Shown here: positions 1 to 46,669 of the stretch, one piece after another
How positions within the stretch are numbered: the stretch's first letter is position 1
Layout of the letters: each line of letters starts with the position of its first letter
Assembly (NCBI GenBank): GCA_947629345.1
Contig: CANRDK010000001.1
Span: forward strand, 1-46,669
From: an uncultured Clostridia bacterium
Lineage (GTDB): Bacteria; Bacillota; Clostridia; Christensenellales; Borkfalkiaceae
Reading direction: 5' to 3'
Length of the DNA: 46,669 bases
Notes under the pieces: model-generated
Told to the model about the DNA's origin: nothing
The model's database searches: none
What the model saw: the letters and a program-made list of their open reading frames with translations, nothing else
Program-made: the position numbers and the translations under genes

Positions 1-11
1 TGCCGAAAAAT

Positions 12-209
12 TCAGCTCTTTTTATCGTCATCGGGATCATAGGCAGGATCCATGATGATCTTATCGATCTTGATCGTTGCATAGTCGCGGATATCGAGGC
101 ATTTGCCGCAGTTATCGCAGATTTTTGTTGGGTCAAGGTCGCAGACGAGGCACTCGAGGCACCCGTCGCATTCCTTTTCTTCATCCAAAACACACATTTT
201 TGTTTCCAT
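12..209 (-). CDS. small Cys-rich hypothetical protein (CxxCxxCxxC ... CxxCxxC), divergent from lexA
   Basis: ORF 12..281 trimmed to the ATG at 209 (METKMCVLDEEKECDGCLECLVCD...). That ATG lies 6 nt after a TATACT -10 box. No family recognised. Confidence 0.5.
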   Translation of the reverse strand: METKMCVLDEEKECDGCLECLVCDLDPTKICDNCGKCLDIRDYATIKIDKIIMDPAYDPDDDKKS

Positions 210-264
210 ACAGATAGTATAACACCCTCTCCCAAAAAATGCAACAAAAAAATTTGAAAAACAT

Positions 265-304
265 GGAACATTTGTTTGCATTTATTTTTTCTCTGTGCTA
301 TAAT
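265..304 (+). promoter_or_regulatory. lexA promoter with LexA (Cheo-type) operator
   Basis: GGAACATTTGTTTG at 265-278 resembles the Firmicute consensus CGAACnnnnGTTCG. It overlaps -35 TTGCAT (276-281), followed by a 17-nt spacer and -10 TATAAT (299-304). Confidence 0.6.
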
Positions 305-322
305 GCAGTTGTGAGGTGAAGA

Positions 323-931
323 ATGATCAAACAAGACAGATTGATGGACGTATTTGAGTATATCCGCCGCTATAACGACGAAAACGGGTTCCCCCCCTCC
401 GTCCGTGACATCTGCGCGGCCCTCAATATCAAATCGACGGCTACGGTCTACGACTATATCAACCGTCTGCGCGAACAGGGCTATCTCGACAAGGCGGCCA
501 AGAAGAATCGTTCGGTGATTGTCCGCGGGAGCGCATCCGTGCGGGCTCCCCTCCTCGGCGTCGTCAATGCAGGCCAGCCCATCCTCGCCGTGGAGAACAA
601 CGAGGGCTATTATACCCTTCCCGAGGCGGAATTCAAGGGCGACGATCTGTTTTTGCTCCGTGTGCACGGCGAATCCATGATCGAAGCGGGCATTTTCGAC
701 GGGGACAAGATCATTGTCAAGCGTCAGGATCGTGCAGAAAACGGCGAGATCGTTGTCGCCATGTTCGACGACGGAACGATGAACGGCGCCACGGTCAAGC
801 GCTTCTTCCAAAGGAACGGAAAAATCATTCTTCATCCCGAAAACAGCACGATGGAAGATATCGTTCCCGAAAATCAGGATAGTATCCGCATTCTCGGCAA
901 AGTCATCGGCCTCATGCGCAGTTTTCGGTAG
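323..931 (+). CDS. lexA: LexA repressor (SOS regulator, S24 peptidase)
   Basis: 202 aa. N-terminal winged-helix region (FPPSVRDICAALNIKSTATVYDYINRL) and C-terminal self-cleavage domain (VHGESMIEAGIFDGDKIIVKRQ). Confidence 0.95.
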   Translation: MIKQDRLMDVFEYIRRYNDENGFPPSVRDICAALNIKSTATVYDYINRLREQGYLDKAAKKNRSVIVRGSASVRAPLLGVVNAGQPILAVENNEGYYTLPEAEFKGDDLFLLRVHGESMIEAGIFDGDKIIVKRQDRAENGEIVVAMFDDGTMNGATVKRFFQRNGKIILHPENSTMEDIVPENQDSIRILGKVIGLMRSFR

Positions 932-958
932 AATAAGCGAGAACATGCGGAAAACCGC

Positions 959-1125
959 TTGACGGAAAATTTATTCTTTGATAGAATGATTTCACTCATC
1001 AGAGGGCAACGCGGTCGTAACTGCGAGCCGGATAAGATGTCGGACGGAAAAATCCCGGAGCAACATAGCCGTAGCGAATGTTGGATAAGGGATCTACCGT
1101 TCGGGGCTTATTCGGCTCGTTTTTT
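959..1125 (+). promoter_or_regulatory. sigma-A-type promoter plus ~130-nt structured leader ending in a U-tract (candidate riboswitch/attenuator) upstream of the MATE gene
   Basis: TTGACG (959-964), 17-nt spacer, TAGAAT (982-987). CTTATTCGGCTCG (1107-1119) is followed by T6 (1120-1125). It can pair with CGAGCCGGATAAG (1024-1036) or with GTTGGATAAG (1080-1089). RNA class not determined. Confidence 0.4.
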
Positions 1126-1132
1126 AAAAATC

Positions 1133-2478
1133 ATGGACTTTATCAACGGAAACATCAAAAAAATTTATTTTAATTACCTATTGGCGTCCTTCGGCAGCAC
1201 CTTGATCTCCACGATCTACGGCATCGTCGATATGGCGATGGTCGGACAGTACGAAGGTTCGGACGCGACGGCTGCACTCGCCTGCTTTTTCCCGTCTGGA
1301 ATATCATCTATGCGATCGGACTCTTGACTGGCATTGGCGGCGCAGTTCTTTACGGCAATGCGATCGGAAAGAACGAAAAAGACAGGGCAAACGGGTATTT
1401 TACCCTCTCTTTGATCCTGACAGCGGGCATCATTTCACTTTTTTGGCTTGCCATGATCTTTTTTGACGAGCCCATCCTGAGGCTGTTCGGCGCAGACGAT
1501 ACCCTTCTCCCCTATGCGCAAAAATATCTTTTGCCCATCAAATTCTGCCTGCCCGTATTTACGGTGGAGAACTTTCTCTCCTGCTTCATCCGCAACGACA
1601 ACAGCCCCCGCCTTGCAACGGCCGCCGTCCTTGCGGGAGGAATTTTCAACATTTTCGGGGATTGGCTCTTCGTTTTCGCTTTCGACATGGGCGCAATGGG
1701 CGCGGGCATCGCAACGTCGATCGGCGCATGCATCACTCTCTCCGTGCTATTGAGCCATTTCTTTACCAAGAAAAACACTCTCCGTCTCAATCGGGATTTT
1801 TGCGGAAAAGATATTTTTGGGATCCTGTCAACGGGATTTTCCGCCTTCTTTGTCGATGTCGCAATGGGGATTTTCACGATCATGATGAACAATCAGATCA
1901 TGAAATACCTCGGGAAGGAAGATCTTGCCGTCTATGGCGTCGTCATTCAGTTGTTTACGTTTGTCCAGTGCTGTGCATACAGCGTCGGGCAGGCCGCCCA
2001 GCCCATTCTTTCGGTCAATTTCGGCGCAAACCGAGGCGATAATGTCAAGCGCTGCCTGAAGTACGGGATCTGCGCCGCCCTTACTTTCGGACTCGTATGG
2101 ACCGTTCTTTCCATGAGCATTCCCAATGTTTTCATCCGCATTTTTATGAAGCCCACGGACAAGATTTTGCAGATCGCGCCGTACGAAATCAGGGTCTATG
2201 CCTCTTCCTTCCTCTTTTTGTCGCTGAATGTCTCTTCGACATACTATTTCCAATCCATCCTCAGGCGCGCGGATTCCTTCCTCGTTTCTGTCCTCCGCGG
2301 GATCTTCATCAACGGAATTTTGATCTATGCCCTGCCCGCAATCTTTCAGAATGGCTCCCTCATCTGGATCGTCATGCCGCTCACGGAGGCGTTGACCTTT
2401 ATCTACGTTTTTGCAAGGGTCATCATGACCTCCAAGAGGCTGAAAACGGTCCCTATCTGCTCTCAAGGAGATGCTTGA
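1133..2478 (+). pseudogene. MATE family efflux transporter, interrupted by a frameshift near 1286-1293
   Basis: N-terminal part (MDFINGNIKKIYFNYLLASFGSTLISTIYGIVDMAMVGQ...) is in the frame of ORF 959..1327. The rest (PVWNIIYAIGLLTGIGGAVLYGN...) continues in the frame of ORF 1324..2478. The switch is at a TTTTTCCC run. Confidence 0.75.
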
Positions 2479-2542
2479 CAATATGCAAACCGTATGGTAT
2501 AATCATTTCACTCAAATGAAATTCAGAAACAGGAGGATAGGT

Positions 2543-2983
2543 ATGAAATCGATACGAAATTTGTTCATAACGGCGCTTTTGGTATGTGTCTGTGCATGTC
2601 TTACCGCTTGCGGAGGCTGGGAGAAGGGCGGCTGGCAGCACTATTCCCTTGATTTTTCTCCCGGCAGTTTTCGTATTCAAGATTATGAAGACGGTACTAT
2701 TTTCACGCCCCAATCGAAAATCGAGCTCTCTATGACTGAACCTTCGGACGATATAGATGGGTTTGTAGCGTGTGTTGATGGCGTTGATGGGGACGTCTAT
2801 TTCATATTTTACGATGTTGCGGACGATGTGAAAAGTATCGAATATGATTATATCGCCGAGAGAAGCGTTGATTTTCGGGCAGAGAAGTTCAACGGCGATA
2901 GCGAGAATTTTACCTTATACGCCTATGATTGGACGGATAGGATCTATTGCATGGGGTATGATGTCTTATTTGTGGCAGATTAA
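2543..2983 (+). CDS. hypothetical lipoprotein
   Basis: ORF trimmed to the ATG at 2543, preceded by AGGAGG (2531-2536). Signal peptide with lipobox LTAC (MKSIRNLFITALLVCVCACLTACGG). Confidence 0.7.
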   Translation: MKSIRNLFITALLVCVCACLTACGGWEKGGWQHYSLDFSPGSFRIQDYEDGTIFTPQSKIELSMTEPSDDIDGFVACVDGVDGDVYFIFYDVADDVKSIEYDYIAERSVDFRAEKFNGDSENFTLYAYDWTDRIYCMGYDVLFVAD

Positions 2984-2996
2984 ACTCCTTGAAGTT

Positions 2997-3032
2997 AAAA
3001 AATCGGACGGAATTCAGCCGCCCGATTTTTTT
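2997..3032 (+). terminator. rho-independent terminator after the lipoprotein gene (A-run/T-run flanked, possibly bidirectional)
   Basis: ATCGGACGG-loop-CCGCCCGAT hairpin followed by T7. Confidence 0.6.
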
Positions 3033-3044
3033 GATAAACGAAAA

Positions 3045-3071
3045 CAAGCGGTTTTGCCGCTTGATTTTTTT
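3045..3071 (-). terminator. rho-independent terminator downstream of the pseudouridine synthase gene
   Basis: CAAGCGG-TTTTG-CCGCTTG hairpin. On the minus strand it is followed by TTTTCGTTT. Confidence 0.55.
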
Positions 3072-3783
3072 ACAGATTTTTAAGATAGAACACCTCTTCC
3101 TGCGAGAGGCGGCGGCATTCCCCGCGGTCGAGGCCCGCAAGGGTCAGATCGCCGAGTTTGATGCGCTTTAAGAACGTAACAGGCTTGCCGACCACCTCAA
3201 ACATGCGGCGGATCTCATGGTTTTTCCCCTCCGTCAGCGTCACATGGAGCTTTGTATAGCTCTTATCGGTATCGACAACGACGACGCGGCACTTCTTTGT
3301 GACGACGCCGCGCTCGATCTCCACCCCGCTTCTCAAGCGATTGAGCTGGACGGGAGTGACTGCCCCCTCCACCTTGACGAGATAAGTCTTGGGGATCTCG
3401 CTCTGCGGGGCGGTGAGACGGTAGGAAAGGTCGCCGTCGTTCGTCAGAATGAGCAGCCCCTCCGTGTCGTAATCCAGCCTGCCGACGGGAAACACTCTCC
3501 CCGCGTTGGGCGGAAGAAAGTCCATCACGGTCTTTCTCGGCCGCTCCGTCTTTTCGTCGCTCACCGTGCAGACGCATCCCTTGGGCTTGTTGAGAAGGTA
3601 ATATTCATACTTTACCTTGTGGGAAAGCAACTTTCCGTCGAGGGCGACGCTGTCCGAGGGCTGTACGTTGTCCCCCGCCTTGGCTGTCTTTCCGTTGATG
3701 GTCACCCGCCCTTCTGCAACGATCTCGTCCGCTCCCCTTCTCGAGGCAACGCCCTGTTCTGCCAAAAATTTATTGATCCTCAT
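3070..3783 (-). CDS. pseudouridine synthase, RsuA/RluB family (S4 domain plus catalytic domain)
   Basis: 237 aa. MRINKFLAEQGVASRRGADEIVAEGRVTINGK (S4 domain) and GRLDYDTEGLLILTNDG (catalytic Asp motif). Confidence 0.9.
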   Translation of the reverse strand: MRINKFLAEQGVASRRGADEIVAEGRVTINGKTAKAGDNVQPSDSVALDGKLLSHKVKYEYYLLNKPKGCVCTVSDEKTERPRKTVMDFLPPNAGRVFPVGRLDYDTEGLLILTNDGDLSYRLTAPQSEIPKTYLVKVEGAVTPVQLNRLRSGVEIERGVVTKKCRVVVVDTDKSYTKLHVTLTEGKNHEIRRMFEVVGKPVTFLKRIKLGDLTLAGLDRGECRRLSQEEVFYLKNL

Positions 3784-3822
3784 CCGTATTGCAGAAAAAA
3801 CTCTGCGCTCCTTTCTTTCTGC

Positions 3823-4827
3823 CTATATGATATACAAATTTTGCGAAAAAAGCAAGTCGTTTTGCAGGTAGATATGCATTTGCCCCGCAACTTCTCCCTT
3901 TTCCGTGGGAAGAGGGTCAAAAAGATCGCTGTCGAAGCGCAAACTCCTCAGCTCCGTCTTTTTGAGCGGATAGCTGAAACTGCACTTGATCTCAAAATTT
4001 TCCCAAGGCGTGCCGCTGTCGCAGAGTTTATAGATTTGGAATTCCGAAAAACAGCCGTCGAGGAGCTCCGCTGTCCGCTCGTACATTTCGGGACAATTTA
4101 AAACGACTGATACGAGCGACATGCCCCCTCTCTCCGCACAGGTCACGAGGCACCGTCCCGCCGCAGTCGTAAATCCCGTCTTGACCCCGATCGCCCCGTC
4201 ATAGTTAAAGAGCATTTTATTCTTATTCTGCCAGTTGCGCGGCTCATAGTATTTGCAGGAGACGATCTCACGGAAGGTCTCATTCTCCATCGCATAGGCG
4301 GAGATCAGGGCAAGGTCGCGGGCAGTCGTATGATGGCGGCTGTCGGGAAGACCGTGCGGGTTGACGAAATAGCTCCCCTCTGCCCCGAGGAGGGCTGCTT
4401 TTTCGTTCATTTTCTCCGAAAAGGCCTCAATGCTCCCGCTGTGATGCAGGGCGAGTGTCACGGCGCAGTCGTTTCCCGAGCGCAGCATCAGCCCGTAGAG
4501 CAGTTCTCTCACGGTGTATTCCTCTCCTGCGCGGAGGTAGACGCTCGAGCCCTCCACGCCCTCTGCGGCCTTGGGGATCTTCACCGTCTCATCGATCTTG
4601 CAGTCGTCGAGAATGAGGATCGCCGTCAGGACTTTTGTGGTGCTCGCCATGGGCAGCCTTGCATGCGCATCCTTCTCGTGCAGAATGCGGCGGGAGGAGA
4701 TCTCCACAACGCACTCTCCCCTCGCCTCCCCTGCGGCGGAACCCGAAAGGGCCTCCCTTCCGCCAAAGAGGAAAGAAAACAGGGCAATGACGGCAAGAAA
4801 CAGCCCCAGATACTCAGTTCGCTTCAT
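3823..4827 (-). CDS. D-alanyl-D-alanine carboxypeptidase (S11, DacB/DacF-like)
   Basis: SxxK motif (ASTTKVLT) and SGN motif (LRSGND). Start taken at ATG 4827 (MKRTEYLG..., signal-like); the ORF track begins at a TTG at 4854. Confidence 0.85.
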   Translation of the reverse strand: MKRTEYLGLFLAVIALFSFLFGGREALSGSAAGEARGECVVEISSRRILHEKDAHARLPMASTTKVLTAILILDDCKIDETVKIPKAAEGVEGSSVYLRAGEEYTVRELLYGLMLRSGNDCAVTLALHHSGSIEAFSEKMNEKAALLGAEGSYFVNPHGLPDSRHHTTARDLALISAYAMENETFREIVSCKYYEPRNWQNKNKMLFNYDGAIGVKTGFTTAAGRCLVTCAERGGMSLVSVVLNCPEMYERTAELLDGCFSEFQIYKLCDSGTPWENFEIKCSFSYPLKKTELRSLRFDSDLFDPLPTEKGEVAGQMHIYLQNDLLFSQNLYII

Positions 4828-5206
4828 TTTCCCCCTTTCCGACCTTATCCACAATTTTGTTGACGATATCGCTTGCCTTTTCGATGAGCCCGTCGAAGGG
4901 ATCGTCCGTCAGCCGCACGACGCGGCAATCCACGCCGTCGTCGATGAGGAAGCCCGTCGGCTTCAGGGTGATGACAGTCCCCGCGCCGCCCGCAAAGGGA
5001 TAGGTCTCGTCGAGCTTCACGGCCTTGACTTCGCCGTACTCGCCGCCCCCCGAGAGATACCCCATCGTCACCTTGGTGAACGGGATGACCTGTGCGCCGC
5101 TCGCCGTCAGGATGGGCTTGCCGATGACGGTGTTCACATCGATGAGGCTCGTCAACTGCTCCGCTGTCTTTTCAAGAATGCTGTCGATTTTCTTTTTCTT
5201 ATCCAA
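4814..5206 (-). CDS. ytfJ: sporulation protein YtfJ (GerW family)
   Basis: 130 aa. LIDVNTVIGKPI...GGGEYGEVK...GGAGTVITLKPTGFLI is typical of YtfJ. TTG start lies 10 nt after GGAGG. Confidence 0.85.
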   Translation of the reverse strand: MDKKKKIDSILEKTAEQLTSLIDVNTVIGKPILTASGAQVIPFTKVTMGYLSGGGEYGEVKAVKLDETYPFAGGAGTVITLKPTGFLIDDGVDCRVVRLTDDPFDGLIEKASDIVNKIVDKVGKGENEAN

Positions 5207-5733
5207 TTTAAAAATACCTCCAATGCTTTTTTCATGAATGCCATGCCGATCACAAAGCCGTTGAACACGGTGGCTGTTTCAAAGGAAAACTTCAGGCACG
5301 CCTTATCGGAGAGAAGTGTGTTGTTTTCCAGAGATAAAAAGGGATGCTTTGTTCTCAGATAGGCAAACGTTCCCCCTCCCACGGACTGCAGCAGCGTAGC
5401 GATGAAGATCCCATAGAGGCTCTCCGCGCCTCCCGTTTCCACCGTCTGGTGCAGTCTCCAGAGCTGAAATCCCTTTGTGATCTCAAATTTTTTCCGCGTG
5501 TCCCCCATCTTGTTATAGGGAACAAAGACGGCCTTTTTCTCCGTGAGATGCACGGCGATCCCCTCTCGGTCGAGCTGGCCGTAGCCGCCGAAGAGCTTCA
5601 GATGGCGGTACAGGGAGAGGGAAAACCATGCGCGATTTTTTGGGATATCCACATAGGAATCCAGCCACAAAAATATGGGAAAGAATGTGAGAAGGGATCC
5701 CGTAAATGTGGACCATACAAAAAATTCGCCCAT
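5152..5733 (-). CDS. DUF2953/YtfI-like sporulation membrane protein
   Basis: 193 aa, hydrophobic N-terminus, immediately upstream of ytfJ as in the Bacillus ytfI-ytfJ pair. Family call rests on position and general resemblance. Confidence 0.55.
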   Translation of the reverse strand: MGEFFVWSTFTGSLLTFFPIFLWLDSYVDIPKNRAWFSLSLYRHLKLFGGYGQLDREGIAVHLTEKKAVFVPYNKMGDTRKKFEITKGFQLWRLHQTVETGGAESLYGIFIATLLQSVGGGTFAYLRTKHPFLSLENNTLLSDKACLKFSFETATVFNGFVIGMAFMKKALEVFLNWIRKRKSTAFLKRQRSS

Positions 5734-5783
5734 GACCGTAATATGGGCGAATCTTGAAAAAATATTTGTTTTTGGAAAATCTT

Positions 5784-6521
5784 TCAGTCGATCTTGACGA
5801 GATCGCTGTCGTCGAGGCCGCGAAGGAATTCGGGGATCTCGTACCCGCCGCGGACTTCCTCTCTGTTTTGCGGCTTGGGCTCCCTCGTTGCCTCTGTGGG
5901 CGTTGCGGAAGGGCCGCCGTCCCCCTCCGAACCGTCGTCCGACTCATCGCCCTCATATTCCTCACGGGCGTAGAGATAGCTGTCTCTCTCGTCGAGAGAG
6001 GCATTGCGGATGGCCTCCATGAGTTCATCGTAGTCGGGAAGGTCCTCGAGCGTGTTGAGCTTGAACCGCTTTAAAAATTCATCCGTCGTTGCAAACAGAA
6101 TGGGATGGCCGATGGCATCCTTCCTGCCGCAGGGATAGATGAGCTTCAGATCGAGGAGGACATTCACCGCATAGTCGCTGTTGAGCCCGCGGAGCATTTC
6201 GATCTCGCTCCTCGTGACGGGCTGTTTGTAGGCAATGATGGCGGCGCATTCCAATACGGTGCGGGTCAGCTCCTTCTGGCGGATGGGGTTGAGCACGGCG
6301 GCAACTTGGTCTTTATAGGCGGGGTTTGTGGCAAGCTGTGCCTTTTTGTTGAACTCGAGGAGCTGGATCCCCTCTCCTTCGCCGTATTTTTCCCTCAATT
6401 CCTTGAGCGCTTTCTTGATCTCTCCCTCTGTGACCTCGAGCTTTTCCGCCATATCGGCGAGCGGGACAGCCTTGCCCGATGCGAACAGCACGGCTTCAAT
6501 TATATTCGTCAATGCTTCCAA
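5784..6521 (-). CDS. scpB: segregation and condensation protein B
   Basis: 245 aa. IIEAVLFASGKAVPLADMAEKLEV... and ITRSEIEMLRG-type winged-helix repeats. Follows scpA. Confidence 0.9.
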   Translation of the reverse strand: MEALTNIIEAVLFASGKAVPLADMAEKLEVTEGEIKKALKELREKYGEGEGIQLLEFNKKAQLATNPAYKDQVAAVLNPIRQKELTRTVLECAAIIAYKQPVTRSEIEMLRGLNSDYAVNVLLDLKLIYPCGRKDAIGHPILFATTDEFLKRFKLNTLEDLPDYDELMEAIRNASLDERDSYLYAREEYEGDESDDGSEGDGGPSATPTEATREPKPQNREEVRGGYEIPEFLRGLDDSDLVKID

Positions 6522-7293
6522 AAGGTACTTCCTCCTTCCTGTCGGGGTTGAGTGAAATGATGATCTCGCCGAACGCCTCTTCCTGCCTCACGCACAAAAA
6601 TTGCATTTTCAGGAGCTCTAACATGGCCTGAAAGGTCGTAACGATCTCTGCCTTGGTGTAGTCCGCCGAGAAAAGTTCCTCGAATTTGACGGATCTGCCC
6701 TCTTCCATGCTCTCCATGATAAACGTTGCTTTCTCTTCGACGGTGAACTCGTCGCGCGGAATCTCGCGGATCTCCTCGCCTGCCTTTTTGCTCTCCCGCT
6801 GCAGCATCAGAGCCTGAAAGGCGGAAACGAGGCCGTCGAGGGTCAAAGCGTCGAGGTTGAACACCGTTTTTGTCTCTCCCACGTCCTTGTCGGGCTCCTT
6901 AAAGTAGTAGCCCACCGTCTCGAGTTCCTTGAGCTTCGTCATCTCTTCCTTGATGAGCCTGTACTCCTCAAGCGCTTGGATGAGGCTGTTCTTTTCATCC
7001 TCGATCTCCTCCTCGTACTCGGGGTCGTCGTCAATGTTGGGAACGAGGTATTGTGCCTTGATCTTGATGATGGATGCGGCGATATTGAGATAGTCGCTCA
7101 CCTTGTCTACATCGAGATATGGCAGACCCTTCATGTAGTCGAGGAACTGTTCCGTGACCTGCGAGACAAAGACGTCCTTGATCTCAATCTCCTCTCTGTT
7201 GATGAGATAGAGCAAAAGATCCAAGGGACCCTCGAAATTGTTGAGGACCGTCGTATAGTCTACGTTGGATTCAAATTTATCGCGATCTACCAT
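6496..7293 (-). CDS. scpA: segregation and condensation protein A (kleisin)
   Basis: ORF trimmed to ATG 7293 (MVDRDKFESNVDYTTVLNNFEGPLDLLLYLI...), the typical ScpA N-terminus. Confidence 0.9.
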   Translation of the reverse strand: MVDRDKFESNVDYTTVLNNFEGPLDLLLYLINREEIEIKDVFVSQVTEQFLDYMKGLPYLDVDKVSDYLNIAASIIKIKAQYLVPNIDDDPEYEEEIEDEKNSLIQALEEYRLIKEEMTKLKELETVGYYFKEPDKDVGETKTVFNLDALTLDGLVSAFQALMLQRESKKAGEEIREIPRDEFTVEEKATFIMESMEEGRSVKFEELFSADYTKAEIVTTFQAMLELLKMQFLCVRQEEAFGEIIISLNPDRKEEVPFGSIDEYN

Positions 7294-8015
7294 ATGAGCG
7301 AACTCCAGATTTGACTGAACGGAATGCCGAATGCGGATTGCCACACGGCAAGGATGGGGAAACCGATAATGTTCTGCGCAAACCGCATGACCCACCCTAA
7401 AATGTTGAAATTATCCATGAAGCCGATGCCGTAGGAGACAAATATTTCGCACAGAAAACTTTCAACGATCAAAAAGAGCAGAATATAGTACCCGTAATTG
7501 CGCAAAAAGCGGTAAACGGGGCCGCGGCGCTTGTTCAGGGCGTCAACGATGCGGAATCCGTCGAGCGGATAAAAGGGCAGAAGATTGAAAACACAGAAAC
7601 TCATGCTGTACGCATACAGCAGAAAGGTGAGATAGTACAAAAAGGACGTCAGAAATGTGATCTGCGGCATGAAATTGATCACGACGAGGAAGAGCGGATA
7701 GAAGAAAAATGCCATGATGTAGTTCATCACGATCCCCGCACTCGCCGTGAGGCCCAGCCCCAAGCGGTACTTTTTGAAGTTGGTCGGCTCGATGGGAACG
7801 GGTTTTGCCCAGCCGAAGCCCACAAGGGTAAAGCAGATGAGGCCGAGAAGATCGAAGTGCTTCATGGGGTTCAGCGTGAGCCTTCCGTAGATCTTCGCCG
7901 TGGGATCGCCGCATTTATAGGCCACATATGCATGCGCAAACTCGTGGCATGTCAAAACGAACATGACCGCGAGAAAACTTGCTATGAGTTCGATGATCCT
8001 GTCAACATACGGCAT
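7287..8015 (-). CDS. site-2 protease family (peptidase M50) membrane metalloprotease
   Basis: 242 aa, multi-pass membrane protein with an HEFAHAYVA zinc motif. Confidence 0.85.
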   Translation of the reverse strand: MPYVDRIIELIASFLAVMFVLTCHEFAHAYVAYKCGDPTAKIYGRLTLNPMKHFDLLGLICFTLVGFGWAKPVPIEPTNFKKYRLGLGLTASAGIVMNYIMAFFFYPLFLVVINFMPQITFLTSFLYYLTFLLYAYSMSFCVFNLLPFYPLDGFRIVDALNKRRGPVYRFLRNYGYYILLFLIVESFLCEIFVSYGIGFMDNFNILGWVMRFAQNIIGFPILAVWQSAFGIPFSQIWSSLIW

Positions 8016-8051
8016 AGATTATATTATAACAATTCTATCAAAAAAAAGCAA
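8016..8051 (-). promoter_or_regulatory. sigma-A-type promoter placing the transcription start at or near the M50 protease ATG (leaderless candidate)
   Basis: Minus strand: TTGCTT (8051-8046), 17-nt spacer, TATAAT (8028-8023), 7 nt, then ATG at 8015. No Shine-Dalgarno sequence. Confidence 0.45.
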
Positions 8052-8083
8052 GAAAAAAGCGGACATTTTGTGAAAATTCCGCT
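8051..8083 (-). terminator. rho-independent terminator after lysA
   Basis: AGCGGA ... TCCGCT hairpin followed by TTTTTT on the minus strand. Confidence 0.55.
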
Positions 8084-8105
8084 CTTATCTTCAAGATATT
8101 GTGGT

Positions 8106-9434
8106 TCACTTTTTCAAATATGCGGGGATGACGTCATACTGCACCAGATCTTCATACGTCTGAGGTCTTACGATGTACTGCGCTTTCCCCTCTTTCACGA
8201 GCACAGCGGGCGGAATGAGGTTGCGGTTGTAGTTGCTCGCCATGGAGTAGTTGTATGCCCCCGTCGAGAGCACGGCGACGAGGTCCCCCGTCTCAGCCTT
8301 GGGCAGATTCATGTTGATGCCGATGAGGTCGCCGCTTTCGCAGCATTTCCCCGCAAGAGAGATGAGTTCGGTGGGCCTTTCCGCCGCTCTGTTTGCAAGA
8401 ACGGCCGTGTACTTCGACTGGTAGAGGCAATAGCGGGGATTGTCGAACATGCCGCCGTCGATCGCAACATATTTCCTGAGGCCGGGGATATCCTTGATCG
8501 CGCCGACCGTGTAGAGCGTGATGCCCGCTTCGCCCACGATGGAGCGGCCGGGTTCGATGAGGATGCGGGGAAGCGCAAGCGCATACTTCTTGCACTGCTC
8601 TTTGACGGAGGAGATGAGCGCGGAGAGATATTCCCTGTACCCTCCCGAAGGGATCTTGCTGTCCTCATCGGTGTACCAGATGCCGAATCCACCGCCCAAA
8701 TTGACGGATTCGGGCTCAAAACCGTATTTTTTCTTGATTTCGGCGGCAAATTCCATGATTTTTTGGACTGCGATCACAAAGGACTGCTTCTCAAAGATCT
8801 GCGATCCGATATGGGAATGGTACCCGAGGAGACGGAGATGCTTCTTTTTGAGGAGATAGGCGACCATCTCCTCTGCAGTGCCGTTGTGGACGGAGAAGCC
8901 GAATTTGCTGTCTGGCGTCGCCGTCTGCACATAGGCGTGCGTATGCGCCTCCACCCCGGGGTTGATGCGGAGGAGTACATTCTGCACCATGCCCCGCTTT
9001 TCCGCCTCGGCGTCGAGAAGGTCCGCTTCCGTTGCAGAATCCACAACAAAACAGCCGATCTTGCAGTCCAAGGCATAGCGGATCTCGCTCGGCAGCTTGT
9101 TATTGCCATGAAAATAGATCTTTTCGGCGGGGAATCCCGCTTTCATCGCCGTAAAGAGCTCCCCGCCCGAAACGACGTCCGCCCCGAGCCCCTCCGAATC
9201 GGCAATGACATACATTGCTTCACAGGAAAAGGCCTTGGAGGCATAGAGCACGAGCCCGTTTCCGCCGTATTCTTCGGCGATCGTATCGCGATAGACGCGC
9301 ATCATGGAGCGGATATAGGCCTCATCGAACACATAGAGCGGCGTCCCGAAATTTTTTGCAAGTTCTACGCAGTCTGCCCCGCCGATCTCGAGATGGCCCT
9401 GTTTGTTTACCTTTAAAGTTTCTCTTTCGTTCAT
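8106..9434 (-). CDS. lysA: diaminopimelate decarboxylase
   Basis: 442 aa, PLP-dependent group IV decarboxylase (YASKAF, HSHIGSQI, GGGFGI, CESGD motifs). Confidence 0.95.
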   Translation of the reverse strand: MNERETLKVNKQGHLEIGGADCVELAKNFGTPLYVFDEAYIRSMMRVYRDTIAEEYGGNGLVLYASKAFSCEAMYVIADSEGLGADVVSGGELFTAMKAGFPAEKIYFHGNNKLPSEIRYALDCKIGCFVVDSATEADLLDAEAEKRGMVQNVLLRINPGVEAHTHAYVQTATPDSKFGFSVHNGTAEEMVAYLLKKKHLRLLGYHSHIGSQIFEKQSFVIAVQKIMEFAAEIKKKYGFEPESVNLGGGFGIWYTDEDSKIPSGGYREYLSALISSVKEQCKKYALALPRILIEPGRSIVGEAGITLYTVGAIKDIPGLRKYVAIDGGMFDNPRYCLYQSKYTAVLANRAAERPTELISLAGKCCESGDLIGINMNLPKAETGDLVAVLSTGAYNYSMASNYNRNLIPPAVLVKEGKAQYIVRPQTYEDLVQYDVIPAYLKK

Positions 9435-9451
9435 ATTTTCACCTTTTCCGC

Positions 9452-9480
9452 ATTATAGCACATGGGTGAATTTTTTTCAA
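9452..9480 (-). promoter_or_regulatory. sigma-A-type promoter for lysA
   Basis: Minus strand: TTGAAA, 17-nt spacer, TATAAT. A short leader with GGTGA precedes the ATG. Confidence 0.5.
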
Positions 9481-9481
9481 G

Positions 9482-9519
9482 AAAAAAAGGCACAATGGAA
9501 AGATTTTTCCAATTATGCC
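9482..9519 (-). terminator. rho-independent terminator after the DD-carboxypeptidase gene
   Basis: Minus strand: GGCATAATTGGAAA-loop-TTTCCATTGTGCC followed by T7. The 5' arm overlaps repeat copy 1. Confidence 0.6.
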
Positions 9520-9545
9520 TGACATAGTACTATGCAAAACCGTCA
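9512..9545. repeat. nested-palindrome element, copy 1 (intergenic, abutting the DD-carboxypeptidase stop codon)
   Basis: ATTATGCCTGACATAGTACTATGCAAAACCGTCA. Perfect 12-bp palindrome CATAGTACTATG at 9523-9534. Confidence 0.9.
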
Positions 9546-10703
9546 ATTCCAATTTTTCGCCGTCTCTTTGAAGGCATCCCACCAGCTATACGCAGGCGCA
9601 TCCTCCATGGAAACGAGCTTGACGCGGCCGATCTCCACGCCGTCGCGGTACAACACCGCCTCTCCCGCTTCATCCCCCTTCATGACGGGAGCCTTTAATC
9701 CGTGAAGGGAAATTTCCACATTGAGGTCCTTGCTCTCCCCCTTCTTTCCGAATGCGGAAAGGGACCTCTCGGCACACACCCCGATCTCCTTTACCTTGCT
9801 TCCGCTCACGGAAGATCTGTTTTCGATCTGTTCCCCCGCTTTCAAAACAATATGATTTTCGTAGCCGCCGAACGCTTCATCAAACAGTGAGGAGACGATC
9901 GCATTTCTGCTCTTGGAATTCTCCGCGCCGATGACGACGCTGATGATCCGCATTTCTCCCCGCTTCGCCGTTGCGGCAAGGCAGGAACCCGCCTCGTTCG
10001 TGAATCCCGTCTTTCCGCCGTCACAGCCCTGATAGAAGCGTATCAGTTTGTTTGTGTTGGTCATCTGCGTCGTCCTGCCGTCGGGATGCTGAAAATCTTC
10101 CATCCAAACCTTGGTGAGCTCAAAGTATTTTTCATGCTTTAAAAGTTCCTTGAGCATGACGGCGACATCCTTCGCGCAGGAATATTGCGGTTCCTTGGGG
10201 AGGCCTGTACAGTTTGCGAACAGGGTGTTTTCTGCGCCGAGTTCCCTTGCGCGGGCATTCATTTTATCGATAAAGGCGCTTTCGCTCCCCGCGACCCGCT
10301 CTGCGATGGCCACGCAGGAGTCGTTTGCCGAGCAAACTGCGATGGATTTGATGAGCTGTTCCGCAGGATAGCTGAGCCCCGCGTCCAAAAAGACCTGCGA
10401 TCCCCCCATTCCCGCGGCATTTTCGCTCACGGTGATCATCTCGTCGTAGGCAAGTTCCCCGCTCTCCACCGCCTCAAAGGATAGAAGCAGGGTCATGATC
10501 TTACACATGCTCGCGATCGGCAGCCGCTTTGTCTCCTCCATGGCGTAAATTTCGGTGCCCGTTTCATAGTCGCAGGAATATGCCGCCTTGCATCTCGGCG
10601 CCGTCTCAAGCGCAGAAACCTGCACACTGTTTCCCATCATCAATGTTGCCGCAAGCAGAGCGGCCGTACAGATCAATTTTTTCATATCCTCAGTTTGTAA
10701 CAT
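9543..10703 (-). CDS. D-alanyl-D-alanine carboxypeptidase (S11, PBP5 type with C-terminal domain)
   Basis: 386 aa. SxxK (ASMCKIMT) and SxN (CSANDS) motifs. Signal peptide from MKKLICTAALLAAT, so an alternative start at 10685 is possible. Confidence 0.85.
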   Translation of the reverse strand: MLQTEDMKKLICTAALLAATLMMGNSVQVSALETAPRCKAAYSCDYETGTEIYAMEETKRLPIASMCKIMTLLLSFEAVESGELAYDEMITVSENAAGMGGSQVFLDAGLSYPAEQLIKSIAVCSANDSCVAIAERVAGSESAFIDKMNARARELGAENTLFANCTGLPKEPQYSCAKDVAVMLKELLKHEKYFELTKVWMEDFQHPDGRTTQMTNTNKLIRFYQGCDGGKTGFTNEAGSCLAATAKRGEMRIISVVIGAENSKSRNAIVSSLFDEAFGGYENHIVLKAGEQIENRSSVSGSKVKEIGVCAERSLSAFGKKGESKDLNVEISLHGLKAPVMKGDEAGEAVLYRDGVEIGRVKLVSMEDAPAYSWWDAFKETAKNWN

Positions 10704-10719
10704 GCTACAAAAAATACTC

Positions 10720-11316
10720 TTACAAAATTTTACCTATCGGGTGAAAGAGTGCAAGCAGCAAGATCATCTCCGCAAGATAGATAAAGGCGATCATGACGAG
10801 AATGGTGAGAAAGTCCCGCAGAAGATCCCAAAAATCGGACGGGGTGAAACAGAAACGGAATGCCCGTCCGAAGGTGAGCGTTGCAGTTATGACAAGGAGC
10901 GCGTCGGTGAGTAGATGGTTCGGAATGTAAATGATGATGGAAACCATCGCGCCCGAGATTCCGTAATGGTCAAAAAACACATACAGACTTCCCCCAAACG
11001 TAAAGGCGCGGAAGATGAGCACGGCGATCGGGAGCAGGAGCGCCACGGGATGAATGCTCCCCACAAGGATCAGTGCGGCGAGCAGAGCGCATCCCCCCGC
11101 CCGCTGTAAAAATATCAAAAAGACGTTGGTATCGGAGAAACAGATCTCCGTAAGATAGCTGTCGCAGATGGATAAATGGTATTCATAGACGGCGGGACTG
11201 TCGAGAAAGCACATGCCGAGGATCGTGAATGTGAGCACGAGCACGGCGAGGAAGATCAATGTCTTTTTCCGTTCCCACGCACGGGAAAAGAAACTTTGCA
11301 TAAAAAACAGGTCCAT
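10720..11316 (-). CDS. spoIIM: stage II sporulation protein M-like integral membrane protein
   Basis: 198 aa with about 5 hydrophobic segments and SpoIIM-like size and topology. Assignment is from memory of the family and the sporulation context. Confidence 0.5.
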   Translation of the reverse strand: MDLFFMQSFFSRAWERKKTLIFLAVLVLTFTILGMCFLDSPAVYEYHLSICDSYLTEICFSDTNVFLIFLQRAGGCALLAALILVGSIHPVALLLPIAVLIFRAFTFGGSLYVFFDHYGISGAMVSIIIYIPNHLLTDALLVITATLTFGRAFRFCFTPSDFWDLLRDFLTILVMIAFIYLAEMILLLALFHPIGKIL

Positions 11317-11353
11317 ATCCTATGATATGAACCGTGTTTCGATAGAATTCTCC

Positions 11354-11415
11354 TCAAGTTTTCAGCATATTCTTCCGATGCCGTATCCCCTCGTCGAGTC
11401 GTTCAGGAAGACATG
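11354..11415. repeat. decayed duplicate of the spoIVB 3' end (direct repeat A flanking the TA cassette)
   Basis: 56 of 62 hand-aligned positions are identical to 12169-12234, plus one 4-nt indel. The minus strand would read HVFLNDSTRGYGIGRIC*, against native THVFLNDPTRGYGIGIENMLKN*. Confidence 0.85.
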
Positions 11416-11424
11416 AGAAAAGTA

Positions 11425-11751
11425 TTAAGTTTTAATACTCCGCAGGACGCGCTTGTAGTCGCGCTTTGCGTTGAACGCCGCTTTCACATGGACGGTATCG
11501 CTTCCCGCTTCAAACGTGTAGAAAATCAAATACTCTTTATGTACGAGAAAACGGTACCCTTGGCAGACAAGATTTCTGTCATCGGGAATCGCCCCTGCCT
11601 GCGGGAAATCGGCAAGGCGGGCCACTTCCGCCCTCAATTCTGCGACGAATTTCAAAGCGGTCTCGGCGTCCTTCGATACATCGAGAATATCCAGCGCGAT
11701 CTTCTTAAGATCCGCGATCGCGGTCTCTGTCATCAGTACTTTGCAGCGCAT
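11425..11751 (-). CDS. type II toxin, ParE/RelE superfamily
   Basis: 108 aa. ...AIADLKKIALDI... and GYRFLVHKEYLIFYTFE... are typical of the ParE/RelE fold. Starts 3 nt after the antitoxin stop. Confidence 0.8.
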   Translation of the reverse strand: MRCKVLMTETAIADLKKIALDILDVSKDAETALKFVAELRAEVARLADFPQAGAIPDDRNLVCQGYRFLVHKEYLIFYTFEAGSDTVHVKAAFNAKRDYKRVLRSIKT

Positions 11752-11754
11752 AGT

Positions 11755-12042
11755 TTACTCCGAGAGCGTCTTGACGATCTCATCGAACGCTGCGTCGATC
11801 GGCTTCACCCTGCCGAGCATCACGTCATCCTCCGACTGCGCCAGATGGGCATAGAGTTCAAGCCGCTCCTTCATTTCTTCCAGCGCAGCCTGTTGCGCAA
11901 GGTAGTCCTCATGGCTCATGAGAACGGTATCCTCCCTCCCGTTGACGGTGATCGCAACGGGATTCTGCCGCGTCAGAGCAGAGATCTGCCCGTAGTTGGT
12001 GCGAAGATCTTTGGATGGACGAATGGAAATTCCGACAGCCAT
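11755..12042 (-). CDS. type II antitoxin, Phd/YefM family
   Basis: ORF trimmed to ATG 12042, which follows GGGAGG. ...LRTNYGQISALTRQNPVAITVNGREDTVLMSHEDY... is the Phd/YefM N-terminal fold. Confidence 0.8.
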   Translation of the reverse strand: MAVGISIRPSKDLRTNYGQISALTRQNPVAITVNGREDTVLMSHEDYLAQQAALEEMKERLELYAHLAQSEDDVMLGRVKPIDAAFDEIVKTLSE

Positions 12043-12069
12043 CACATTACCTCCCTGTTCAGTAGTCAT

Positions 12070-12098
12070 ATTGTATCATAATTTGTCTACAATGTCAA
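12070..12098 (-). promoter_or_regulatory. sigma-A-type promoter of the TA operon with an internal inverted repeat (possible operator)
   Basis: Minus strand: TTGACA, 17-nt spacer, TACAAT. ATTGTA directly after the -35 is the inverted repeat of the -10 TACAAT. Confidence 0.55.
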
Positions 12099-12138
12099 TA
12101 AAATTCTATGTAATTTCCAATAAAAAGTTGTATTTGAT

Positions 12139-12164
12139 AAGTCCACGGGCATTCCCGTGGACTT
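12139..12164 (-). terminator. 11-bp perfect hairpin just downstream of the spoIVB stop codon
   Basis: AAGTCCACGGG-CATT-CCCGTGGACTT. The T-run on the minus strand is displaced by about 12 nt, so terminator function is uncertain. Confidence 0.4.
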
Positions 12165-12168
12165 ATAC

Positions 12169-12234
12169 TCAGTTTTTCAGCATATTCTCAATTCCTATGC
12201 CGTATCCCCTCGTCGGATCGTTCAGGAATACATG
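12169..12234. repeat. functional spoIVB 3' end (direct repeat B flanking the TA cassette)
   Basis: Partner of 11354-11415. See the finding on the TA cassette. Confidence 0.85.
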
Positions 12235-13179
12235 GGTGACTGCGCCGATCAGTTTTCCGTTCTGAACGATGGGACTGCCGCTCATGCCCTGAACGATGCC
12301 GCCCGTCTCCTCGATGAGCCGTTCATCCGTCACTTTGATGACAAAATTCTTGTTCTCCCTGTTGTCCGCATCTACCTTTGCGATGCAGATCTCATATTCT
12401 TGGGGGCAGATCCCGTCGATCGTGGAATAGATCACGGCTTTGCCGATGGTTGCCTCGGAAATGGGAGCGATCTCCACCGTCTCGCAGCGGGAAAAGTCAT
12501 AATTCCTGTCGAATGTTCCATACAGGCCCGTGTCGCACACGGTTTCAGCCTTGGCAATGTTCTTGTCGTTCAGAAAGAGCCCTCTGAGCTCCCCCGCCTT
12601 GCCGCGCTTGCCCTTGTTGACGCCGATCACACTGCAGAGATACACTTTCGGGTCCGAAATGTCAAGCGTCTGATTGTTCTCATCGCACACGGCATGCCCC
12701 AAAGAGCCGAATCTGAGCGTGTTTTTGTTGATAAACGTCACGGTGCCGATCCCCGTCAAGGTGTCGCGGATGAGCACACCGATCTTATATTTTCCGTTTT
12801 TCTTGTCCTTGACGGGCACAATGCCGATTTCGGCTGTTTCCCCGTCCCGCTTGACTGTAAATTTTACCTCTTTTCCCCCGCTCTTCTCGAGGGTGCGGTT
12901 CATGTCTGCGATCGTCTTGATTTGGATCCCGTCTGCGGCGCAGATGAGGTCCCCGACCTTGAGCCCGACTTCCTCGGCAGGACGGTGAATGCCGTCCTCC
13001 GCGTTTACCTCGCTCAGCCCGATGATCTCGGCGCCTCCCGCAGACAGCGAGAAACCGGCCGTCATTCCTCCTAAATAATATTCGTCAGAAGCGGCGTTTG
13101 CCCTAAGTCCCGTACCGCAGCAGACCGCAACGGTCAGAAAGATGGCGAAGGCCGCGAAAAAAAATTTCAGCTTACGCAT
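12169..13179 (-). CDS. spoIVB: SpoIVB peptidase (S55), stage IV sporulation signalling protease
   Basis: 336 aa. PDZ region (GLKVGDLICAADGIQIKT) and serine protease core (GTVTFINKNTLRFGSLGHAV, MSGSPIVQNGKLIGAVTHVF). Confidence 0.93.
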   Translation of the reverse strand: MRKLKFFFAAFAIFLTVAVCCGTGLRANAASDEYYLGGMTAGFSLSAGGAEIIGLSEVNAEDGIHRPAEEVGLKVGDLICAADGIQIKTIADMNRTLEKSGGKEVKFTVKRDGETAEIGIVPVKDKKNGKYKIGVLIRDTLTGIGTVTFINKNTLRFGSLGHAVCDENNQTLDISDPKVYLCSVIGVNKGKRGKAGELRGLFLNDKNIAKAETVCDTGLYGTFDRNYDFSRCETVEIAPISEATIGKAVIYSTIDGICPQEYEICIAKVDADNRENKNFVIKVTDERLIEETGGIVQGMSGSPIVQNGKLIGAVTHVFLNDPTRGYGIGIENMLKN

Positions 13180-13199
13180 GAAAACCTCCGTTTGGAGAT

Positions 13200-13228
13200 T
13201 ATTTTGCGTAAGCCGACAGCTTCTATTC
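13200..13228 (-). promoter_or_regulatory. possible forespore (sigma-F/G-type) promoter of spoIVB
   Basis: Minus strand: GAATA, 17 nt, CAAAATA, then GGAGG and the ATG. Compared with the GnATA / CATnnTA consensus from memory. Confidence 0.3.
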
Positions 13229-13245
13229 GGTTTGCCTTGATCCCA

Positions 13246-14937
13246 TTACAGGGATTTTTTGTAACTTTCAGCCTCGCCGATGAGTTCTCTCGCGTGCATC
13301 AGAGCGATCTCTCCCGTGTCACCGCCGATGAGCCGTGCGATCTCGCCGAGCCGCGCCTCCCCGTCCAGCGGATGGATATGCGTACACGTCCTGCCGCCAT
13401 CCTCTGTCTTTTCGATGAGAAAGTTCCGATCCGCGCAGGCGGCGATCCGAGCAAGGTGGGACACGGCAATAATTTGTGTATTTTTTGAGATCTTGCAGAA
13501 CTTTTCTCCGACGACTTTGGCCGTTTTCCCGCCGATCCCCGCGTCGATCTCATCAAAAATGTACGTTCCGATGCTACTCACATCGGAGAGCTGTGCCTTG
13601 ACGGCGAGCATGAATCTCGACATTTCGCCGCCGCTGATGATCTTGCCGAGCTCTTTCAACGGTTCCCCCTTGTTTGCTGAGAAGAGGAATTTCACGCCGC
13701 CGAGCCCCTCGGCCGTCGCATGGCCGACGTCGTCGCGGGAATAGTCCGCAAACTCGATCTCGAACCTCGCAGAGCCGATATTGAGCGTCGAAAGTTCCCT
13801 CGTCACCCGTGCGCAGAAGCCCTCCGCGGCGGCCTTTCTCTCCCTTGTCAGCTGTTCGCACGCCGAGAAGAGTTTCTCATCCGCCCGATTGAGCTCCTCT
13901 GTGAGTTCCTCGTACCGTTCGGCGCTGTTTTCGAGAAGGGAACACTCCTCCTGCGCCTTTTTGAGATATTCGATCGCGCTCTGCACCGTCCCGCCATACT
14001 TCTTTTTGAGCGTTCTGAGCTCATCGAGGCGGTTTTCCACCCGTTCCGCTTCCCGCTCGTTCACGTCGAGCTCGTCGAGCGCGCTCTCGGCCTCTTCCCC
14101 CACATCCTCGAGTTCGGCGGCCGAATTTTCGAGCCGTTCGGCAAGATCGGCATATTCTTTCACATACTTTGCAATGGAGCGGAGCGCATGGGCGGCACTG
14201 CGGACCCCGTCGAGGCATCCGCCGTCGGAGAGCAAACATTCTTTCGCCTCCGCGAGGCCGTCCTTGATCTTTTCTGCATTGCGGAACTTCTCGCGGGACT
14301 GCAAAAGTTCCTCTTCCTCGCCCTCTTTAAGTTCTGCACGCTGAAGTTCATCGATCTGAAAGCGGAGAATGTCGAGGCGACGGCTCCGCTCTCCCTCATC
14401 CCCGCCGAGCGTTTTGAGATCGTTCAAAATGGCCTTGCGGGCAGAGAGCCCCGCCGCAACTTCCTCTTTGGCCCTGACAACGGGCTCCCCTGCGATCGTA
14501 TCGAGAAGGCGGAGCTGGTTGCTCTCCTTCAATAAAAAGAAATGCTCGCTCTGCCCGTGGACGTCCACAAGGAGCGAGGTGATACGCCTGACCATGGCGG
14601 CAGTCACGGAACATCCGTTGAGTTTCAATGTGCCTCTTCCGTCAGAAGTGAGTTTTCTTGAGATGACGACCGTATCCTCCGCCTCAATATCCATCTCCTG
14701 CAGGAGCGCAAAAACGGCGGGGTCCTCCGTGGAAAACTCTGCTTGTACAAGACATTCATTCTCCCCGTAGCGCACCATTCCCTTATCGGCCTTGGCGCCG
14801 AGGACAAAATCGATACACTCCAAAATGACAGATTTTCCTGCGCCCGTCTCCCCAGAAAGGACGTTGAGCCCCTTGGAAAATTCGAGATCTGCCCGCTCGA
14901 TGAGTGCAACATTGCGGATCAAAAGACTCTTCAGCAT
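13246..14937 (-). CDS. recN: DNA repair protein RecN
   Basis: 563 aa. SMC-like Walker A (GETGAGKS), long coiled coil, C-terminal signature (GGEMSRFMLA) and Walker B (FDEIDAGIGG). Confidence 0.95.
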   Translation of the reverse strand: MLKSLLIRNVALIERADLEFSKGLNVLSGETGAGKSVILECIDFVLGAKADKGMVRYGENECLVQAEFSTEDPAVFALLQEMDIEAEDTVVISRKLTSDGRGTLKLNGCSVTAAMVRRITSLLVDVHGQSEHFFLLKESNQLRLLDTIAGEPVVRAKEEVAAGLSARKAILNDLKTLGGDEGERSRRLDILRFQIDELQRAELKEGEEEELLQSREKFRNAEKIKDGLAEAKECLLSDGGCLDGVRSAAHALRSIAKYVKEYADLAERLENSAAELEDVGEEAESALDELDVNEREAERVENRLDELRTLKKKYGGTVQSAIEYLKKAQEECSLLENSAERYEELTEELNRADEKLFSACEQLTRERKAAAEGFCARVTRELSTLNIGSARFEIEFADYSRDDVGHATAEGLGGVKFLFSANKGEPLKELGKIISGGEMSRFMLAVKAQLSDVSSIGTYIFDEIDAGIGGKTAKVVGEKFCKISKNTQIIAVSHLARIAACADRNFLIEKTEDGGRTCTHIHPLDGEARLGEIARLIGGDTGEIALMHARELIGEAESYKKSL

Positions 14938-14942
14938 AATTT

Positions 14943-15398
14943 TTATGATTTGACGATGGCGTTGAGACGTTCGGTGACCAACTTCGCCTCTTCGTTATTT
15001 TCACAGATGATGAGGACGGTGTCATCCCCCGAAATGCACCCGACGACTTCACGGTAGTCGAGATGATCGATGACAACGCCCGCGTTGGCGCCGTTTCCGT
15101 TCAGTGTCTTGACGACGATGAGATTTCCCACCGCACGGATCTCCAAGACACAGGTACGGAAGAGTGCACGCATCTTTTCCGAAAGGCCGCTCTCCTTCTC
15201 CGTCATCGACGCATAGCGGAAACGTTTTTGATTGCCCTTGACCTTGAAGAGATGAAGCTCCTTGATGTCGCGGGAGACAGTGGCCTGTGTGACCGAAAAA
15301 TTACAGGCGGCGAGCTGTTCGCAGAGCTCCTCCTGCGTCTCTATCTCCATCTTCTCGATGATCTCGAGGATCTTGGTGTGTCTTGCGTTCCTTAACAT
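14943..15398 (-). CDS. argR: arginine repressor
   Basis: 151 aa. ...QEELCEQLAACNFSVTQATVSRDIKEL... and C-terminal GTISGDDT-like motif (GCISGDDTVLI). Confidence 0.92.
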   Translation of the reverse strand: MLRNARHTKILEIIEKMEIETQEELCEQLAACNFSVTQATVSRDIKELHLFKVKGNQKRFRYASMTEKESGLSEKMRALFRTCVLEIRAVGNLIVVKTLNGNGANAGVVIDHLDYREVVGCISGDDTVLIICENNEEAKLVTERLNAIVKS

Positions 15399-15410
15399 AT
15401 TTTTCCCCTC

Positions 15411-16202
15411 TTAATTGATTTTTTGAGTGATTCTCAGAAAATAGCTCTTTTTATCCCTCGTCAAGAACGTTGCGCATCTTTTTGCCCTTCTCACGAGAAC
15501 TCTGTCGCCCGTTCCGACGCTCCCCAAATACTTCCCGTCGCCATACAGAAGCAAACTGTGCCCCTGCGGGATGGAGAAGGAGAGCGTTGCGGAAGCCGCG
15601 TAGACGATGGGACGGCTCTTCATGGAAAAGGCGCATATCGGCGTCAGGATGAATTCGTCGCATTCGGGCGTCAAGATGCTTCCGCCCGCCGAAAGCGAAT
15701 AGGCAGTGGAACCTGTGGGCGTTGCAACGATGACGCCGTCGGCGACGATCTCCCCCGCATCGCTCCCGTCAATTTGTACACAGATCTTGACGACTTTGTT
15801 CTCCTCTTCCGCAGAGACCCCGCGGTTGAGAGAGCATTCGTTGAGGCAAACGGTCTTTTCCCCGTTGAGTTCCACCTCGAGCATGGCGCGTTCGATCCTG
15901 TCGCACTCGAAAGAGAGTGCAAGCGAAGCGGCTCCGTCGAGTTCTCCCCTCTCAAATTCCGTCAAGAAACCCGTGTGGCCGTAATTGACGCCGAAGAGCG
16001 GGATCTTCAATTCGGCCGCGCGGCGGGCAGCCCTCAGAACGGTGCCGTCCCCGCCGAGGACGATCAGCCTGTCCACCGCAGAAATAGCATCCTCGGCATC
16101 AAAAATCTCCGCATCGGCTCCCGCCCTGCGCAGAATATTTTGAAGCAGGGAAGCGTCGTTGACATTCGCCTGCATCCTGTGATAGAAGATGCCGATTTTC
16201 AT
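15411..16202 (-). CDS. nadK: NAD kinase
   Basis: ORF trimmed to ATG 16202 (MKIGIFYH...). GGDGTVLRAAR and ATPTGSTAYSLSAGG motifs. Confidence 0.92.
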   Translation of the reverse strand: MKIGIFYHRMQANVNDASLLQNILRRAGADAEIFDAEDAISAVDRLIVLGGDGTVLRAARRAAELKIPLFGVNYGHTGFLTEFERGELDGAASLALSFECDRIERAMLEVELNGEKTVCLNECSLNRGVSAEEENKVVKICVQIDGSDAGEIVADGVIVATPTGSTAYSLSAGGSILTPECDEFILTPICAFSMKSRPIVYAASATLSFSIPQGHSLLLYGDGKYLGSVGTGDRVLVRRAKRCATFLTRDKKSYFLRITQKIN

Positions 16203-16284
16203 ACCGTCTAACATTATAGAACGAATTTCGCATAAAAGCAAGAGATTTTTTGCATAAATGCAAAAAAATTTTTACCAAGTTTCA

Positions 16285-17055
16285 TCAAGCGTTGCGGTCG
16301 AAATCGGCACAACGGCCCAAAAATTCGGCCAAAGAGAGGGAGTTTCCGCCTTCTTCCAAAAAAATGACATACTCAACGTTCTTTTTGGGGCGGATGGGCG
16401 CGTTGACGGCGTCCACAACGGCAAATCCAAGCCCGCCGGCAAAGCCGTAAAATTCCGTCAGCAGTTTTTTGTGGAGGTGCACGGGAAGGATCCCGCTCTT
16501 GCCGAGCCCCTTTCCATCGCATTCAAACTGCGGTTTGAAGAGAACAAATGCCCTTCCGCCTTCTTCAAGGATCTCATGGACTGCGGGGAGAACAAGGCGG
16601 AGCGAGATAAAGCTGAGATCGGCCGTAACAACGTCGATATTCTCGGGAAAATCGGCGCGGGAAAGATAGCGGGCGTTGGTTTCATCCATGACGACGACGC
16701 GCGGATCGCTAATGAGAAAACTGTCGAGCTGGCTCTTCCCCACGTCCACGCAGTAGACTTTTTTTGCGCCCCGTTTCAAAAGGCAATCGCAAAAGCCACC
16801 GTTGCTCGATCCCAAATCTGCCGCCACGACACCCTCGACGCTCACACGAAAGCAGGAAAGCCCCCGCTCAAGCTTAAAACCTCCGTTCGAGACAAAGGAA
16901 AGCTCCTCGGAGAGGAATTCAAACGCCTCATCCCCGCTCACTTCCTCCTTGGGGGAAACGGGCACGCCGCGGCACAAAACAAGCCCCCGCAAAAGCGCCT
17001 GCTGCGCCTTGGTGCGGGAGCCGAATTTTTCTGCAAAAAACTTATCTGCGCGCAT
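16285..17055 (-). CDS. tlyA: TlyA family rRNA (cytidine-2'-O)-methyltransferase
   Basis: 256 aa. S4-like N-terminus (MRADKFFAEKFGSRTKAQQALL) and FtsJ-type SAM domain (DLGSSNGGFCDCLL). Confidence 0.9.
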   Translation of the reverse strand: MRADKFFAEKFGSRTKAQQALLRGLVLCRGVPVSPKEEVSGDEAFEFLSEELSFVSNGGFKLERGLSCFRVSVEGVVAADLGSSNGGFCDCLLKRGAKKVYCVDVGKSQLDSFLISDPRVVVMDETNARYLSRADFPENIDVVTADLSFISLRLVLPAVHEILEEGGRAFVLFKPQFECDGKGLGKSGILPVHLHKKLLTEFYGFAGGLGFAVVDAVNAPIRPKKNVEYVIFLEEGGNSLSLAEFLGRCADFDRNA

Positions 17056-18748
17056 ATTTCAGGATCTCTCCGACGATTTTTTCCCTTCCGAGCCCATATT
17101 TCTCCATGAGAGACGGAACTTCGCCGTGCGGCAGGAAACAGTCCTCATAGCCAAAACTCAGAACGATTTTCCCGCTGTTGCGGTAAAAATCCAGAATGGC
17201 GGAGCCCAACCCGCCGATTTTGGCGTTGTCCTCGAGCGTGACAACGATTTTTTCACTGCGGGAATTCAAAAGCGCCTCATCGAGCGGCTTCAAAAAGCGT
17301 GCATTCACGATATTGCAGTCAAGTCCTTCCTTGTGCAGTTCCTCCCTTACAAGTTCTGCAAGCGTGATGCATCTCTCCCCCGCTGCCATGATTACTATGT
17401 CAGACATAGTACTATGTAAAACCTCAAATTTCCCAATTTCGACGGAGCTGCATTCCCCCTCTTCCCCCGCACGCGGATAGCGAATAGCGAGCGGGTGGGC
17501 ATATTCCGTGCTGAGGCGGAGCATTTGGCGGAATTCTGCGATATTTTTCGGGATCGCGATCGCAAGATTCGGAATAAAGGAGAGATAGGAAAGATCGAAA
17601 ACGCCCTGATGGGTCTCTCCGTCCGCCCCCGTCGCCCCTGCTCTGTCGATACAGAAGGTCACGGGAAGGTCCTGCCCGCAGACGTCGTGAATGATCTCGT
17701 CGAATGCCCTCTGCAAGAACGTGGAATAGATCGCATAGTATGGCTTTAATCCCTGCGTCCCGAGGGAGGCCGCAAGCACGGAGGCATGCTCTTCGCAGAT
17801 CCCCACGTCGAAGGAACGTTCGGGGAACCTTTCAAAGAAGGGCCGAAGCCCCAAACTGTCCGTCATGGCAGCCGTGATCGCGACGATTTTTTCGTCTTTT
17901 TCGGCCAAAGCGCTCAGCTCTTCGCCGAGTGCGGCGGAATATTCCTTCTGCTCCGACTTTGGCCCCACGCCGTGCGTCTGCATGGGTGCGTTCTCGCAAA
18001 ACGGATATCCCCGCCCCTTCTGCGTGACGACGTGCAGGAGCACCGTCTCCTCTCTCACCGCCTCCTTTGCCTGCTCGAGGGCGGGAAGGAGCTCTTCAAT
18101 GCAATTCCCGTTGACGGGTCCCATGTAGCGGAGGCCGAACCGCTCGAACAGGGCGACATCCTCCATCGGCTTGCCGCTCTGCCGCAGTTCCTCCAACACC
18201 TCATGTGCCCCGCCGACTGTCGGCGAGATGGACATGCCGTTGTCATTCAAAATGATCAGGACTTTCGTATGTAAGATCTTCAGGCTGTTCAATGCCTCAT
18301 AGATGAGCCCGTTCTGAAAGGAGCCGTCGCCGATGAGCGCGATCACATGAAAATCTTCCCCGTTGAGGTCGCGTGCCTTGCCGATGCCGAGCGCCGCGGA
18401 GAGAGCAGTCCCCGCATGGCCGGTGTCGTAGCAGTCGTAGACGCTCTCTTCCCGCTTCGGAAAGCCCGAAATGCCGCCCTCTTTCCGCAATGTGTGGAAT
18501 TTCTCCGCACGGCCTGAGAGCAACTTGTGCGTATAGCACTGATGGCCGACATCAAAGATGAGCTTATCCTTGGGAAAGTCAAAGACGCGGTGAAGGGCAA
18601 CCGTGAGCTCCACGGCGCCCAAATTGGAGGAAAGGTGTCCTCCGCAGACCGAAACGGTTTGATAGATCGTACTCCTGAGTTCCTCGCAGAGCACGTTCAA
18701 TTGCGCAACGGAGGCATTTTTCAGCTCCCTGCTCTTAAAATTATTCAT
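17042..18748 (-). CDS. dxs: 1-deoxy-D-xylulose-5-phosphate synthase
   Basis: 568 aa. GGHLSSNLGAVELTVALH, GHAGTALSAALG and IGDGSFQNG (ThDP) motifs, with a transketolase-like C-terminus. Confidence 0.95.
   Translation of the reverse strand: MNNFKSRELKNASVAQLNVLCEELRSTIYQTVSVCGGHLSSNLGAVELTVALHRVFDFPKDKLIFDVGHQCYTHKLLSGRAEKFHTLRKEGGISGFPKREESVYDCYDTGHAGTALSAALGIGKARDLNGEDFHVIALIGDGSFQNGLIYEALNSLKILHTKVLIILNDNGMSISPTVGGAHEVLEELRQSGKPMEDVALFERFGLRYMGPVNGNCIEELLPALEQAKEAVREETVLLHVVTQKGRGYPFCENAPMQTHGVGPKSEQKEYSAALGEELSALAEKDEKIVAITAAMTDSLGLRPFFERFPERSFDVGICEEHASVLAASLGTQGLKPYYAIYSTFLQRAFDEIIHDVCGQDLPVTFCIDRAGATGADGETHQGVFDLSYLSFIPNLAIAIPKNIAEFRQMLRLSTEYAHPLAIRYPRAGEEGECSSVEIGKFEVLHSTMSDIVIMAAGERCITLAELVREELHKEGLDCNIVNARFLKPLDEALLNSRSEKIVVTLEDNAKIGGLGSAILDFYRNSGKIVLSFGYEDCFLPHGEVPSLMEKYGLGREKIVGEILKYARR
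17391..17426. repeat. nested-palindrome element, copy 2 (in-frame inside dxs)
   Basis: ATTACTATGTCAGACATAGTACTATGTAAAACCTCA. Palindrome at 17405-17416. The minus-strand sense encodes EVLHSTMSDIVI. Confidence 0.9.
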
Positions 18749-18751
18749 AAT

Positions 18752-19621
18752 TTAATGATCTCTATTTCTGACAAGCGAGACGATCCCCTCGAAAAAGTCA
18801 GTCTGTTCGGTGAGGTCCGCGATTGCCTGTCTGCACTTGAGAACGTACTCATCCGCAAGCATTTCGGCCTTTTGCATGCCGAAAACCTTCATGCAGGTGA
18901 GTTTATCCTCGATTTTGTCCTTGCCGAGGGTCTTGCCCATGCGGCCGTCTGTGCCCTTTTCGTCTAAAATATCATCTGTCAGTTGAAACAGGATGCCTAA
19001 ATTTCTCCCAAACGCTTCCGCCGCTTCCACATTTCCGTCGGCGAGAACGGCCGCCATTTCGAGAGGCGCGGAGATCAGGCGTCCCGTCTTGTTTTCATAG
19101 ATGAAGAGAAGTTCCTTCTCCCCTGCCTCTTTGCCCGAATAGAGCAGATCTGCCGACTGCCCTGCGATCATTCCCTCCGCACCTGCGGCATGGGAAAGCC
19201 TCTGCGCCGCAACAAGGTGTCTTTGGTCCCTTGCGGCGGCCCTGAGAAGAAGGTCGAAGGCATAGCTCAAAAGCGCATCCCCGGCAAGTATGGCGTTCGC
19301 TTCGCCGAAAACTCTGTGGTTGGAGAACTTTCCGCGGCGGAAATCGTCGTTGTCCATCGCGGGAAGGTCGTCGTGGATGAGCGAATAGGTGTGGATACAT
19401 TCGATGGCGACGGCGAGCTCCTTCTCCTGCAAATAATCCTGTCCCAACGCGTCGAGCGCAGCATAAAAAAGGACGGGACGGATGCGTTTTCCTCCCGCAA
19501 GGAGGGAATAGCGCATACTCTCCGTCAAAACAGGCGGCAGAAAGTGCATCGCGGCGGCATATTCCGCGAGTCCCTGTTCCACCGCACTCAGATACTCATT
19601 GTATTTTTCCTTGAAGTTCAT
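18752..19621 (-). CDS. ispA: polyprenyl (farnesyl/geranylgeranyl) diphosphate synthase
   Basis: 289 aa. First DDxxD region (LIHDDLPAMDNDDFRRG) and second (FQLTDDILD). Confidence 0.9.
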   Translation of the reverse strand: MNFKEKYNEYLSAVEQGLAEYAAAMHFLPPVLTESMRYSLLAGGKRIRPVLFYAALDALGQDYLQEKELAVAIECIHTYSLIHDDLPAMDNDDFRRGKFSNHRVFGEANAILAGDALLSYAFDLLLRAAARDQRHLVAAQRLSHAAGAEGMIAGQSADLLYSGKEAGEKELLFIYENKTGRLISAPLEMAAVLADGNVEAAEAFGRNLGILFQLTDDILDEKGTDGRMGKTLGKDKIEDKLTCMKVFGMQKAEMLADEYVLKCRQAIADLTEQTDFFEGIVSLVRNRDH

Positions 19622-20466
19622 ACAGCCGTCCGTTCCGCAGCATCCACGGTATTGGAGAGAAGCATTGCGATCGTCATCGGTCCGACGCCGCCGGGTACAG
19701 GCGAGATCATGGAAACTTTTTCCGCGACGTTTTCAAAGTCCACATCGCCGCAAAGTTTCCCGTTTTCATCCCTGTTCATTCCTACGTCGATGACAACTGC
19801 CCCTTCCTTGACCATATCTGCCGTAATATATTTCGCTCTTCCGATCGCCACGACCAAAATATCCGCTCCTGCGCAGATCTCTTTCAAATTCTGTGTTTTG
19901 GAATGGCAAACGGTGACCGTTGCGTCTGCATTGAGGAGGCGCAGGGCCATCGGCCGTCCCACAATATTGCTCCTGCCGACCACGACGGCATGTTTCCCCC
20001 TCGTCTCCACATGGTATCGCTTCAGAAGTTCCATGATCCCGCGCGGGGTGCAGGATACCGTCCCCTCCCTGTGCAGGGCGAGAAGACCCATATTCTGTTC
20101 CGAAAAGCCGTCTACGTCCTTTTCCACGGGGATCTTTGCAAGGATCTTTCTCTCGTCAAGGTGGCGCGGAAGAGGGAGCTGGACGAGGACCCCGTGGACA
20201 GAATGATCACCCGCAAGTGCCTCCACTGCCCTTTCGGCCTCCTCTTGGGAGATCTCTGCGGGCAATCGGAGCACATGGGAAGAGATGCCGACCTCTTCGC
20301 AGGCCCTAACTTTGTTGCGGACATACACTTCGGAGGCGGGATCGTTTCCGATGAGCACGACGCCGAGCCCGATCTTTCTGCCGTTCCTCTCTTCGAATGC
20401 GGCAGCGCGGAGACTGAGCTCCCCCCGTATCTCCGCAGCAGTCTGTTTCCCGTCGATGAGCGTCAT
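19618..20466 (-). CDS. folD: bifunctional methylenetetrahydrofolate dehydrogenase/cyclohydrolase
   Basis: 282 aa. ...VYVRNKVRACEEVGI..., VVGRSNIVGRPMA and PVPGGVGPMTIAML motifs. Confidence 0.95.
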   Translation of the reverse strand: MTLIDGKQTAAEIRGELSLRAAAFEERNGRKIGLGVVLIGNDPASEVYVRNKVRACEEVGISSHVLRLPAEISQEEAERAVEALAGDHSVHGVLVQLPLPRHLDERKILAKIPVEKDVDGFSEQNMGLLALHREGTVSCTPRGIMELLKRYHVETRGKHAVVVGRSNIVGRPMALRLLNADATVTVCHSKTQNLKEICAGADILVVAIGRAKYITADMVKEGAVVIDVGMNRDENGKLCGDVDFENVAEKVSMISPVPGGVGPMTIAMLLSNTVDAAERTAV

Positions 20467-20852
20467 GCGTTGATGATCCCCCCGAGCAGACCGTTCACGA
20501 AGTCGGTGGAGTTGGCTGAGGAGTACTTTCTCGCCAAATTTGTCGCCTCGCTGACGGAGACGACGGGCGGAATATCGTCAAAATATTTGATCTCCGCAAG
20601 CGCAACGAGCATGATCGCCCGATCCACCGCAAAGATACGATCGTCGGGATAGCGTGTGGTCCTCTCGGATATGATCGAAAGGAATTCCTCCCTGTGTGTG
20701 TTCACGCAGTCGATGAGCGCCTCCGCAAACGAGGCGTCCTCCTCCGACAGATGATCATGACGAAAGACGGATCGGCGGAGCTCCCCGTCATCCTCATGAA
20801 ACAGATCCGAAAATATGACCTTGAATGCCGCTTCCCGTGCGTCGCTTCTCAT
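20463..20852 (-). CDS. nusB: transcription antitermination factor NusB
   Basis: ORF trimmed to the ATG at 20852 (MRSDAREAAFKVIF...). ...AIMLVALAEIKYFDDIPPVVSVSEATNLARKY... is typical NusB. Confidence 0.9.
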   Translation of the reverse strand: MRSDAREAAFKVIFSDLFHEDDGELRRSVFRHDHLSEEDASFAEALIDCVNTHREEFLSIISERTTRYPDDRIFAVDRAIMLVALAEIKYFDDIPPVVSVSEATNLARKYSSANSTDFVNGLLGGIINA

Positions 20853-20900
20853 GCTTTTCTCCCAAAGTAAGATTCCCCCTGTCATTGCAAGGGGGAAACT

Positions 20901-21281
20901 TCAATTATTATTTACCGTATCCTCTTGGACCGTCTGCTCGGCGGAACTGTCGGGCTGTGTGGCGTCGGGGAAAACAACACTCTGCACATGCACATCCACC
21001 TTGGCGATCTTGTACTTTGTCATGGACTCGACCATCTGTTTGATATTCTGCTGGATGCGATAGGCGAGTTCAGGGACCTTATATCCATAGTGGGCGATCA
21101 CGGAAATGTCCACAAAGATCCCCTCCTTTTCAAAGCAGAGCTTGATGCCCTTGCTCTTGGAGGGAACGAGCTCGATGCCCTCCGTTTCCTGCAGACTCAG
21201 GACGACGATCCCGCTCACGATATCGGAATTATAGGTGATTTTCCCCTTTTGGCCGTTCGGATTATATTTGATGCTTGCCAT
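20901..21281 (-). CDS. Asp23/Gls24 family envelope stress protein
   Basis: 126 aa. ...ITYNSDIVSGIVVLSLQETEGI... matches the Asp23 family. Position matches yqhY upstream of nusB. Confidence 0.85.
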   Translation of the reverse strand: MASIKYNPNGQKGKITYNSDIVSGIVVLSLQETEGIELVPSKSKGIKLCFEKEGIFVDISVIAHYGYKVPELAYRIQQNIKQMVESMTKYKIAKVDVHVQSVVFPDATQPDSSAEQTVQEDTVNNN

Positions 21282-21339
21282 AATAGCTCCTTTGAAGCCT
21301 ATTATAGCACATTCTTTTAGAATTTACCACTGTTTTTTC

Positions 21340-21825
21340 TTAACTTTCTGCATAAACGGGCATAATAATTACATTTCCGTTGCGGACATTGTACTCAATT
21401 TCGAGGGCATAAAAGATTTTTGTGATATTGTCCTCGGTGAGCTCGTCGGAATTGACAAAGACGTTGATATTGTTCGCATCGGTGATGGTGACGGCGGCGT
21501 CCGAAAATCCGATGGCCTTGATGATGGATTCGAGCACGAGTTCATCCTCCATGAGTTCGACAAGGTCCTGCTTCTTTGCAACGGCCTGTGTGTATTCCGC
21601 CGAATCCTTGGCGTAGGCTGCGATGACGCTGTCGAGCTGGACGAGTTCTTCGCTGCGCGTGGAGTTGCGGGTATCTCTGTACGTCGTGAAGTAGGTCGCC
21701 TTGACGGCGGCGCTGCCGTCAACGGGGGTGTTCTGCGTGCCAGCAAGGACGAAGTTGACAACGGCAACTACGGCGAGCAGCAGGACGAGGGTGGACATGA
21801 TCGCGATCTTTTTTGTGTTGGACAT
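21340..21825 (-). CDS. spoIIIAH: stage III sporulation protein AH (SpoIIIAH-like)
   Basis: 161 aa, N-terminal membrane anchor plus a YscJ/FliF-like C-terminal region. Last gene of the spoIIIA operon by position. Confidence 0.75.
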   Translation of the reverse strand: MSNTKKIAIMSTLVLLLAVVAVVNFVLAGTQNTPVDGSAAVKATYFTTYRDTRNSTRSEELVQLDSVIAAYAKDSAEYTQAVAKKQDLVELMEDELVLESIIKAIGFSDAAVTITDANNINVFVNSDELTEDNITKIFYALEIEYNVRNGNVIIMPVYAES

Positions 21826-21854
21826 GGTTTTATCTCCTTACTACAATAATTTCC

Positions 21855-22202
21855 TTATTTTCCCGCGGGATAGACGAGAATGTCCCGCGTTCTGAGGGAG
21901 AGAGCGCTTGCGGCCACCTCCATGAGCCTTGTGCGGAGCAGGATCCCGTCCTCCCCCTTGAATATGACGACTGCGCTTACAGGCCTCCCCTCCTGTTCGG
22001 TGATCATGACGGTGGCAGACTTCACGCCATCGATCTCCCCGAGGAGAACGCTCAGACGCCTCTCCTGCTCGGTTGCCTCATAGGCGGAGGGACTGCTTGG
22101 GCGGAAAAAGACAAAATAGACGAGAAGGAGCAGGAGGAGCGCAGCCGCCCCGATGAGGACGAGGCGGAAGGTCTTATTCTTGAATAGTTCTCGGATCTTC
22201 AC
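21855..22202 (-). CDS. spoIIIAG: stage III sporulation protein AG (short form)
   Basis: 115 aa, single N-terminal TM, ...VKSATVMITEQEGRPVSAVVIF... Position between AF and AH. Confidence 0.65.
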   Translation of the reverse strand: MKIRELFKNKTFRLVLIGAAALLLLLLVYFVFFRPSSPSAYEATEQERRLSVLLGEIDGVKSATVMITEQEGRPVSAVVIFKGEDGILLRTRLMEVAASALSLRTRDILVYPAGK

Positions 22203-22657
22203 CCTTCCTCGACCTCCACATCGCAGCCGTACCGTTCCAATAGCCGCTCTCTTGCCGCAGACATTATATCTATATGACTTTCTTCCCCGTTTATTCCGAA
22301 ATTGGTGACCCTCACAACGATTTTTTGATAGGAAAAATCGTCGGAAGAACGCGAAACGATGACAAACGACTCAACGCCGTACTCCTCCGTCATCCATGCG
22401 GAGATCTCCGCTTCGTCTGCCTCAGAGAGCTTCATGGCGTATTTCCTCAAAAAGACATCGTCCTCCCTCATCTCAGCGCTCGGAAAGAATGTTTCGGGCT
22501 CCTTTGCGAAGCGGACAAAGGGTGAAATGAGAACGACAAAGATAAAGAGACGGGAGATGGACTTCACAAACTTCCCCATCTTGCCGCTCGGGGCGATGAT
22601 GGAAATGACGGCGGAGATCAAAACGACGCCCGCAACACTCAGCACATACCCCTTCAT
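22199..22657 (-). CDS. spoIIIAF: stage III sporulation protein AF
   Basis: ORF trimmed to the ATG overlapping the spoIIIAE stop (TGATG). Two N-terminal TM segments. Position in the operon. Confidence 0.75.
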   Translation of the reverse strand: MKGYVLSVAGVVLISAVISIIAPSGKMGKFVKSISRLFIFVVLISPFVRFAKEPETFFPSAEMREDDVFLRKYAMKLSEADEAEISAWMTEEYGVESFVIVSRSSDDFSYQKIVVRVTNFGINGEESHIDIMSAARERLLERYGCDVEVEEG

Positions 22658-23862
22658 CAGAAAAACACCCCCGACGAACAAACCAACAGCAAGATCGAAA
22701 GAAAGTACAGAAAGGCGATACAGAGCAGCCCTGCGAGGAAAAAGCTACAGTCCCCCGCAAGACGGGACAAAAATGCAGAGATCTTGCCCCCGACGGGCTC
22801 CGTCGCCGCCGCGGCCATCCGCAAAAAGAGCTGAAAGACCACAAACAAGAGGACAGGGCGGAGGATGGTCCCGAAGAGCAGAAAGACCGCAAAGGAACCG
22901 AGCGCATTCTTGATAAGAGAGCTCCCGGCAACGACGAGTTCTACCCCGCCTGACAGAAATCCGCCGACGAGAGGCACGGACCCCGAAAGGACATATTTCG
23001 CCGCCTTGAGGGAGATCCCGTCGTACTGCGCCGCGGCGATCCCCTGTACCGTCAAAAAGACAGAAAAGAGCCCCAAAGTTAGTCCTATCAGCCACTTGTT
23101 GACGCTCTTAAAGAGCTCACCGAGCTTTTCGGTACGCACTTCCTCCGAGAGATTTCCCACAAAGGCGAGAACAATGACGACGACGGAGGTCGGTAGGATG
23201 ACGGAGGTGAAGAGTTCGCAGATCCCCCCGCTCATGAATGCCACGGCGGGACGGAAGATCCCCACCGAGACTGCGCCCCCGCTTGCCGCCATGAGGGTTA
23301 GAAGGAGCGGATACACGAGCTCCATCTGCCGCTGCATGGAGGAAATTGCCGAAAAGCCCGCATCGAGCACCGAAATGAGGCATGCAAGCACCGCGGCTCC
23401 CACGGAAAGATAGCCCACGAAATGTATTATGTCTGACATAGTACTATGCAAAAGCTCACTTTTCGCAGAATTGAGGATGCCACAGAGGAGGGTCACAGCC
23501 AAAATGATCGCAAATGCGGGGAGCATGATCTTCCCCTCGTCCCAGATGAGAGATAAGACTGCGCTTGTAAGGGAGCTGTAATCGAGATCGAGATCCCCCG
23601 TGATGACGCCGAGAAGTTTATCTTTGACTGAGAGCCCGCGGAAGGACGAAAGAGTATCGAGATAGTTTTGCAGCTCCTCCGTATCGAGCGCGCCAATGAG
23701 ATCCTTGATATTCTCATTGAGAAGATCGGAAGCGGCCTGTTCCCCCTCCGATTTGCCGCTTGCGCTTGCCTTTATCCCCACCCCGAGGCTCAGCAAAAAA
23801 AGAAACAGCAGACCCAAGGCAAGGATAAGGACCCTTTTCCGTCCCCGTTTCCGCCCCATCAT
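22657..23862 (-). CDS. spoIIIAE: stage III sporulation protein AE
   Basis: ORF trimmed to the ATG overlapping the spoIIIAD stop. Signal-like N-terminus and a polytopic membrane protein (...LLTLMAASGGAVS...) as in SpoIIIAE. Confidence 0.85.
   Translation of the reverse strand: MMGRKRGRKRVLILALGLLFLFLLSLGVGIKASASGKSEGEQAASDLLNENIKDLIGALDTEELQNYLDTLSSFRGLSVKDKLLGVITGDLDLDYSSLTSAVLSLIWDEGKIMLPAFAIILAVTLLCGILNSAKSELLHSTMSDIIHFVGYLSVGAAVLACLISVLDAGFSAISSMQRQMELVYPLLLTLMAASGGAVSVGIFRPAVAFMSGGICELFTSVILPTSVVVIVLAFVGNLSEEVRTEKLGELFKSVNKWLIGLTLGLFSVFLTVQGIAAAQYDGISLKAAKYVLSGSVPLVGGFLSGGVELVVAGSSLIKNALGSFAVFLLFGTILRPVLLFVVFQLFLRMAAAATEPVGGKISAFLSRLAGDCSFFLAGLLCIAFLYFLSILLLVCSSGVFF
23425..23458. repeat. 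nested-palindrome element, copy 3 (in-frame inside spoIIIAE)
   Basis: TATTATGTCTGACATAGTACTATGCAAAAGCTCA. Palindrome at 23437-23448. The minus-strand sense encodes ELLHSTMSDII. Confidence 0.9.
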
Positions 23863-24254
23863 CCGATATACCCCAAAAGTTGTTTGATGAGCGTCAATAC
23901 GCTCTCCAAAATGGGGATCGCAAGCACCAAAATGAGAACTTTTCCGCAAAAGATGAGCTTGTCCGCCACGGAATTTTGCCCAAAGTCATTCAGGATCCCC
24001 GCACTGAATTCCACGAGATAGCCGATCCCCACCATTTTCAGCAATATTTTGATGAGGGAGGAATTCAGCCCCGCCTCGTCGGCAATGTCGCCGAAGATCG
24101 CAACCGTCCCCTTGAGCATTTCAAACACAAAGAGCAGCAGAATGATAGAACCCGCCACCGTCACGGCAAAGGCGAGTTCGGGCTTCGTCCCCTTCAGGAT
24201 CAGTGCGGCGACAGCCGTTACAAATGCGATCCCGACAAGCTGGAATATCTGCAT
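23859..24254 (-). CDS. spoIIIAD: stage III sporulation protein AD
   Basis: ORF trimmed to ATG 24254 (MQIFQLVGIAFVTAVAALILK...). Small polytopic membrane protein. Operon position. Confidence 0.85.
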   Translation of the reverse strand: MQIFQLVGIAFVTAVAALILKGTKPELAFAVTVAGSIILLLFVFEMLKGTVAIFGDIADEAGLNSSLIKILLKMVGIGYLVEFSAGILNDFGQNSVADKLIFCGKVLILVLAIPILESVLTLIKQLLGYIG

Positions 24255-24255
24255 G

Positions 24256-24453
24256 TCAGTACACTCCGAAGATGGTTTGAATTGCGTCAAAGAGGTCCCC
24301 GATCATCGTCACGGCCACCATGAGCGCTAAGACGAGCCCGACGATGGAGACGACGGTGGAGATGTCCTCTCTTTCAGATCTTTTCAGCACCTGACATACG
24401 ACGGTGACGATGATGCCGATGGCGGCAAGTTTGAAGATGATAGATATATCCAT
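24256..24453 (-). CDS. spoIIIAC: stage III sporulation protein AC
   Basis: 65 aa, two TM segments (MDISIIFKLAAIGIIVTVVCQVLKRSEREDI...). Confidence 0.85.
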   Translation of the reverse strand: MDISIIFKLAAIGIIVTVVCQVLKRSEREDISTVVSIVGLVLALMVAVTMIGDLFDAIQTIFGVY

Positions 24454-24456
24454 ACG

Positions 24457-24912
24457 CTATATGATAAGAATGACAAAGGCGAGTCCCGCGAGGAGTCCCA
24501 ATTTGAGATACAGGCTTTGATGGTCCCGCGCCGCCCTCTCGCTCTCCGACTTTTTCTCCTCAATGGCCTGTTTCTTGGCCGTAAAATAGTTACTTTGGGA
24601 GAAGGAATCCCCCGCGCCGAGCATGTTGAGGTAATCCTCGCATTCCTTCCTCTCCTGTTCCGTCAGATAGGAGAGTTTGACCTCCCCGCCGCGGCGTTTC
24701 AAAAGATCGTAGAAATCTCCCTCCTCTCCGATCTCCCCGAAGAGTTCTTTGAGAGATCTGCGCGAGAAGGCAAGCTCATTGAGATACCGCTCGTTAAAGG
24801 CATACATTTGGGCATAAAAGGCCCTTCTTGACCTGTATTTGGAGGAGGCAAGATAGCCGAGAAGGGTACAAAATGCAATGATGAGCGCGGAGAGCAGGAG
24901 TTTAAGCCACAT
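24457..24912 (-). CDS. spoIIIAB: stage III sporulation protein AB
   Basis: 151 aa. N- and C-terminal TM segments flank a soluble GspF-like domain. Operon position. Confidence 0.8.
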   Translation of the reverse strand: MWLKLLLSALIIAFCTLLGYLASSKYRSRRAFYAQMYAFNERYLNELAFSRRSLKELFGEIGEEGDFYDLLKRRGGEVKLSYLTEQERKECEDYLNMLGAGDSFSQSNYFTAKKQAIEEKKSESERAARDHQSLYLKLGLLAGLAFVILII

Positions 24913-25738
24913 GATTCCCCTCTCTGTCTAAAATCTTGTCCACAGCTCCAAGCCCGTTTAGGAGAACATAGCGGGAAAAGATCTTCTCTGGGATGTCATC
25001 AAATCTCTTCAAATGTGCCGACGCAAACACGTCGATCCCCGCCTCGATCGCCCGCTTGACAGCCTTAAAATCCTCTGTAAGGAGTTCATCCGTGACGATG
25101 ATATCGGGTCGGAGCGCCCTGATCCCCGCGGTAAAGGCGGTCAGCTTGTCCGCAAAGCAGATGACGTCGGCCGTTTCCCCCAATTCCCCCGCCGAAAGCT
25201 CTCCGCGCTCATCGCTCACGAGGATATTTTGATTTGTTCTCTCCGAAACAAGGCGGCAGAGATCCCGCAAAATCGTCGTTTTCCCCTCCCCGGGCGGCGA
25301 AAGGATGAGAACGGAGCAGATCCCTTCCGCAAAACAGCGGCGGTAGATCTCCTCGGCACAGCCGTGAATGGCATGCGGAATGCGGATGCAGAGCGAAGTC
25401 ATGTGATTGATGGAAAGCACCTTTCCGCCGTCATAGACGAATGTGCCCGCAATTCCGATGCGCTCCCCCGCCACGCCCGTCAAAAACCCCTGCCGCAGCT
25501 GGTTTTCGACGGCATAGACGGAGTGTCCGCTCGCGGCGAGAACAATGTCCTGTACCTCTTTTTGCGTGGGACGGAGCGCATTTCCCCTGCCGCAGACGCC
25601 GTTTTCATTCAAAAAGCAGAACGCACCTCCAAGGTTGACGAGGAGAGGCTTGTCCGCCCGCACCCGAAGTTCGTAGAGCAAATCGAAATTGACGTGCCGC
25701 AGGGAAATTTGCAGCCGCGGCGGAAGAAACTCCAACAT
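24902..25738 (-). CDS. spoIIIAA: stage III sporulation protein AA (secretion-type ATPase)
   Basis: 278 aa. Walker A (SPPGEGKTT) and Walker B-like (IIVTDEL). First gene of the operon. Confidence 0.88.
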   Translation of the reverse strand: MLEFLPPRLQISLRHVNFDLLYELRVRADKPLLVNLGGAFCFLNENGVCGRGNALRPTQKEVQDIVLAASGHSVYAVENQLRQGFLTGVAGERIGIAGTFVYDGGKVLSINHMTSLCIRIPHAIHGCAEEIYRRCFAEGICSVLILSPPGEGKTTILRDLCRLVSERTNQNILVSDERGELSAGELGETADVICFADKLTAFTAGIRALRPDIIVTDELLTEDFKAVKRAIEAGIDVFASAHLKRFDDIPEKIFSRYVLLNGLGAVDKILDREGNHVA

Positions 25739-25744
25739 CTCTAT

Positions 25745-25773
25745 ATGATATGAGAAAGGATTTTTGAATATGA
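25745..25773 (-). promoter_or_regulatory. sigma-E-type promoter of the spoIIIA operon
   Basis: Minus strand: TCATATT, 14-nt spacer, CATATCAT, 6 nt, then ATG. Consensus from memory is ZHATAxx-14-CATACAHT. Confidence 0.45.
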
Positions 25774-25800
25774 AAAAAGACCTCCCGCAGGAGGCCTTTT
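25772..25800 (-). terminator. rho-independent terminator after the GH51 gene
   Basis: Minus strand: AGGCCTCC-TGCG-GGAGGTCT followed by T6. Confidence 0.65.
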
Positions 25801-25809
25801 CGTTTGAAT

Positions 25810-28413
25810 TTATTCGATGACGAACACGCTCACGCTGTTTTTCTTGATGAGAGCCTTAAGTTTGTTGTTCTCAATGGCAATTTCGCTCTCGGCGGGGGCA
25901 ATGTTGTCCTTTTTGCCCGCCTTCACATTGATCTCATTGATGACGGTGACGTCCTCATCCCAGAGCGTCGTGACATGCGCCTTAGTTTTCTCGCCGAAGT
26001 TCTTGAGCTCCGCGCAGAGTTCCTCGTCCTCTTCGGAGACGTTGACGACTTTGAGGTAAATTTTTCCGTCGTTCCCCACCGTCGCCGATTGGAACACGCG
26101 CTCGTTCACCTTCCAGATATTCTTGTCGAGCACTTCATGCCATTCATCATCCTTATAGATATAGGCAGTGAATCTCTTTGTTGTATAAACAAGTCTTAAG
26201 ATATTGCCCTCGGGGGAATAGCCGAGGAATTTATCCTTGCCCATCATCTCGCAGACGGTGCGCATGAAGTCCACGCGTTTATCGAAGGAGACGTCGTAGC
26301 CCTTGTGGTTCTTGCCGTATTGGCAACAGATGGAGAAGCCTGCGCTGTCCATGGTGCCGATATCTCTGACGTCGTCGAGCCCGACGCCGCCGATAAAGCT
26401 CTGCTCACCCGAAAGACGGCGGAAGGAGATATCTACTTCACAGTTGCTGAACTTTTGGGCATCGTAGTAGAAGCCGTTGAACGCCTCGCTCTCCTCGATG
26501 ATGAGCTCACCGTTTTCGATATGTCCGCCGCAGCAGTTGGGATAGACCTTCCAATCCCCCATGCCGTCCTTAAAATCGTGTTCGTAGAGCACTTTTTTCG
26601 TGGCGATATCTCTGACGAGGACCTTGGAAACTGCGCTTGCCGTGCGGTGTCCGCCGATGAGAAGACCGCCCGCATTGTCGTCATTGACAGCTGAAACGTC
26701 CGTCAGGGTGTAGTTGCCTACATTCCCCGCAAACATCTGTTGGACATAGTAGTTGGGTGTGAGCATGACGTCACGGGCGTTGAACCAGATCATGTTCGGT
26801 GTCCAGCGGTAGTGATAGGTGGAGGCAAAGAGCGGCGCATAGCAGGTCATCTTGACGACGTCGGAATTTCTCTCACATCCCGTCAAAAAGGCCGCTTCCG
26901 AGAGGGCAGATTTGAGATTGTTGTCGCCGTTGAGCCTTCCCCTGCCGTCAGACATCGTGTGCATGGCATATTCGCCCATAAAGACCTTTGCACCCTCTCT
27001 GTCGTAGCAGTCGTACCGCTTGGTATTGTCGATAAACCATTGGTAGGAATTGTAGACGTGCTCGTCTACGATCATGCCGCGGTACTTCTCGTTGATGACT
27101 TTCCATGAGTCGTTGCTGTCCTGCGGACGGATATCCACGCCCGCACTCGTCACAACGGTGATATTGAAGAGCTTTAAAAGGTCGGTGAGCCTGCCCTTGT
27201 ACATGTACTGCCTTACGCCGAGCAGACAGGAGGCAAAGTTGTCGAAGTACTCATATCCCCAATTCTCGTTGCCGATGCCGATATAGTCGAGCTCAAAGGG
27301 AGCGGGGTGCCCCATATCCGAGCGGACTTTCGCCCAATATGCCTCGTTTTTGTCGCTCGAGGAGATGTCTCCCTTGGCAAAGTAGATGAGATCTGCCACA
27401 TTGTCGATGACTTCGCTCTGGAACTGTTTCGTCCCGGGAACGATGCGCTGATAGCCTGTCTTGCGCTGTTCCCCCATGCGGATCTGGCAGAGAAGCCCGC
27501 AGTGGAGCACGGGAAGAGGCGCCATTTTGAGGTCCTCGCAGAGGCAGAAATATTCATAGAATCCGATGCCGTAGGACTGCATGTAACGCCACACGCTCGG
27601 CTTCTGGCGTCGCTGTTCGAGCGGGCCGACCGTCTCTCTCCACTTATATTGATAGTCGAACGCGACATCCCCCTCGACGACACAGCCGCCGGGGAAGCGC
27701 AAAAAGGAGGGATGACAATTCTTCATCGCCTCGACGATGCGGGGGGAAAGTTTCCCGTATTTGTACTTCTTTTGGTCCCCCCATACGCTGGCGGGCAGGA
27801 GGGAAACATAGTCGATGCCGATCTTGCCGTTGCCCTCAAGCGTGATGCAGAGCCGCCCCATCGTGTCCTTTTCGGCAACGACGGAACAGCCGACCTTGAT
27901 CCAATCTCCGTCTGTTCCCTCGGGGATCTTGATTTCGCCGACCGACGTGTGTCTGCCGTGGGCTCCCTTGATGAACACCTTGCAGGTTCCCTTGAAGCCC
28001 AGCCGCTTCACCCACATGGAGAAGTGATAGGTCTCCCCGTTCACCACGGGCATGCCGTAGATGTCGTATCCGCCGTTGGTGTAGTACCCGGGATTCTCCA
28101 AATGATAGATGCCCCCGACCTCGAGGAGCAGATAGGAGGGATTGTTCTCGTTCATGCCCCCCTTTGTTGTGATCTTTCTGGGCCCTGCGCCGTAGATATC
28201 CCAATAGAAAGCGTTCTCCTTGCGGGCCTCGACACGGGCGGTGCAGTTGTAATCGTCATATGTAAAGTACTCGTATTCAAAGGAGTTGTTGATGACCATT
28301 TCGGCATTCAGTCCCCCGTCTGCCGATTGGTTGATATCCTCGAAAAAGAGCCCATAGAGATGTTTTGATACGTCAACACCCCTCTTTTTTGCGTCGAGCG
28401 TGTAATGCAGCAT
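25810..28413 (-). CDS. alpha-L-arabinofuranosidase (GH51-like catalytic core with N- and C-terminal carbohydrate-binding/beta-sandwich extensions)
   Basis: ORF trimmed to ATG 28413 after GGAGAA. HLYGLFFEDINQSADGGLNAEMV..., FLRFPGGC and IGIGNENWG (acid/base Glu region) are typical of GH51. Confidence 0.8.
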   Translation of the reverse strand: MLHYTLDAKKRGVDVSKHLYGLFFEDINQSADGGLNAEMVINNSFEYEYFTYDDYNCTARVEARKENAFYWDIYGAGPRKITTKGGMNENNPSYLLLEVGGIYHLENPGYYTNGGYDIYGMPVVNGETYHFSMWVKRLGFKGTCKVFIKGAHGRHTSVGEIKIPEGTDGDWIKVGCSVVAEKDTMGRLCITLEGNGKIGIDYVSLLPASVWGDQKKYKYGKLSPRIVEAMKNCHPSFLRFPGGCVVEGDVAFDYQYKWRETVGPLEQRRQKPSVWRYMQSYGIGFYEYFCLCEDLKMAPLPVLHCGLLCQIRMGEQRKTGYQRIVPGTKQFQSEVIDNVADLIYFAKGDISSSDKNEAYWAKVRSDMGHPAPFELDYIGIGNENWGYEYFDNFASCLLGVRQYMYKGRLTDLLKLFNITVVTSAGVDIRPQDSNDSWKVINEKYRGMIVDEHVYNSYQWFIDNTKRYDCYDREGAKVFMGEYAMHTMSDGRGRLNGDNNLKSALSEAAFLTGCERNSDVVKMTCYAPLFASTYHYRWTPNMIWFNARDVMLTPNYYVQQMFAGNVGNYTLTDVSAVNDDNAGGLLIGGHRTASAVSKVLVRDIATKKVLYEHDFKDGMGDWKVYPNCCGGHIENGELIIEESEAFNGFYYDAQKFSNCEVDISFRRLSGEQSFIGGVGLDDVRDIGTMDSAGFSICCQYGKNHKGYDVSFDKRVDFMRTVCEMMGKDKFLGYSPEGNILRLVYTTKRFTAYIYKDDEWHEVLDKNIWKVNERVFQSATVGNDGKIYLKVVNVSEEDEELCAELKNFGEKTKAHVTTLWDEDVTVINEINVKAGKKDNIAPAESEIAIENNKLKALIKKNSVSVFVIE

Positions 28414-28468
28414 AGTTTCTCCTTCGGACAGTCCCCCCTTATTCGGACCGCCATATTTTACTATCCGT

Positions 28469-28497
28469 ATTATACCATTGAACTTGGAGTTCGTCAA
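28469..28497 (-). promoter_or_regulatory. sigma-A-type promoter of the arabinofuranosidase gene
   Basis: Minus strand: TTGACG, 17 nt, TGgTATAAT. Confidence 0.55.
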
Positions 28498-28563
28498 TAT
28501 TTTGGGCAAATATTTTATCAAAAAATAAAATATTTCATTTTTATGTGAAGAATGAAAATTGCT

Positions 28564-28587
28564 AACAAAAAAAGGGCACCGCCCTTT
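28564..28587 (-). terminator. rho-independent terminator after the Fic gene
   Basis: Minus strand: AAAGGGC-GGT-GCCCTTT followed by a T-run. Confidence 0.65.
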
Positions 28588-28605
28588 CCTTGATGAAAAC
28601 TGTTT

Positions 28606-29457
28606 TTATTCTTCCTCGTAATAATAGGAATAGTCGATGCCCTTCATGAATAATTCGCGGTCGTCGATTTGGTCGGTCAAGGCGCTTTCGATGAGATTGA
28701 AAATGTCCGACGCATCGACGGGGCTTTTTTGCATGGCGTTGAGATAGGAACGCTTGTCGATTTTGCTCCAATCGACGCACTTTTTCAAGTTTTTCTTCAA
28801 AATGAGGTCGAGCCAGATACGCGTACTGCGCCCGTTTCCCTCCATGAACGGGTGCGCGATATTCATTTCAACGTATTTTTTAACGATTTCGTCGAGTGTG
28901 TTTTCGGGCATTTTCTCAATGAGAGCGAGATTTTCTTTCAGGTACATCGAGGGCGCAAACGCAAATCCGCCTTTGGCAATATTCAAACCTCGGATCTGTC
29001 CGGCAAAATCGAACAGCCCGCCGAAAATGTAGCCGTGGATCTGCTGCAATCCTTTTACCGTGCCGACCTCGATCTCACCGATCATGCCGCTCTCGAACAG
29101 TTCATACGCTTTTTGTTTGCTCTTTTCGTCGATTGTACTGCCCATACCCGAGAGCCAGCGGACGAAACTTTCACGGTTTTTCGCGGGGATGAGCGCAACG
29201 ACCACATTGACACCGCTTGCGTCGACCATGTCGGTGAGATATGATTTTCCGTCCCGCGCCGTAAGTTTCAGTTGTTTACAAATTGTAATCAACTGCAGAT
29301 TGCGCCGCTTCATCTGCGCCCAATAAACACGCGGATTCTTGCTCTTCGTGAGCGCCTCGGCGATATCGACGGCGCAAAACCACCATTTGGGATCTTCGTC
29401 ATCCCAAACAGCTCGCACCGGTATATCTTCAAAAAATCTGATAGAAGTTTTGATCAT
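28606..29457 (-). CDS. Fic/DOC family protein with N-terminal Bro-N/RhuM-like domain
   Basis: 283 aa. Canonical Fic motif [13 protein letters not shown]-terminus [31 protein letters not shown] resembles Bro-N/RhuM DNA-binding modules. Confidence 0.85.
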
Positions 29458-29528
29458 TTTTGGCTCCCATTCAGATCATCAGAGGGCTCTGATCGACTCA
29501 ATAAAAACATATAATTGTTTATTCTCAA

Positions 29529-30152
29529 TTACAGACCGTCGCAGAAGTTGGTGCGTGCGCCGCGCTCCATTGAAGGACGGCCGAATTTCTCCTTCCCGAG
29601 GATGATGGATTTGACGAGGAAAGCCATATTCCGCCCCAAATTCCGCATCGTCTGGAGCCCCTCCTTGTCCTTTTCAACGTCCTCCTTGGTGTAGCCGTGG
29701 ACCTCGTTCCAATAGGTGGATGAGACGATCGGCATGCCGCAGATGGTGTAGTATTTGTTGATCTCGTCGTAGGCGGAGGTGCTTCCCGCCCTCCTTGAGG
29801 AGAGAACGCACGCGCCCACCTTCATCGTCTTGTCGAAGGAGGTGCTGTAGAACAGACGGTCGAGAAGGGCGAGCACGCTCCCGTTCGCCCCCGCATAATA
29901 GACGGGTGAACCGACGACGATCCCGTCCGCCTCCTTGAACTTTTCAGCGATCTCGTTCACAATGTCGTCAAAGACGCATTTGCCGTTCCTTTTGCAGTAG
30001 CCGCAGGAAATGCAGCCCTTGACAGCGGGATTGCCGACAAAGACGGTTTCTGTCTCGATCCCCTCTCTCTGCAAGGTCTCCTCCACTTCTCTGAGGGCCC
30101 TTGCCGTGCAGCCGTCCGCATGCGGGCTGCCGTTCAACAATAAAACTTTCAT
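29529..30152 (-). CDS. flavodoxin-like NAD(P)H-dependent FMN reductase / iron-sulfur flavoprotein family
   Basis: 207 aa. MKVLLLNGSPHADGCT..., a CISCGYCKRNGKC cluster and GSPVYYAGANG. Confidence 0.8.
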   Translation of the reverse strand: MKVLLLNGSPHADGCTARALREVEETLQREGIETETVFVGNPAVKGCISCGYCKRNGKCVFDDIVNEIAEKFKEADGIVVGSPVYYAGANGSVLALLDRLFYSTSFDKTMKVGACVLSSRRAGSTSAYDEINKYYTICGMPIVSSTYWNEVHGYTKEDVEKDKEGLQTMRNLGRNMAFLVKSIILGKEKFGRPSMERGARTNFCDGL

Positions 30153-30219
30153 ATAAGTTCTCCTTAATTCAATAAATTATGATTACCTTGAAGTGTCGAA
30201 AATAGAACAATCTCCCCTG

Positions 30220-30570
30220 TCAGAGTTGAAAGATGTCATCACCTTGGGATTTTGTTTCGTGTGCAGAGCAGAACAGACGGACCCACCACGCAACGCCGCA
30301 CACGGGCGCAAGGAGGATGGGAAGAAGATAGGTCATGAGTTGGAGGAAATACCCAAGCCAGAACGCCCGATAGAAATCCAAATGCCGATTGACCCAGAGT
30401 ACGCATTCGATATAGGAGGGAAAGATGAAAAACGTCCAGATGCACACCATCACGACGCCCCAAAGGTAGTCCCGAAACCATGACGTAAAATAACACAACA
30501 GAAACGTCACCGTCGTAAGCAAGAGAGAATTTGGCAAGACAATGAGGATCTGCTTCGTCATCTTTTTCAT
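30220..30570 (-). CDS. hypothetical small membrane protein
   Basis: 116 aa, 3-4 hydrophobic segments. The ATG lies 6 nt after a TACAAT -10 box. Confidence 0.5.
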   Translation of the reverse strand: MKKMTKQILIVLPNSLLLTTVTFLLCYFTSWFRDYLWGVVMVCIWTFFIFPSYIECVLWVNRHLDFYRAFWLGYFLQLMTYLLPILLAPVCGVAWWVRLFCSAHETKSQGDDIFQL

Positions 30571-30576
30571 GACCGT

Positions 30577-30605
30577 ATTGTATCACAGTCGCACCCCGTT
30601 GTCAA
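30577..30605 (-). promoter_or_regulatory. sigma-A-type promoter, leaderless arrangement
   Basis: Minus strand: TTGACA, 17 nt, TACAAT, 6 nt, then ATG (30570). Confidence 0.5.
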
Positions 30606-30684
30606 GTCCCAAAAACTGCAACATTCCAAAAAGCGGCACCCGATAAGGTACCGTTATGAATCTATCGCCGATTTTTGCTGAAAC

Positions 30685-32025
30685 TCACTCTGCCGACACA
30701 TAGGACAAAACAAAGGTATCTTTACTCATTCCGCAATACTTGACTTCGTCCGTTTCGGGGATATATTCAAAGATGAAAGCGGGAGAATAGATCGGAAAGG
30801 AGTAGACCTTTTCGAGCGGACGGTATACGGTCAAAAATAATCTTTCGCAGTCTACATTCCAGAGCCTCAAGGCAAATTCCCACTCTTCCTTATAATACTC
30901 CTCATAGATCTCCTTGAGATGCACAAAGGCCGAATTCTTTGCAAGCAATTCTCCGTCGATCGTCCTCTTTTCCCCTGTTGAAACTTCGGTCAAGGTCAGT
31001 GTGCATAAATTGAATTCCGGGGCGTTATATCCCGATTCCTGCTCGAGAGTTTCCTCAATCGCATACGTCTTGTTGCCTATTTTATATTCGGGTATGACGG
31101 TCGGCTCGTTTTCCTCGTTTTCCGCATTTTGAACGGCTTCATCGTAGCGTTTCTGTAAGTCCTCTTCGGGCAACTTTTCACCCGTTTTCATATCGACGGC
31201 GAAGACCACCTCCCCCACGATCCGTTCTGAATCTTTGACGAATATCGTGTCTCCATATCTTTTTGCGCTTGCTTTCTCCGTGATCGCGGGGTCGCTGAAG
31301 CTTACTTTTTCGTATTCACCGTCGCCGTAAACATAATAATCGAGGATCCCCTCGTCAATAAAGGCATAATCACGGCCGTCGAAATGAGCGTTTGCGCCAT
31401 TTTCCGTGCGGGCGTACTTTACGGGATCCGAATACACTTCCGTTGAATACACGGTCTCCCCATTTTCTGCGTCCACAAGTTCGAGCAGCCCGTTGTACGT
31501 CAATGCGATATACCGTTCGTCGATGAATCCGTGCGTCACGGGCAAATGCGCAACGTCGTAAAGGTTGAAAGGAATAATGTCTTTGATGTCCTTCAGGAGC
31601 GTCAGCGTTCCCTCGCGCGCATCGGCCTTGAAAATCCCCACGTCAACGCGGTGAGCATTTTCGACCAAACGGTCATTTTCTCTGATATCATCCCCGCGAT
31701 GTGCATACTGGTGCGAAAAAATCATACCGTCCTTTGTGTATCGGCTCCATTCATAGTAGGTATCCTGAAATTCGCCGAACTCACAGTCCACAAGCTTTTT
31801 TTCTTTTGTCTTGAAGTCGAGATATGTTCCGTCTACGGTCATGCCATCTTTTGAAACAAAGTTCACACCGTTGACCTCTATCGGCACCTTCAAGGCTTCC
31901 GACTTTGCCGTATCATACTCTGCACTTGCATAACCGCAGCCCGCAAGGCAGAGCAGAAAACAGAATACGGTCAAAACCGCCGTCACAAATTTTTTCATCA
32001 CAGACTTAATATTTACAGTACCCAT
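30685..32025 (-). CDS. hypothetical lipoprotein (446 aa)
   Basis: ORF trimmed to ATG 32025 after AAGGGAGGG. Signal peptide with lipobox LAGC. No family recognised. Confidence 0.65.
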   Translation of the reverse strand: MGTVNIKSVMKKFVTAVLTVFCFLLCLAGCGYASAEYDTAKSEALKVPIEVNGVNFVSKDGMTVDGTYLDFKTKEKKLVDCEFGEFQDTYYEWSRYTKDGMIFSHQYAHRGDDIRENDRLVENAHRVDVGIFKADAREGTLTLLKDIKDIIPFNLYDVAHLPVTHGFIDERYIALTYNGLLELVDAENGETVYSTEVYSDPVKYARTENGANAHFDGRDYAFIDEGILDYYVYGDGEYEKVSFSDPAITEKASAKRYGDTIFVKDSERIVGEVVFAVDMKTGEKLPEEDLQKRYDEAVQNAENEENEPTVIPEYKIGNKTYAIEETLEQESGYNAPEFNLCTLTLTEVSTGEKRTIDGELLAKNSAFVHLKEIYEEYYKEEWEFALRLWNVDCERLFLTVYRPLEKVYSFPIYSPAFIFEYIPETDEVKYCGMSKDTFVLSYVSAE

Positions 32026-32103
32026 AGTGTGCCCTCCCTTGGATTTTTTCAATGCAATGATACTATATCCACACAGAAAGTTGAAAAGGTATGAATCAAT
32101 TTT

Positions 32104-32131
32104 AGTATATCATACTACCCCCCCCCGTCAA
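32104..32131 (-). promoter_or_regulatory. sigma-A-type promoter whose spacer contains a G8-9 (plus-strand C9) homopolymer
   Basis: Minus strand: TTGACG (32131-32126), 16-nt spacer beginning with the G-run (C9 at 32118-32126 on plus), TATACT (32109-32104). Confidence 0.45.
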
Positions 32132-32313
32132 GTTTTCACCCCATTTTTGAACAAATTTTTTTAAAATTTTTCCACAAACATAGGAGAAATGCAAGCATGC
32201 ACATTCATAAAAAAATGAACTGCTCACCTGTTAAGGGAATTTCACAGTGTTGACGCTATAGTATAGATGACCGCCATATTCTCCTTGGGGCTTTGATATT
32301 GTCCTGTCCCCCT

Positions 32314-32706
32314 TCATGTAACTTCTTTGATTTCGATTTTCGGCGGGAATGGCGCGGCAATGTCGAGGAAATCGTTCTCTGTGATGATTGCAAAGTGCAA
32401 GTCATCAAACGCGAAGCTGCAACTTTCTTTCATAAGCCAATTCATAAAGTCCGAATCCTCTACAATATAGAGCGGATTTCCATCGAAGTCTGTCTTCCGA
32501 TAGGCTTGGATCTCGGGAATTTGGTGATAAGATTCGATCCTTCTGCCTTCATCGCAAATGCAAAGCGCCTCTACAAAGCCGAAATTGACGGTTACAATGT
32601 GCGAAAGACCTTCCAAAAGGATTTTCGTTCCGTCTGAATTTTGTAAAACTTCCGCCACCTCATAGCGATCATGCGGAATGTTTTCATCGTAGATCTTGTA
32701 TGTCAT
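32314..32706 (-). CDS. hypothetical protein (130 aa)
   Basis: Clean ORF with no recognised family. The ATG lies 6 nt after a TATAAT -10 (leaderless arrangement). Confidence 0.5.
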   Translation of the reverse strand: MTYKIYDENIPHDRYEVAEVLQNSDGTKILLEGLSHIVTVNFGFVEALCICDEGRRIESYHQIPEIQAYRKTDFDGNPLYIVEDSDFMNWLMKESCSFAFDDLHFAIITENDFLDIAAPFPPKIEIKEVT

Positions 32707-32825
32707 ATTTTCATTATACTATAAAATAACACGAAAATCAAGCGAGGCAGGTATCTCCGCAAAAGATTTCATGATAACGGACCGCCGACGGGGCACAATG
32801 CCCGGTCGGCGGTTTTTCTATGTAG
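32693..32825. repeat. intergenic terminator-plus-promoter module, copy X
   Basis: Homologous to 34167-34289 and includes the identical 25-mer ACACGAAAATCAAGCGAGGCAGGTA. Contains a GC-rich hairpin (32781-32812), -35 TTGATT and -10 TATAAT on the minus strand. Confidence 0.8.
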
Positions 32826-32827
32826 CT

Positions 32828-33727
32828 TTATTGTACCATATCTTGAACAAGGCAGTATTTCCATGTGCAAATATATCTTCTGCCGCCGAACTCCGCGTAG
32901 TCCGACATATATTGCTCGCGGCAGACCTCTTCTAATGCTCCCTCAGATAAGAGGCGATATACCGCCTCGTTGGTAATCACAAACAATCCCCTTTCACTTT
33001 TTCGTGTACGGATCAAATACTCCCGCCCGCAAAACGTTTTACGAAACTGCGAAATGATCGGCACTCCTTCGGTAATGTCCGACAATTCCAAAGTTCTCTC
33101 GTACGACGTGAGAAGCTTTTCCTTCAAAATGAGATCATCGCTCTCTTTTTCGAACCGCCCATAGCAACAATCGTAAAAAGTCGGCAAGCCGCCCTTCGAC
33201 GCGCCCCAAGCACAGCAGTTGCGGATGATATAATAGCCGTCCTTTGCGTGCCTCACGAAGCAATAGCGCGTATACGGTGCTTTATCGCTTTTCTTTTCAC
33301 GGTCGAACTTTAACTGCGGGAGAGGGATCGCGGAATATTGCAGCTTGTCGGGATAGATCTCCGCAAAACCGTATCCCACACCGCCGTCGCTCCGACCGCA
33401 GGTATAGATTCCGTAAGCGGCGTTCTCCTCTTCGCCGTAGTAGAAGTCCTCATCGGTGTTATGGCAACCTCTTATTTTCAATTTGCCGAGAAAAGAAAGA
33501 GTGTCCGCGGTGTAAAAGGCAAACCTGCCGTCGGTCGACTGAACCAAAACGAGGTTGTTCTTATGCGAAACATATACATAGGTGGGGTAACTTATATCGT
33601 TGAGCCGTGCAATTTTTTCGTTCGTCTTTAAGTCGTACACCCACACCGAGCCGCCTATGATAAAAAAGCGCGAGAAAAGTTCGTCTATCACGATTTCGTA
33701 TGCACGACCGTTTATTATATAGTTCAT
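32828..33727 (-). CDS. hypothetical protein (299 aa)
   Basis: Clean ORF, Cys/Tyr-rich, no recognised family. Confidence 0.5.
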   Translation of the reverse strand: MNYIINGRAYEIVIDELFSRFFIIGGSVWVYDLKTNEKIARLNDISYPTYVYVSHKNNLVLVQSTDGRFAFYTADTLSFLGKLKIRGCHNTDEDFYYGEEENAAYGIYTCGRSDGGVGYGFAEIYPDKLQYSAIPLPQLKFDREKKSDKAPYTRYCFVRHAKDGYYIIRNCCAWGASKGGLPTFYDCCYGRFEKESDDLILKEKLLTSYERTLELSDITEGVPIISQFRKTFCGREYLIRTRKSERGLFVITNEAVYRLLSEGALEEVCREQYMSDYAEFGGRRYICTWKYCLVQDMVQ

Positions 33728-33745
33728 ATCCGTCGACCTCTATAT

Positions 33746-34144
33746 TTAATCCATTTCTTCAACGGGACGTTGGCTCAATATAATCGTTTGACCCTCATAG
33801 TCGGATATATTATCTATTGCGATTGTTAAATACAATTTCCCGTTTTTCAGCTTGGTATCAGCTTTCCAAAGTAATTTTCCCAAATCATTTTCAAAGCTCG
33901 GGTCCTTTTCGTAAAACTCAATGTATGTAGCATTATTGGATTGCGCCGTAACAAATTCGTACTCTACCTCACCTATCATCATTCGCCCGCTTCCGCAGCC
34001 CTTATGCAATTCGACCTTGGGCATATCCGAAACCCAATAGCAATCATAATCCCAATAATAATTTTGACAGCCCGTAAGGCACACAGAACAACCGATCATA
34101 CATAACAAAATTGTTATTATATAAAAGCACCTTACTTTTTTCAT
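33746..34144 (-). CDS. hypothetical lipoprotein (132 aa)
   Basis: Signal peptide with lipobox LTGC. RBS GGGAG upstream. Confidence 0.6.
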   Translation of the reverse strand: MKKVRCFYIITILLCMIGCSVCLTGCQNYYWDYDCYWVSDMPKVELHKGCGSGRMMIGEVEYEFVTAQSNNATYIEFYEKDPSFENDLGKLLWKADTKLKNGKLYLTIAIDNISDYEGQTIILSQRPVEEMD

Positions 34145-34166
34145 GTGCTAATCTCCCTTACGAGAT

Positions 34167-34289
34167 ATCTTGTATGTCTTTTTTTATTATACCATAAACT
34201 CACACGAAAATCAAGCGAGGCAGGTAGCGCCCCAAAGATTTCATTATAAAGCCCGCCGAGGGAGAATTCCATCGGCGGGCGGTTCTATA
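34167..34289. repeat. intergenic terminator-plus-promoter module, copy Y
   Basis: Homologous to 32693-32825. Minus strand has -35 TTGATT (34214-34209), 17 nt, then TGgTATAAT (34191-34186). Confidence 0.8.
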
Positions 34290-34697
34290 TTAGTTTGCTT
34301 TGAAAATTTTCACGTCGGAAAATTCGATCTCCAAAACATCATGGTGCGCTTCGCTGCCCACAAAATACTCCAATTCGATTCGGGCGCGTATACATTGCTC
34401 TGCGGGAAAGCAGTCAAGCGCGAGGATATAGCAGTCTTTCATTCGCTTCGGCTTTTGAATATATTTTCCGTCCAAAAATGAGATTTCATAGAAATTTCCG
34501 CCCGCGGGCGTGGCTAACGCAGTCTTAAAATCGACAAGGAGCGAAAAGCAATCTTTCCCATTTTTTTCGTTATAGCGCACATCGACGAGTTTTGCATCGT
34601 GGAAGGAGATGTTCGTAAGGAAGCATAAGCTGTCGGCTACAAAAAGTTTATGATTTTGCGTTTTTGTAGTGTTACACATGATTTTTTCTCTGTACAA
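34290..34697 (-). CDS. hypothetical protein (about 129-135 aa)
   Basis: Clean ORF. The start is either TTG 34697 or ATG 34679. No recognised family. Confidence 0.45.
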   Translation of the reverse strand: MYREKIMCNTTKTQNHKLFVADSLCFLTNISFHDAKLVDVRYNEKNGKDCFSLLVDFKTALATPAGGNFYEISFLDGKYIQKPKRMKDCYILALDCFPAEQCIRARIELEYFVGSEAHHDVLEIEFSDVKIFKAN

Positions 34698-35534
34698 TTA
34701 TAACCTCATGATATATTCCAACAATCCCAACTCCCGCGCAACTTGCTTGTAATATTCGGATTGCAGATACTGCGGGGCGAATTTTTCTCGGTTGTAAATC
34801 ACATCGTCCGCCGTCTTGGGTACGGGAAGCGGCTGCAGGTCGGCAAAATTGTTCAGGGAAATGAGGACAGAATAGGTCTCTTCGGTCAGATAGCTTTTTG
34901 CGATTTGCCGAAACTTCAAAAAGTCACACGGACAGGAGGGCTCCGTGTAGACAAAGTAGTGTACCGCTGCATCGACGTACCAACACAGGTCGAGGAGAAT
35001 GCGCATCTCTTTTTTTAGCTCAGATTTTGCCTTATGCTGCAAACCCGCCGCAATTTTTTGCATTTGCCCGTACAGCGGCATCTTCTTGATGGTATCGTTT
35101 ACGGCAGATAACACCACATCTTTGAGGCTGTCGTCCACCTCTGCCATGTGGTAGAGCGAAAAGACTTCGTGCGAAACACAGGAGAACAGGCATTTATCGT
35201 CCTGAAACAGAGCTAAATTTTCGAGTAAAACAGTTTTCTCATCTCCGAATATGCAGATAAGGCTTTCTTCAAGAATATGCTTTTTGAGCGGCTCGGTCAA
35301 TTGAAAGCGGAACAGATTGCCCCACATTCCTCCGTCGCTTTCTCCGTGCCGACAATACAGAAAGGCGGGAATGATATCTTCATATTTTGTGCCATACAAA
35401 TCGTAAATATCTTTCAGTCCGTACATATCGCTTCCCAAAAATTCGGCGGCATCACAGACTGCCAGCACTGTATTCGTAACGCTCTGTTCTACTTCCCCGA
35501 ACAGCATGTAACAAGGGATATCTTCAATATACAT
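34698..35534 (-). CDS. hypothetical protein (278 aa)
   Basis: ORF 34698..35642 trimmed to ATG 35534 (MYIEDIPCYMLFGEV...) to avoid overlap with the upstream gene. No recognised family. Confidence 0.5.
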   Translation of the reverse strand: MYIEDIPCYMLFGEVEQSVTNTVLAVCDAAEFLGSDMYGLKDIYDLYGTKYEDIIPAFLYCRHGESDGGMWGNLFRFQLTEPLKKHILEESLICIFGDEKTVLLENLALFQDDKCLFSCVSHEVFSLYHMAEVDDSLKDVVLSAVNDTIKKMPLYGQMQKIAAGLQHKAKSELKKEMRILLDLCWYVDAAVHYFVYTEPSCPCDFLKFRQIAKSYLTEETYSVLISLNNFADLQPLPVPKTADDVIYNREKFAPQYLQSEYYKQVARELGLLEYIMRL

Positions 35535-35569
35535 ATTCGCTCCGCTCGTCCGCGTTTGTAAAATGAGAT

Positions 35570-35983
35570 TTACAGCTCTATCGTTTCGGTCTTGAAATCG
35601 CAATAATATTCGGCTGTCATGCCCCTGAATTTCAACACACAATAATCGGGATCGGTCACGCCCTGTTTATAAAACATCTTATCGCCAAAACGCCAGATCT
35701 CGTCTTTCGTCGGCTGGTCGGTGCAGACCTGCATTTCACCGATAACGGTAACACCCTGATACTTGAACTTTCCGCGTTTATAAAAATAGACGCAAGCCTT
35801 ATGATTCGCCAAATACTGCTTTATCTTGTTGGACGAGGTGTTTGTCGTAAAGTAAATCTCGTTGCCGTCTATCTTACGAGGAGCGAGCATTGCTCGTATC
35901 ACGGGATAGCCCTGCTCATTGACAGACGCAATGAACGCCGTCTTTTGCTCGGATATAAATTGAAATAGTTGTGATTTTTCCAT
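35570..35983 (-). CDS. pyridoxamine 5'-phosphate oxidase family (FMN-binding split barrel) protein
   Basis: ATG 35983 after GGAGAG. ...KTAFIASVNEQGYPVIRAMLAP...IYFTTNTSSNK... is typical of the PNPOx-like family. Confidence 0.75.
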   Translation of the reverse strand: MEKSQLFQFISEQKTAFIASVNEQGYPVIRAMLAPRKIDGNEIYFTTNTSSNKIKQYLANHKACVYFYKRGKFKYQGVTVIGEMQVCTDQPTKDEIWRFGDKMFYKQGVTDPDYCVLKFRGMTAEYYCDFKTETIEL

Positions 35984-36008
35984 GGTGTTACTCTCCAAAA
36001 ATTGAAAA

Positions 36009-36326
36009 TTACCGCTTTTTCATTTTCGGCATTGGCAGGTCGTCATACATTGCCTCAAATAATCCTTTCAAAAAAGCCGTGTCATCCACATTGTCCACAT
36101 TGAGCATTTCCTTTGCGCCCTCATACGGCAAGGAATACTCCGCTTGGGGCAAATACGAAAGAGCGGGTTTCACGGGTTTTACGAGCAATCTATCATCGTA
36201 GATTCCCCCGACAAGTTTGCCGCGATAGTAAATCAGAAATTCACCCATCATGGGCTTGTAGGTGATGTCCTCTAAGCCTGAAAGTTGCTCTAAAATGAAA
36301 TTCAAATATTCCCTGCTTGACGGCAT
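36009..36326 (-). CDS. TfoX N-terminal domain protein
   Basis: ATG 36326 after GGAGGAA. ...EYLNFILEQLSGLEDITYKPMMGEFLIYYRGKLVGGIYDDRLLVK... is typical of the TfoX_N domain. Confidence 0.75.
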   Translation of the reverse strand: MPSSREYLNFILEQLSGLEDITYKPMMGEFLIYYRGKLVGGIYDDRLLVKPVKPALSYLPQAEYSLPYEGAKEMLNVDNVDDTAFLKGLFEAMYDDLPMPKMKKR

Positions 36327-36348
36327 AATTCCTCCATTCAATTGAAAT

Positions 36349-36771
36349 TTATTTCTCTGATTTTTCCAAAACAAACGAAAAGCTTCCGTCGCTGCATTTG
36401 CCGTCCGATTCAATGATGATGTAAATCGTTTTGTTGCCTGTAAAAGTTTCGGTTTTTCCGTCAACAGAACCGTCGGTTTCAATGTCAAACAGGTTCAGCT
36501 TTTCATCATTAAAATCATAGAAAACTTTTATATTCCCTTCTCCCAACGTCGCTTCATAAGATATAAATACCTCGTCTGCGCTCTTGTTTTTCAATTTCAA
36601 TACGAGCGTTCCGCTAAAACTATCGAATGAAACCGACGCTTTATTTGAGGTATTTTCCTTTACCATCAACATAGCACTGTAATGGCTTACATATTTATTT
36701 CCGCAAGCAGATAATGTAAAACACAATACCAATGTTACCGCTGCAATGATCACACTTGCAAATTTTTTCAT
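36349..36771 (-). CDS. hypothetical lipoprotein (140 aa)
   Basis: ORF trimmed to ATG 36771 (MKKFASVIIAAVTLVLCFTLSACGN, lipobox LSAC). Promoter TTGCAT-17-TGgTATAAT lies upstream. Confidence 0.6.
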   Translation of the reverse strand: MKKFASVIIAAVTLVLCFTLSACGNKYVSHYSAMLMVKENTSNKASVSFDSFSGTLVLKLKNKSADEVFISYEATLGEGNIKVFYDFNDEKLNLFDIETDGSVDGKTETFTGNKTIYIIIESDGKCSDGSFSFVLEKSEK

Positions 36772-36911
36772 AATAAACTTCTCCAGCAAAATACTGTTTG
36801 TTGTTTCAATTATACCATAAACACAGGACAAATGCAAGTAGGCAGAAATCGTAAATAAAAAAATCCGACCCATTCACTCGTTACGAGGATTCGGTTCGGA
36901 TTTACTTGAGC

Positions 36912-36995
36912 TGGTGCGGTCGACAGGAGTTGAACCTGCATGGTCATCCCACAAGATCCTTAGTCTTGCGCGTCTGCCAATTCCGCCACGACCGC
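36912..36995 (-). tRNA. tRNA-Leu, anticodon AAG (class II, long variable arm, encoded CCA)
   Basis: Hand fold. Acceptor GCGGTCG/CGACCGC, 3-bp D stem, anticodon stem CAAGA/TCTTG with loop CTAAGGA, T loop TTCAACT, 3' CCA. Confidence 0.8.
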
Positions 36996-37059
36996 ATTCA
37001 TGTCCGCTGTCACCCGACAGCTTTTATATTCTACCGCATTTCAAACCAAATGTCAACTG

Positions 37060-37593
37060 TTATGCGTACAAAAATTCATAGATTTTCTGAAATTTTCTGA
37101 CTTTTTTTATATACGAAGCTGTTTCGGGGAACGGAATTTCAGAGAGCGAGGCCCCGTCGGAGGAGTACCGTTCGTCCTTCAGCCATGCCGAAACATTCCC
37201 CTCCCCCGCGTTATAGGCTGCAAGGGCGGCATCCTCGTTCTCGAACCGTGCCATGAGATAGAGCAGGTAGCGTGTGCCGAGGAGAATGTTGTATTCCCCC
37301 TCCTTGAGCCTCGACGGGTCGAAAGAAAGTTCCTCCCTTCGGCAGATGAATTCCGCCGTCGAGGGTTTGATCTGCATGAGCCCGACGGCCCCCGCGGCGC
37401 TTTCGGCGTCCTCACGGTAACCGCTCTCCGCCCGCATGACCGCATACACGAGGGAAGGCTTCACGCCGCTGCCCCTCACCGCCTCTCTGTAGGGACGGGG
37501 ATATGCGCCGAGAAATCCGAGCCATACGGCGAGCAAGATCAGCGCAAACGCTGCGATGGATACGGCGATCAAAACGGACTTGTTTTTCATCAC
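37060..37593 (-). CDS. lytic transglycosylase (SLT domain) with N-terminal membrane anchor
   Basis: 177 aa. ...AVMRAESGYREDAESAAGAVGLMQI... and AYNAGEGNV motifs. Confidence 0.88.
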   Translation of the reverse strand: MMKNKSVLIAVSIAAFALILLAVWLGFLGAYPRPYREAVRGSGVKPSLVYAVMRAESGYREDAESAAGAVGLMQIKPSTAEFICRREELSFDPSRLKEGEYNILLGTRYLLYLMARFENEDAALAAYNAGEGNVSAWLKDERYSSDGASLSEIPFPETASYIKKVRKFQKIYEFLYA

Positions 37594-37638
37594 AATAGAG
37601 TATGCCCGTTTTGAAGAAGATATTGACCTTTCATCCGT

Positions 37639-38217
37639 TCAGAGGCCCAAAGAATGTAGGGCGAGCCTCAAATTTTCCTCTAATTCTACAAGGGAACCGC
37701 TGTTTTGGACCACAACTACCCCTTCCCGCTTCCGCTCCCCATCGGAAAGTTGGGCGGAAATGCGGCGTTTCACCTCCGTCTCGCTCATGCCGTCCCTTTG
37801 CATGACCGCGGCAATGCGCTCCCCCTCCTCTCTCTCGACGAGCAGGACGCCGTCGAACAGGGTTTCATATCCCCCCTCAAAGAGGAGAGGCACCTCCGCA
37901 AACGACACGGCGTGTTTCTCCATCTCGTCTGAAAGTTGCCGCATGATGCGCGGATGGGCGATGGCCTCGAGTCTCTTCCGCTCTCCTGTGTCGGAAAAGA
38001 TGAGCGCAGAGAGTCTGTTTTTGAAGATTTTCCCCTCCTCCGTGCATGCGGGGAAGGCCTCGGCAAGGATCTTCAGATAAGTTTCATCCTTCCAGAGTTC
38101 GCGCGAGATCTCGTCGCAGGAGAAAACGGGATAGCCCATCCCTGCAAGGAGGCTTAAGGCGGCCGTCTTTCCGCTGCCGATCCCGCCTGTGACTGCAATT
38201 TTTTTACTTTGCTTCAT
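37639..38217 (-). CDS. coaE: dephospho-CoA kinase
   Basis: 192 aa. P-loop VTGGIGSGKT. Downstream of polA as in many Firmicutes. Confidence 0.9.
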   Translation of the reverse strand: MKQSKKIAVTGGIGSGKTAALSLLAGMGYPVFSCDEISRELWKDETYLKILAEAFPACTEEGKIFKNRLSALIFSDTGERKRLEAIAHPRIMRQLSDEMEKHAVSFAEVPLLFEGGYETLFDGVLLVEREEGERIAAVMQRDGMSETEVKRRISAQLSDGERKREGVVVVQNSGSLVELEENLRLALHSLGL

Positions 38218-40747
38218 ACCAGCTCTTCCCCACGGACGCCTCCGCGATCAGCGGCACGGAGAGTTCCATTGCACCCTCCATCTCCTCACGCAGGAGTGTT
38301 TTGACCTGCTCCGTCTCCTCAGTCGGCGTATCGATCACGAGTTCATCGTGCACCTGAAGCACAAGTCTTGCCCTCAAGCCCTCCTTCCTGAGCCGACGGT
38401 CCACGGCGATCATGGCGATCTTGATGATCTCGGCAGCGCTCCCCTGCAAGGGCATGTTCATGGCGGCGCGCTCACCGAACGATCTCTCGTTGAAATTGGT
38501 CGATTTCAGTTCAGGGACATAGCGTTTTCTGCCGAGAATGGTCGTTACATACTCATGTTCTTTGGCGAATCTTACACTTTCATCCAAATAGGCCTTGACC
38601 TCGGGATAGGATTGGAAATATTTATTGATGTAGAACTGCGCTTCCGCCTGCGAAACGTTGATGTCCTTGGCGAGGCCGAATGCACTCATGCCGTAAATGA
38701 TGCCGAAATTGACGCTCTTCGCCTTGCGCCGCATGGCAGGTGTGACTTCACCGACGGAAACGCCGAATACGGACGCCGCCGTCGCGGCATGAATATCCTC
38801 CCCCCTCTTATATGCCTCGATCAGGGCGGGGCATTGGGAGAGGTGTGCGAGCAGACGGAGCTCGATCTGGGAATAGTCCGCGTCCACAAAGACATTCCCG
38901 GGGCGGGCGATGAAGAGCTTCCTCAGCTCCCTCCCCTCCTCTGTGCGGATGGGAATGTTTTGCAAATTGGGGTTTGCGCTCGAGATCCTTCCCGTCGCCG
39001 TCATCGTCTGATTGTATGTCGTGTGGACGATCCCCGCCTGCACGAGCGGACGGATCCCGTCGATATAGGTGGAACGGAACTTCTGCACTTCCCGAAAGCG
39101 CAGAATGAGCCGCACGATCTCATGAGTCTCCGCAAGTTGCTCCAAGACCTCTGCGCTCGTCGAATAGCCGCCTCGAATGTTCTTTTTGGCCCCTTTCGGC
39201 CGAAGTCCAAGTTTTTCGTAGAGAATTTCGGAGAGTTGGAAGGGAGAATTGAGGTTGAAGGACTTCACCCCCGCAAGATCAAAGATCTTCTTGGAGAGCA
39301 TGTCGATCTCAGCCCTGTATTTTTCGGAGAACTCGGAAAATTTTTCGGTATCCACGCGGACGCCGTAGCGCTCCATGCCGAGAAGGACAAGGGAGAGCGG
39401 CTGTTCGAGCTCGTAGTAAAGTTTTTCCTCGGGCGTTCCCACGATCTTTTTCATCACGTCGTCGTGGGCAAGTTTCAGCGCATAGGCGCAATTTTTGTCC
39501 GAAAGGCCGTAGTCCTTGACGTAGTCGGATACCGTCAGTGCACGCATGTTGGAATCTACGAGATAGCGCAAAATTGAGATATCGTCGATTTTACAGTTGA
39601 ACTTGAGGTTGAGCGCATCGAACTGATGAGCGATCGCCTTAAAATCCACCACGATCGCCGTATGCCCCTCTGACATGAGCACATTGAGGATGGGTACAAG
39701 CTCATCAAAGAAAATGCCGTCGTCAAGAATGTTTTCTTTGATCCTGAAGATATTTTCCGTCCCATTGAGATAGATATGACACTCCCTTCCGTACATGCAG
39801 AACGCAAACTCCCCCTCCGCAGGGAGAGAATGCAGAAATTCTTCCGCGGCGGGATAGGCAGTCTTTGTCTCCGTCTCTGTTCCCTTGGCAAAATAATCGC
39901 TGTCCACCATGGAGCGGAACTCCAGCTTGATCAGACAGTCCCTCGCCGCCTTGGGGAAGGGCAATGTAAGACGGCAGCTCTCCAGCGTGACGTCGATCGG
40001 CACATTCGTGTTGATGGTCGCAAGCGTATGGGAGAGCTGTCCCATCTCTTTCCCTTCCTCTAACTTTTTCTGCAGGGAACCGTTGAGCTCTCCGAGGTGC
40101 GCATAGATACCTTCAAAGTCTCCGTACTTTTGAAGAAGATCGATGGCAGTTTTCGGCCCGATCCCCTTGACCCCGGGAATATTGTCAGAACTATCGCCCA
40201 TGAGAGATTTCTCTTCGATGATCTGTGCGGGCGTCAGGCCTACCTTTTCGTAGAAATTTTCATTTGTCAGGAGATCGATCTCGGTGACGCCCCGCTTGGT
40301 GAAGCAGACGTTGACATGTTCGTTGACGAGCTGGTAGGCGTCCCTGTCCCCCGTGTAGATATAGGAATCGACGTTCTCAAAGCGGCGGGAAAGGGTGCCG
40401 ATAATGTCGTCGGCCTCATATCCTGCGAGTTCGACACAGCGGATATTCATGGCTACCAAAAGTTCCTTCAAGAGCGGGACCTGCACGACAAGCTCCTCGG
40501 GCATGGGTTTCCGCGTGCCCTTGTAACCGTCGTACATCTTGTGGCGGAAGGTCGGCGCATGGACATCAAAAGCGACTGCAAAATATTGTGGTTTGTCTGT
40601 CTCGATGATCTTGATGATGAGTTTGACAAAGCCGAAAATGCCGTTCGTCGGGACGCCGTCTTTGGTGCTGAAAACTTTCATTGCATAGAAAGCCCTGTTT
40701 AAAAGACTATTGCCATCGACGAGAACAAGTTTTTGGTTTTGATTCAT
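38204..40747 (-). CDS. polA: DNA polymerase I
   Basis: 847 aa. 5' nuclease domain (LVLVDGNSLLNRAFYA) and polymerase motifs (DYSQIELRLLAH, RRKAKSVNFGIIYG, QVHDELV). Confidence 0.96.
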   Translation of the reverse strand: MNQNQKLVLVDGNSLLNRAFYAMKVFSTKDGVPTNGIFGFVKLIIKIIETDKPQYFAVAFDVHAPTFRHKMYDGYKGTRKPMPEELVVQVPLLKELLVAMNIRCVELAGYEADDIIGTLSRRFENVDSYIYTGDRDAYQLVNEHVNVCFTKRGVTEIDLLTNENFYEKVGLTPAQIIEEKSLMGDSSDNIPGVKGIGPKTAIDLLQKYGDFEGIYAHLGELNGSLQKKLEEGKEMGQLSHTLATINTNVPIDVTLESCRLTLPFPKAARDCLIKLEFRSMVDSDYFAKGTETETKTAYPAAEEFLHSLPAEGEFAFCMYGRECHIYLNGTENIFRIKENILDDGIFFDELVPILNVLMSEGHTAIVVDFKAIAHQFDALNLKFNCKIDDISILRYLVDSNMRALTVSDYVKDYGLSDKNCAYALKLAHDDVMKKIVGTPEEKLYYELEQPLSLVLLGMERYGVRVDTEKFSEFSEKYRAEIDMLSKKIFDLAGVKSFNLNSPFQLSEILYEKLGLRPKGAKKNIRGGYSTSAEVLEQLAETHEIVRLILRFREVQKFRSTYIDGIRPLVQAGIVHTTYNQTMTATGRISSANPNLQNIPIRTEEGRELRKLFIARPGNVFVDADYSQIELRLLAHLSQCPALIEAYKRGEDIHAATAASVFGVSVGEVTPAMRRKAKSVNFGIIYGMSAFGLAKDINVSQAEAQFYINKYFQSYPEVKAYLDESVRFAKEHEYVTTILGRKRYVPELKSTNFNERSFGERAAMNMPLQGSAAEIIKIAMIAVDRRLRKEGLRARLVLQVHDELVIDTPTEETEQVKTLLREEMEGAMELSVPLIAEASVGKSWYEAK

Positions 40748-40815
40748 AAAAAGCTCTCCTTTAAAGATATTGTAGCATGAAAGATTTTTTTTTGCAAGAA
40801 AAAGAGAGAAAACAC

Positions 40816-40844
40816 TTGCCTTATTCCGAAGATTATTATATAAT
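40816..40844 (+). promoter_or_regulatory. sigma-A-type promoter of tRNA-Leu(CAA)
   Basis: TTGCCT (40816-40821), 17 nt, TATAAT (40839-40844), 8 nt before the tRNA 5' end. Confidence 0.5.
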
Positions 40845-40852
40845 TGAATTGC

Positions 40853-40940
40853 GCCGGTGTGGTGGAATTGGCAGACGCGCTGGACTCAAAATCCTGTGGA
40901 CTAATCATCCGTATCGGTTCGACCCCGATCACCGGCACCA
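40853..40940 (+). tRNA. tRNA-Leu, anticodon CAA (class II, encoded CCA)
   Basis: Hand fold. Acceptor GCCGGTG/CACCGGC, anticodon loop CTCAAAA, T loop TTCGACC, 3' CCA. Confidence 0.85.
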
Positions 40941-40943
40941 CCA

Positions 40944-40979
40944 CCAACCTAATTCGAACCGAGTTGGGTTGGTCTTTTT
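40944..40979 (+). terminator. rho-independent terminator after tRNA-Leu(CAA)
   Basis: 12-bp stem with G-U pairs (CCAACCTAATTC/GAGTTGGGTTGG) followed by TCTTTTT. Confidence 0.6.
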
Positions 40980-40985
40980 CTATGT

Positions 40986-41052
40986 AAAAAGCGAGGACAA
41001 ACAGCCCTCGCTTTCTTTGTAATCTCTTCTAAATTGAATTTTATCTTACATT
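40986..41052. repeat. 3'-end/terminator module, copy 1
   Basis: AAAGCGAGGACAAACAGCCCTCGCTTT hairpin plus TAAATTGAATTTTATCTTACAT. Homologous to 41334-41393. Confidence 0.7.
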
Positions 41053-41172
41053 CCATTGTTCTAATAATTCAAAACTTTACCAAAGACCTAATATTTCCAA
41101 ATCCATACTTTGAATATCTGTAATTTTGTCCCAATCTCTTTCTAAAACAATATTGTCTATTTGTTGTGCCTT
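41044..41172 (-). pseudogene. truncated paralog fragment of the neighbouring lipoprotein gene, fused to promoter module Z
   Basis: The minus strand reads KAQQIDNIVLERDWDKITDIQSMDLEILGLW* then SFELLEQWNVR* in the same frame. DKITDIQ resembles SKTDDIQ near the C-terminus of ORF 41382..41867. No start codon. Confidence 0.35.
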
Positions 41173-41250
41173 ATATCATAACGCTAAAAGAAAAATCAAG
41201 CCCGAACAGGGCAAAACGCTAAATGCCGTTTTAACTCGGTTCGGCGGCCC
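41170..41250. repeat. terminator-plus-promoter module, copy Z (diverged)
   Basis: Minus strand: hairpin CCGAAC..AAAACG-loop-CGTTTT..GTTCGG, then TTGATT, 18 nt, TATAAG. It shares GAAAA(A)TCAAGC and general layout with copies X and Y. Confidence 0.5.
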
Positions 41251-41333
41251 ATCCTTTCCATTGAAACAGCTTTACTTTCATGAGGATAGGCATATCGACG
41301 AAAATCGATCGAAATTGAGCCGATGAAACACAA

Positions 41334-41393
41334 AGAAAGCGAGGACAGCTGCCCTCGCCTTATATTTTGTAAAATTGAAATTTATCTATATTG
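41334..41393. repeat. 3'-end/terminator module, copy 2 (functional terminator of the lipoprotein gene)
   Basis: Minus strand: GCGAGGGCAGCTGTCCTCGC followed by TTTCTTTGTGTTT. Homologous to 40986-41052. Confidence 0.7.
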
Positions 41394-41867
41394 ATAAATC
41401 ACTTCACCCAACTGAATATCATCTGTCTTAGACAATTCCGCGCAATAGGAAAAATAGATGATGTCTTCTGCGATCCCGCTCCCCGAATGAATTTTTACCC
41501 GCGAAAAACAAGGATATAATTTCCCGTCATGAGCCAGAATGTCAAGAAATTGCATTTCGTCCGAAGAGCCGCCGACCGCCATAAATACAAGCAAATTGCT
41601 CTTCTCAAAAAATTCCTCGGTATAATCAAGCGGAAAATCATATTCCGCATAACTCTCGTAGTCGCTGAAAATCTTTGCATTTTCCGTTGAAAAGGTTGAA
41701 GTTAAAAATGACGAAATACATCTTTCCTCGCCTTTCAATAAAAACTCTTTTGCTTTGAATCCGGAAGAGATATAATCTTTATATGGATCTGCGGCACAAG
41801 CGGCAAAAATCACCGTAAAACCACACATAAAAAGCAGCATGGCGAATATTCTTGATATTGTTCTCAT
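41382..41867 (-). CDS. hypothetical lipoprotein (161 aa)
   Basis: ORF trimmed to ATG 41867 after GGAGG. MRTISRIFAMLLFMCGFTVIFAACAAD (lipobox FAAC). Confidence 0.6.
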   Translation of the reverse strand: MRTISRIFAMLLFMCGFTVIFAACAADPYKDYISSGFKAKEFLLKGEERCISSFLTSTFSTENAKIFSDYESYAEYDFPLDYTEEFFEKSNLLVFMAVGGSSDEMQFLDILAHDGKLYPCFSRVKIHSGSGIAEDIIYFSYCAELSKTDDIQLGEVIYQYR

Positions 41868-42019
41868 CAAACACCTCCTACCTATAAAACGTTTGTACAA
41901 GAAAAATGTCCCGCAGAACGACAAATTTTTTTGATTTTATGATAATAAAATGAAATTCTGGCGGGCATTTTTACGAAAAAAAGCACTGATGCGTGGCAAG
42001 AAGATAAATATATTGTACG

Positions 42020-42730
42020 TCAGGCCTCGATGATGACCGCCACCTTGCACCAAAAGCCGACTGCGGTGACGAAGATCTCCGTGTAAGCGGGCGGTTCGAG
42101 GCAGGTGAAGTAAAATGGATATAAATCGACCGGGGTAGATTCCCTGCCCCCTTCCGAGAATTCCCCCTCGTCGAAGGTGAAGAGCCGCGTATCGTAATAA
42201 ATTTTCACGTCGCCCTTGCCGAGCCTCGGATTCTTGCTCCCGCGAAAATTCAACCACACGGAAAATTCATACCGTTCTCCCGTTTTCAAATGATAGACTT
42301 CTGTTTTTTCGCTCCCTTTCAAAGTTTCGGATTCGGCTTTGAACCCCGCGCCGACGCCCGTGATCACCGAATCGCCCGAGCCCGGAAGCGGCAGTTCTTT
42401 CTCCCTTGTGAGAAAAACGCCGAGCAAGATCGCGGCGGTAATCAGGAGCGCGGTGGCAATGGCAATGAGCCCGATTAGCCATTTCTTCTGCCGTGAAAGC
42501 TTTCCGTTTTTTTCAACGATGATCGTCTCCGTCTCGCGGTCGGAGAGCATTTCTCCGCGGTCCACGCCGAACAGGGCCGCGATCTCGCCGAGGGAATCCT
42601 CGCTCGGGAGCCCCAAGCCGTTTTCCCATTTGGCGACGGCGCTGCGGCTGACATGGAGCTTTTCGGCAAGTTCCTCCTGCGTGAGTCCCCGCTCCTTCCG
42701 ATATTTCTTTAAATGTTCATGAAATTGCAT
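42020..42730 (-). CDS. membrane-anchored XRE-family (HTH_3) transcriptional regulator with extracytoplasmic C-terminal domain
   Basis: ORF trimmed to ATG 42730 after GGGAGGG. LKKYRKERGLTQEELAEKLHVSRSAVAKWENG (HTH), a central TM (WLIGLIAIATALLITAAILLGVFL), and an uncharacterised C-terminal domain of about 130 aa. Confidence 0.8.
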   Translation of the reverse strand: MQFHEHLKKYRKERGLTQEELAEKLHVSRSAVAKWENGLGLPSEDSLGEIAALFGVDRGEMLSDRETETIIVEKNGKLSRQKKWLIGLIAIATALLITAAILLGVFLTREKELPLPGSGDSVITGVGAGFKAESETLKGSEKTEVYHLKTGERYEFSVWLNFRGSKNPRLGKGDVKIYYDTRLFTFDEGEFSEGGRESTPVDLYPFYFTCLEPPAYTEIFVTAVGFWCKVAVIIEA

Positions 42731-42831
42731 GAGAGCCCTCCCTTTTTCTTTCATTATACAGGCATTTTCATGAAACGCAAGAGAATGCGCCGTTACTTTT
42801 CTGTTACATGGCGTTACTTCTGCCGTATTAT

Positions 42832-42866
42832 ACAAAAACACGCTCTGTTGCAAGCGTGTTTTTTCT
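42832..42866 (-). terminator. rho-independent terminator after cspA-like gene (bidirectional shape)
   Basis: ACACGCT-loop-AGCGTGT hairpin flanked by A- and T-runs. Confidence 0.65.
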
Positions 42867-42877
42867 TTTCTTCCGTT

Positions 42878-43090
42878 TTAGGCGATCGGTACGACGTTGA
42901 TCGCGCGAAGCTTCCCGCTGTTCTTGGGGTCGGGAGCCGTATCGAATGTAACTTTCTGCCCTTCCTTCAGCGTATGGAAACCGTCCATTTGAATGGCGGA
43001 GTAATGCACGAAAATATCGTCCCCTCCCTCGTCGTTGGCGATAAAACCAAAGCCCTTACCATCGTTGAACCATTTCACAGTTCCGTTCAT
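42878..43090 (-). CDS. cold-shock protein (CspA family)
   Basis: ORF trimmed to ATG 43090 after [22 protein letters not shown]...DIFVHYSAI (RNP1/RNP2 motifs). Promoter TTGACA-17-TGgTATAAT lies upstream. Confidence 0.93.
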
Positions 43091-43193
43091 GTTGTAACCT
43101 CCTATTGGCACGGCTGAAATTATGTCTCGAATTTTCCGTACCATGAAACATTATACCATTCTTTGACACCATTGTCAACATATCTATGAAAAT

Positions 43194-45008
43194 TTATTTC
43201 ATTTTCTTCAAATAATTTAAGAGCAGATCGGAGTAGCCCGCGGTGAAGTCCTCCGTCTCCTCCGCCGTGAGCTGGCGGAAGTTCATGAGGGCGAGATAGT
43301 AGATCTGTGTCGCGCCCACTTTTTGGGCATCCTCCCCCGCCTCTTTGATCGCCTGTACGGACGGGCAGGCGGCGTTCACGACGAGCGTGAGATCCTCGGG
43401 AGATTCTCCCATCCTGTAGAAGCTGTGCATCTCGTTCATCCTGCGCATGAACTCAGAGACGTTGATGACGGCGGGAACGGCCGTATTTTTGAGCTTTTCC
43501 GTCTTGATCTTGATATTTTTCCCGTCGAGAGCTCTCTTGAAAAGCTCCTCGAGGTCGCTGTCATTTCCGTTCTCCGCCTCCTTCAAGGCGCCTGCGACAT
43601 CGGCGTCGATGCGCAAGAATCTGACGCGCTTGGGATTTTTGTATTCGATATAGCTGATGAAGTGGGGATCGATATAGGTATCGCAGACGATGGCGTCGAG
43701 CCCTGCGTCCTTAAACATTTTAATATACTGTGCCTGCTTGTTCTCATCGGAGACATAGTACGCTGCCTGCGGTTCCTTGCCCTCTTTGGCGTCCTCGTCG
43801 CTCACTTCCTCGCCGAAATAGCTCTCGAGGGGCCGATATTCGCCCGAGAGATTCTTGAAGATGATGATCTCCTTGACCTTTTTATAGAATTCCTCGTCCT
43901 TGATGCAGCCGAACTTGACAAAGGTGGAGATATCATTCCAGCAGTTCTCATACTTTTCCCTGTCGTTTCTGTAGAGCTCTGTGAGCCTGTCCGCGACTTT
44001 CTTGGTGATATGCGCGGCGATCTTTTGTACCTGCCTGTCGTTCTGCAGGAAGGAACGGGAGACGTTCAGGGGAATGTCGGGGCAATCGATGACGCCGTTC
44101 AGGAGCATCAGGAATTCGGGGATCACTTCCTTGATGTTGTCGGCAATGTACACTTGGTTGCAGTAGAGTTTGACCTGCCCCCGCTCGAGCTCGACCTGCT
44201 TTTTGACCTTGGGGAAGTACAAAATTCCCTTGACGCGGAAGGGGTAATCCATGTTAAGATGGATCCAGAAGAGCGGTTCGTTGAAATCGTTGAAGGTGTC
44301 GCGGTAAAAGATCTTGTATTCCTCTTCCGTGCAGTCCTTGGGCTGTTTCAGATAGAGCGGCCGGGTATTATTGACGGGCTTGTCGTCCTCCTTGGGGTTG
44401 AGATAGATCTCATAGGGCATGAAGGAGCAATATTTGTTGAGAAGGGTGCGGATCTCACTCTCATGCAGAAATTCCGACTCCTCCTTTGCAATGTGCATGA
44501 CGATCTTTGTGCCGCGGCCCTCCTTTTCGCAGGGACCGATGGTATAGGTGCTGTTGCCGTCCGAGGCCCAATGCACACCCTCTGCCCCTTCCCGATAGGA
44601 CTTGGTGAAGATCTCAATGTTCTCGGAGACCATATAGGCGGAATAGAATCCGAGGCCGAAGTGGCCGATAATGCCGTCTCCGCCCGCCTTTTCATACCTT
44701 TCCACGAAATCTGCGGCGCCTGAAAAAGCGATCTGCGTAATGTACTTCTCCACTTCCTCTTCGGTCATGCCGATGCCGTTGTCCTCTACGGTCAAAGTCC
44801 CCGCCTTGTCATCCGTCGTGACGGTGATCCTGTACTGTTCTTCCGCGGCGGTATCGCCGAGTTCGGCAAGTTTTTTGTGCTTTGTGATCGCGTCCGAAGC
44901 GTTCGCGACGATCTCGCGGAGAAAGATGTCCTTTTCCGAATACAGCCATTTTTTGATGATCGGCATCATGTTTTCGCTTGAAATGCGAATGTTGCCCTGT
45001 CTTTCCAT
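43194..45008 (-). CDS. htpG: molecular chaperone HtpG (Hsp90)
   Basis: 604 aa. ...IFLREIVANASDAITK..., DNGIGMT and GHFGLGFYSAYMV motifs. Confidence 0.95.
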   Translation of the reverse strand: MERQGNIRISSENMMPIIKKWLYSEKDIFLREIVANASDAITKHKKLAELGDTAAEEQYRITVTTDDKAGTLTVEDNGIGMTEEEVEKYITQIAFSGAADFVERYEKAGGDGIIGHFGLGFYSAYMVSENIEIFTKSYREGAEGVHWASDGNSTYTIGPCEKEGRGTKIVMHIAKEESEFLHESEIRTLLNKYCSFMPYEIYLNPKEDDKPVNNTRPLYLKQPKDCTEEEYKIFYRDTFNDFNEPLFWIHLNMDYPFRVKGILYFPKVKKQVELERGQVKLYCNQVYIADNIKEVIPEFLMLLNGVIDCPDIPLNVSRSFLQNDRQVQKIAAHITKKVADRLTELYRNDREKYENCWNDISTFVKFGCIKDEEFYKKVKEIIIFKNLSGEYRPLESYFGEEVSDEDAKEGKEPQAAYYVSDENKQAQYIKMFKDAGLDAIVCDTYIDPHFISYIEYKNPKRVRFLRIDADVAGALKEAENGNDSDLEELFKRALDGKNIKIKTEKLKNTAVPAVINVSEFMRRMNEMHSFYRMGESPEDLTLVVNAACPSVQAIKEAGEDAQKVGATQIYYLALMNFRQLTAEETEDFTAGYSDLLLNYLKKMK

Positions 45009-45046
45009 AGCAGAATCTCCTTGATTGTTCTTTCAACCATATATAA

Positions 45047-45077
45047 ACAAAAAAATCCGCCGTTAAGCGGATTTTTC
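45047..45077 (-). terminator. rho-independent terminator after the S1-domain gene
   Basis: AATCCGC-loop-GCGGATT hairpin followed by T7 on the minus strand. Confidence 0.65.
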
Positions 45078-45094
45078 GTAAAATTCAGATAAAA

Positions 45095-46639
45095 TTATTT
45101 GTTTTCGTCGTCGTTGCCGCCGAGGAGATCTGCGATCGAAGCACCGCCGTAGCCGCCCTCCGTCCATTCTCTGTACTCGTCGCCCTCTTCATACTCGCTG
45201 CCGGTGTTTCCGCCCCTTCTGTTGTTCTTACGGGGACGGCGCTGTGCGTTGTTTGCGTTCTCCTCGCGCTCGTGGCGGGGCTCAAACTCGGGACGGGGCA
45301 GAAGCGCCTTGATGGAGAGGTTGATCTTCTTCTCTTCGGGAACGAACTTGATGATCTTCGCATCCACTTCCTCGCCGATGGAGAGGACGGATGTGGGATT
45401 GTCGAGCCACTCGTGAGAGATCTGGGAGAGATGGACGAGACCGTCGATGCCCTTTTCGATCTCGACGAATGCACCGAAGGGAACGATACGGACGACCTTG
45501 CCGTGAACGACGTCGCCCTCGGCATATTTCTCAGCCGCAAGGTCCCAAGGCTGGGGCTGGAGCTGTTTATAGCCGATGGAGACCTTTCTGTTGTCGCGGT
45601 CTACCTTCAGCACTTTGAACTCATAGCGTTGACCGATCGTGAGCACGTCGGTAACTTCCTTGACGCCCGTCCACGAAAGATCGGAGATGTGCGCAAGGCA
45701 ATCGAACCCGTTCACGGAGACGAATGCGCCGAAGGAGGTGACGCGTTCGACTTTCCCCTCCACGATGTCGTCCACATGGATGGAATCGAAGAACTCGGCT
45801 TCCCTCTGGGCTCTCAGAGCTTCGCGCTCGGCCTTTTCTGCCTCGAGAATGACGCGCTGGGAGGCGATGATCTCCTTCCTGCGTTCCTTTCTGATCTCAA
45901 GCAGCTTGAGTCTCAAGGTCTTGCCCTTGTATTTTTCGAGGTCCTTCACATACCCGGAGCGGATCTCGCTGGCGGGAATGAACACGGGATAGGTCCCGAG
46001 CTCTGCCGTAAGGCCGCCCTTGTTGAATCCTGTGCAGACCACGGTGAATTCCTTGCCGCCCTCGATCTCCTTGACGAGCGCCTCGTCTTCCTTGATCTTC
46101 TTCAGGGCCTTTTCGGAGAGCCTCACCTTGGGGGTGATCTCCATGACCATGAGCTGGATCTCTTCACCGACGCGGGCCGCATATGCCTCGCGGCTGTAAG
46201 TTTCGCAGTCGATATCTTCCTTTGCGAGAAGAATTTCAAGCTTACCGGATGCAGAGACATAGATACCTTCATCCGTTGCGGAAACAATATTGGCGGAGAT
46301 GATCTGACCCTTTTTGTAGCGCACGTTTTTGCCAAGGTCTTCAACGACCTTTTCCATCAGGTTGCCCTGCTGCGCTTCGGGTGCGGGGGCTTCCTCTGCC
46401 GCTGCTTCGGCGGGGACTGCTTCCTCTGCTTCGGGTGCGGGCGCTTCCTCTGCCGCTACTTTGGCGGGAGCCGCTTCCTCTGCTTCGGGTGCGGGTACTT
46501 CCTCTGCCGCTGCTTCGGCGGGAACCGCTTCCTCTGCCACGGTTGCGGGCGCTTCTTCTGCCGCCACGACCTCTTCGGTCACGGGCGTTTCCTCGACGAC
46601 CTCGGTCGTCTCCTGTACTTCCGCGTTGTTTTCTGCCAT
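45095..46639 (-). CDS. rpsA: 30S ribosomal protein S1 homolog (four S1 domains) with acidic Ala/Pro/Glu-rich repetitive N-terminal extension
   Basis: 514 aa. Repeated S1 motifs (e.g. VEGKVERVTSFGAFVSV, VHGKVVRIVPFGAFVEI). RBS GGAGG lies before the ATG at 46639. Confidence 0.85.
   Translation of the reverse strand: MAENNAEVQETTEVVEETPVTEEVVAAEEAPATVAEEAVPAEAAAEEVPAPEAEEAAPAKVAAEEAPAPEAEEAVPAEAAAEEAPAPEAQQGNLMEKVVEDLGKNVRYKKGQIISANIVSATDEGIYVSASGKLEILLAKEDIDCETYSREAYAARVGEEIQLMVMEITPKVRLSEKALKKIKEDEALVKEIEGGKEFTVVCTGFNKGGLTAELGTYPVFIPASEIRSGYVKDLEKYKGKTLRLKLLEIRKERRKEIIASQRVILEAEKAEREALRAQREAEFFDSIHVDDIVEGKVERVTSFGAFVSVNGFDCLAHISDLSWTGVKEVTDVLTIGQRYEFKVLKVDRDNRKVSIGYKQLQPQPWDLAAEKYAEGDVVHGKVVRIVPFGAFVEIEKGIDGLVHLSQISHEWLDNPTSVLSIGEEVDAKIIKFVPEEKKINLSIKALLPRPEFEPRHEREENANNAQRRPRKNNRRGGNTGSEYEEGDEYREWTEGGYGGASIADLLGGNDDENK
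46375..46575. repeat. 54-nt in-frame tandem repeat (3 full copies plus a partial) inside the S1 gene N-terminus
   Basis: CTTCGGGTGCGGG starts at 46375, 46429 and 46483, an exact 54-nt period. It encodes EAEEA(V/A)PA(E/K)(A/V)AAEE(A/V)PAP units. Confidence 0.85.
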
Positions 46640-46669
46640 CTTGAAGAGAACCTCCTGAGTCTGCCAATC

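Follow-up and report, generated by a model that had tools for sequence, protein, structure and literature searches.

Three genes of the minus strand, a dacB-like gene, dxs and the sporulation gene spoIIIAE, adjoin or contain copies of a short repeated element in the window, that is, the whole 46,669-nt stretch of DNA that was analysed (Table 1). The start of spoIIIAE was set from 401-aa homologues, and its open frame extends to 23949. The 12-bp palindrome CATAGTACTATG matches the window exactly three times, at 9523, 17405 and 23437 (0.02 expected by chance); none of 100 shuffles of the window reached three copies, and a search allowing one mismatch found no further copy in the window. The original prediction had described three non-random copies, one intergenic and two inside unrelated genes, and no other copy of the 12-mer in the window; its sequences, coordinates and placements all stand. 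The element of ~34 nt that it proposed is real as a shared unit, but is better delimited as a 28-mer, TTTTRCATAGTACTATGTCWGRCATART, which encloses all three palindromes on the minus (gene-sense) strand and reads TTTT[G/A]CATAGTACTATGTC[A/T]G[A/G]CATA[A/G]T. Since the neighbouring genes all lie on the minus strand, the three copies are in sense orientation.

Table 1. Positions of the three sites and of associated genes and features in the window
Feature	Position	Strand	Remarks
Promoter-like site of lysA, sigma-70 type (TTGAAA-17-TGcTATAAT)	9452..9480	-	11/12 matches, TG extension
Intrinsic-terminator-like hairpin of dacB-like gene	9488..9520	-	-16.1 kcal/mol, z = -5.4
Site 1, 28-mer TTTTGCATAGTACTATGTCAGGCATAAT	9512..9539	-	Intergenic; begins 3 nt past the dacB-like stop (TGA, 9545-9543)
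dacB-like D-alanyl-D-alanine carboxypeptidase	9543..10703	-	Stop codon, then site 1
dxs, 1-deoxy-D-xylulose-5-phosphate synthase	17042..18748	-	Host of site 2; TIGR00204, 608 bits
Perfect 19-bp palindrome TACTATGTCWGACATAGTA	17393-17411		Within site 2; TACT-N11-AGTA
Site 2, 28-mer TTTTACATAGTACTATGTCTGACATAGT	17394..17421	-	Inside dxs; reads V-L-H-S-T-M-S-D-I-V
spoIIIAE, stage III sporulation protein AE	22657..23862	-	Host of site 3
Site 3, 28-mer TTTTGCATAGTACTATGTCAGACATAAT	23426..23453	-	Inside spoIIIAE; reads L-L-H-S-T-M-S-D-I-I

The sites are built around a 19-bp palindrome, TACTATGTC-W-GACATAGTA, which has the geometry TACT-N11-AGTA and also contains ATGT-N3-ACAT. A third half-site, CATAGTA, adjoins the palindrome on one side, and this generates both the 12-bp palindrome and the asymmetry of the site. 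When up to two mismatches were allowed, the core palindrome TATGTCNGACATA was found in the window at the three sites and at one weak match (26736, two mismatches; 0.66 expected). A/T (W) tracts flank the sites symmetrically, ~17 and ~27 bp to either side of the palindrome centre, with ~10-bp phasing, which suggests bent or wrapped DNA. The bare 17-bp palindrome is also found in arrays of 3-5 copies.

At site 1, the right half of the element (AGGCAUAAU...) forms the 5' arm of the terminator-like hairpin of the dacB-like gene, with a U7 run (9488-9482) after the hairpin. The related loci L003 and L004 have equivalent hairpins, in which the variable R position shows a compensatory change from G-C to A-U, and the T-run does not vary across the alignment of relatives. 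The inferred start of lysA transcription is ~75 nt downstream of the palindrome centre. The lysA promoter-like site itself is downstream of site 1 and outside the element, and is given as context only.

The two coding copies share one reading frame, the only one possible, as TAG or TAA interrupts the other two in the sense direction. Throughout a clade, the resulting peptide, LHSTMSDI(I/V), is a native part of both Dxs and SpoIIIAE, and there is no indel at the peptide in alignments of 60 Dxs homologues (67-99% identity) and 120 SpoIIIAE homologues. The coding copies are therefore not insertions. Synonymous-codon identity at the site is 0.89 in dxs compared with 0.50 gene-wide (rank 1 of 557 windows), and 0.73 in spoIIIAE compared with 0.46 (rank 6 of 387 windows), and the element uses codons of low frequency in the window (TTA 3%, AGT 6%, ACT 8%, ATA 4%, GTA 8%). 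The copies inside these essential genes are held by nucleotide-level selection on the DNA itself. The sites probably arose by substitution in place and, in dxs and spoIIIAE, are retained by this selection in the one frame of the element that is open.

All three sites occupy identical positions in five syntenic relatives (L001, L003, L004, L005 and L006), down to 68% Dxs identity. Site 1 is kept in each of them despite diverged flanks, and in L004 although this locus is without lysA. In L001, L003 and L006, an altered central half-site leaves the dxs copy partly degenerate, so that not every orthologous copy need be bound. One site differs between the window and L001, by substitutions that leave its length equal. 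A pattern scan of species-representative MAGs of related organisms revealed at least 118 further loci, in diverse contexts and ~70% intergenic among the matches listed; the pattern forces the asymmetric flank AGT, and both the counts and the asymmetric consensus are thus biased towards the AGT-flanked form. The unforced flank, TTTTGCAT, is conserved among the matches listed. The original prediction had allowed for a motif absent from the same loci in relatives and occurring nowhere else, or no commoner than composition would predict; sites were found at orthologous positions and at many other loci, and 829 kb of hit-centred loci contain 152 sites, compared with 2 in shuffles. The density of ~1 site per 20 kb (range 15-25 kb) corresponds to ~100 sites per genome as an order of magnitude. 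The clade with the sites consists of uncultured, spore-forming gut Clostridia, with MAGs labelled Gallimonas, Borkfalkia, Coproplasma and Christensenella-like. The three copies in the window are members of this genome-wide class of sites, which probably bind a protein as double-stranded DNA.

The asymmetric orientation of the sites tracks the G-rich (leading) strand, by 42 to 5 de-duplicated intergenic sites among the matches listed, with polarity taken as local GC skew in 8-kb pieces of MAG contigs and not from mapped origins. Gene orientation is a confounder of this polarity in all but 16 cases, those in convergent or divergent contexts, where the G-rich strand is favoured by 15 to 1 (p = 5e-4) among the matches listed. 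Orientation agrees with the same polarity in the window, L161 and L163. Relative to transcription, 37 sites in coding regions are sense and 4 antisense, while between co-directional genes 33 are sense versus 9 antisense; convergent intergenic sites number 18 and divergent ones 7 (all among the matches listed).

A candidate for the binding protein is a clade-specific gene product with an N-terminal PadR winged-helix domain (PF03551), a long, charged, coiled-coil-like region (100-500 aa) and four C-terminal transmembrane helices. The closest solved relatives of its PadR-like domain are PadR-s2 proteins, including cdPadR1 (5dym). The gene is absent from the window, and is found in L104/L105 (Lapin-012__bin59), a relative whose Dxs is 81% identical. 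In eight of nine loci, a site is situated just upstream of the promoter of this gene, in fixed place and orientation. The sequence ATTATGTCWGACATAGTACT lies ~10 nt upstream of the TTGACA-17-TATAAT promoter in L112, L105, L044, L059 and L007, and the placement is the same in L098, L161 and L163, which were selected independently of the promoter copy of the motif. The association holds though the upstream neighbour varies between loci, and the copy is antisense to the gene. L162, the locus of a distant homologue, has an upstream inverted repeat of another sequence, and small PadR genes in Bacteroidota have AGTACTATGT..GGCATAGTACT upstream.

cdPadR1 of Clostridioides difficile binds TACT(N11-12)AGTA / GTACTAT..AGTA in its own promoter, and its motif has ~200 matches in the genome (PMC5050560). 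Judged from its sequence, the 19-bp palindrome is arranged like an operator for a winged-helix dimer of PadR subfamily 2. The candidate was assigned on two lines of evidence, own-promoter association and operator geometry, and on this basis the sites are probably bound by an autoregulated PadR-like protein, as operators, roadblocks or chromosome-membrane tethers. A different DNA-binding protein, such as a nucleoid-associated, nucleoid-occlusion or segregation factor or another PadR paralogue, for which the site at the PadR-like gene would be an ordinary member of the class, is a rather unlikely alternative. Class, symmetry, intragenic tolerance and copy number do not by themselves name a binder, and the sites adjoin many unrelated genes; the fixed place and orientation at the PadR-like promoter among differing neighbours, and the fit of the core to a demonstrated PadR-s2 operator geometry, argue against it.

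An element acting in RNA on the sense strand of 5' leaders, intercistronic spacers and 3' ends, as an RNase site, a target of an sRNA or protein, or a means of translation control, could explain why most copies are co-oriented with transcription, why many have a Shine-Dalgarno sequence right after them or, at thrS, lie between this sequence and a T-box terminator, and why the right arm of copy 1 belongs to a terminator stem. Such an element is improbable, however: the predicted folds of the three copies differ from one another and do not surpass those of shuffles (z = 0.15, -0.38, -0.58), no Rfam family was matched, the flanking tracts are A or T equally and symmetric around the palindrome, bare-palindrome arrays exist, the copy at the PadR-like gene is antisense and precedes the promoter, and orientation in convergent and divergent contexts follows the strand and not the neighbouring gene. 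It is very unlikely that the sites are internal or alternative-sigma promoters with TACTAT or CATAAT as the -10 box. The element does hold these two -10-like hexamers, TTGAAA stands 17 nt upstream of TACTAT in some copies (L079, L084), and several copies immediately precede genes, but conservation is as high in the spacer as in the hexamers, a conserved -35 is lacking, and the spacing, examined by eye, matches none of the known consensus sequences for sigma A, E, F, G or K. Copies are also situated downstream of canonical promoters, after a T-box terminator, upstream of the lysA promoter, between convergent genes and in antisense, and a promoter scan of the window gave no promoter-like match that overlaps copy 2 or copy 3, the sole one nearby being ~150 nt downstream of copy 2.

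The original prediction had also proposed a very short palindromic element spreading in frame. Like REP and Rickettsia palindromic elements and the uptake sequences USS/DUS, the sites are short repeated motifs, associated with terminators and read within genes in a particular frame. A REP/RAYT- or Rickettsia-palindromic-like element spread genome-wide would also be repeated and partly palindromic, more frequent at the 3' ends of genes and between convergent genes, and sometimes arrayed or in inverted pairs, as is the case here; single-strand transposition is also known with a strand bias relative to replication. This origin has only a slight probability, as the lengths of Dxs and SpoIIIAE are unchanged relative to homologues, the site that differs in L001 has kept its length, orthologous positions are deeply conserved, which is not a feature of these repeats or of uptake sequences, and hairpins are weak, unlike those of REP. 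Viral contigs are not enriched (36 single matches, about chance by a rough estimate of collection size). For a DNA-uptake signal, which is highly improbable, the core with helically phased A/T tracts (a feature shared with USS), genic copies in a tolerated frame without indels, occurrence across a clade and proximity to terminators may be cited. Known uptake sequences occur about once per kb, a density 20 times higher; information content here is very high and strand polarity strong, and we know of no sequence-specific DNA uptake in Firmicutes. The recombination target of the original prediction, whether dif/Xer-like or an attachment site, is scarcely credible: the 28-bp length is suggestive, the window copies are co-oriented and ACTATG[T/C]AAAA loosely resembles the XerD arm of Firmicutes dif, but recombination between ~100 co-oriented copies would delete core genes, such as those between the window copies, six genomes share one gene order, neither a recombinase nor mobile DNA adjoins the window copies, and the central spacing does not suit an 11-6-11 layout.

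If the PadR-like membrane protein is the binder, the site at its own promoter would provide autoregulation, and a bound site would form a stable, asymmetric nucleoprotein complex at the membrane. Sites between promoter or leader and start codon, or between cistrons, could serve as operators or roadblocks. Site position relative to promoters varies (~-75, ~-54, in the 5'UTR, after a T-box terminator, between cistrons), which argues against a simple repressor regulon, and the many promoterless placements, inside genes, between convergent genes and right after stop codons, point to a role of chromosomal position and tethering as well. Leading-strand orientation would fit a complex that replication can pass from its weaker side.

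The resemblance to PadR systems extends to the outer half-sites and their spacing (TACT-N11-AGTA, GTACTAT), ATGT/ACAT inverted repeats, an important A/T-rich context, many genome matches, a site at the regulator's own promoter and a DNA-binding domain that is a clear PadR-s2 homologue. In contrast, the centre here is a conserved GTC-W-GAC and not an A/T-rich spacer, a third abutting half-site confers asymmetry, and sites are strand-polar and kept inside essential genes and between convergent genes. In place of a soluble protein of ~110 aa, the candidate has the coiled-coil-like region and four transmembrane helices, and no ligand or detoxification regulon is evident.

The part of the original prediction that envisaged a class of chromosomal sites tolerating intragenic positions is supported by the orthologous positions, the many other loci, the selection on intragenic nucleotides and the symmetric phased tracts. 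As in the Noc-NBS, SlmA-SBS, MatP-matS, ParB-parS, RacA-ram and RefZ-RBM systems, there are tens to ~100 sites per chromosome with palindromic cores, tolerated and conserved within genes, and Noc and RacA connect DNA to the membrane or pole. Its specific analogies did not hold, as there is no sequence match to SlmA, Noc or parS, or to the other classes (the SlmA consensus shares AGTACT only), the candidate belongs to the PadR family and not to ParB, TetR or MerR, and the present sites are asymmetric and strand-polar.

The RTP-Ter system of Bacillus subtilis differs in that Ter sites are few (about nine), terminus-clustered and in two opposed groups, compared with ~100 sites over many contigs; here the candidate is of the PadR family and not RTP, a membrane anchor is predicted and there is no evidence of fork arrest. 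In both cases, a winged-helix dimeric protein would bind a site in the promoter of its own gene with consequent autoregulation, two overlapping dimer sites of unequal strength would give polarity, and orientation is fixed relative to fork direction (PMC10331603).

The 12-mer CATAGTACTATG occurs exactly three times in the window (at 9523, 17405 and 23437; 0.02 expected by chance), as in the original prediction, and no additional copy appears in the whole window when one mismatch is allowed. Re-extraction returned the sequences and coordinates of the copies as first written. The minus strand carries every gene around them, in a conserved sporulation and housekeeping cluster (spoIIIAB-AF, nusB, folD, ispA, dxs, tlyA, nadK, argR, recN, spoIVB, dacB-like and lysA). 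On this gene-sense strand the element is a 28-mer, TTTT[G/A]CATAGTACTATGTC[A/T]G[A/G]CATA[A/G]T, and the assignment of one copy to an intergenic region and two to genes is upheld (see table). The common frame of copies 2 and 3 is forced because, by direct reading, TAG or TAA occurs in the other two sense frames; intergenic copy 1 contains no credible small ORF. The element consists of three half-sites, in the order CATAGTA, TACTATG and CATA[A/G]TA. The second and third form a dimer-spaced palindrome, while the first abuts the second, generating the 12-bp palindrome originally noticed; the partner position of CATAGTA is merely A/T-rich. A literature search for the element sequence found nothing relevant.

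Coordinates of the element and associated features in the window and in loci (L numbers) from syntenic relatives and related MAGs
Feature	Location	Strand	Remarks
Copy 1	window 9539-9512	minus	intergenic; starts 3 nt past dacB-like stop codon
Copy 2	window 17421-17394	minus	within dxs; translated LHSTMSDI(V/I)
Copy 3	window 23453-23426	minus	within spoIIIAE; translated LHSTMSDI(V/I)
dacB-like intrinsic terminator	window 9482-9520	minus	5' stem arm is right half of copy 1; -16.1 kcal/mol, z = -5.4, then U7
Same hairpin in relatives	L003:18618-18650; L004:18417-18442		compensatory G-C to A-U at variable R position
spoIIIAE open frame	window 22657-23949	minus	TTG at 23949; homolog start equivalent to 23862
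198-aa membrane protein	window 10720-11316	minus	between spoIVB and dacB-like
thrS T-box leader	L013:2718-2892		equivalents in L015, L024, L077, L103
Arrays of AYTATGTCWGACATART	L016:~7380-7530; L067:~5590-5720; L096:~1500-1580; L049; L052; L053		irregularly spaced, ~21-40 bp
Site in MiaA	L008, L028, L029, L051, L055, L071, L078, L079, L087, L100, L114, L121, L122, L124		~50 codons before stop; ..L-x-S-T-M-S-D-I-I..
Antisense coding copy	L076:~3200-3230		translated H-I-M-P-D-I-V-L-I-D
Separate PadR and coiled-coil/4TM ORFs	L162:4001-6620		168 and 703 aa, adjacent
Small Bacteroidota PadR genes	L033:~288; L037:~7304; L048:~504		palindrome 42-102 nt upstream

Comparison with five syntenic relatives (L001 and L003 to L006; Dxs identity 87% to 68%; L002 is a second assembly whose Dxs protein is identical to that of L001) reveals the element at the same three places in all five. 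The original prediction had envisaged absence from these loci in close relatives as evidence against it, and this is not the case; presence in independently assembled genomes also makes polishing artefacts at the three sites improbable. Copy 1 is conserved while its intergenic flanks diverge in the aligned relatives, and is kept in L004 although lysA is absent downstream of the dacB-like gene. Neither coding copy is an insertion: F-E-[VI]-L-H-S-T-x-S-D-I is native to Dxs, with zero indels in 60 aligned homologs of 67-99% identity, and x-S-T-M-S-D-I-I is native to SpoIIIAE, with no indel at the element in 120 homologs. Synonymous-codon identity, the frequency with which identical amino acids share identical codons, was compared between the element and the rest of the gene. 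It is 0.89 at the element in dxs (gene-wide 0.50, sd 0.10; rank 1 of 557) and 0.73 in spoIIIAE (gene-wide 0.46, sd 0.09; rank 6 of 387). Both stretches rely on codons that the genome seldom uses, namely TTA (3% of Leu), AGT (6% of Ser), ACT (8% of Thr), ATA (4% of Ile) and GTA (8% of Val). This codon identity and codon rarity indicate that LHSTMSDI is conserved because the nucleotides are; the DNA of the coding copies is itself under selection. A DNA motif dictates a conserved peptide in unrelated essential proteins throughout a clade, a clear case of non-coding constraint shaping coding sequence. L001 has a fourth site, upstream of an FMN-reductase gene; the corresponding stretch of the window is degenerate and equally long, so it is substitution that creates or removes sites.

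MiaA also carries the site in 14 loci, and site-bearing MiaA is presumably unchanged in length relative to Bacillus MiaA. The next gene, encoding a PLP-dependent protein (ynbB-like by eye), starts ~110-120 nt downstream; in L085 and L102 the site is instead 11-12 nt before the start codon of this gene. One credible antisense coding copy was seen, in L076, and the element therefore also fits the single open frame of its reverse strand.

The element is a genome-wide site class of one clade. A scan with AGTACTATGTNNGRCATART, a pattern that favours the asymmetric form, in one genome per species returned at least 118 stretches. Among the matches listed, almost all belong to MAGs of uncultured Clostridia from the gut of rabbit, chicken, sheep and human, some of them labelled Gallimonas, Borkfalkia, Neoclostridium, Pumilibacteraceae or Christensenella, and the flank TTTTGCAT is conserved though not demanded by the pattern. 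Single MAGs match on several contigs, as does Lapin-032__bin118, probably the MAG of the window (L073, L090 and L119). The search of related genomes proposed with the original prediction thus yields 152 sites (four or fewer mismatches to the 20-mer) in the 829 kb of loci listed, against 2 in shuffles. About 38 of the 152 are additional to the matches that brought the loci in, giving roughly one site per 20 kb, in agreement with 3 sites in 46.7 kb of the window; by extrapolation, there would be ~100 sites per genome. A scan of viral contigs gave 36 single matches, approximately the chance number by our own rough estimate of the collection size.

Contexts were assigned with a codon-based gene caller, which reproduces the deposited calls for L001. 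Among the matches listed, 37 sites are coding and in sense and four are coding and antisense; between co-directional genes there are 33 in sense and nine antisense, with 18 between convergent and seven between divergent genes. About a third of the sites in these matches are inside genes or between convergent genes. Dxs, SpoIIIAE, MiaA, a U32 peptidase and an HI0933-like flavoprotein are among the hosts of coding sense sites, and the frame read is STMSDII in every case. Approximately 25 sites in the matches listed begin -22 to +20 nt from the stop codon of the upstream gene, and several occupy the entire intercistronic spacer, in the order stop, site, Shine-Dalgarno sequence and ATG. Adjoining genes are diverse housekeeping genes (thrS, folA, rsfS, pyrK, dinB, glmM, lysA, and endonuclease-IV-like and ynbB-like genes).

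Where the site lies with respect to promoters varies. It is at ~-75 for lysA and downstream of a canonical promoter, in the 5'UTR, at the FMN-reductase gene; at thrS, in six genomes, it follows the T-box terminator and precedes the Shine-Dalgarno sequence, and between convergent gene pairs it occurs where no promoter is expected. Some sites, these examples included, are thus in 5'UTRs or ahead of Shine-Dalgarno sequences. The thrS T-box leader of this clade scores 59.6 bits (E = 1e-12) against an Rfam gathering threshold of 93, and is therefore missed by a default Rfam search and seen only at an E-value threshold.

With the local GC skew of MAG fragments (8-kb pieces) as a proxy for replication direction, the asymmetric site is on the G-rich strand in 42 cases versus 5 (de-duplicated intergenic sites among the matches listed); for comparison, 79.5% of genes are co-oriented with this strand. 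In convergent and divergent contexts, where the orientation of neighbouring genes cannot be the cause, the polarity is 15 versus 1 (among the matches listed, p = 5e-4). Site orientation in the window and in two loci fetched through protein homology (L161 and L163) agrees. Strand relative to replication, which the original prediction had proposed to record, is thus consistent, as far as the skew proxy reports it.

The element probably acts as double-stranded DNA. In the intergenic profile, A or T tracts, in approximately equal shares, occur at ~-26, -16 and -6 and at +28, +38 and +49, symmetric about the centre of TATGTC-W-GACATA and phased at ~10 bp. Some intergenic regions contain arrays of three to five bare 17-bp palindromes, AYTATGTCWGACATART. 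RNA folding of the three copies is no better than that of shuffles (z = 0.15 to -0.58), the folds differ among copies, and at the Rfam gathering threshold only tRNAs were found in the window and 14 loci, leaving the element without a family match. Only copy 1 of the three lies in a strong hairpin, the dacB-like terminator, using locus-specific downstream sequence. A terminator function for the class was considered and rejected: a loose inverted partner half-site is present downstream at 24 of 72 sites, with a T-run in four of these against seven control-window matches, and the terminator pairing is therefore locus-specific and not a class property. The arrays in L016 and L067 are upstream of a dGTPase-like HD-domain gene, with dnaG apparently next by partial ORF reading. 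Array-adjacent genes were also considered as candidate regulators; the L067 array precedes the dGTPase-like gene and no regulator.

At least one direct test goes against each of the recombination, mobile-element, promoter, RNA-element and uptake-sequence readings. Spread of a short palindromic element, as originally suggested, is not supported: the 60 Dxs and 120 SpoIIIAE homologs show no indel at the element, and the FMN-reductase difference is an equal-length substitution. Rickettsia palindromic elements and REP/RAYT are distinguished by a stable stem-loop, which the folding results do not provide. A site-specific recombination target, also originally put forward, is contradicted by identical gene order in the window and L001 to L006, and only core genes lie between the copies, with no recombinase or mobile DNA beside them. 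Sites between a gene and its upstream neighbour could be read as sigma-70 or sporulation-sigma promoters; these have two conserved boxes at a fixed distance, with a variable spacer and gene co-orientation, a pattern that the element does not follow. By eye, and against their consensus sequences, promoters of sigma A, E, F, G, K, H, B and 54 misfit in spacing or sequence, as do dif and hix, and the boxes of Spo0A, SpoIIID, CodY, Fur, LexA, NiaR, PlcR and ArgR misfit also.

The reading best supported by these sequence comparisons is that the sites are the binding-site class of a PadR-type winged-helix protein. When genes adjoining the sites were clustered, one cluster comprised PadR-family proteins. 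Those in five loci from Clostridia MAGs (L112, L105, L044, L059 and L007) are 480-767 aa long. Their N-terminal part is a PadR winged-helix domain (PF03551), joined by a conserved linker to a coiled-coil-like region (100-400 aa, variable and rich in E/R/K/A); a juxtamembrane motif, also conserved, and four predicted transmembrane helices complete the protein. In eight of nine loci with this gene, the site lies 8-30 nt upstream of the -35 box. In the five loci named, ATTATGTCWGACATAGTACT is ~10 nt upstream of a TTGACA-17-TATAAT promoter of the gene, as it is in three (L098, L161 and L163) that were not chosen by that motif copy, and the upstream neighbour varies (a membrane protein, a thioesterase or a Xer-like recombinase). 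Such placement at a PadR-family promoter is that expected of autoregulation. The closest solved relatives of the domain belong to PadR subfamily 2 (1xma, LmrR and Clostridioides difficile cdPadR1, 5dym). PadR operators have the geometry TACT-N11/12-AGTA or ATGT...ACAT (PMC5050560). The element core, TACTATGTCWGACATAGTA, is exactly TACT-N11-AGTA, as is copy 2, TACTATGTCTGACATAGTA, with AATT or AATA replacing AGTA in copies 1 and 3; half-sites and spacing are of the PadR type. A PadR regulon of the efflux or detoxification kind would have its sites positioned to control a promoter; the placement seen here is mixed, with some sites in 5'UTRs or ahead of Shine-Dalgarno sequences and others inside genes or between convergent genes, and the neighbours are housekeeping genes. 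The binder is probably, by association, an autoregulated membrane-anchored PadR-coiled-coil protein. The window lacks the gene for this protein; a relative whose Dxs is 81% identical has it (L104 and L105, one MAG), along with the spoIIIAE site. A literature search on membrane-anchored PadR proteins found nothing specific.

The same scan found small PadR genes (79-127 aa) in Bacteroidota (Bacteroides, Bacteroidales and Prevotellaceae MAGs) preceded by a related longer palindrome, AGTACTATGT..GGCATAGTACT, pointing to a PadR subfamily that prefers this half-site and spans phyla. In the more distant GCA_965353415.1 (L162), the PadR domain and the coiled-coil/4TM part are encoded by separate ORFs, and the upstream inverted repeat is different (ATTCTGTCTG ... 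CAGACAGAAT, ~29 nt apart). The PadR gene of L161 also appears split, possibly through an assembly problem in the repetitive coiled-coil region, and database homologs of the long protein are mostly truncated fragments.

The SlmA-SBS, Noc-NBS, parS, ram and matS classes comprise tens of sites, kept inside genes, and the present sites share these properties. The original proposal of a binding-site class thus stands as regards many sites per chromosome conserved inside genes, and fails as regards membership by consensus in SlmA, parS or NBS. The likeness to SlmA is confined to the six central bases common to CATAGTACTATG and the SlmA consensus GTGAGTACTCAC, as first quoted; the parS and NBS consensus sequences show no resemblance. 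The candidate protein is of PadR type, in contrast to the ParB, TetR or MerR type of the nucleoid-occlusion and segregation classes, whose sites also have a characteristic regional distribution relative to ori and ter. We know of no description of Noc, RacA, RTP or Tus in Clostridia. In RTP-Ter, a strong and a weak winged-helix dimer site overlap, the promoter of the protein itself contains a site, and orientation relative to forks is fixed (PMC10331603). The element, a full palindrome with an abutting half-site, consistently oriented by the GC-skew proxy, is similar; however, the sites of such terminators are few and form two opposed groups around the terminus, whereas ~100 are extrapolated here, on many contigs, and the protein is RTP or Tus, not a PF03551 protein. 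The resemblance is one of design only, with copy number, distribution and protein family differing.

A bound site between promoter and gene could have an operator or roadblock effect. Three features (the many non-promoter positions, nucleotide-level conservation in essential genes, and strand polarity) point towards a role in tethering or organisation, with a complex that replication must be able to pass. It is conceivable, if on balance unlikely, that a membrane-anchored winged-helix protein on ~100 leading-strand-oriented asymmetric sites tethers or organises the chromosome at the membrane, forming polar barriers in an undescribed system. Each complex would then be a polar barrier of a strong and a weak dimer site, built like RTP-Ter, and selection would keep every site in the orientation passable by replication. 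If so, spore-forming Clostridia would have a chromosome-organisation or fork-control system not described before, with sites that matter enough to be encoded by rare codons within dxs, spoIIIAE and miaA, and tethering of DNA to the membrane or polar barriers would represent a new way of organising the chromosome or controlling replication. If the PadR-like protein is only a regulator, its regulon would still be unusually broad for PadR and its architecture unusual. A membrane-anchored PadR-like protein and its ~100 strand-polar sites offer a testable protein-site pair in uncultured gut Clostridia.

Two further observations concern the gene cluster of the window. The spoIIIAE open frame extends 29 codons upstream, overlapping spoIIIAD; all homologs (401 aa) have the shorter form. 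In Bacillus subtilis, spo0A follows spoIVB; no spo0A was seen at this position in the window, which is occupied by a conserved polytopic membrane protein with no family match.

Follow-up and report, generated by a model that had tools for sequence, protein, structure and literature searches.

A ParE/Phd toxin-antitoxin cassette beside an intact spoIVB gene, the likely relic of a site-specific mobile element

The duplicated spoIVB end and the operon between its copies

The spoIVB locus of an uncultured Clostridia bacterium raises the question of how a complete sporulation gene came to be followed by a second copy of its own 3′ end, with a toxin-antitoxin (TA) operon between the two. The window analysed here is the whole stretch of 46,669 nt in which this locus lies. 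Global alignment of positions 11354-11415 with the last 66 nt of spoIVB (12169-12234) gave 56 identities over 62 positions and one 4-nt gap, exactly the figures of an earlier note on this DNA, and a repeat search resolved the match into two ungapped halves of 43 nt at 91% identity (offset 819 nt) and 29 nt at 83% (offset 815 nt). The best local score of one flank against the other was 38, compared with 9.8 +/- 0.95 (maximum 14) for 100 dinucleotide shuffles; the duplication is real and far above chance. The features of the region are as follows.

10720..11316, minus strand: multi-pass membrane protein of 198 aa, encoded by the gene that natively follows spoIVB in this clade (gene order shared by about 30 loci), outside the element
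11310..11333, minus strand: native spoIVB terminator, a GGTTCATATC/GATATGGACC stem with a T-run
11354..11415, minus strand: distal copy, the displaced native spoIVB 3′ end and putative attR B′ arm, with a 4-nt deletion causing a frameshift
11416..11437, minus strand: decayed right end (putative attR P arm), reading TATTAAAACTTAATACTTTTCT on the minus strand where the family consensus has TATAACTTATTGACATTTAC
11425..11751, minus strand: ParE/RelE-superfamily toxin of 108 aa (PF05016, 8e-12), whose last codons and stop reach into the element end
11431..12116, minus strand: core ParE/Phd module, about 82% identical in DNA (blastn) to the L042 and L044 copies at another chromosomal site
11755..12042, minus strand: Phd/YefM antitoxin of 95 aa (PF02604, 7.6e-8)
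12070..12098, minus strand: sigma-70-type promoter (TTGACA-17-TACAAT), carrying an extended TG and agreeing with the consensus at 11 of 12 positions
12137..12166, minus strand: hairpin after the spoIVB stop, a 13-bp perfect stem (12137-12149 / 12154-12166)
12169..12234, minus strand: proximal copy, the working spoIVB end (last 21 codons and TGA), delimited by alignment with the distal copy
12169..13179, minus strand: spoIVB, intact, 336 aa, PDZ and S55 peptidase domains (PF05580, 2e-69; TIGR02860, 8.6e-90)

The window SpoIVB is 99% identical to that of L001 (related loci carry L numbers throughout). When translated in the spoIVB frame the distal copy reads HVFLNDSTRGYGIGRIC before a stop, shifted by the 4-nt deletion, and L001 retains those four nucleotides. 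The copy runs directly into the native intergenic sequence and the native terminator as at empty sites, the same terminator hairpin also being found 3′ of spoIVB in empty-site relatives. This hairpin overlaps the annotated ATG of the membrane protein gene, whose true start may be the second Met. The gene had been labelled spoIIM, a name that we do not retain: neither the 198-aa protein nor three orthologues matched any Pfam or NCBIfam model, SpoIIM (PF01944) included, even at E <= 10. Gene order in the clade is conserved as recN-spoIVB-membrane protein-dacB-lysA, and the remark of the earlier note on spo0A has no bearing on the interpretation.

The hairpin directly after the spoIVB stop is perfect, as had been described, with a measured stem of 13 bp rather than 11 bp. 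As RNA it folds with -23 kcal/mol (z = -4.6), its stem covaries in L005, L026 and L031, and a similar hairpin lies 3′ of the native spoIVB end in L048. No such hairpin occurs at empty sites, and a search of all fetched loci for the hairpin and the stop-to-promoter spacer found them only in the cassettes and after the L048 native 3′ end, and in no full element. The hairpin is probably a substitute terminator and insulator of spoIVB; the native terminator now lies 3′ of the distal copy, so the TA transcript probably ends at this terminator.

The promoter and both TA genes named in the earlier note were all recovered between the repeats, with domain scores above gathering thresholds: 32.5 bits for PF02604 (cut-off 29.8) and 25.3 for TIGR01552 (cut-off 20.8) in Phd, and 46 bits for PF05016 (cut-off 23) in ParE. 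Antitoxin and toxin are co-oriented in that order, separated by 3 nt and preceded by their own promoter, a layout kept in 7 loci; the promoter hexamers are nearly invariant across all 7 ParE/Phd cassettes, and ParE relatives share 75-94% identity. By its domains above curated thresholds and its operon layout the pair is a predicted type II TA system. The most likely Phd start, as judged from the cassette alignment and the promoter position, is the conserved ATG at 12042 with the ribosome-binding site GGGAGG; an alternative ATG at 12069 abuts the -10 box. ParE scored below the RelE/StbE NCBIfam cut-off and a PDB sequence search matched it to no solved structure, so its target may be either gyrase or ribosome-bound mRNA. 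A PADLOC scan and the PDB sequence search returned nothing for ParE, Phd or HipA, the toxin of a second pair described below. Likewise, the 696-nt TA module had no blastn match among PLSDB plasmids or INPHARED phages, and a ParE scan of JGI metagenomes found no relative. Today the operon is a self-contained and constitutively promoted pair of predicted type II. It probably acts to maintain itself, and incoming elements that carry the same TA could be counteracted by it (anti-addiction).

The spoIVB site and its elements in related genomes

The site was compared across 38 related genomes, the relatives all being metagenome-assembled genomes (MAGs). Empty sites with a single copy of the spoIVB end, which the earlier note had predicted for relatives lacking the cassette, are present in about 20 of them, including the closest cassette-free one, L002 (SpoIVB 96%). 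Cassette-free relatives thus carry one copy, and we encountered neither both copies without the TA pair nor a repeat of an unrelated intergenic type. The ParE/Phd pair occupies the site in the window, L001, L005, L026 and L031, and a HipB/HipA pair (PF01381; PF07804 and PF13657) is inserted at the same nucleotide in L004, L007, L009 and L010. Several cassettes are decaying: L006 and L023 are HipBA cassettes in further decay, and the toxin end of L005 has decayed. At the five ParE/Phd sites and at the HipBA sites of L004, L007, L009 and L010, the toxin gene is followed by a repeat of the final 26-64 nt of spoIVB; the exception is L031, where the repeat was not detected by blastn and inspection by eye shows no more than a heavily decayed trace. 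A collapsed repeat or a chimeric join of strain variants in a MAG could in principle mimic such a structure, and all the relatives are MAGs; we nevertheless give an assembly artefact practically no weight, because at least nine independent assemblies from different samples share this architecture and have lineage-specific sequence in the two copies, and the window copies differ by 6 substitutions and an indel with intact genes between them.

A recombinase-bearing parent element, considered in the earlier note, which read the repeat as an integration footprint and the cassette as a possible minimal remnant, was found at exactly this site as a family carrying two tandem large-serine-recombinase genes (LSR1 and LSR2, with Resolvase, Recombinase and Zn_ribbon_recom domains). 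In L125/L050, L127, L128, L130, L132 and L048 the order is LSR1-LSR2, TATAACTTATTGACAnnnnnnnnnGT, the last codons of spoIVB, dacB and lysA. The elements insert in the ...GAVTHVF... motif of spoIVB, within the His-Val codons (CAYGT) about 62 nt before the stop, the GT being the predicted crossover; their conserved right end has the sequence TATAACTTATTGACA.... Cargo next to the right ends includes ParE/Phd and HipBA modules: L050 reads LSR1-LSR2-HipBA-right end, and one element in L129 carries LSR1-LSR2-Phd (84%)-ParE (75%), further cargo, HipBA and a right end, with two right ends flanking cargo in a tandem structure. The expectation that the same TA pair would occur elsewhere was thereby borne out, both within this full element and at the second chromosomal site of L042 and L044.

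On the left side, six junctions (L030, L136, L137, L138, L139/L140 and L141) read CAYGT, 6 nt and TATAATAwGGAyACCGGCGAT. All six cut SpoIVB right after ...GAVTHV, where the reading frame either stops or runs on for 12-20 unrelated residues, so the gene is not restored by intact elements. Delivery of the proximal copy by the element on integration, one of the origins considered for it, is excluded for intact elements by these junctions. As intact elements truncate SpoIVB without supplying a replacement end, the intact proximal copy would be a later restoration, by a route that we can only infer.

These junctions bear directly on the suggestion that the locus resembles a tRNA-targeting island. 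Under that explanation, a tyrosine-integrase-type island inserted into the spoIVB 3′ end with a replacement end in its attP, in the manner of islands that target tRNA and tmRNA genes, and later lost its integrase. The insert is indeed flanked by direct repeats of a gene 3′ end with the gene left intact, and the proximal tail of the HipBA cassettes, ATGATAAAAAATTGA, looks cassette-borne and unlike the native distal tail. However, every recombinase found at the site is a large serine recombinase, a tyrosine recombinase was seen in none of the loci, and the six left junctions put a stop or unrelated residues in place of the SpoIVB C-terminus, without homology to the native end. We therefore regard a tyrosine-integrase island as highly improbable and already largely refuted, and the replacement-end part of the earlier note does not hold. 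An integron-cassette reading was rejected along with it, as was a target-site duplication, for which no known mechanism yields 62 nt.

The parent elements are large, and at least one looks conjugative: L136 and L129/L048 belong to the same genome as separate contigs, and L136 runs into a gene for a VirB4/TraG-like ATPase. No single contig was seen to span a complete element from end to end, and a right end for L052 was likewise not recovered, the available contigs or flanks being too short. Among the fetched loci, the P and P′ motifs are confined to spoIVB junctions, apart from one internal copy in L129 and one match in L034, a bare 14-mer without junction context. Action of the recombinase pair on attP and the spoIVB attB is predicted from the junctions. 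Reconstruction of attP gives a sequence shaped like a promoter. An excised attP did not turn up: a metagenome pattern search for the joined attP (P arm, CAYGT, P′ arm) gave 4 matches, all of them ordinary TTGACA-17-TATAAT promoters with neither a recombinase nor SpoIVB nearby.

Origin and spread of the cassette

According to the earlier note, nothing apart from the hairpin, promoter and TA genes lies between the repeats, which overlooked a decayed element end at 11416-11437, overlapping the ParE stop codon. We aligned the P arms at the junction, taking the window and L001 together with 3 HipBA mini-cassettes and 6 elements that carry the recombinases. In the window the motif, AAAACTTAAT-AC-TTTTC, is short and decayed, while L001 has AAAACTTAATGCCCTTTTC and the elements have TATAACTTATTGACATTTAC; the HipBA cassettes keep the stretch AACATATTGACAATTTC, and L001 and L050 have 17 of 25 positions in common, counted by eye. 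The left edge of the distal copy, at CAYGT, is the same nucleotide as in six attL and six full-element attR junctions. With the right-end motif beside ParE and the junction at this position, the distal copy would therefore be the native 3′ end adjoining a relic attR, with its crossover GT (plus-strand AC) inferred at 11411-11412. The proximal copy, together with the bases immediately upstream, is a predicted intact attB, and the attL and attR junctions of occupied relatives place its predicted crossover GT at plus-strand AC 12230-12231. The 62-nt direct repeat therefore reads as an intact attB plus a relic attR.

Consistent with this, the ParE/Phd and HipBA cargo is common to cassettes and complete elements (L129, L050). 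Elsewhere in the 46.7 kb no large serine recombinase (tblastn), no P or P′ motif and no other element remnant was found; the insert consists of the TA pair, with no recombinase or transfer genes in cis, and is not a functional integrative (conjugative) element. Taking the 22-nt decayed motif and the positional identity of the junction as the evidence for descent, we consider it likely that the region is the relic of a mobile element that integrated site-specifically into spoIVB.

The ParE/Phd module might alternatively be an autonomous selfish cassette that made the 62-nt repeat on insertion, its link to serine recombinases being coincidental. In L042 and L044 the core module of promoter, Phd and ParE (12116..11431) does occupy an unrelated position, with a nucleoside-kinase-like gene on one side, spoVAD on the other and no recombinase nearby, and in L005 and L026 both repeat copies are host-type. 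Yet the second site has no duplicated end of a neighbouring gene, a different TA pair (HipBA) has the same duplication with the same left edge, that edge matches the attL and attR junctions of the elements to the nucleotide, a P-arm remnant adjoins the toxin, and the required target duplication has no known mechanism. Such an autonomous cassette is quite improbable. The core module is also 77% identical by blastn to the full-element copy in L129, over 12098..11446.

For the favoured origin from an element, the surviving right-hand junction would comprise ParE/Phd fused to the decayed P arm, the native last 20 codons of spoIVB and the native terminator, while upstream a second copy of the last 21 codons, with a new terminator hairpin after it, would have completed spoIVB again. 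A mini-cassette of spoIVB 3′ end, stop, hairpin, TA pair and P arm may have formed once from an integrated element. It would then have been retained because cells pay a price for losing the TA (addiction) and also for a disrupted spoIVB, and it would have passed as one unit into this site of other lineages. Transfer of the TA genes is suggested by synonymous-site identity between the window and L026, at 0.66-0.72 for the TA genes and 0.40-0.53 for flanking genes (the higher identity being limited to the core module, 11431..12116), by the empty site of L025, the sister of L026, and by site states that are patchy on a RecN+DacB tree. The route that we favour is accretion, in which an element would enter the restored attB, excise via the distal attR carrying the cassette, and in the next host depart via the proximal attR; ordinary homologous recombination would be an alternative route. 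No composite element with an internal attR-3′ end-hairpin-TA arrangement was seen, and that stretch is missing in L129, so accretion is unproven.

An element origin can also be combined with a different history, in which the cassette either was imported pre-formed on a chromosomal fragment or was formed in situ repeatedly. In the first variant the window lineage never hosted the element and received the cassette from a relative by ordinary or homology-facilitated illegitimate recombination; in the second, several lineages independently underwent a tandem duplication across attR and then lost the element by normal excision. The patchy states and a TA synonymous divergence below that of the flanks would suit such histories, as would the resemblance of the hairpin to the native spoIVB terminator of the L048 lineage and a gene-conversion-like variant common to the window and L001, which amounts to one shared site only. 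In L005 and L026 both the proximal and the distal copy have the lineage's own tail, which requires later gene conversion or formation in situ rather than plain import of a donor end. Against this, the right-hand homology arm is only about 50-62 nt, competence is not established for these uncultured Clostridia, and the junctions, on the left from stop to hairpin and on the right with TTTTCTCA in both the window and L026, seem to have a common ancestry, which speaks against a large number of separate origins in situ. We regard import or repeated formation in situ as possible, if somewhat doubtful.

Within the favoured element origin, a more elaborate joint reading would make the mini-cassettes, beyond dead relics, a distinct class of hitchhikers by accretion that serve at once as a repair patch for spoIVB and as an element-disarming TA copy, and would give the element a circle-only promoter. 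Cassettes would ride serine-recombinase elements at the restored attB and stay once the element leaves; a chromosomal copy of the element's TA would disarm addiction, allowing the host to shed a sporulation-abolishing element; and a TTGACA-17-TATAAT promoter would arise from the two element ends solely on their joining in the excised circle. Taken as a whole this reading is unlikely.

Comparison with known systems

SCCmec and other SCC elements carry the recombinase genes ccrA/ccrB and target rlmH, and recombinase-less pseudo-SCC cassettes occur in staphylococci and enterococci. As far as the accessible part of the source goes, the Enterococcus cassette chromosome offers a comparison case for SCC-type elements (PMC6222049). 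The present family resembles SCC in its pair of serine-family recombinase genes, its site-specific entry at the 3′ end of one conserved housekeeping gene, its recombinase-less cassettes bounded by att copies at the same site and its tandem arrays (L129). In contrast, the target here is spoIVB instead of rlmH and is truncated by intact elements, where SCC preserves its target; the repeat is 62 nt of coding sequence, where the SCC core is 15-18 bp; one cassette boundary is an intact attB rather than an attL; and at least one parent element looks conjugative.

The CIMEs of the ICESt1/ICESt3 family of Streptococcus are cis-mobilisable remnants of integrative conjugative elements that lie between the attL and attR sites of a tyrosine integrase and move by accretion-mobilisation. 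Like them, the cassettes appear to be element remnants at an att site without recombination or transfer genes, for which pick-up by an adjoining complete element would be possible, and in L129 older cargo and a further right end come after an element. Unlike CIMEs, the system has serine-type recombinases and a repaired target gene as left boundary, and mobilisation is only proposed, the indirect indications being the tandem structure of L129 and the occurrence of cassettes at this one site in distant lineages. Compared with CIMEs and pseudo-SCC cassettes, the window cassette has no recombinase and a relic attR, its left boundary being an intact attB-like gene end without a P′ arm.

Elements in sporulation genes are represented by skin/sigK, SPbeta/spsM, gin/gerE, vfbin, vrin and yin, and in the available portions of these sources the named cases concern mother-cell-expressed genes that are rebuilt by excision in the terminally differentiated mother cell (PMC4191935, PMC5595907, PMC5025042, PMC10747680). 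The parent elements described here are similarly large-serine-recombinase elements within the coding sequence of a sporulation gene of endospore formers. Unlike the gene-intervening elements, spoIVB in the window is whole without any excision, and spoIVB of B. subtilis is expressed in the forespore. A literature search of partly accessible texts found no report of spoIVB as a mobile-element target.

A known chromosomal TA pair, ccdO157, is a case of an anti-addiction module. In the window, too, the TA pair would have arrived on a mobile element with its linked genes streamlined away, and its relatives are patchy and decaying (L005 toxin end, L006, L023). Chromosomal type II TA modules have been treated as mobile-element residues, in the part of the text available, by Belot et al. 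2026 (PMC13617665). What sets the present locus apart from such residues is that parent element, exact junction and intermediates are readable from relatives, and that the relic coincides with repair of the target gene. The operon is like ParE/RelE-Phd/YefM systems in its two small co-oriented genes with the antitoxin first, a 3-nt gap and a strong upstream promoter, and departs from them in the toxin, which has no solved-structure match and lies below the RelE/StbE NCBIfam cut-off.

An odd 62-nt repeat thereby becomes a readable history, in which two-recombinase elements of gut Clostridia target one codon pair of spoIVB. The window would represent one outcome, with the gene repaired and only the TA module retained, and a natural illustration of how TA addiction, and possibly anti-addiction, shapes what outlasts the loss of an element. 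The att sites, paired recombinases and cassettes form a concrete testable system, and the att sites and recombinase pair may interest those cataloguing serine integrases. The other outcome is seen at occupied sites, which truncate SpoIVB, a protease needed in late sporulation signalling; sporulation in gut commensals may therefore be turned off by the elements. Both states of the site occur within one species, L141 being disrupted and L052 intact with the same SpoIVB sequence.

Genes and signals around the duplicated spoIVB end

The cassette lies on the minus strand of the window within the following gene order.

Genes around the spoIVB cassette
8106-9434, minus, lysA
9543-10703, minus, D-Ala-D-Ala carboxypeptidase
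10720-11316, minus, 198-aa membrane protein
11425-11751, minus, ParE
11755-12042/12069, minus, Phd
12169-13179, minus, spoIVB
13246-14937, minus, recN

The earlier note had described a duplication of the spoIVB 3′ end on either side of a toxin-antitoxin (TA) pair, and alignment of the proximal copy (the final 66 nt of the gene, 12169-12234) with the distal copy beyond ParE (11354-11415) bore this out, with 56 of 62 positions identical and one 4-nt gap. Local alignment of the flanks scored 38 at best, against 9.8 +/- 0.95 for dinucleotide shuffles, and the two ungapped halves of the repeat were also recovered by repeat search. The promoter TTGACA-17-TACAAT was likewise present at 12098..12070, and the hairpin after spoIVB, previously given as 11 bp, is a perfect 13 bp stem (12137-12166; -23 kcal/mol, z = -4.6). 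Translation of Phd most likely begins at 12042, where a GGGAGG ribosome-binding site precedes a start common to 7/7 aligned cassettes, because the alternative ATG, at 12069, directly adjoins the -10 box.

The label spoIIM given earlier to the membrane-protein gene beside the cassette is not supported. A second hairpin with a T-run (GGTTCATATCATAGGATATGGACC TGTTTTTT; window 11310-11333, minus) is conserved 3′ of spoIVB in all relatives with an empty site and is evidently the native spoIVB terminator. As this hairpin and the initial ATG of the 198-aa open reading frame overlap, that gene probably starts at the second Met, at about 11301. A distant paralogue of the D-Ala-D-Ala carboxypeptidase (32% identical) lies about 5 kb away from it (3868-4659, minus), and relatives have a similar second copy about 5 kb past lysA.

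Empty and occupied spoIVB sites in relatives

A SpoIVB-based scan produced 38 loci from related genomes (L-numbers denote fetched loci); most are from rabbit-gut MAGs that bear the label Clostridia or Christensenellaceae. Roughly 20 of these carried the empty site that the earlier note had proposed to look for, with the membrane-protein gene within ~40 nt of spoIVB and the 3′ end present once, among them L002, the nearest relative without the cassette. The ParE/Phd pair was found at the identical place in L001, L005, L026 and L031, and a different pair, HipB/HipA, occupies the site in L004, L007, L009 and L010. In all occupied loci except L031, the last 26-64 nt of spoIVB were repeated directly after the toxin (blastn) and native intergenic sequence adjoined the duplicated end; in L031 blastn gave no duplicate, and inspection by eye shows no more than a heavily decayed trace. 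The left edge of the duplicate is an identical CAYGT in ParE/Phd and HipBA cassettes. L006 is a HipBA cassette with an internal deletion, and L023 retains only HipB and the first HipA codons. Empty, ParE/Phd and HipBA states were interleaved in a RecN+DacB tree. The L005 ParE frame lacks its last few codons and reads directly into the distal spoIVB copy (L005:6730-6745); this cassette is starting to erode at the toxin end.

A large-serine-recombinase element at the same site

No recombinase or other element remnant was found in the window, and the proposal that the cassette is a remnant of a larger element gained its support from recombinase-bearing elements at the same spoIVB site. L050, reached by a HipA scan, encodes two large serine recombinases of 591 and 575 aa (LSR1-LSR2), each with Resolvase, Recombinase and zinc-ribbon domains, followed by HipBA and a junction, TATAACTTATTGACAGTTAC then TCACGT..., that leads into the last codons of spoIVB. 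Past this end come genes for a small membrane protein and a deoB-like phosphopentomutase, with dacB at a greater distance. A search with LSR1, the first recombinase, recovered the same type of arrangement in L127, L128, L130 and L132. The ParE/Phd pair itself was carried by L129, a single element in which LSR1-LSR2 are followed by Phd (84%) and ParE (75%), the DNA being 77% identical to window 12098..11446; past ParE come ~7 kb of cargo, HipBA and a piece of the LSR2 3′ end, after which a second right end meets the spoIVB 3′ end. Short ORFs (~105-120 aa) near element ends, one matching only the N-terminal Resolvase domain (PF00239; L030:6227-6589) and one judged resolvase-like by eye only (L128:13499-13820), may represent decayed recombinases or else accessory or directionality factors.

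Alignment of the right ends at the junction brought out a conserved arm, TATAACTTATTGACA + 9 nt + GT, which is retained in HipBA mini-cassettes as AACATATTGACAATTTC and is still recognisable, in decayed form, next to ParE in L001 and the window (11416-11437). Left ends were found through SpoIVB homologues without the normal C-terminus (6/240), which stop at ...GAVTHV or add 12-20 unrelated residues; their DNA and that of L030 share the junction CAYGT + 6 nt + TATAATAwGGAyACCGGCGAT. Both arm motifs were confined to spoIVB junctions among the fetched loci, barring the internal copy in L129 and a bare 14-mer match without junction context in L034. L136 and L129/L048 share a genome; so do L138 and L126. 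Comparison of attL with attR within one genome (L136 and L048) would place the exchange point at the GT opening the Val codon. Joining the two arms at this GT, TTGACA + 9 nt + GT with 6 nt + TATAAT (L136:10940-10990, L048:5575-5605; also L030, L137-L141, L125-L132), would create a perfect TTGACA-17-TATAAT promoter restricted to the excised circular form and directed into the left-end genes of the element.

An insertion cuts SpoIVB after GAVTHV, with loss of the conserved FxNDPTRGYG tail (L141, L136, L138, L139). Intact elements thus truncate the protein, contrary to the earlier reading that a new gene end is supplied in the manner of tRNA-targeting islands. L141 is the disrupted form of the exact SpoIVB sequence that is intact in L052. 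Both alleles coexist in public data, pointing to an on/off polymorphism of sporulation that elements drive in gut Clostridia. The L136 genome's element, at least, looks conjugative, as L136 runs on into a VirB4/TraG-like ATPase gene. Left-end cargo varies between elements (L139:2043-9419, L138:11339-20422): one set comprised radical-SAM/SPASM genes, a restriction-like DUF4365 protein and a KAP-NTPase matching the candidate defence family PDC-S49, and another an ImmA-like peptidase and a galactose-utilisation cluster (galT, galK, galE).

Proposed formation and spread of the cassettes

The distal copy in the window is contiguous with native intergenic sequence and the hairpin/T-run at 11333..11310, and, as a decayed element arm directly precedes it, it reads as the B′ half of a relic attR. 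spoIVB is made whole by the proximal copy, and a hairpin absent from empty sites comes next; because intact elements supply no such end, the intact gene must, on this comparison, be the product of a later event. L052 appears to be another repaired gene with an element remnant and a different deletion end point, with intact spoIVB, ~98 nt, the last ~140 nt of an LSR2 gene with its terminator, HipBA and more cargo (L052:3401-3596; its right end lies outside the fetched sequence).

We favour accretion-mobilisation both for the intact gene beside a relic and as the route of spread: an element would integrate into the restored attB, excise using the distal attR and, once in a new host, exit via the proximal attR. 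L129, with its two right ends, is consistent with this scheme, although it lacks the internal 3′ end and hairpin that the scheme predicts. L005 and L026 carry the host's own tail on both copies, a state that would need gene conversion or in-situ formation. Live alternatives to accretion-mobilisation are homologous or homology-facilitated recombination, and a tandem duplication across attR with normal excision thereafter. The stop-to-hairpin spacers of ParE cassettes look mutually homologous and the element-side junction TTTTCTCA is common to the window and the distant L026, suggesting a single origin followed by spread. HipBA cassettes of distant lineages share a proximal tail (ATGATAAAAAATTGA) and second hairpin, with native distal tails. 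Synonymous-site identity between the window and L026 was 0.66-0.72 in the TA genes and 0.40-0.53 in the flanks, values by which the TA genes would clearly be younger than the host divergence; L025, a sister genome of L026, has an empty site.

A general model has chromosomal TA modules arriving on mobile elements and outlasting them (PMC13617665), and it applies here too. Addiction would predict that the TA pair is kept, and a chromosomal copy could act as an anti-addiction module. The nearest analogues are SCC elements, which have ccrAB pairs and pseudo-cassettes lacking a recombinase, and the CIME remnants found for streptococcal ICEs. Serine-recombinase intervening elements of sporulation genes come close as well; the papers searched did not mention spoIVB as a target. 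The spoIVB system differs from these in its target gene, which intact elements break, in the 62-nt coding duplication, in having attB rather than attL as left boundary, and in its paired TA cargo.

L042 and L044 have the promoter-Phd-ParE core (12116..11431) as well, at ~82% identity; there it is flanked by a nucleoside-kinase-like gene and spoVAD, and the spoIVB-derived repeat is absent. L042 and L008 come from one genome, and the spoIVB site in L008 is empty. The ParE/Phd module thus seems also to move by itself. In L049, HipBA at 90% identity likewise has unrelated surroundings. Upstream of the second-site ParE/Phd copies, the spacer (L042:3430-3640, L044:3270-3640) is made up of several repeats of a GC-rich motif, GAGCTGTCACGC...GTGACTGAGGGG, and resembles an intergenic repeat of REP or MITE type.

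Follow-up and report, generated by a model that had tools for sequence, protein, structure and literature searches.

The window (the whole stretch of 46,669 nucleotides that was analysed) contains three copies of one word, TTTT[G/A]CATAGTACTATGTC[A/T]G[A/G]CATA, all of them on the minus strand: one inside dxs, one inside spoIIIAE, and one in the gap between a dacF-like gene and lysA. The dxs gene (positions 17042 to 18748, minus strand) matches the NCBIfam model TIGR00204 with 608 bits. For spoIIIAE (22657 to 23949 on the minus strand as the longest ORF, with the start at 23862 in our own gene call), the match to TIGR02829 is 168 bits, which lies below the curated cut-off of 247.45 bits for that model. 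An earlier note on this DNA had reported that these two genes share a stretch of sequence and a peptide, and our analysis confirms this, with the coordinates right within 1 to 2 bases. The minus-strand sequences GAGGTTTTACATAGTACTATGTCTGACATAGTA (17425 to 17393, dxs) and GAGCTTTTGCATAGTACTATGTCAGACATAATA (23457 to 23425, spoIIIAE) are identical at 29 of 33 bases, and both encode (E)xLHSTMSDI in the frame of their own gene. A search with the 21-mer, allowing up to 3 mismatches, gave three matches in the window, against 0.00 in 100 dinucleotide-preserving shuffles.

The copy in dxs (copy 2; core at 17393 to 17421, minus strand) reads TTTTA CATAGTACTATGTC T GACATA GTA and is translated as (V)LHSTMSDIV. 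Its proximal left arm (17422 to 17445, minus strand) consists of the dxs codons GTC GAA ATT GGG AAA TTT GAG G, in which A/T tracts follow each other at about 10 nt in phase with the core. The copy in spoIIIAE (copy 3; core at 23425 to 23453, minus strand) reads TTTTG CATAGTACTATGTC A GACATA ATA and is translated as LLHSTMSDII, and its proximal left arm (23454 to 23476, minus strand) comprises the spoIIIAE codons CAATTC TGC GAAAAG TGAGC. The earlier note had stressed that the octapeptide is the same and in the same frame in both proteins. The peptide is real, but the frame is uninformative: in two of the three sense frames, the word runs into stop codons (TAG in one, TAA/TAG in the other), so that a sense-strand copy inside any gene must give LHSTMSDI. 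The sole open antisense frame encodes MSDIVLCK and is used in an aroC gene (locus L050).

The intergenic copy (copy 1; core at 9511 to 9539, minus strand) reads TTTTG CATAGTACTATGTC A GGCATA ATT and begins 3 nt past the TGA stop codon of the dacF-like D-Ala-D-Ala carboxypeptidase gene (9543 to 10703, minus strand), whose 3' end it abuts. Downstream lies lysA (diaminopimelate decarboxylase; 8106 to 9434, minus strand; TIGR01048, 448 bits). The dacF-like gene has an intrinsic terminator (9482 to 9520, minus strand), a hairpin of −16.1 kcal/mol (z = −4.9) followed by U7, which our simple terminator scan missed because of an internal mismatch. The right half of copy 1 serves as the 5' stem arm of this hairpin (AGGCAUAAU), and the G16 variant of the dacF-lysA site class pairs with the 3' arm. 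Loci L015, L087, L091, and L113 carry sites of the dacF-lysA class as well. The sigma-70-type promoter of lysA (9452 to 9480, minus strand; TTGAAA, 17 nt, TG-n-TATAAT; 11 of 12 matches) is a separate element downstream of copy 1. Promoter readings of the word itself were tried and rejected. For a sporulation or housekeeping sigma factor, GCATA and CATAATA resemble the boxes of sigma-G/F, but they are separated by 13 nt, compared with 17 to 18 nt in the consensus. From TTGCAT to CATAAT the spacer is 14 nt, and the genomic placement of the word (see below) speaks against any promoter. An Rfam search of the window matched two tRNAs only, the word being without a family match.

Exact cores occur in at least 117 stretches from at least 61 species-level genomes and, among the matches listed, nearly all carriers are Christensenellales-type Clostridia (Borkfalkia, Gallimonas, “Christensenella sp.,” and rabbit and other gut MAGs). 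The sites, which were studied on fragments of 8 to 22 kb, form more than 45 syntenic classes adjoining housekeeping genes, for example, dxs, spoIIIAE, miaA, murB, aroC, thyA-folA, ytxC-thrS, adhE|rplI, ylmC|dnaD, dacF-lysA, and the region upstream of dgt-dnaG. Intragenic copies are present in dxs, spoIIIAE, miaA, murB, mutL, and aroC. A sporulation regulon was considered and dismissed, the neighbour genes being general housekeeping genes. The density is about 1 copy per 50 kb (three copies in the 46.7-kb window and about 18 further copies in 0.88 Mb around the index sites). Among metagenome loci collected without regard to the motif, the orthologous dxs copy is present in 10 of the 10 with a Dxs identity of at least 68%, and the word is absent from 70 loci with a Dxs identity of 61% or less, apart from one weak match with 3 mismatches outside dxs (locus L141). 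The orthologous spoIIIAE site was found in 5 of 8 distinct, likewise unbiased, in-clade dxs loci. Individual sites turn over: some in-clade genomes lack the spoIIIAE and dacF-lysA sites or retain them in decayed form.

A set of eight dxs orthologues fetched by protein similarity, and hence not selected for the motif, allowed selection on the DNA to be separated from selection on the protein. Identity of synonymous codons is 0.452 over the whole gene, 0.668 in the 9 core codons, and 0.806 in the 7 codons upstream of the core, and it falls to 0.34 to 0.39 just outside. Ser is AGT in 8 of 8, Asp GAC in 8 of 8, Ile ATA in 7 of 7, and Lys AAA in 8 of 8, the variation being confined to positions at which the motif itself is degenerate (TTA/TTG, TCA/TCT, and ATA/ATT). 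Position 14 is A or T in 123 of 124 matches, even though the scan pattern permitted any base there; in the codon concerned, TCG and TCC would also give Ser. The AT-rich word is retained even in a genome of 67% GC. The suggestion that selection acts on the nucleotides rather than on the peptide is thus upheld by the synonymous sites of unbiased dxs orthologues, in the core as well as in the codons upstream of it. Dxs and SpoIIIAE owe their common octapeptide to a chromosomal DNA element that is specific to the clade.

How the word came to lie in these genes can be judged from relatives that lack it. SpoIIIAE aligns without gaps to word-less relatives (SFADQTSADVI versus ELLHSTMSDII); its length is unchanged, and we conclude that the word overwrote existing codons and was not inserted. 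In the Dxs proteins of the sister clade, the corresponding loop is longer and variable and likewise begins with LH. Both comparisons bear out the proposal of the earlier note that a loop had been replaced and no large insertion had taken place. The idea of copying, or gene conversion, from dxs found no support. From species to species, each site class retains variants of its own (TTTTA...AGTA in dxs, GGCAT in dacF-lysA, and TTAG in trkA-rsmB), and identity at the variable positions is 0.70 within a site class and 0.53 between classes, which indicates vertical inheritance rather than homogenisation. The similarity between copy 1 and the dxs flank (CGAAAAATTGGAATTGACGG versus CGAAATTGGGAAATTTGAGG), which had seemed to hint at such copying, is the phased A/T-tract pattern common to all family copies.

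These data also bear on the possibility that the word is a selfish miniature mobile element (similar to REP elements, MITEs, or Rickettsia palindromic elements) or a set of gene-conversion patches, since it is a dispersed palindromic repeat, found mainly outside genes at their 3' ends and at times in frame within proteins. Rickettsia palindromic elements are insertions of 100 to 150 bp that lengthen proteins and are translated in frame in unrelated proteins, and insertions of this kind and of MITEs bring terminal repeats and a target duplication; the word, unlike these and unlike MITEs, overwrote codons without a change in the length of the host protein. Moreover, orthologous sites are shared by species whose Dxs proteins differ by at least 30%, site-specific variants are vertically inherited, and the arms described below are conserved only as a pattern of A/T versus G/C. 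No association with a transposase was seen, no gene for a RAYT (IS200/IS605-like) transposase was found among the annotated neighbours of the sites, and no phage copies were found. Against phages, blastn gave chance matches only, and the exact core had 0 matches in IMG/VR; the relaxed 19-bp palindrome gave 15 single matches on AT-rich viral contigs that lack the flanking consensus, which is the level expected by chance. A phage or plasmid origin was rejected for the same reason, and the mobile-element explanation, already largely refuted, is very improbable.

The core is a composite palindrome, TTTTG-CATAGTACTATG / TA-n-TATGTC-W-GACATA-n-TA, in which a 12-bp palindrome (P1) overlaps a palindrome of 13 to 19 bp (P2). 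P2 is the best-conserved part; in P1, positions 2, 7, and 9 vary independently, without compensatory covariation. An RNA-guided target, with TTTTG as a PAM-like element next to a protospacer, was discarded, the core being palindromic and its central position degenerate (W). On both sides of the core, the base composition oscillates. In 79 de-duplicated sites pooled, A/T peaks of 0.6 to 0.99 alternate with dips of 0.25 to 0.4 at a period of 10.5 bp, from about −90 to +85 (about 180 bp), phase-locked to the core; the Fourier power is 0.69 and 0.52, compared with 0.002 at random positions. Site by site, the median arm power is 1.15, compared with 0.28 in motif-free intergenic regions (p = 3e-19), and the phase concentration R is 0.89. 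Nor is the oscillation lost in coding DNA: over the 3' ends of 28 different upstream genes it remains phased (R = 0.73, p about 4e-7) and lies far above the 3-nt codon signal. The family-wide logo places A/T tracts at −23 to −20 and −15 to −10. The tracts are of the AnTn type, and AnTn tracts curve DNA. The two arms mirror each other around the P2 centre (position 14.1), not around that of P1 (5.5), and they are conserved as an alternation of A/T and G/C, not as a sequence. P2 boxes cluster at times, with spacings of 21, 32, 43, and 53 bp, which are whole helical turns; off-turn spacings of 23, 25, 30, 33, 39, and 86 bp were also found. Upstream of the dgt-dnaG operon, five P2 boxes form a cluster. 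The copies in the window have a modest individual arm power of 0.08 to 1.4 (lowest for dxs), and a sliding scan of the window for 10.5-bp periodicity did not single out the three copies; the arm signal is therefore demonstrable only across many sites. Neither the scale of the family nor its phased arms of about 180 bp had been noticed in the earlier note.

Phased arms around a palindromic centre invite comparison with DNA gyrase. In Escherichia coli, the gyrase motif spans 130 bp, namely, a 36-bp centre and 47-bp arms with phased 10-bp G/C variation (PMC6379681), and GxxC flanked by symmetric phased arms accounts for 79% of the gyrase cleavage sites in the Firmicute Streptococcus pneumoniae (PMC12630141). 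The word could accordingly be a hard-wired strong site for gyrase, a type II topoisomerase, and a counterpart of BIME-2 or the phage Mu site: cleavage would occur at the GTAC of P1, the arms would be wrapped on the GyrA C-terminal domains, and positive supercoils would be removed at the ends of transcription units. P1 does have GTAC at its centre, the arms show 10-bp phased variation of G/C and A/T as in the published motifs (PMC6379681, PMC12630141), and gene 3' ends and convergent regions (21 sites) are preferred over divergent ones (4 sites). On the other hand, gyrase motifs are very degenerate, whereas the core is nearly invariant over 20 to 29 bp; few core positions are as poorly conserved in unbiased orthologues as position 7, the C of GTAC (GTAA and GTAG occur); the most conserved part, P2, has no GxxC; the arms are centred on P2 rather than P1; and they extend to about ±90 bp, compared with the approximately ±65 bp wrapped by gyrase. 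We consider this explanation unlikely. The relation to BIME-2/REP and the Mu site is similar. In those elements, 10-bp phased bendable DNA is thought to wrap a protein (PMC6379681), and they resemble the word in being dispersed intergenic sites at gene 3' ends. The word differs from BIME-2/REP in having one nearly invariant 29-bp core that is also intragenic and keeps its positions across at least 61 species, and from both in that no RAYT/REP architecture was seen at the sites examined, that its arms are longer, and that its symmetry centre is not at a GxxC. REP/BIME elements are strictly extragenic and present in hundreds of copies, whereas the word has intragenic copies and occurs about once per 50 kb.

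Helical phasing also recalls DNA uptake sequences. The Haemophilus USS is a core with helically phased AT tracts that has fixed intragenic frames and also occurs in terminators, which would favour an uptake sequence accumulated through biased transformation; like USS and the Neisseria DUS, the word is imposed on coding frames and gives rise to recurrent peptides. However, at about 1 per kb, USS and DUS are roughly 50-fold more frequent than the word, whose positions keep their synteny from species to species and whose arms are two-sided and much longer, reaching 8 helical turns on both sides. We know of no link between the word and competence, and this origin seems scarcely credible.

The placement of the sites further narrows the alternatives. 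Of the de-duplicated sites in intergenic DNA, 37 are flanked by tandem co-oriented genes, 21 fall in convergent regions and 4 in divergent ones, and a terminator is located upstream of the core in about half of the intergenic sites and downstream in about one-fifth, with no fixed relative position; these counts are approximate, as both the simple terminator finder and the gene caller are crude. Some copies lie directly before a ribosome-binding site and start codon. Together with the five P2 boxes upstream of dgt-dnaG and with the palindromic core, which resembles operators of the GntR or TetR type, such copies would fit an operator of a global transcription factor, or a roadblock repressor. 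This interpretation is doubtful, more so than that of a gyrase site: divergent, promoter-only regions are avoided (4 of 73), and the sites occupy gene ends, convergent regions (21 of 73), and gene interiors instead; the neighbour genes have no common function; the lysA promoter is set apart from copy 1; and the operators of a single regulon are normally far more degenerate.

In tandem gene pairs, 37 copies are co-directional with the genes and 4 are anti-directional, and coding copies are in the sense direction at about 6:1. The usual sense orientation and the many copies that follow a stop codon and precede a terminator or the next cistron might indicate an RNA-level element in mRNAs, that is, a site of stability, processing, or binding. 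Against this, the predicted folds are no more stable than those of shuffles and differ among copies (z = −0.2, +0.3, and −1.8), P1 lacks compensatory covariation, an antisense coding copy exists (aroC), and Rfam has no match. Indifference to A versus T in the arm tracts and a W at the dyad centre are properties of duplex DNA, and because a terminator precedes the core at about half of the intergenic sites, many cores lie outside the upstream transcript. A function in RNA is as improbable as a mobile origin.

The same orientation data could reflect a polar signal for replication or segregation, either a Ter-like fork barrier of two overlapping dimer sites or another signal oriented with the leading strand. 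The Bacillus subtilis Ter site (RTP) is an asymmetric sequence of about 30 bp with two overlapping imperfect palindromes, A and B, each bound by one dimer, and the asymmetric core of two overlapping palindromes resembles it. The motif strand has a positive GC skew for 90% of copies, and still for 9 of 13 copies in neighbourhoods in which the genes are opposed, but this test is confounded by gene strand. In one aro operon, two copies 3.7 kb apart are oppositely oriented, the adhE|rplI convergent region has copies in both orientations, and some sites are almost perfectly symmetric (locus L071). The sites lie beside genes of every kind with no sign of restriction to the terminus or origin, and, in comparison with B. 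subtilis Ter, the word is unrelated in sequence, has a much higher copy number, and is not visibly confined to one region. A polar replication signal thus appears quite unlikely.

The closest parallels in distribution are the parS (ParB), NBS (Noc), SBS (SlmA), matS (MatP), and RefZ motifs, which are conserved palindromes present in tens of copies per genome and often intragenic. The word is like them in its conservation, low copy number, intragenic copies, and kept positions. Its sequence is unrelated to the 16-bp parS palindrome TGTTNCACGTGAAACA and to NBS; the AGTACT at the centre of P1 is also the centre of the SlmA site GTGAGTACTCAC. To our knowledge, none of these motifs has been described with phased A/T arms of about 180 bp or with a preference for gene ends. 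Comparison by hand gave no convincing match to dif/Xer, the Spo0A box, the LexA box, parS, NBS, or B. subtilis Ter. Full-text searches of the literature found no paper describing the core word or its sub-words (the 12-mer, 13-mers, and 10-mers); among the sub-words, the 13-mers alone gave zero matches.

With its selection at the DNA level, its phased arms, its syntenic conservation, and its genomic placement, the word is best read as a vertically inherited site at which a sequence-specific dimeric protein would bind curved or wrapped DNA, a reading to which we assign a probability of roughly 55%. A putative dimeric protein, or a pair of dimers, would recognise the core, and the phased arms would let the flanking DNA curve or wrap around this protein or around an oligomer growing outward from it, so that the outcome would be a fixed architectural point on the chromosome. 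Each genome has a few dozen sites, the majority where transcription units end (3'), and these are passed on vertically and kept by purifying selection, which inside genes overrides codon choice and even amino acid choice. For the cellular role, our preferred guess is nucleoid or supercoil organisation. Several observations fit an architectural site less well: (i) among the neighbour genes examined, no DNA-binding gene recurs beside the sites, nor was a candidate gene for the binding protein found adjoining the box clusters; (ii) a purely symmetric site does not need an orientation bias; (iii) the arm periodicity of the three copies in the window is modest, the evidence for arms being statistical across sites; and (iv) individual sites turn over. 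We attribute the orientation bias to the T-rich left arm doubling as the U-tracts of terminators and to a better tolerated sense peptide, although a real polar function is conceivable.

As a more tentative extension, the sites may be fixed anchor points of a new chromosome-organising system in a family of gut Clostridia, in which a dedicated, sequence-specific protein complex would nucleate on the 29-bp word and wrap about 180 bp of phase-optimised DNA. If so, it would resemble a positioned bacterial “nucleosome” or a partition-type complex, set at about 40 to 60 conserved boundaries of transcription units, and the selection on it would suffice to reshape loops in essential proteins.

Here a non-coding function of DNA dictates protein sequence, in Dxs, SpoIIIAE, MiaA, and MurB and, in the reverse frame, in AroC, and the phase of the arms is even imprinted on the coding sequence at the 3' ends of dozens of different genes. 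We know of no sequence-specific site on a bacterial chromosome with comparably long, phase-locked, bendable arms. For annotation, our findings call for caution, because peptides common to unrelated proteins may stem from DNA signals and not from homology or domain transfer. The word can be used as a taxon-specific DNA marker, and it offers a testable entry to nucleoid or supercoil organisation in an abundant and largely uncultured gut lineage.

The dxs gene (17042-18748, minus strand), which carries GAGGTTTTACATAGTACTATGTCTGACATAGTA, and spoIIIAE (22657-23949, minus strand), which carries GAGCTTTTGCATAGTACTATGTCAGACATAATA, are identical at 29 of 33 bases in these segments (cores at 17393-17421 and 23425-23453), and xLHSTMSDI is translated from both. 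A third copy of this word (9511-9539, minus strand) lies upstream of lysA, 3 nt past the stop codon that ends a dacF-like carboxypeptidase gene. A 21-mer search allowing up to three mismatches found exactly three matches in the window, all on the minus strand, and none in 100 shuffles. The shared word reported in the earlier note is real, and its family is far larger than that note could reveal. The identical octapeptide was likewise confirmed, but its identical frame is a necessity rather than an additional coincidence, because stop codons interrupt the word in two of its three sense frames. One antisense frame is open and reads MSDIVLCK.

The scan pattern CATAGTACTATGTCNGNCAT, with positions 14 and 16 left free, matched at least 117 stretches in a collection of species-representative genomes. 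Apart from two chance matches (one Bacteroidales and one Bathyarchaeota), the matches listed belong to Christensenellales-type Clostridia (at least 61 genomes), including Borkfalkia, Gallimonas, MAGs labelled Christensenella, and many rabbit and other gut MAGs. Among them the consensus is TTTTG CATAGTACTATGTC W GACATA ATA, in which a 12-bp palindrome (P1, CATAGTACTATG) overlaps a second one of 13 to 19 bp (P2, TA-n-TATGTC-W-GACATA-n-TA); some sites (e.g., locus L071) are nearly perfect 29-bp palindromes. Of the positions left free, position 14 is A or T in 123 of 124 matches listed, and A occupies position 16 in 90%. When further exact and degenerate copies were counted across the 0.88 Mb that surrounds the index sites, the estimated density, a rough one, came to about 1 copy in 50 kb, equivalent to a few dozen in each genome.

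Our analysis shows that strong purifying selection acts on the word as duplex DNA and on the helical phasing of its flanks. As the earlier note had proposed, Dxs orthologues were inspected for HSTMSD. Nearly all of the 120 closest Dxs proteins (67-99% identity) have LHSxxS(D/N)-type variants at the word position; HSTMSD is exact in 41, and a few deviate further (e.g., VLQSNLSD, VLYSTMSN, and LLHKADSN). In 80 metagenome dxs loci, which were fetched by protein similarity and are not motif biased, the word (1 to 5 mismatches of 29) is present in all 10 loci with Dxs at least 68% identical. The same three syntenic places are used there, with the spoIIIAE and dacF-lysA copies in only some loci. The word is absent from the 70 loci with Dxs identity of 61% or less, except for a weak 3-mismatch match outside dxs (L141). 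Across eight distinct in-clade dxs genes, synonymous-codon identity is 0.668 in the 9 core codons and 0.806 in the 7 codons upstream of the core, compared with 0.34 to 0.39 just outside and 0.452 for the whole gene, which bears out the suggestion of selection on DNA rather than on protein. Synonymous variation is confined to the degenerate positions of the motif itself (Ser AGT 8/8, Asp GAC 8/8, Ile ATA 7/7, Lys AAA 8/8, and Phe TTT 7/8). In the motif-unbiased orthologues P2 is nearly invariant, and P1 positions 2, 7, and 9 vary without compensation.

The word was built by substitutions over existing codons and was not inserted, since no gap is needed to align SpoIIIAE of a sister clade lacking the motif (SFADQTSADVI versus ELLHSTMSDII), and the Dxs loop of that clade is longer, variable, and likewise begins with LH. 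The idea that a loop had been replaced rather than enlarged therefore holds. Identity at variable positions is 0.70 within site classes (copies at the same syntenic place in different species) and 0.53 between them; because site classes keep private variants across species, the copies were inherited vertically and not homogenized, and the proposed gene conversion is not supported. A mobile insertion is largely ruled out by these variants and by the unchanged length of SpoIIIAE, and phage and viral sequence searches speak against a phage-borne element.

Alignment of 79 to 82 de-duplicated sites on the core revealed that A/T content rises and falls every 10.5 bp between about -90 and +85. Peaks (0.6-0.99) lie near -76, -65, -55, -44, -34, -22, -13, and -3 on the left and near +21, +30, +41, +51, +62, +72, and +83 on the right, with troughs of 0.25 to 0.4. 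Fourier power at 10.5 bp is 0.69 in the left arm and 0.52 in the right arm, versus about 0.002 at random positions. Within each tract A precedes T (AnTn), an arrangement that curves DNA. The arms are in register within about 1.2 bp and are symmetric about position 14.1, the P2 centre, and not about 5.5, the P1 centre. Median per-site arm power is 1.15, compared with 0.28 in motif-free intergenic regions (Mann-Whitney p = 3e-19), and phases cluster tightly across sites (R = 0.89). At 28 independent sites the end of the upstream gene is no more than 30 nt from the core, so that -95 to -31 is coding DNA of 28 different genes; the phase-locked signal is retained there (R = 0.73, Rayleigh p ~4e-7), far above the 3-nt codon signal. 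The argument is statistical across sites; individually, the window copies show modest periodicity, the dxs copy least. The similarity of the intergenic copy to the dxs flank, formerly read as a sign of copying, is the arm pattern common to the family.

Placement was counted with a simple codon-usage gene caller trained on the retrieved loci, and it shows that sites prefer the ends of transcription units. Between co-oriented genes, 49 copies (37 de-duplicated) follow the gene direction and 5 (4) oppose it; 24 (21) lie in convergent and 5 (4) in divergent regions, and intragenic copies number 29 sense and 2 antisense (raw counts). The avoidance of divergent regions argues against a promoter or ordinary operator, and at the dacF-lysA copy lysA has its own promoter, distinct from the word and further downstream. 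Clustering of flanking proteins gave more than 45 syntenic site classes common to different species, and syntenic positions are conserved within a defined clade. The classes include intragenic ones (dxs, spoIIIAE, miaA, murB, mutL, and aroC), intergenic ones (thyA-folA, ytxC-thrS, trkA-rsmB, gpsA-x, glpK-glmM, adhE/rplI, ylmC/dnaD-like, dacF-lysA, aroE-aroQ, and fabG to dgt-dnaG), and others near leuS, recG, and rimM. The neighbouring genes are housekeeping genes, which rules out a sporulation regulon.

Some of the sites deserve separate description. Between a fabG-like gene and a dgt-like/dnaG operon, five P2-type boxes (TATGTC-W-GACATA, some imperfect) are spaced by 25, 21, 39, and 23 bp (L008, 7388-7520; L022, 5596-5730; also L017); no denser array of the element was seen, and the region may serve in nucleation or regulation. 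The MutL linker region is a coding site class with turnover: L047 has an exact core called inside mutL, and the L063 product (…EKSGDLHSTTRDIDRKNYDE…) has a decayed version (LHSTTRDI). One shikimate operon of a 67% GC genome (L050) has two perfect AT-rich cores 3.7 kb apart in opposite orientations, in aroC (1986-2005), where the copy is translated in reverse frame as MPDIVLCK, and in the aroE-aroQ spacer (5687-5706).

Both orientations also occur within one convergent region, and the preference for one orientation may have mundane causes: on the motif strand the left arm is rich in T, as befits terminator U-tracts, and only one sense frame is open. In our own terminator scan, about half of the intergenic sites have a terminator upstream of the core, its U-tract often doubling as a left-arm tract, and about one-fifth have one downstream; this varying position rules out a fixed part of transcripts. 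In the dacF-lysA copy, the right half of the word makes up the 5' arm of the dacF terminator stem (-16.1 kcal/mol, z = -4.9), which accounts for the G16 variant private to that class. RNA structure is ruled out, as folds of the three window copies are mutually different and no better than shuffles, and an Rfam search of the window returned two tRNAs only, leaving the element unmatched.

Several further features of the window were recorded. The 3' end of spoIVB (its last ~20 codons and the stop region) recurs about 815 bp downstream (11354-11415 and 12169-12234, minus strand; 86-91% identical), and between the two copies is a plus-strand ORF of 222 amino acids (11413-12081) for which neither Pfam nor NCBIfam gave a match; the arrangement suggests an insertion into the spoIVB 3' end with target duplication, and spo0A was not found after spoIVB in the window. 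The 5' part of an S1-domain protein gene (45095-46669, minus strand) contains at least five tandem 54-nt (30 + 24) repeats (46374-46567; 62-90% identity), presumably encoding a repetitive Ala/Glu/Pro-rich linker. Three copies of an AT-rich 35- to 56-nt repeat (32708-32763, 34181-34236, and 36804-36838; 74-89% identical) lie in a low-GC stretch (0.43-0.45) at about 30 to 37 kb, where Pfam matched none of the three genes checked (30685-32025, 32828-33727, and 34698-35534); this could be an acquired island in which upstream regions are repeated. Two tRNA-Leu genes in opposite orientations (AAG, 36912-36995, minus; CAA, 40853-40940, plus) flank polA (38204-40747). Genes for an alpha-L-arabinofuranosidase and a Fic/Bro-N protein (25810-29457), directly upstream of the spoIIIA operon, break an otherwise classical Firmicute order (spoIIIA ... 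ispA-dxs-tlyA ... recN-spoIVB).

Among known kinds of dispersed chromosomal sites, several resemble the element but none matches it, and no description of it was found in the searchable literature. Of the documented cases of phased arms on bacterial DNA, the closest is the gyrase motif, with BIME-2 and Mu strong gyrase sites (PMC6379681; PMC12630141). The main rival reading is accordingly that gyrase might be the primary reader of the sites, given the phased arms common to both and the GxxC at the P1 centre. However, the core is almost invariant here, the C of that GxxC is variable, and the arms are symmetric about P2, all of which argue against gyrase as the primary reader. In the preferred reading, a putative sequence-specific protein, dimeric or a dimer of dimers, would read P2 and P1. 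At ±5, ±16, ±26... bp from the P2 dyad, the narrow A/T minor grooves would point inward, placing the major groove inward at the dyad itself. Such geometry is expected of concave-side proteins that contact successive major grooves, e.g., oligomerizing ribbon-helix-helix or partition-type complexes; it would also be compatible with an intrinsically curved segment pinning a supercoil apex. Through the arms, about 180 bp of DNA would be curved or wrapped in a single plane around the putative protein.
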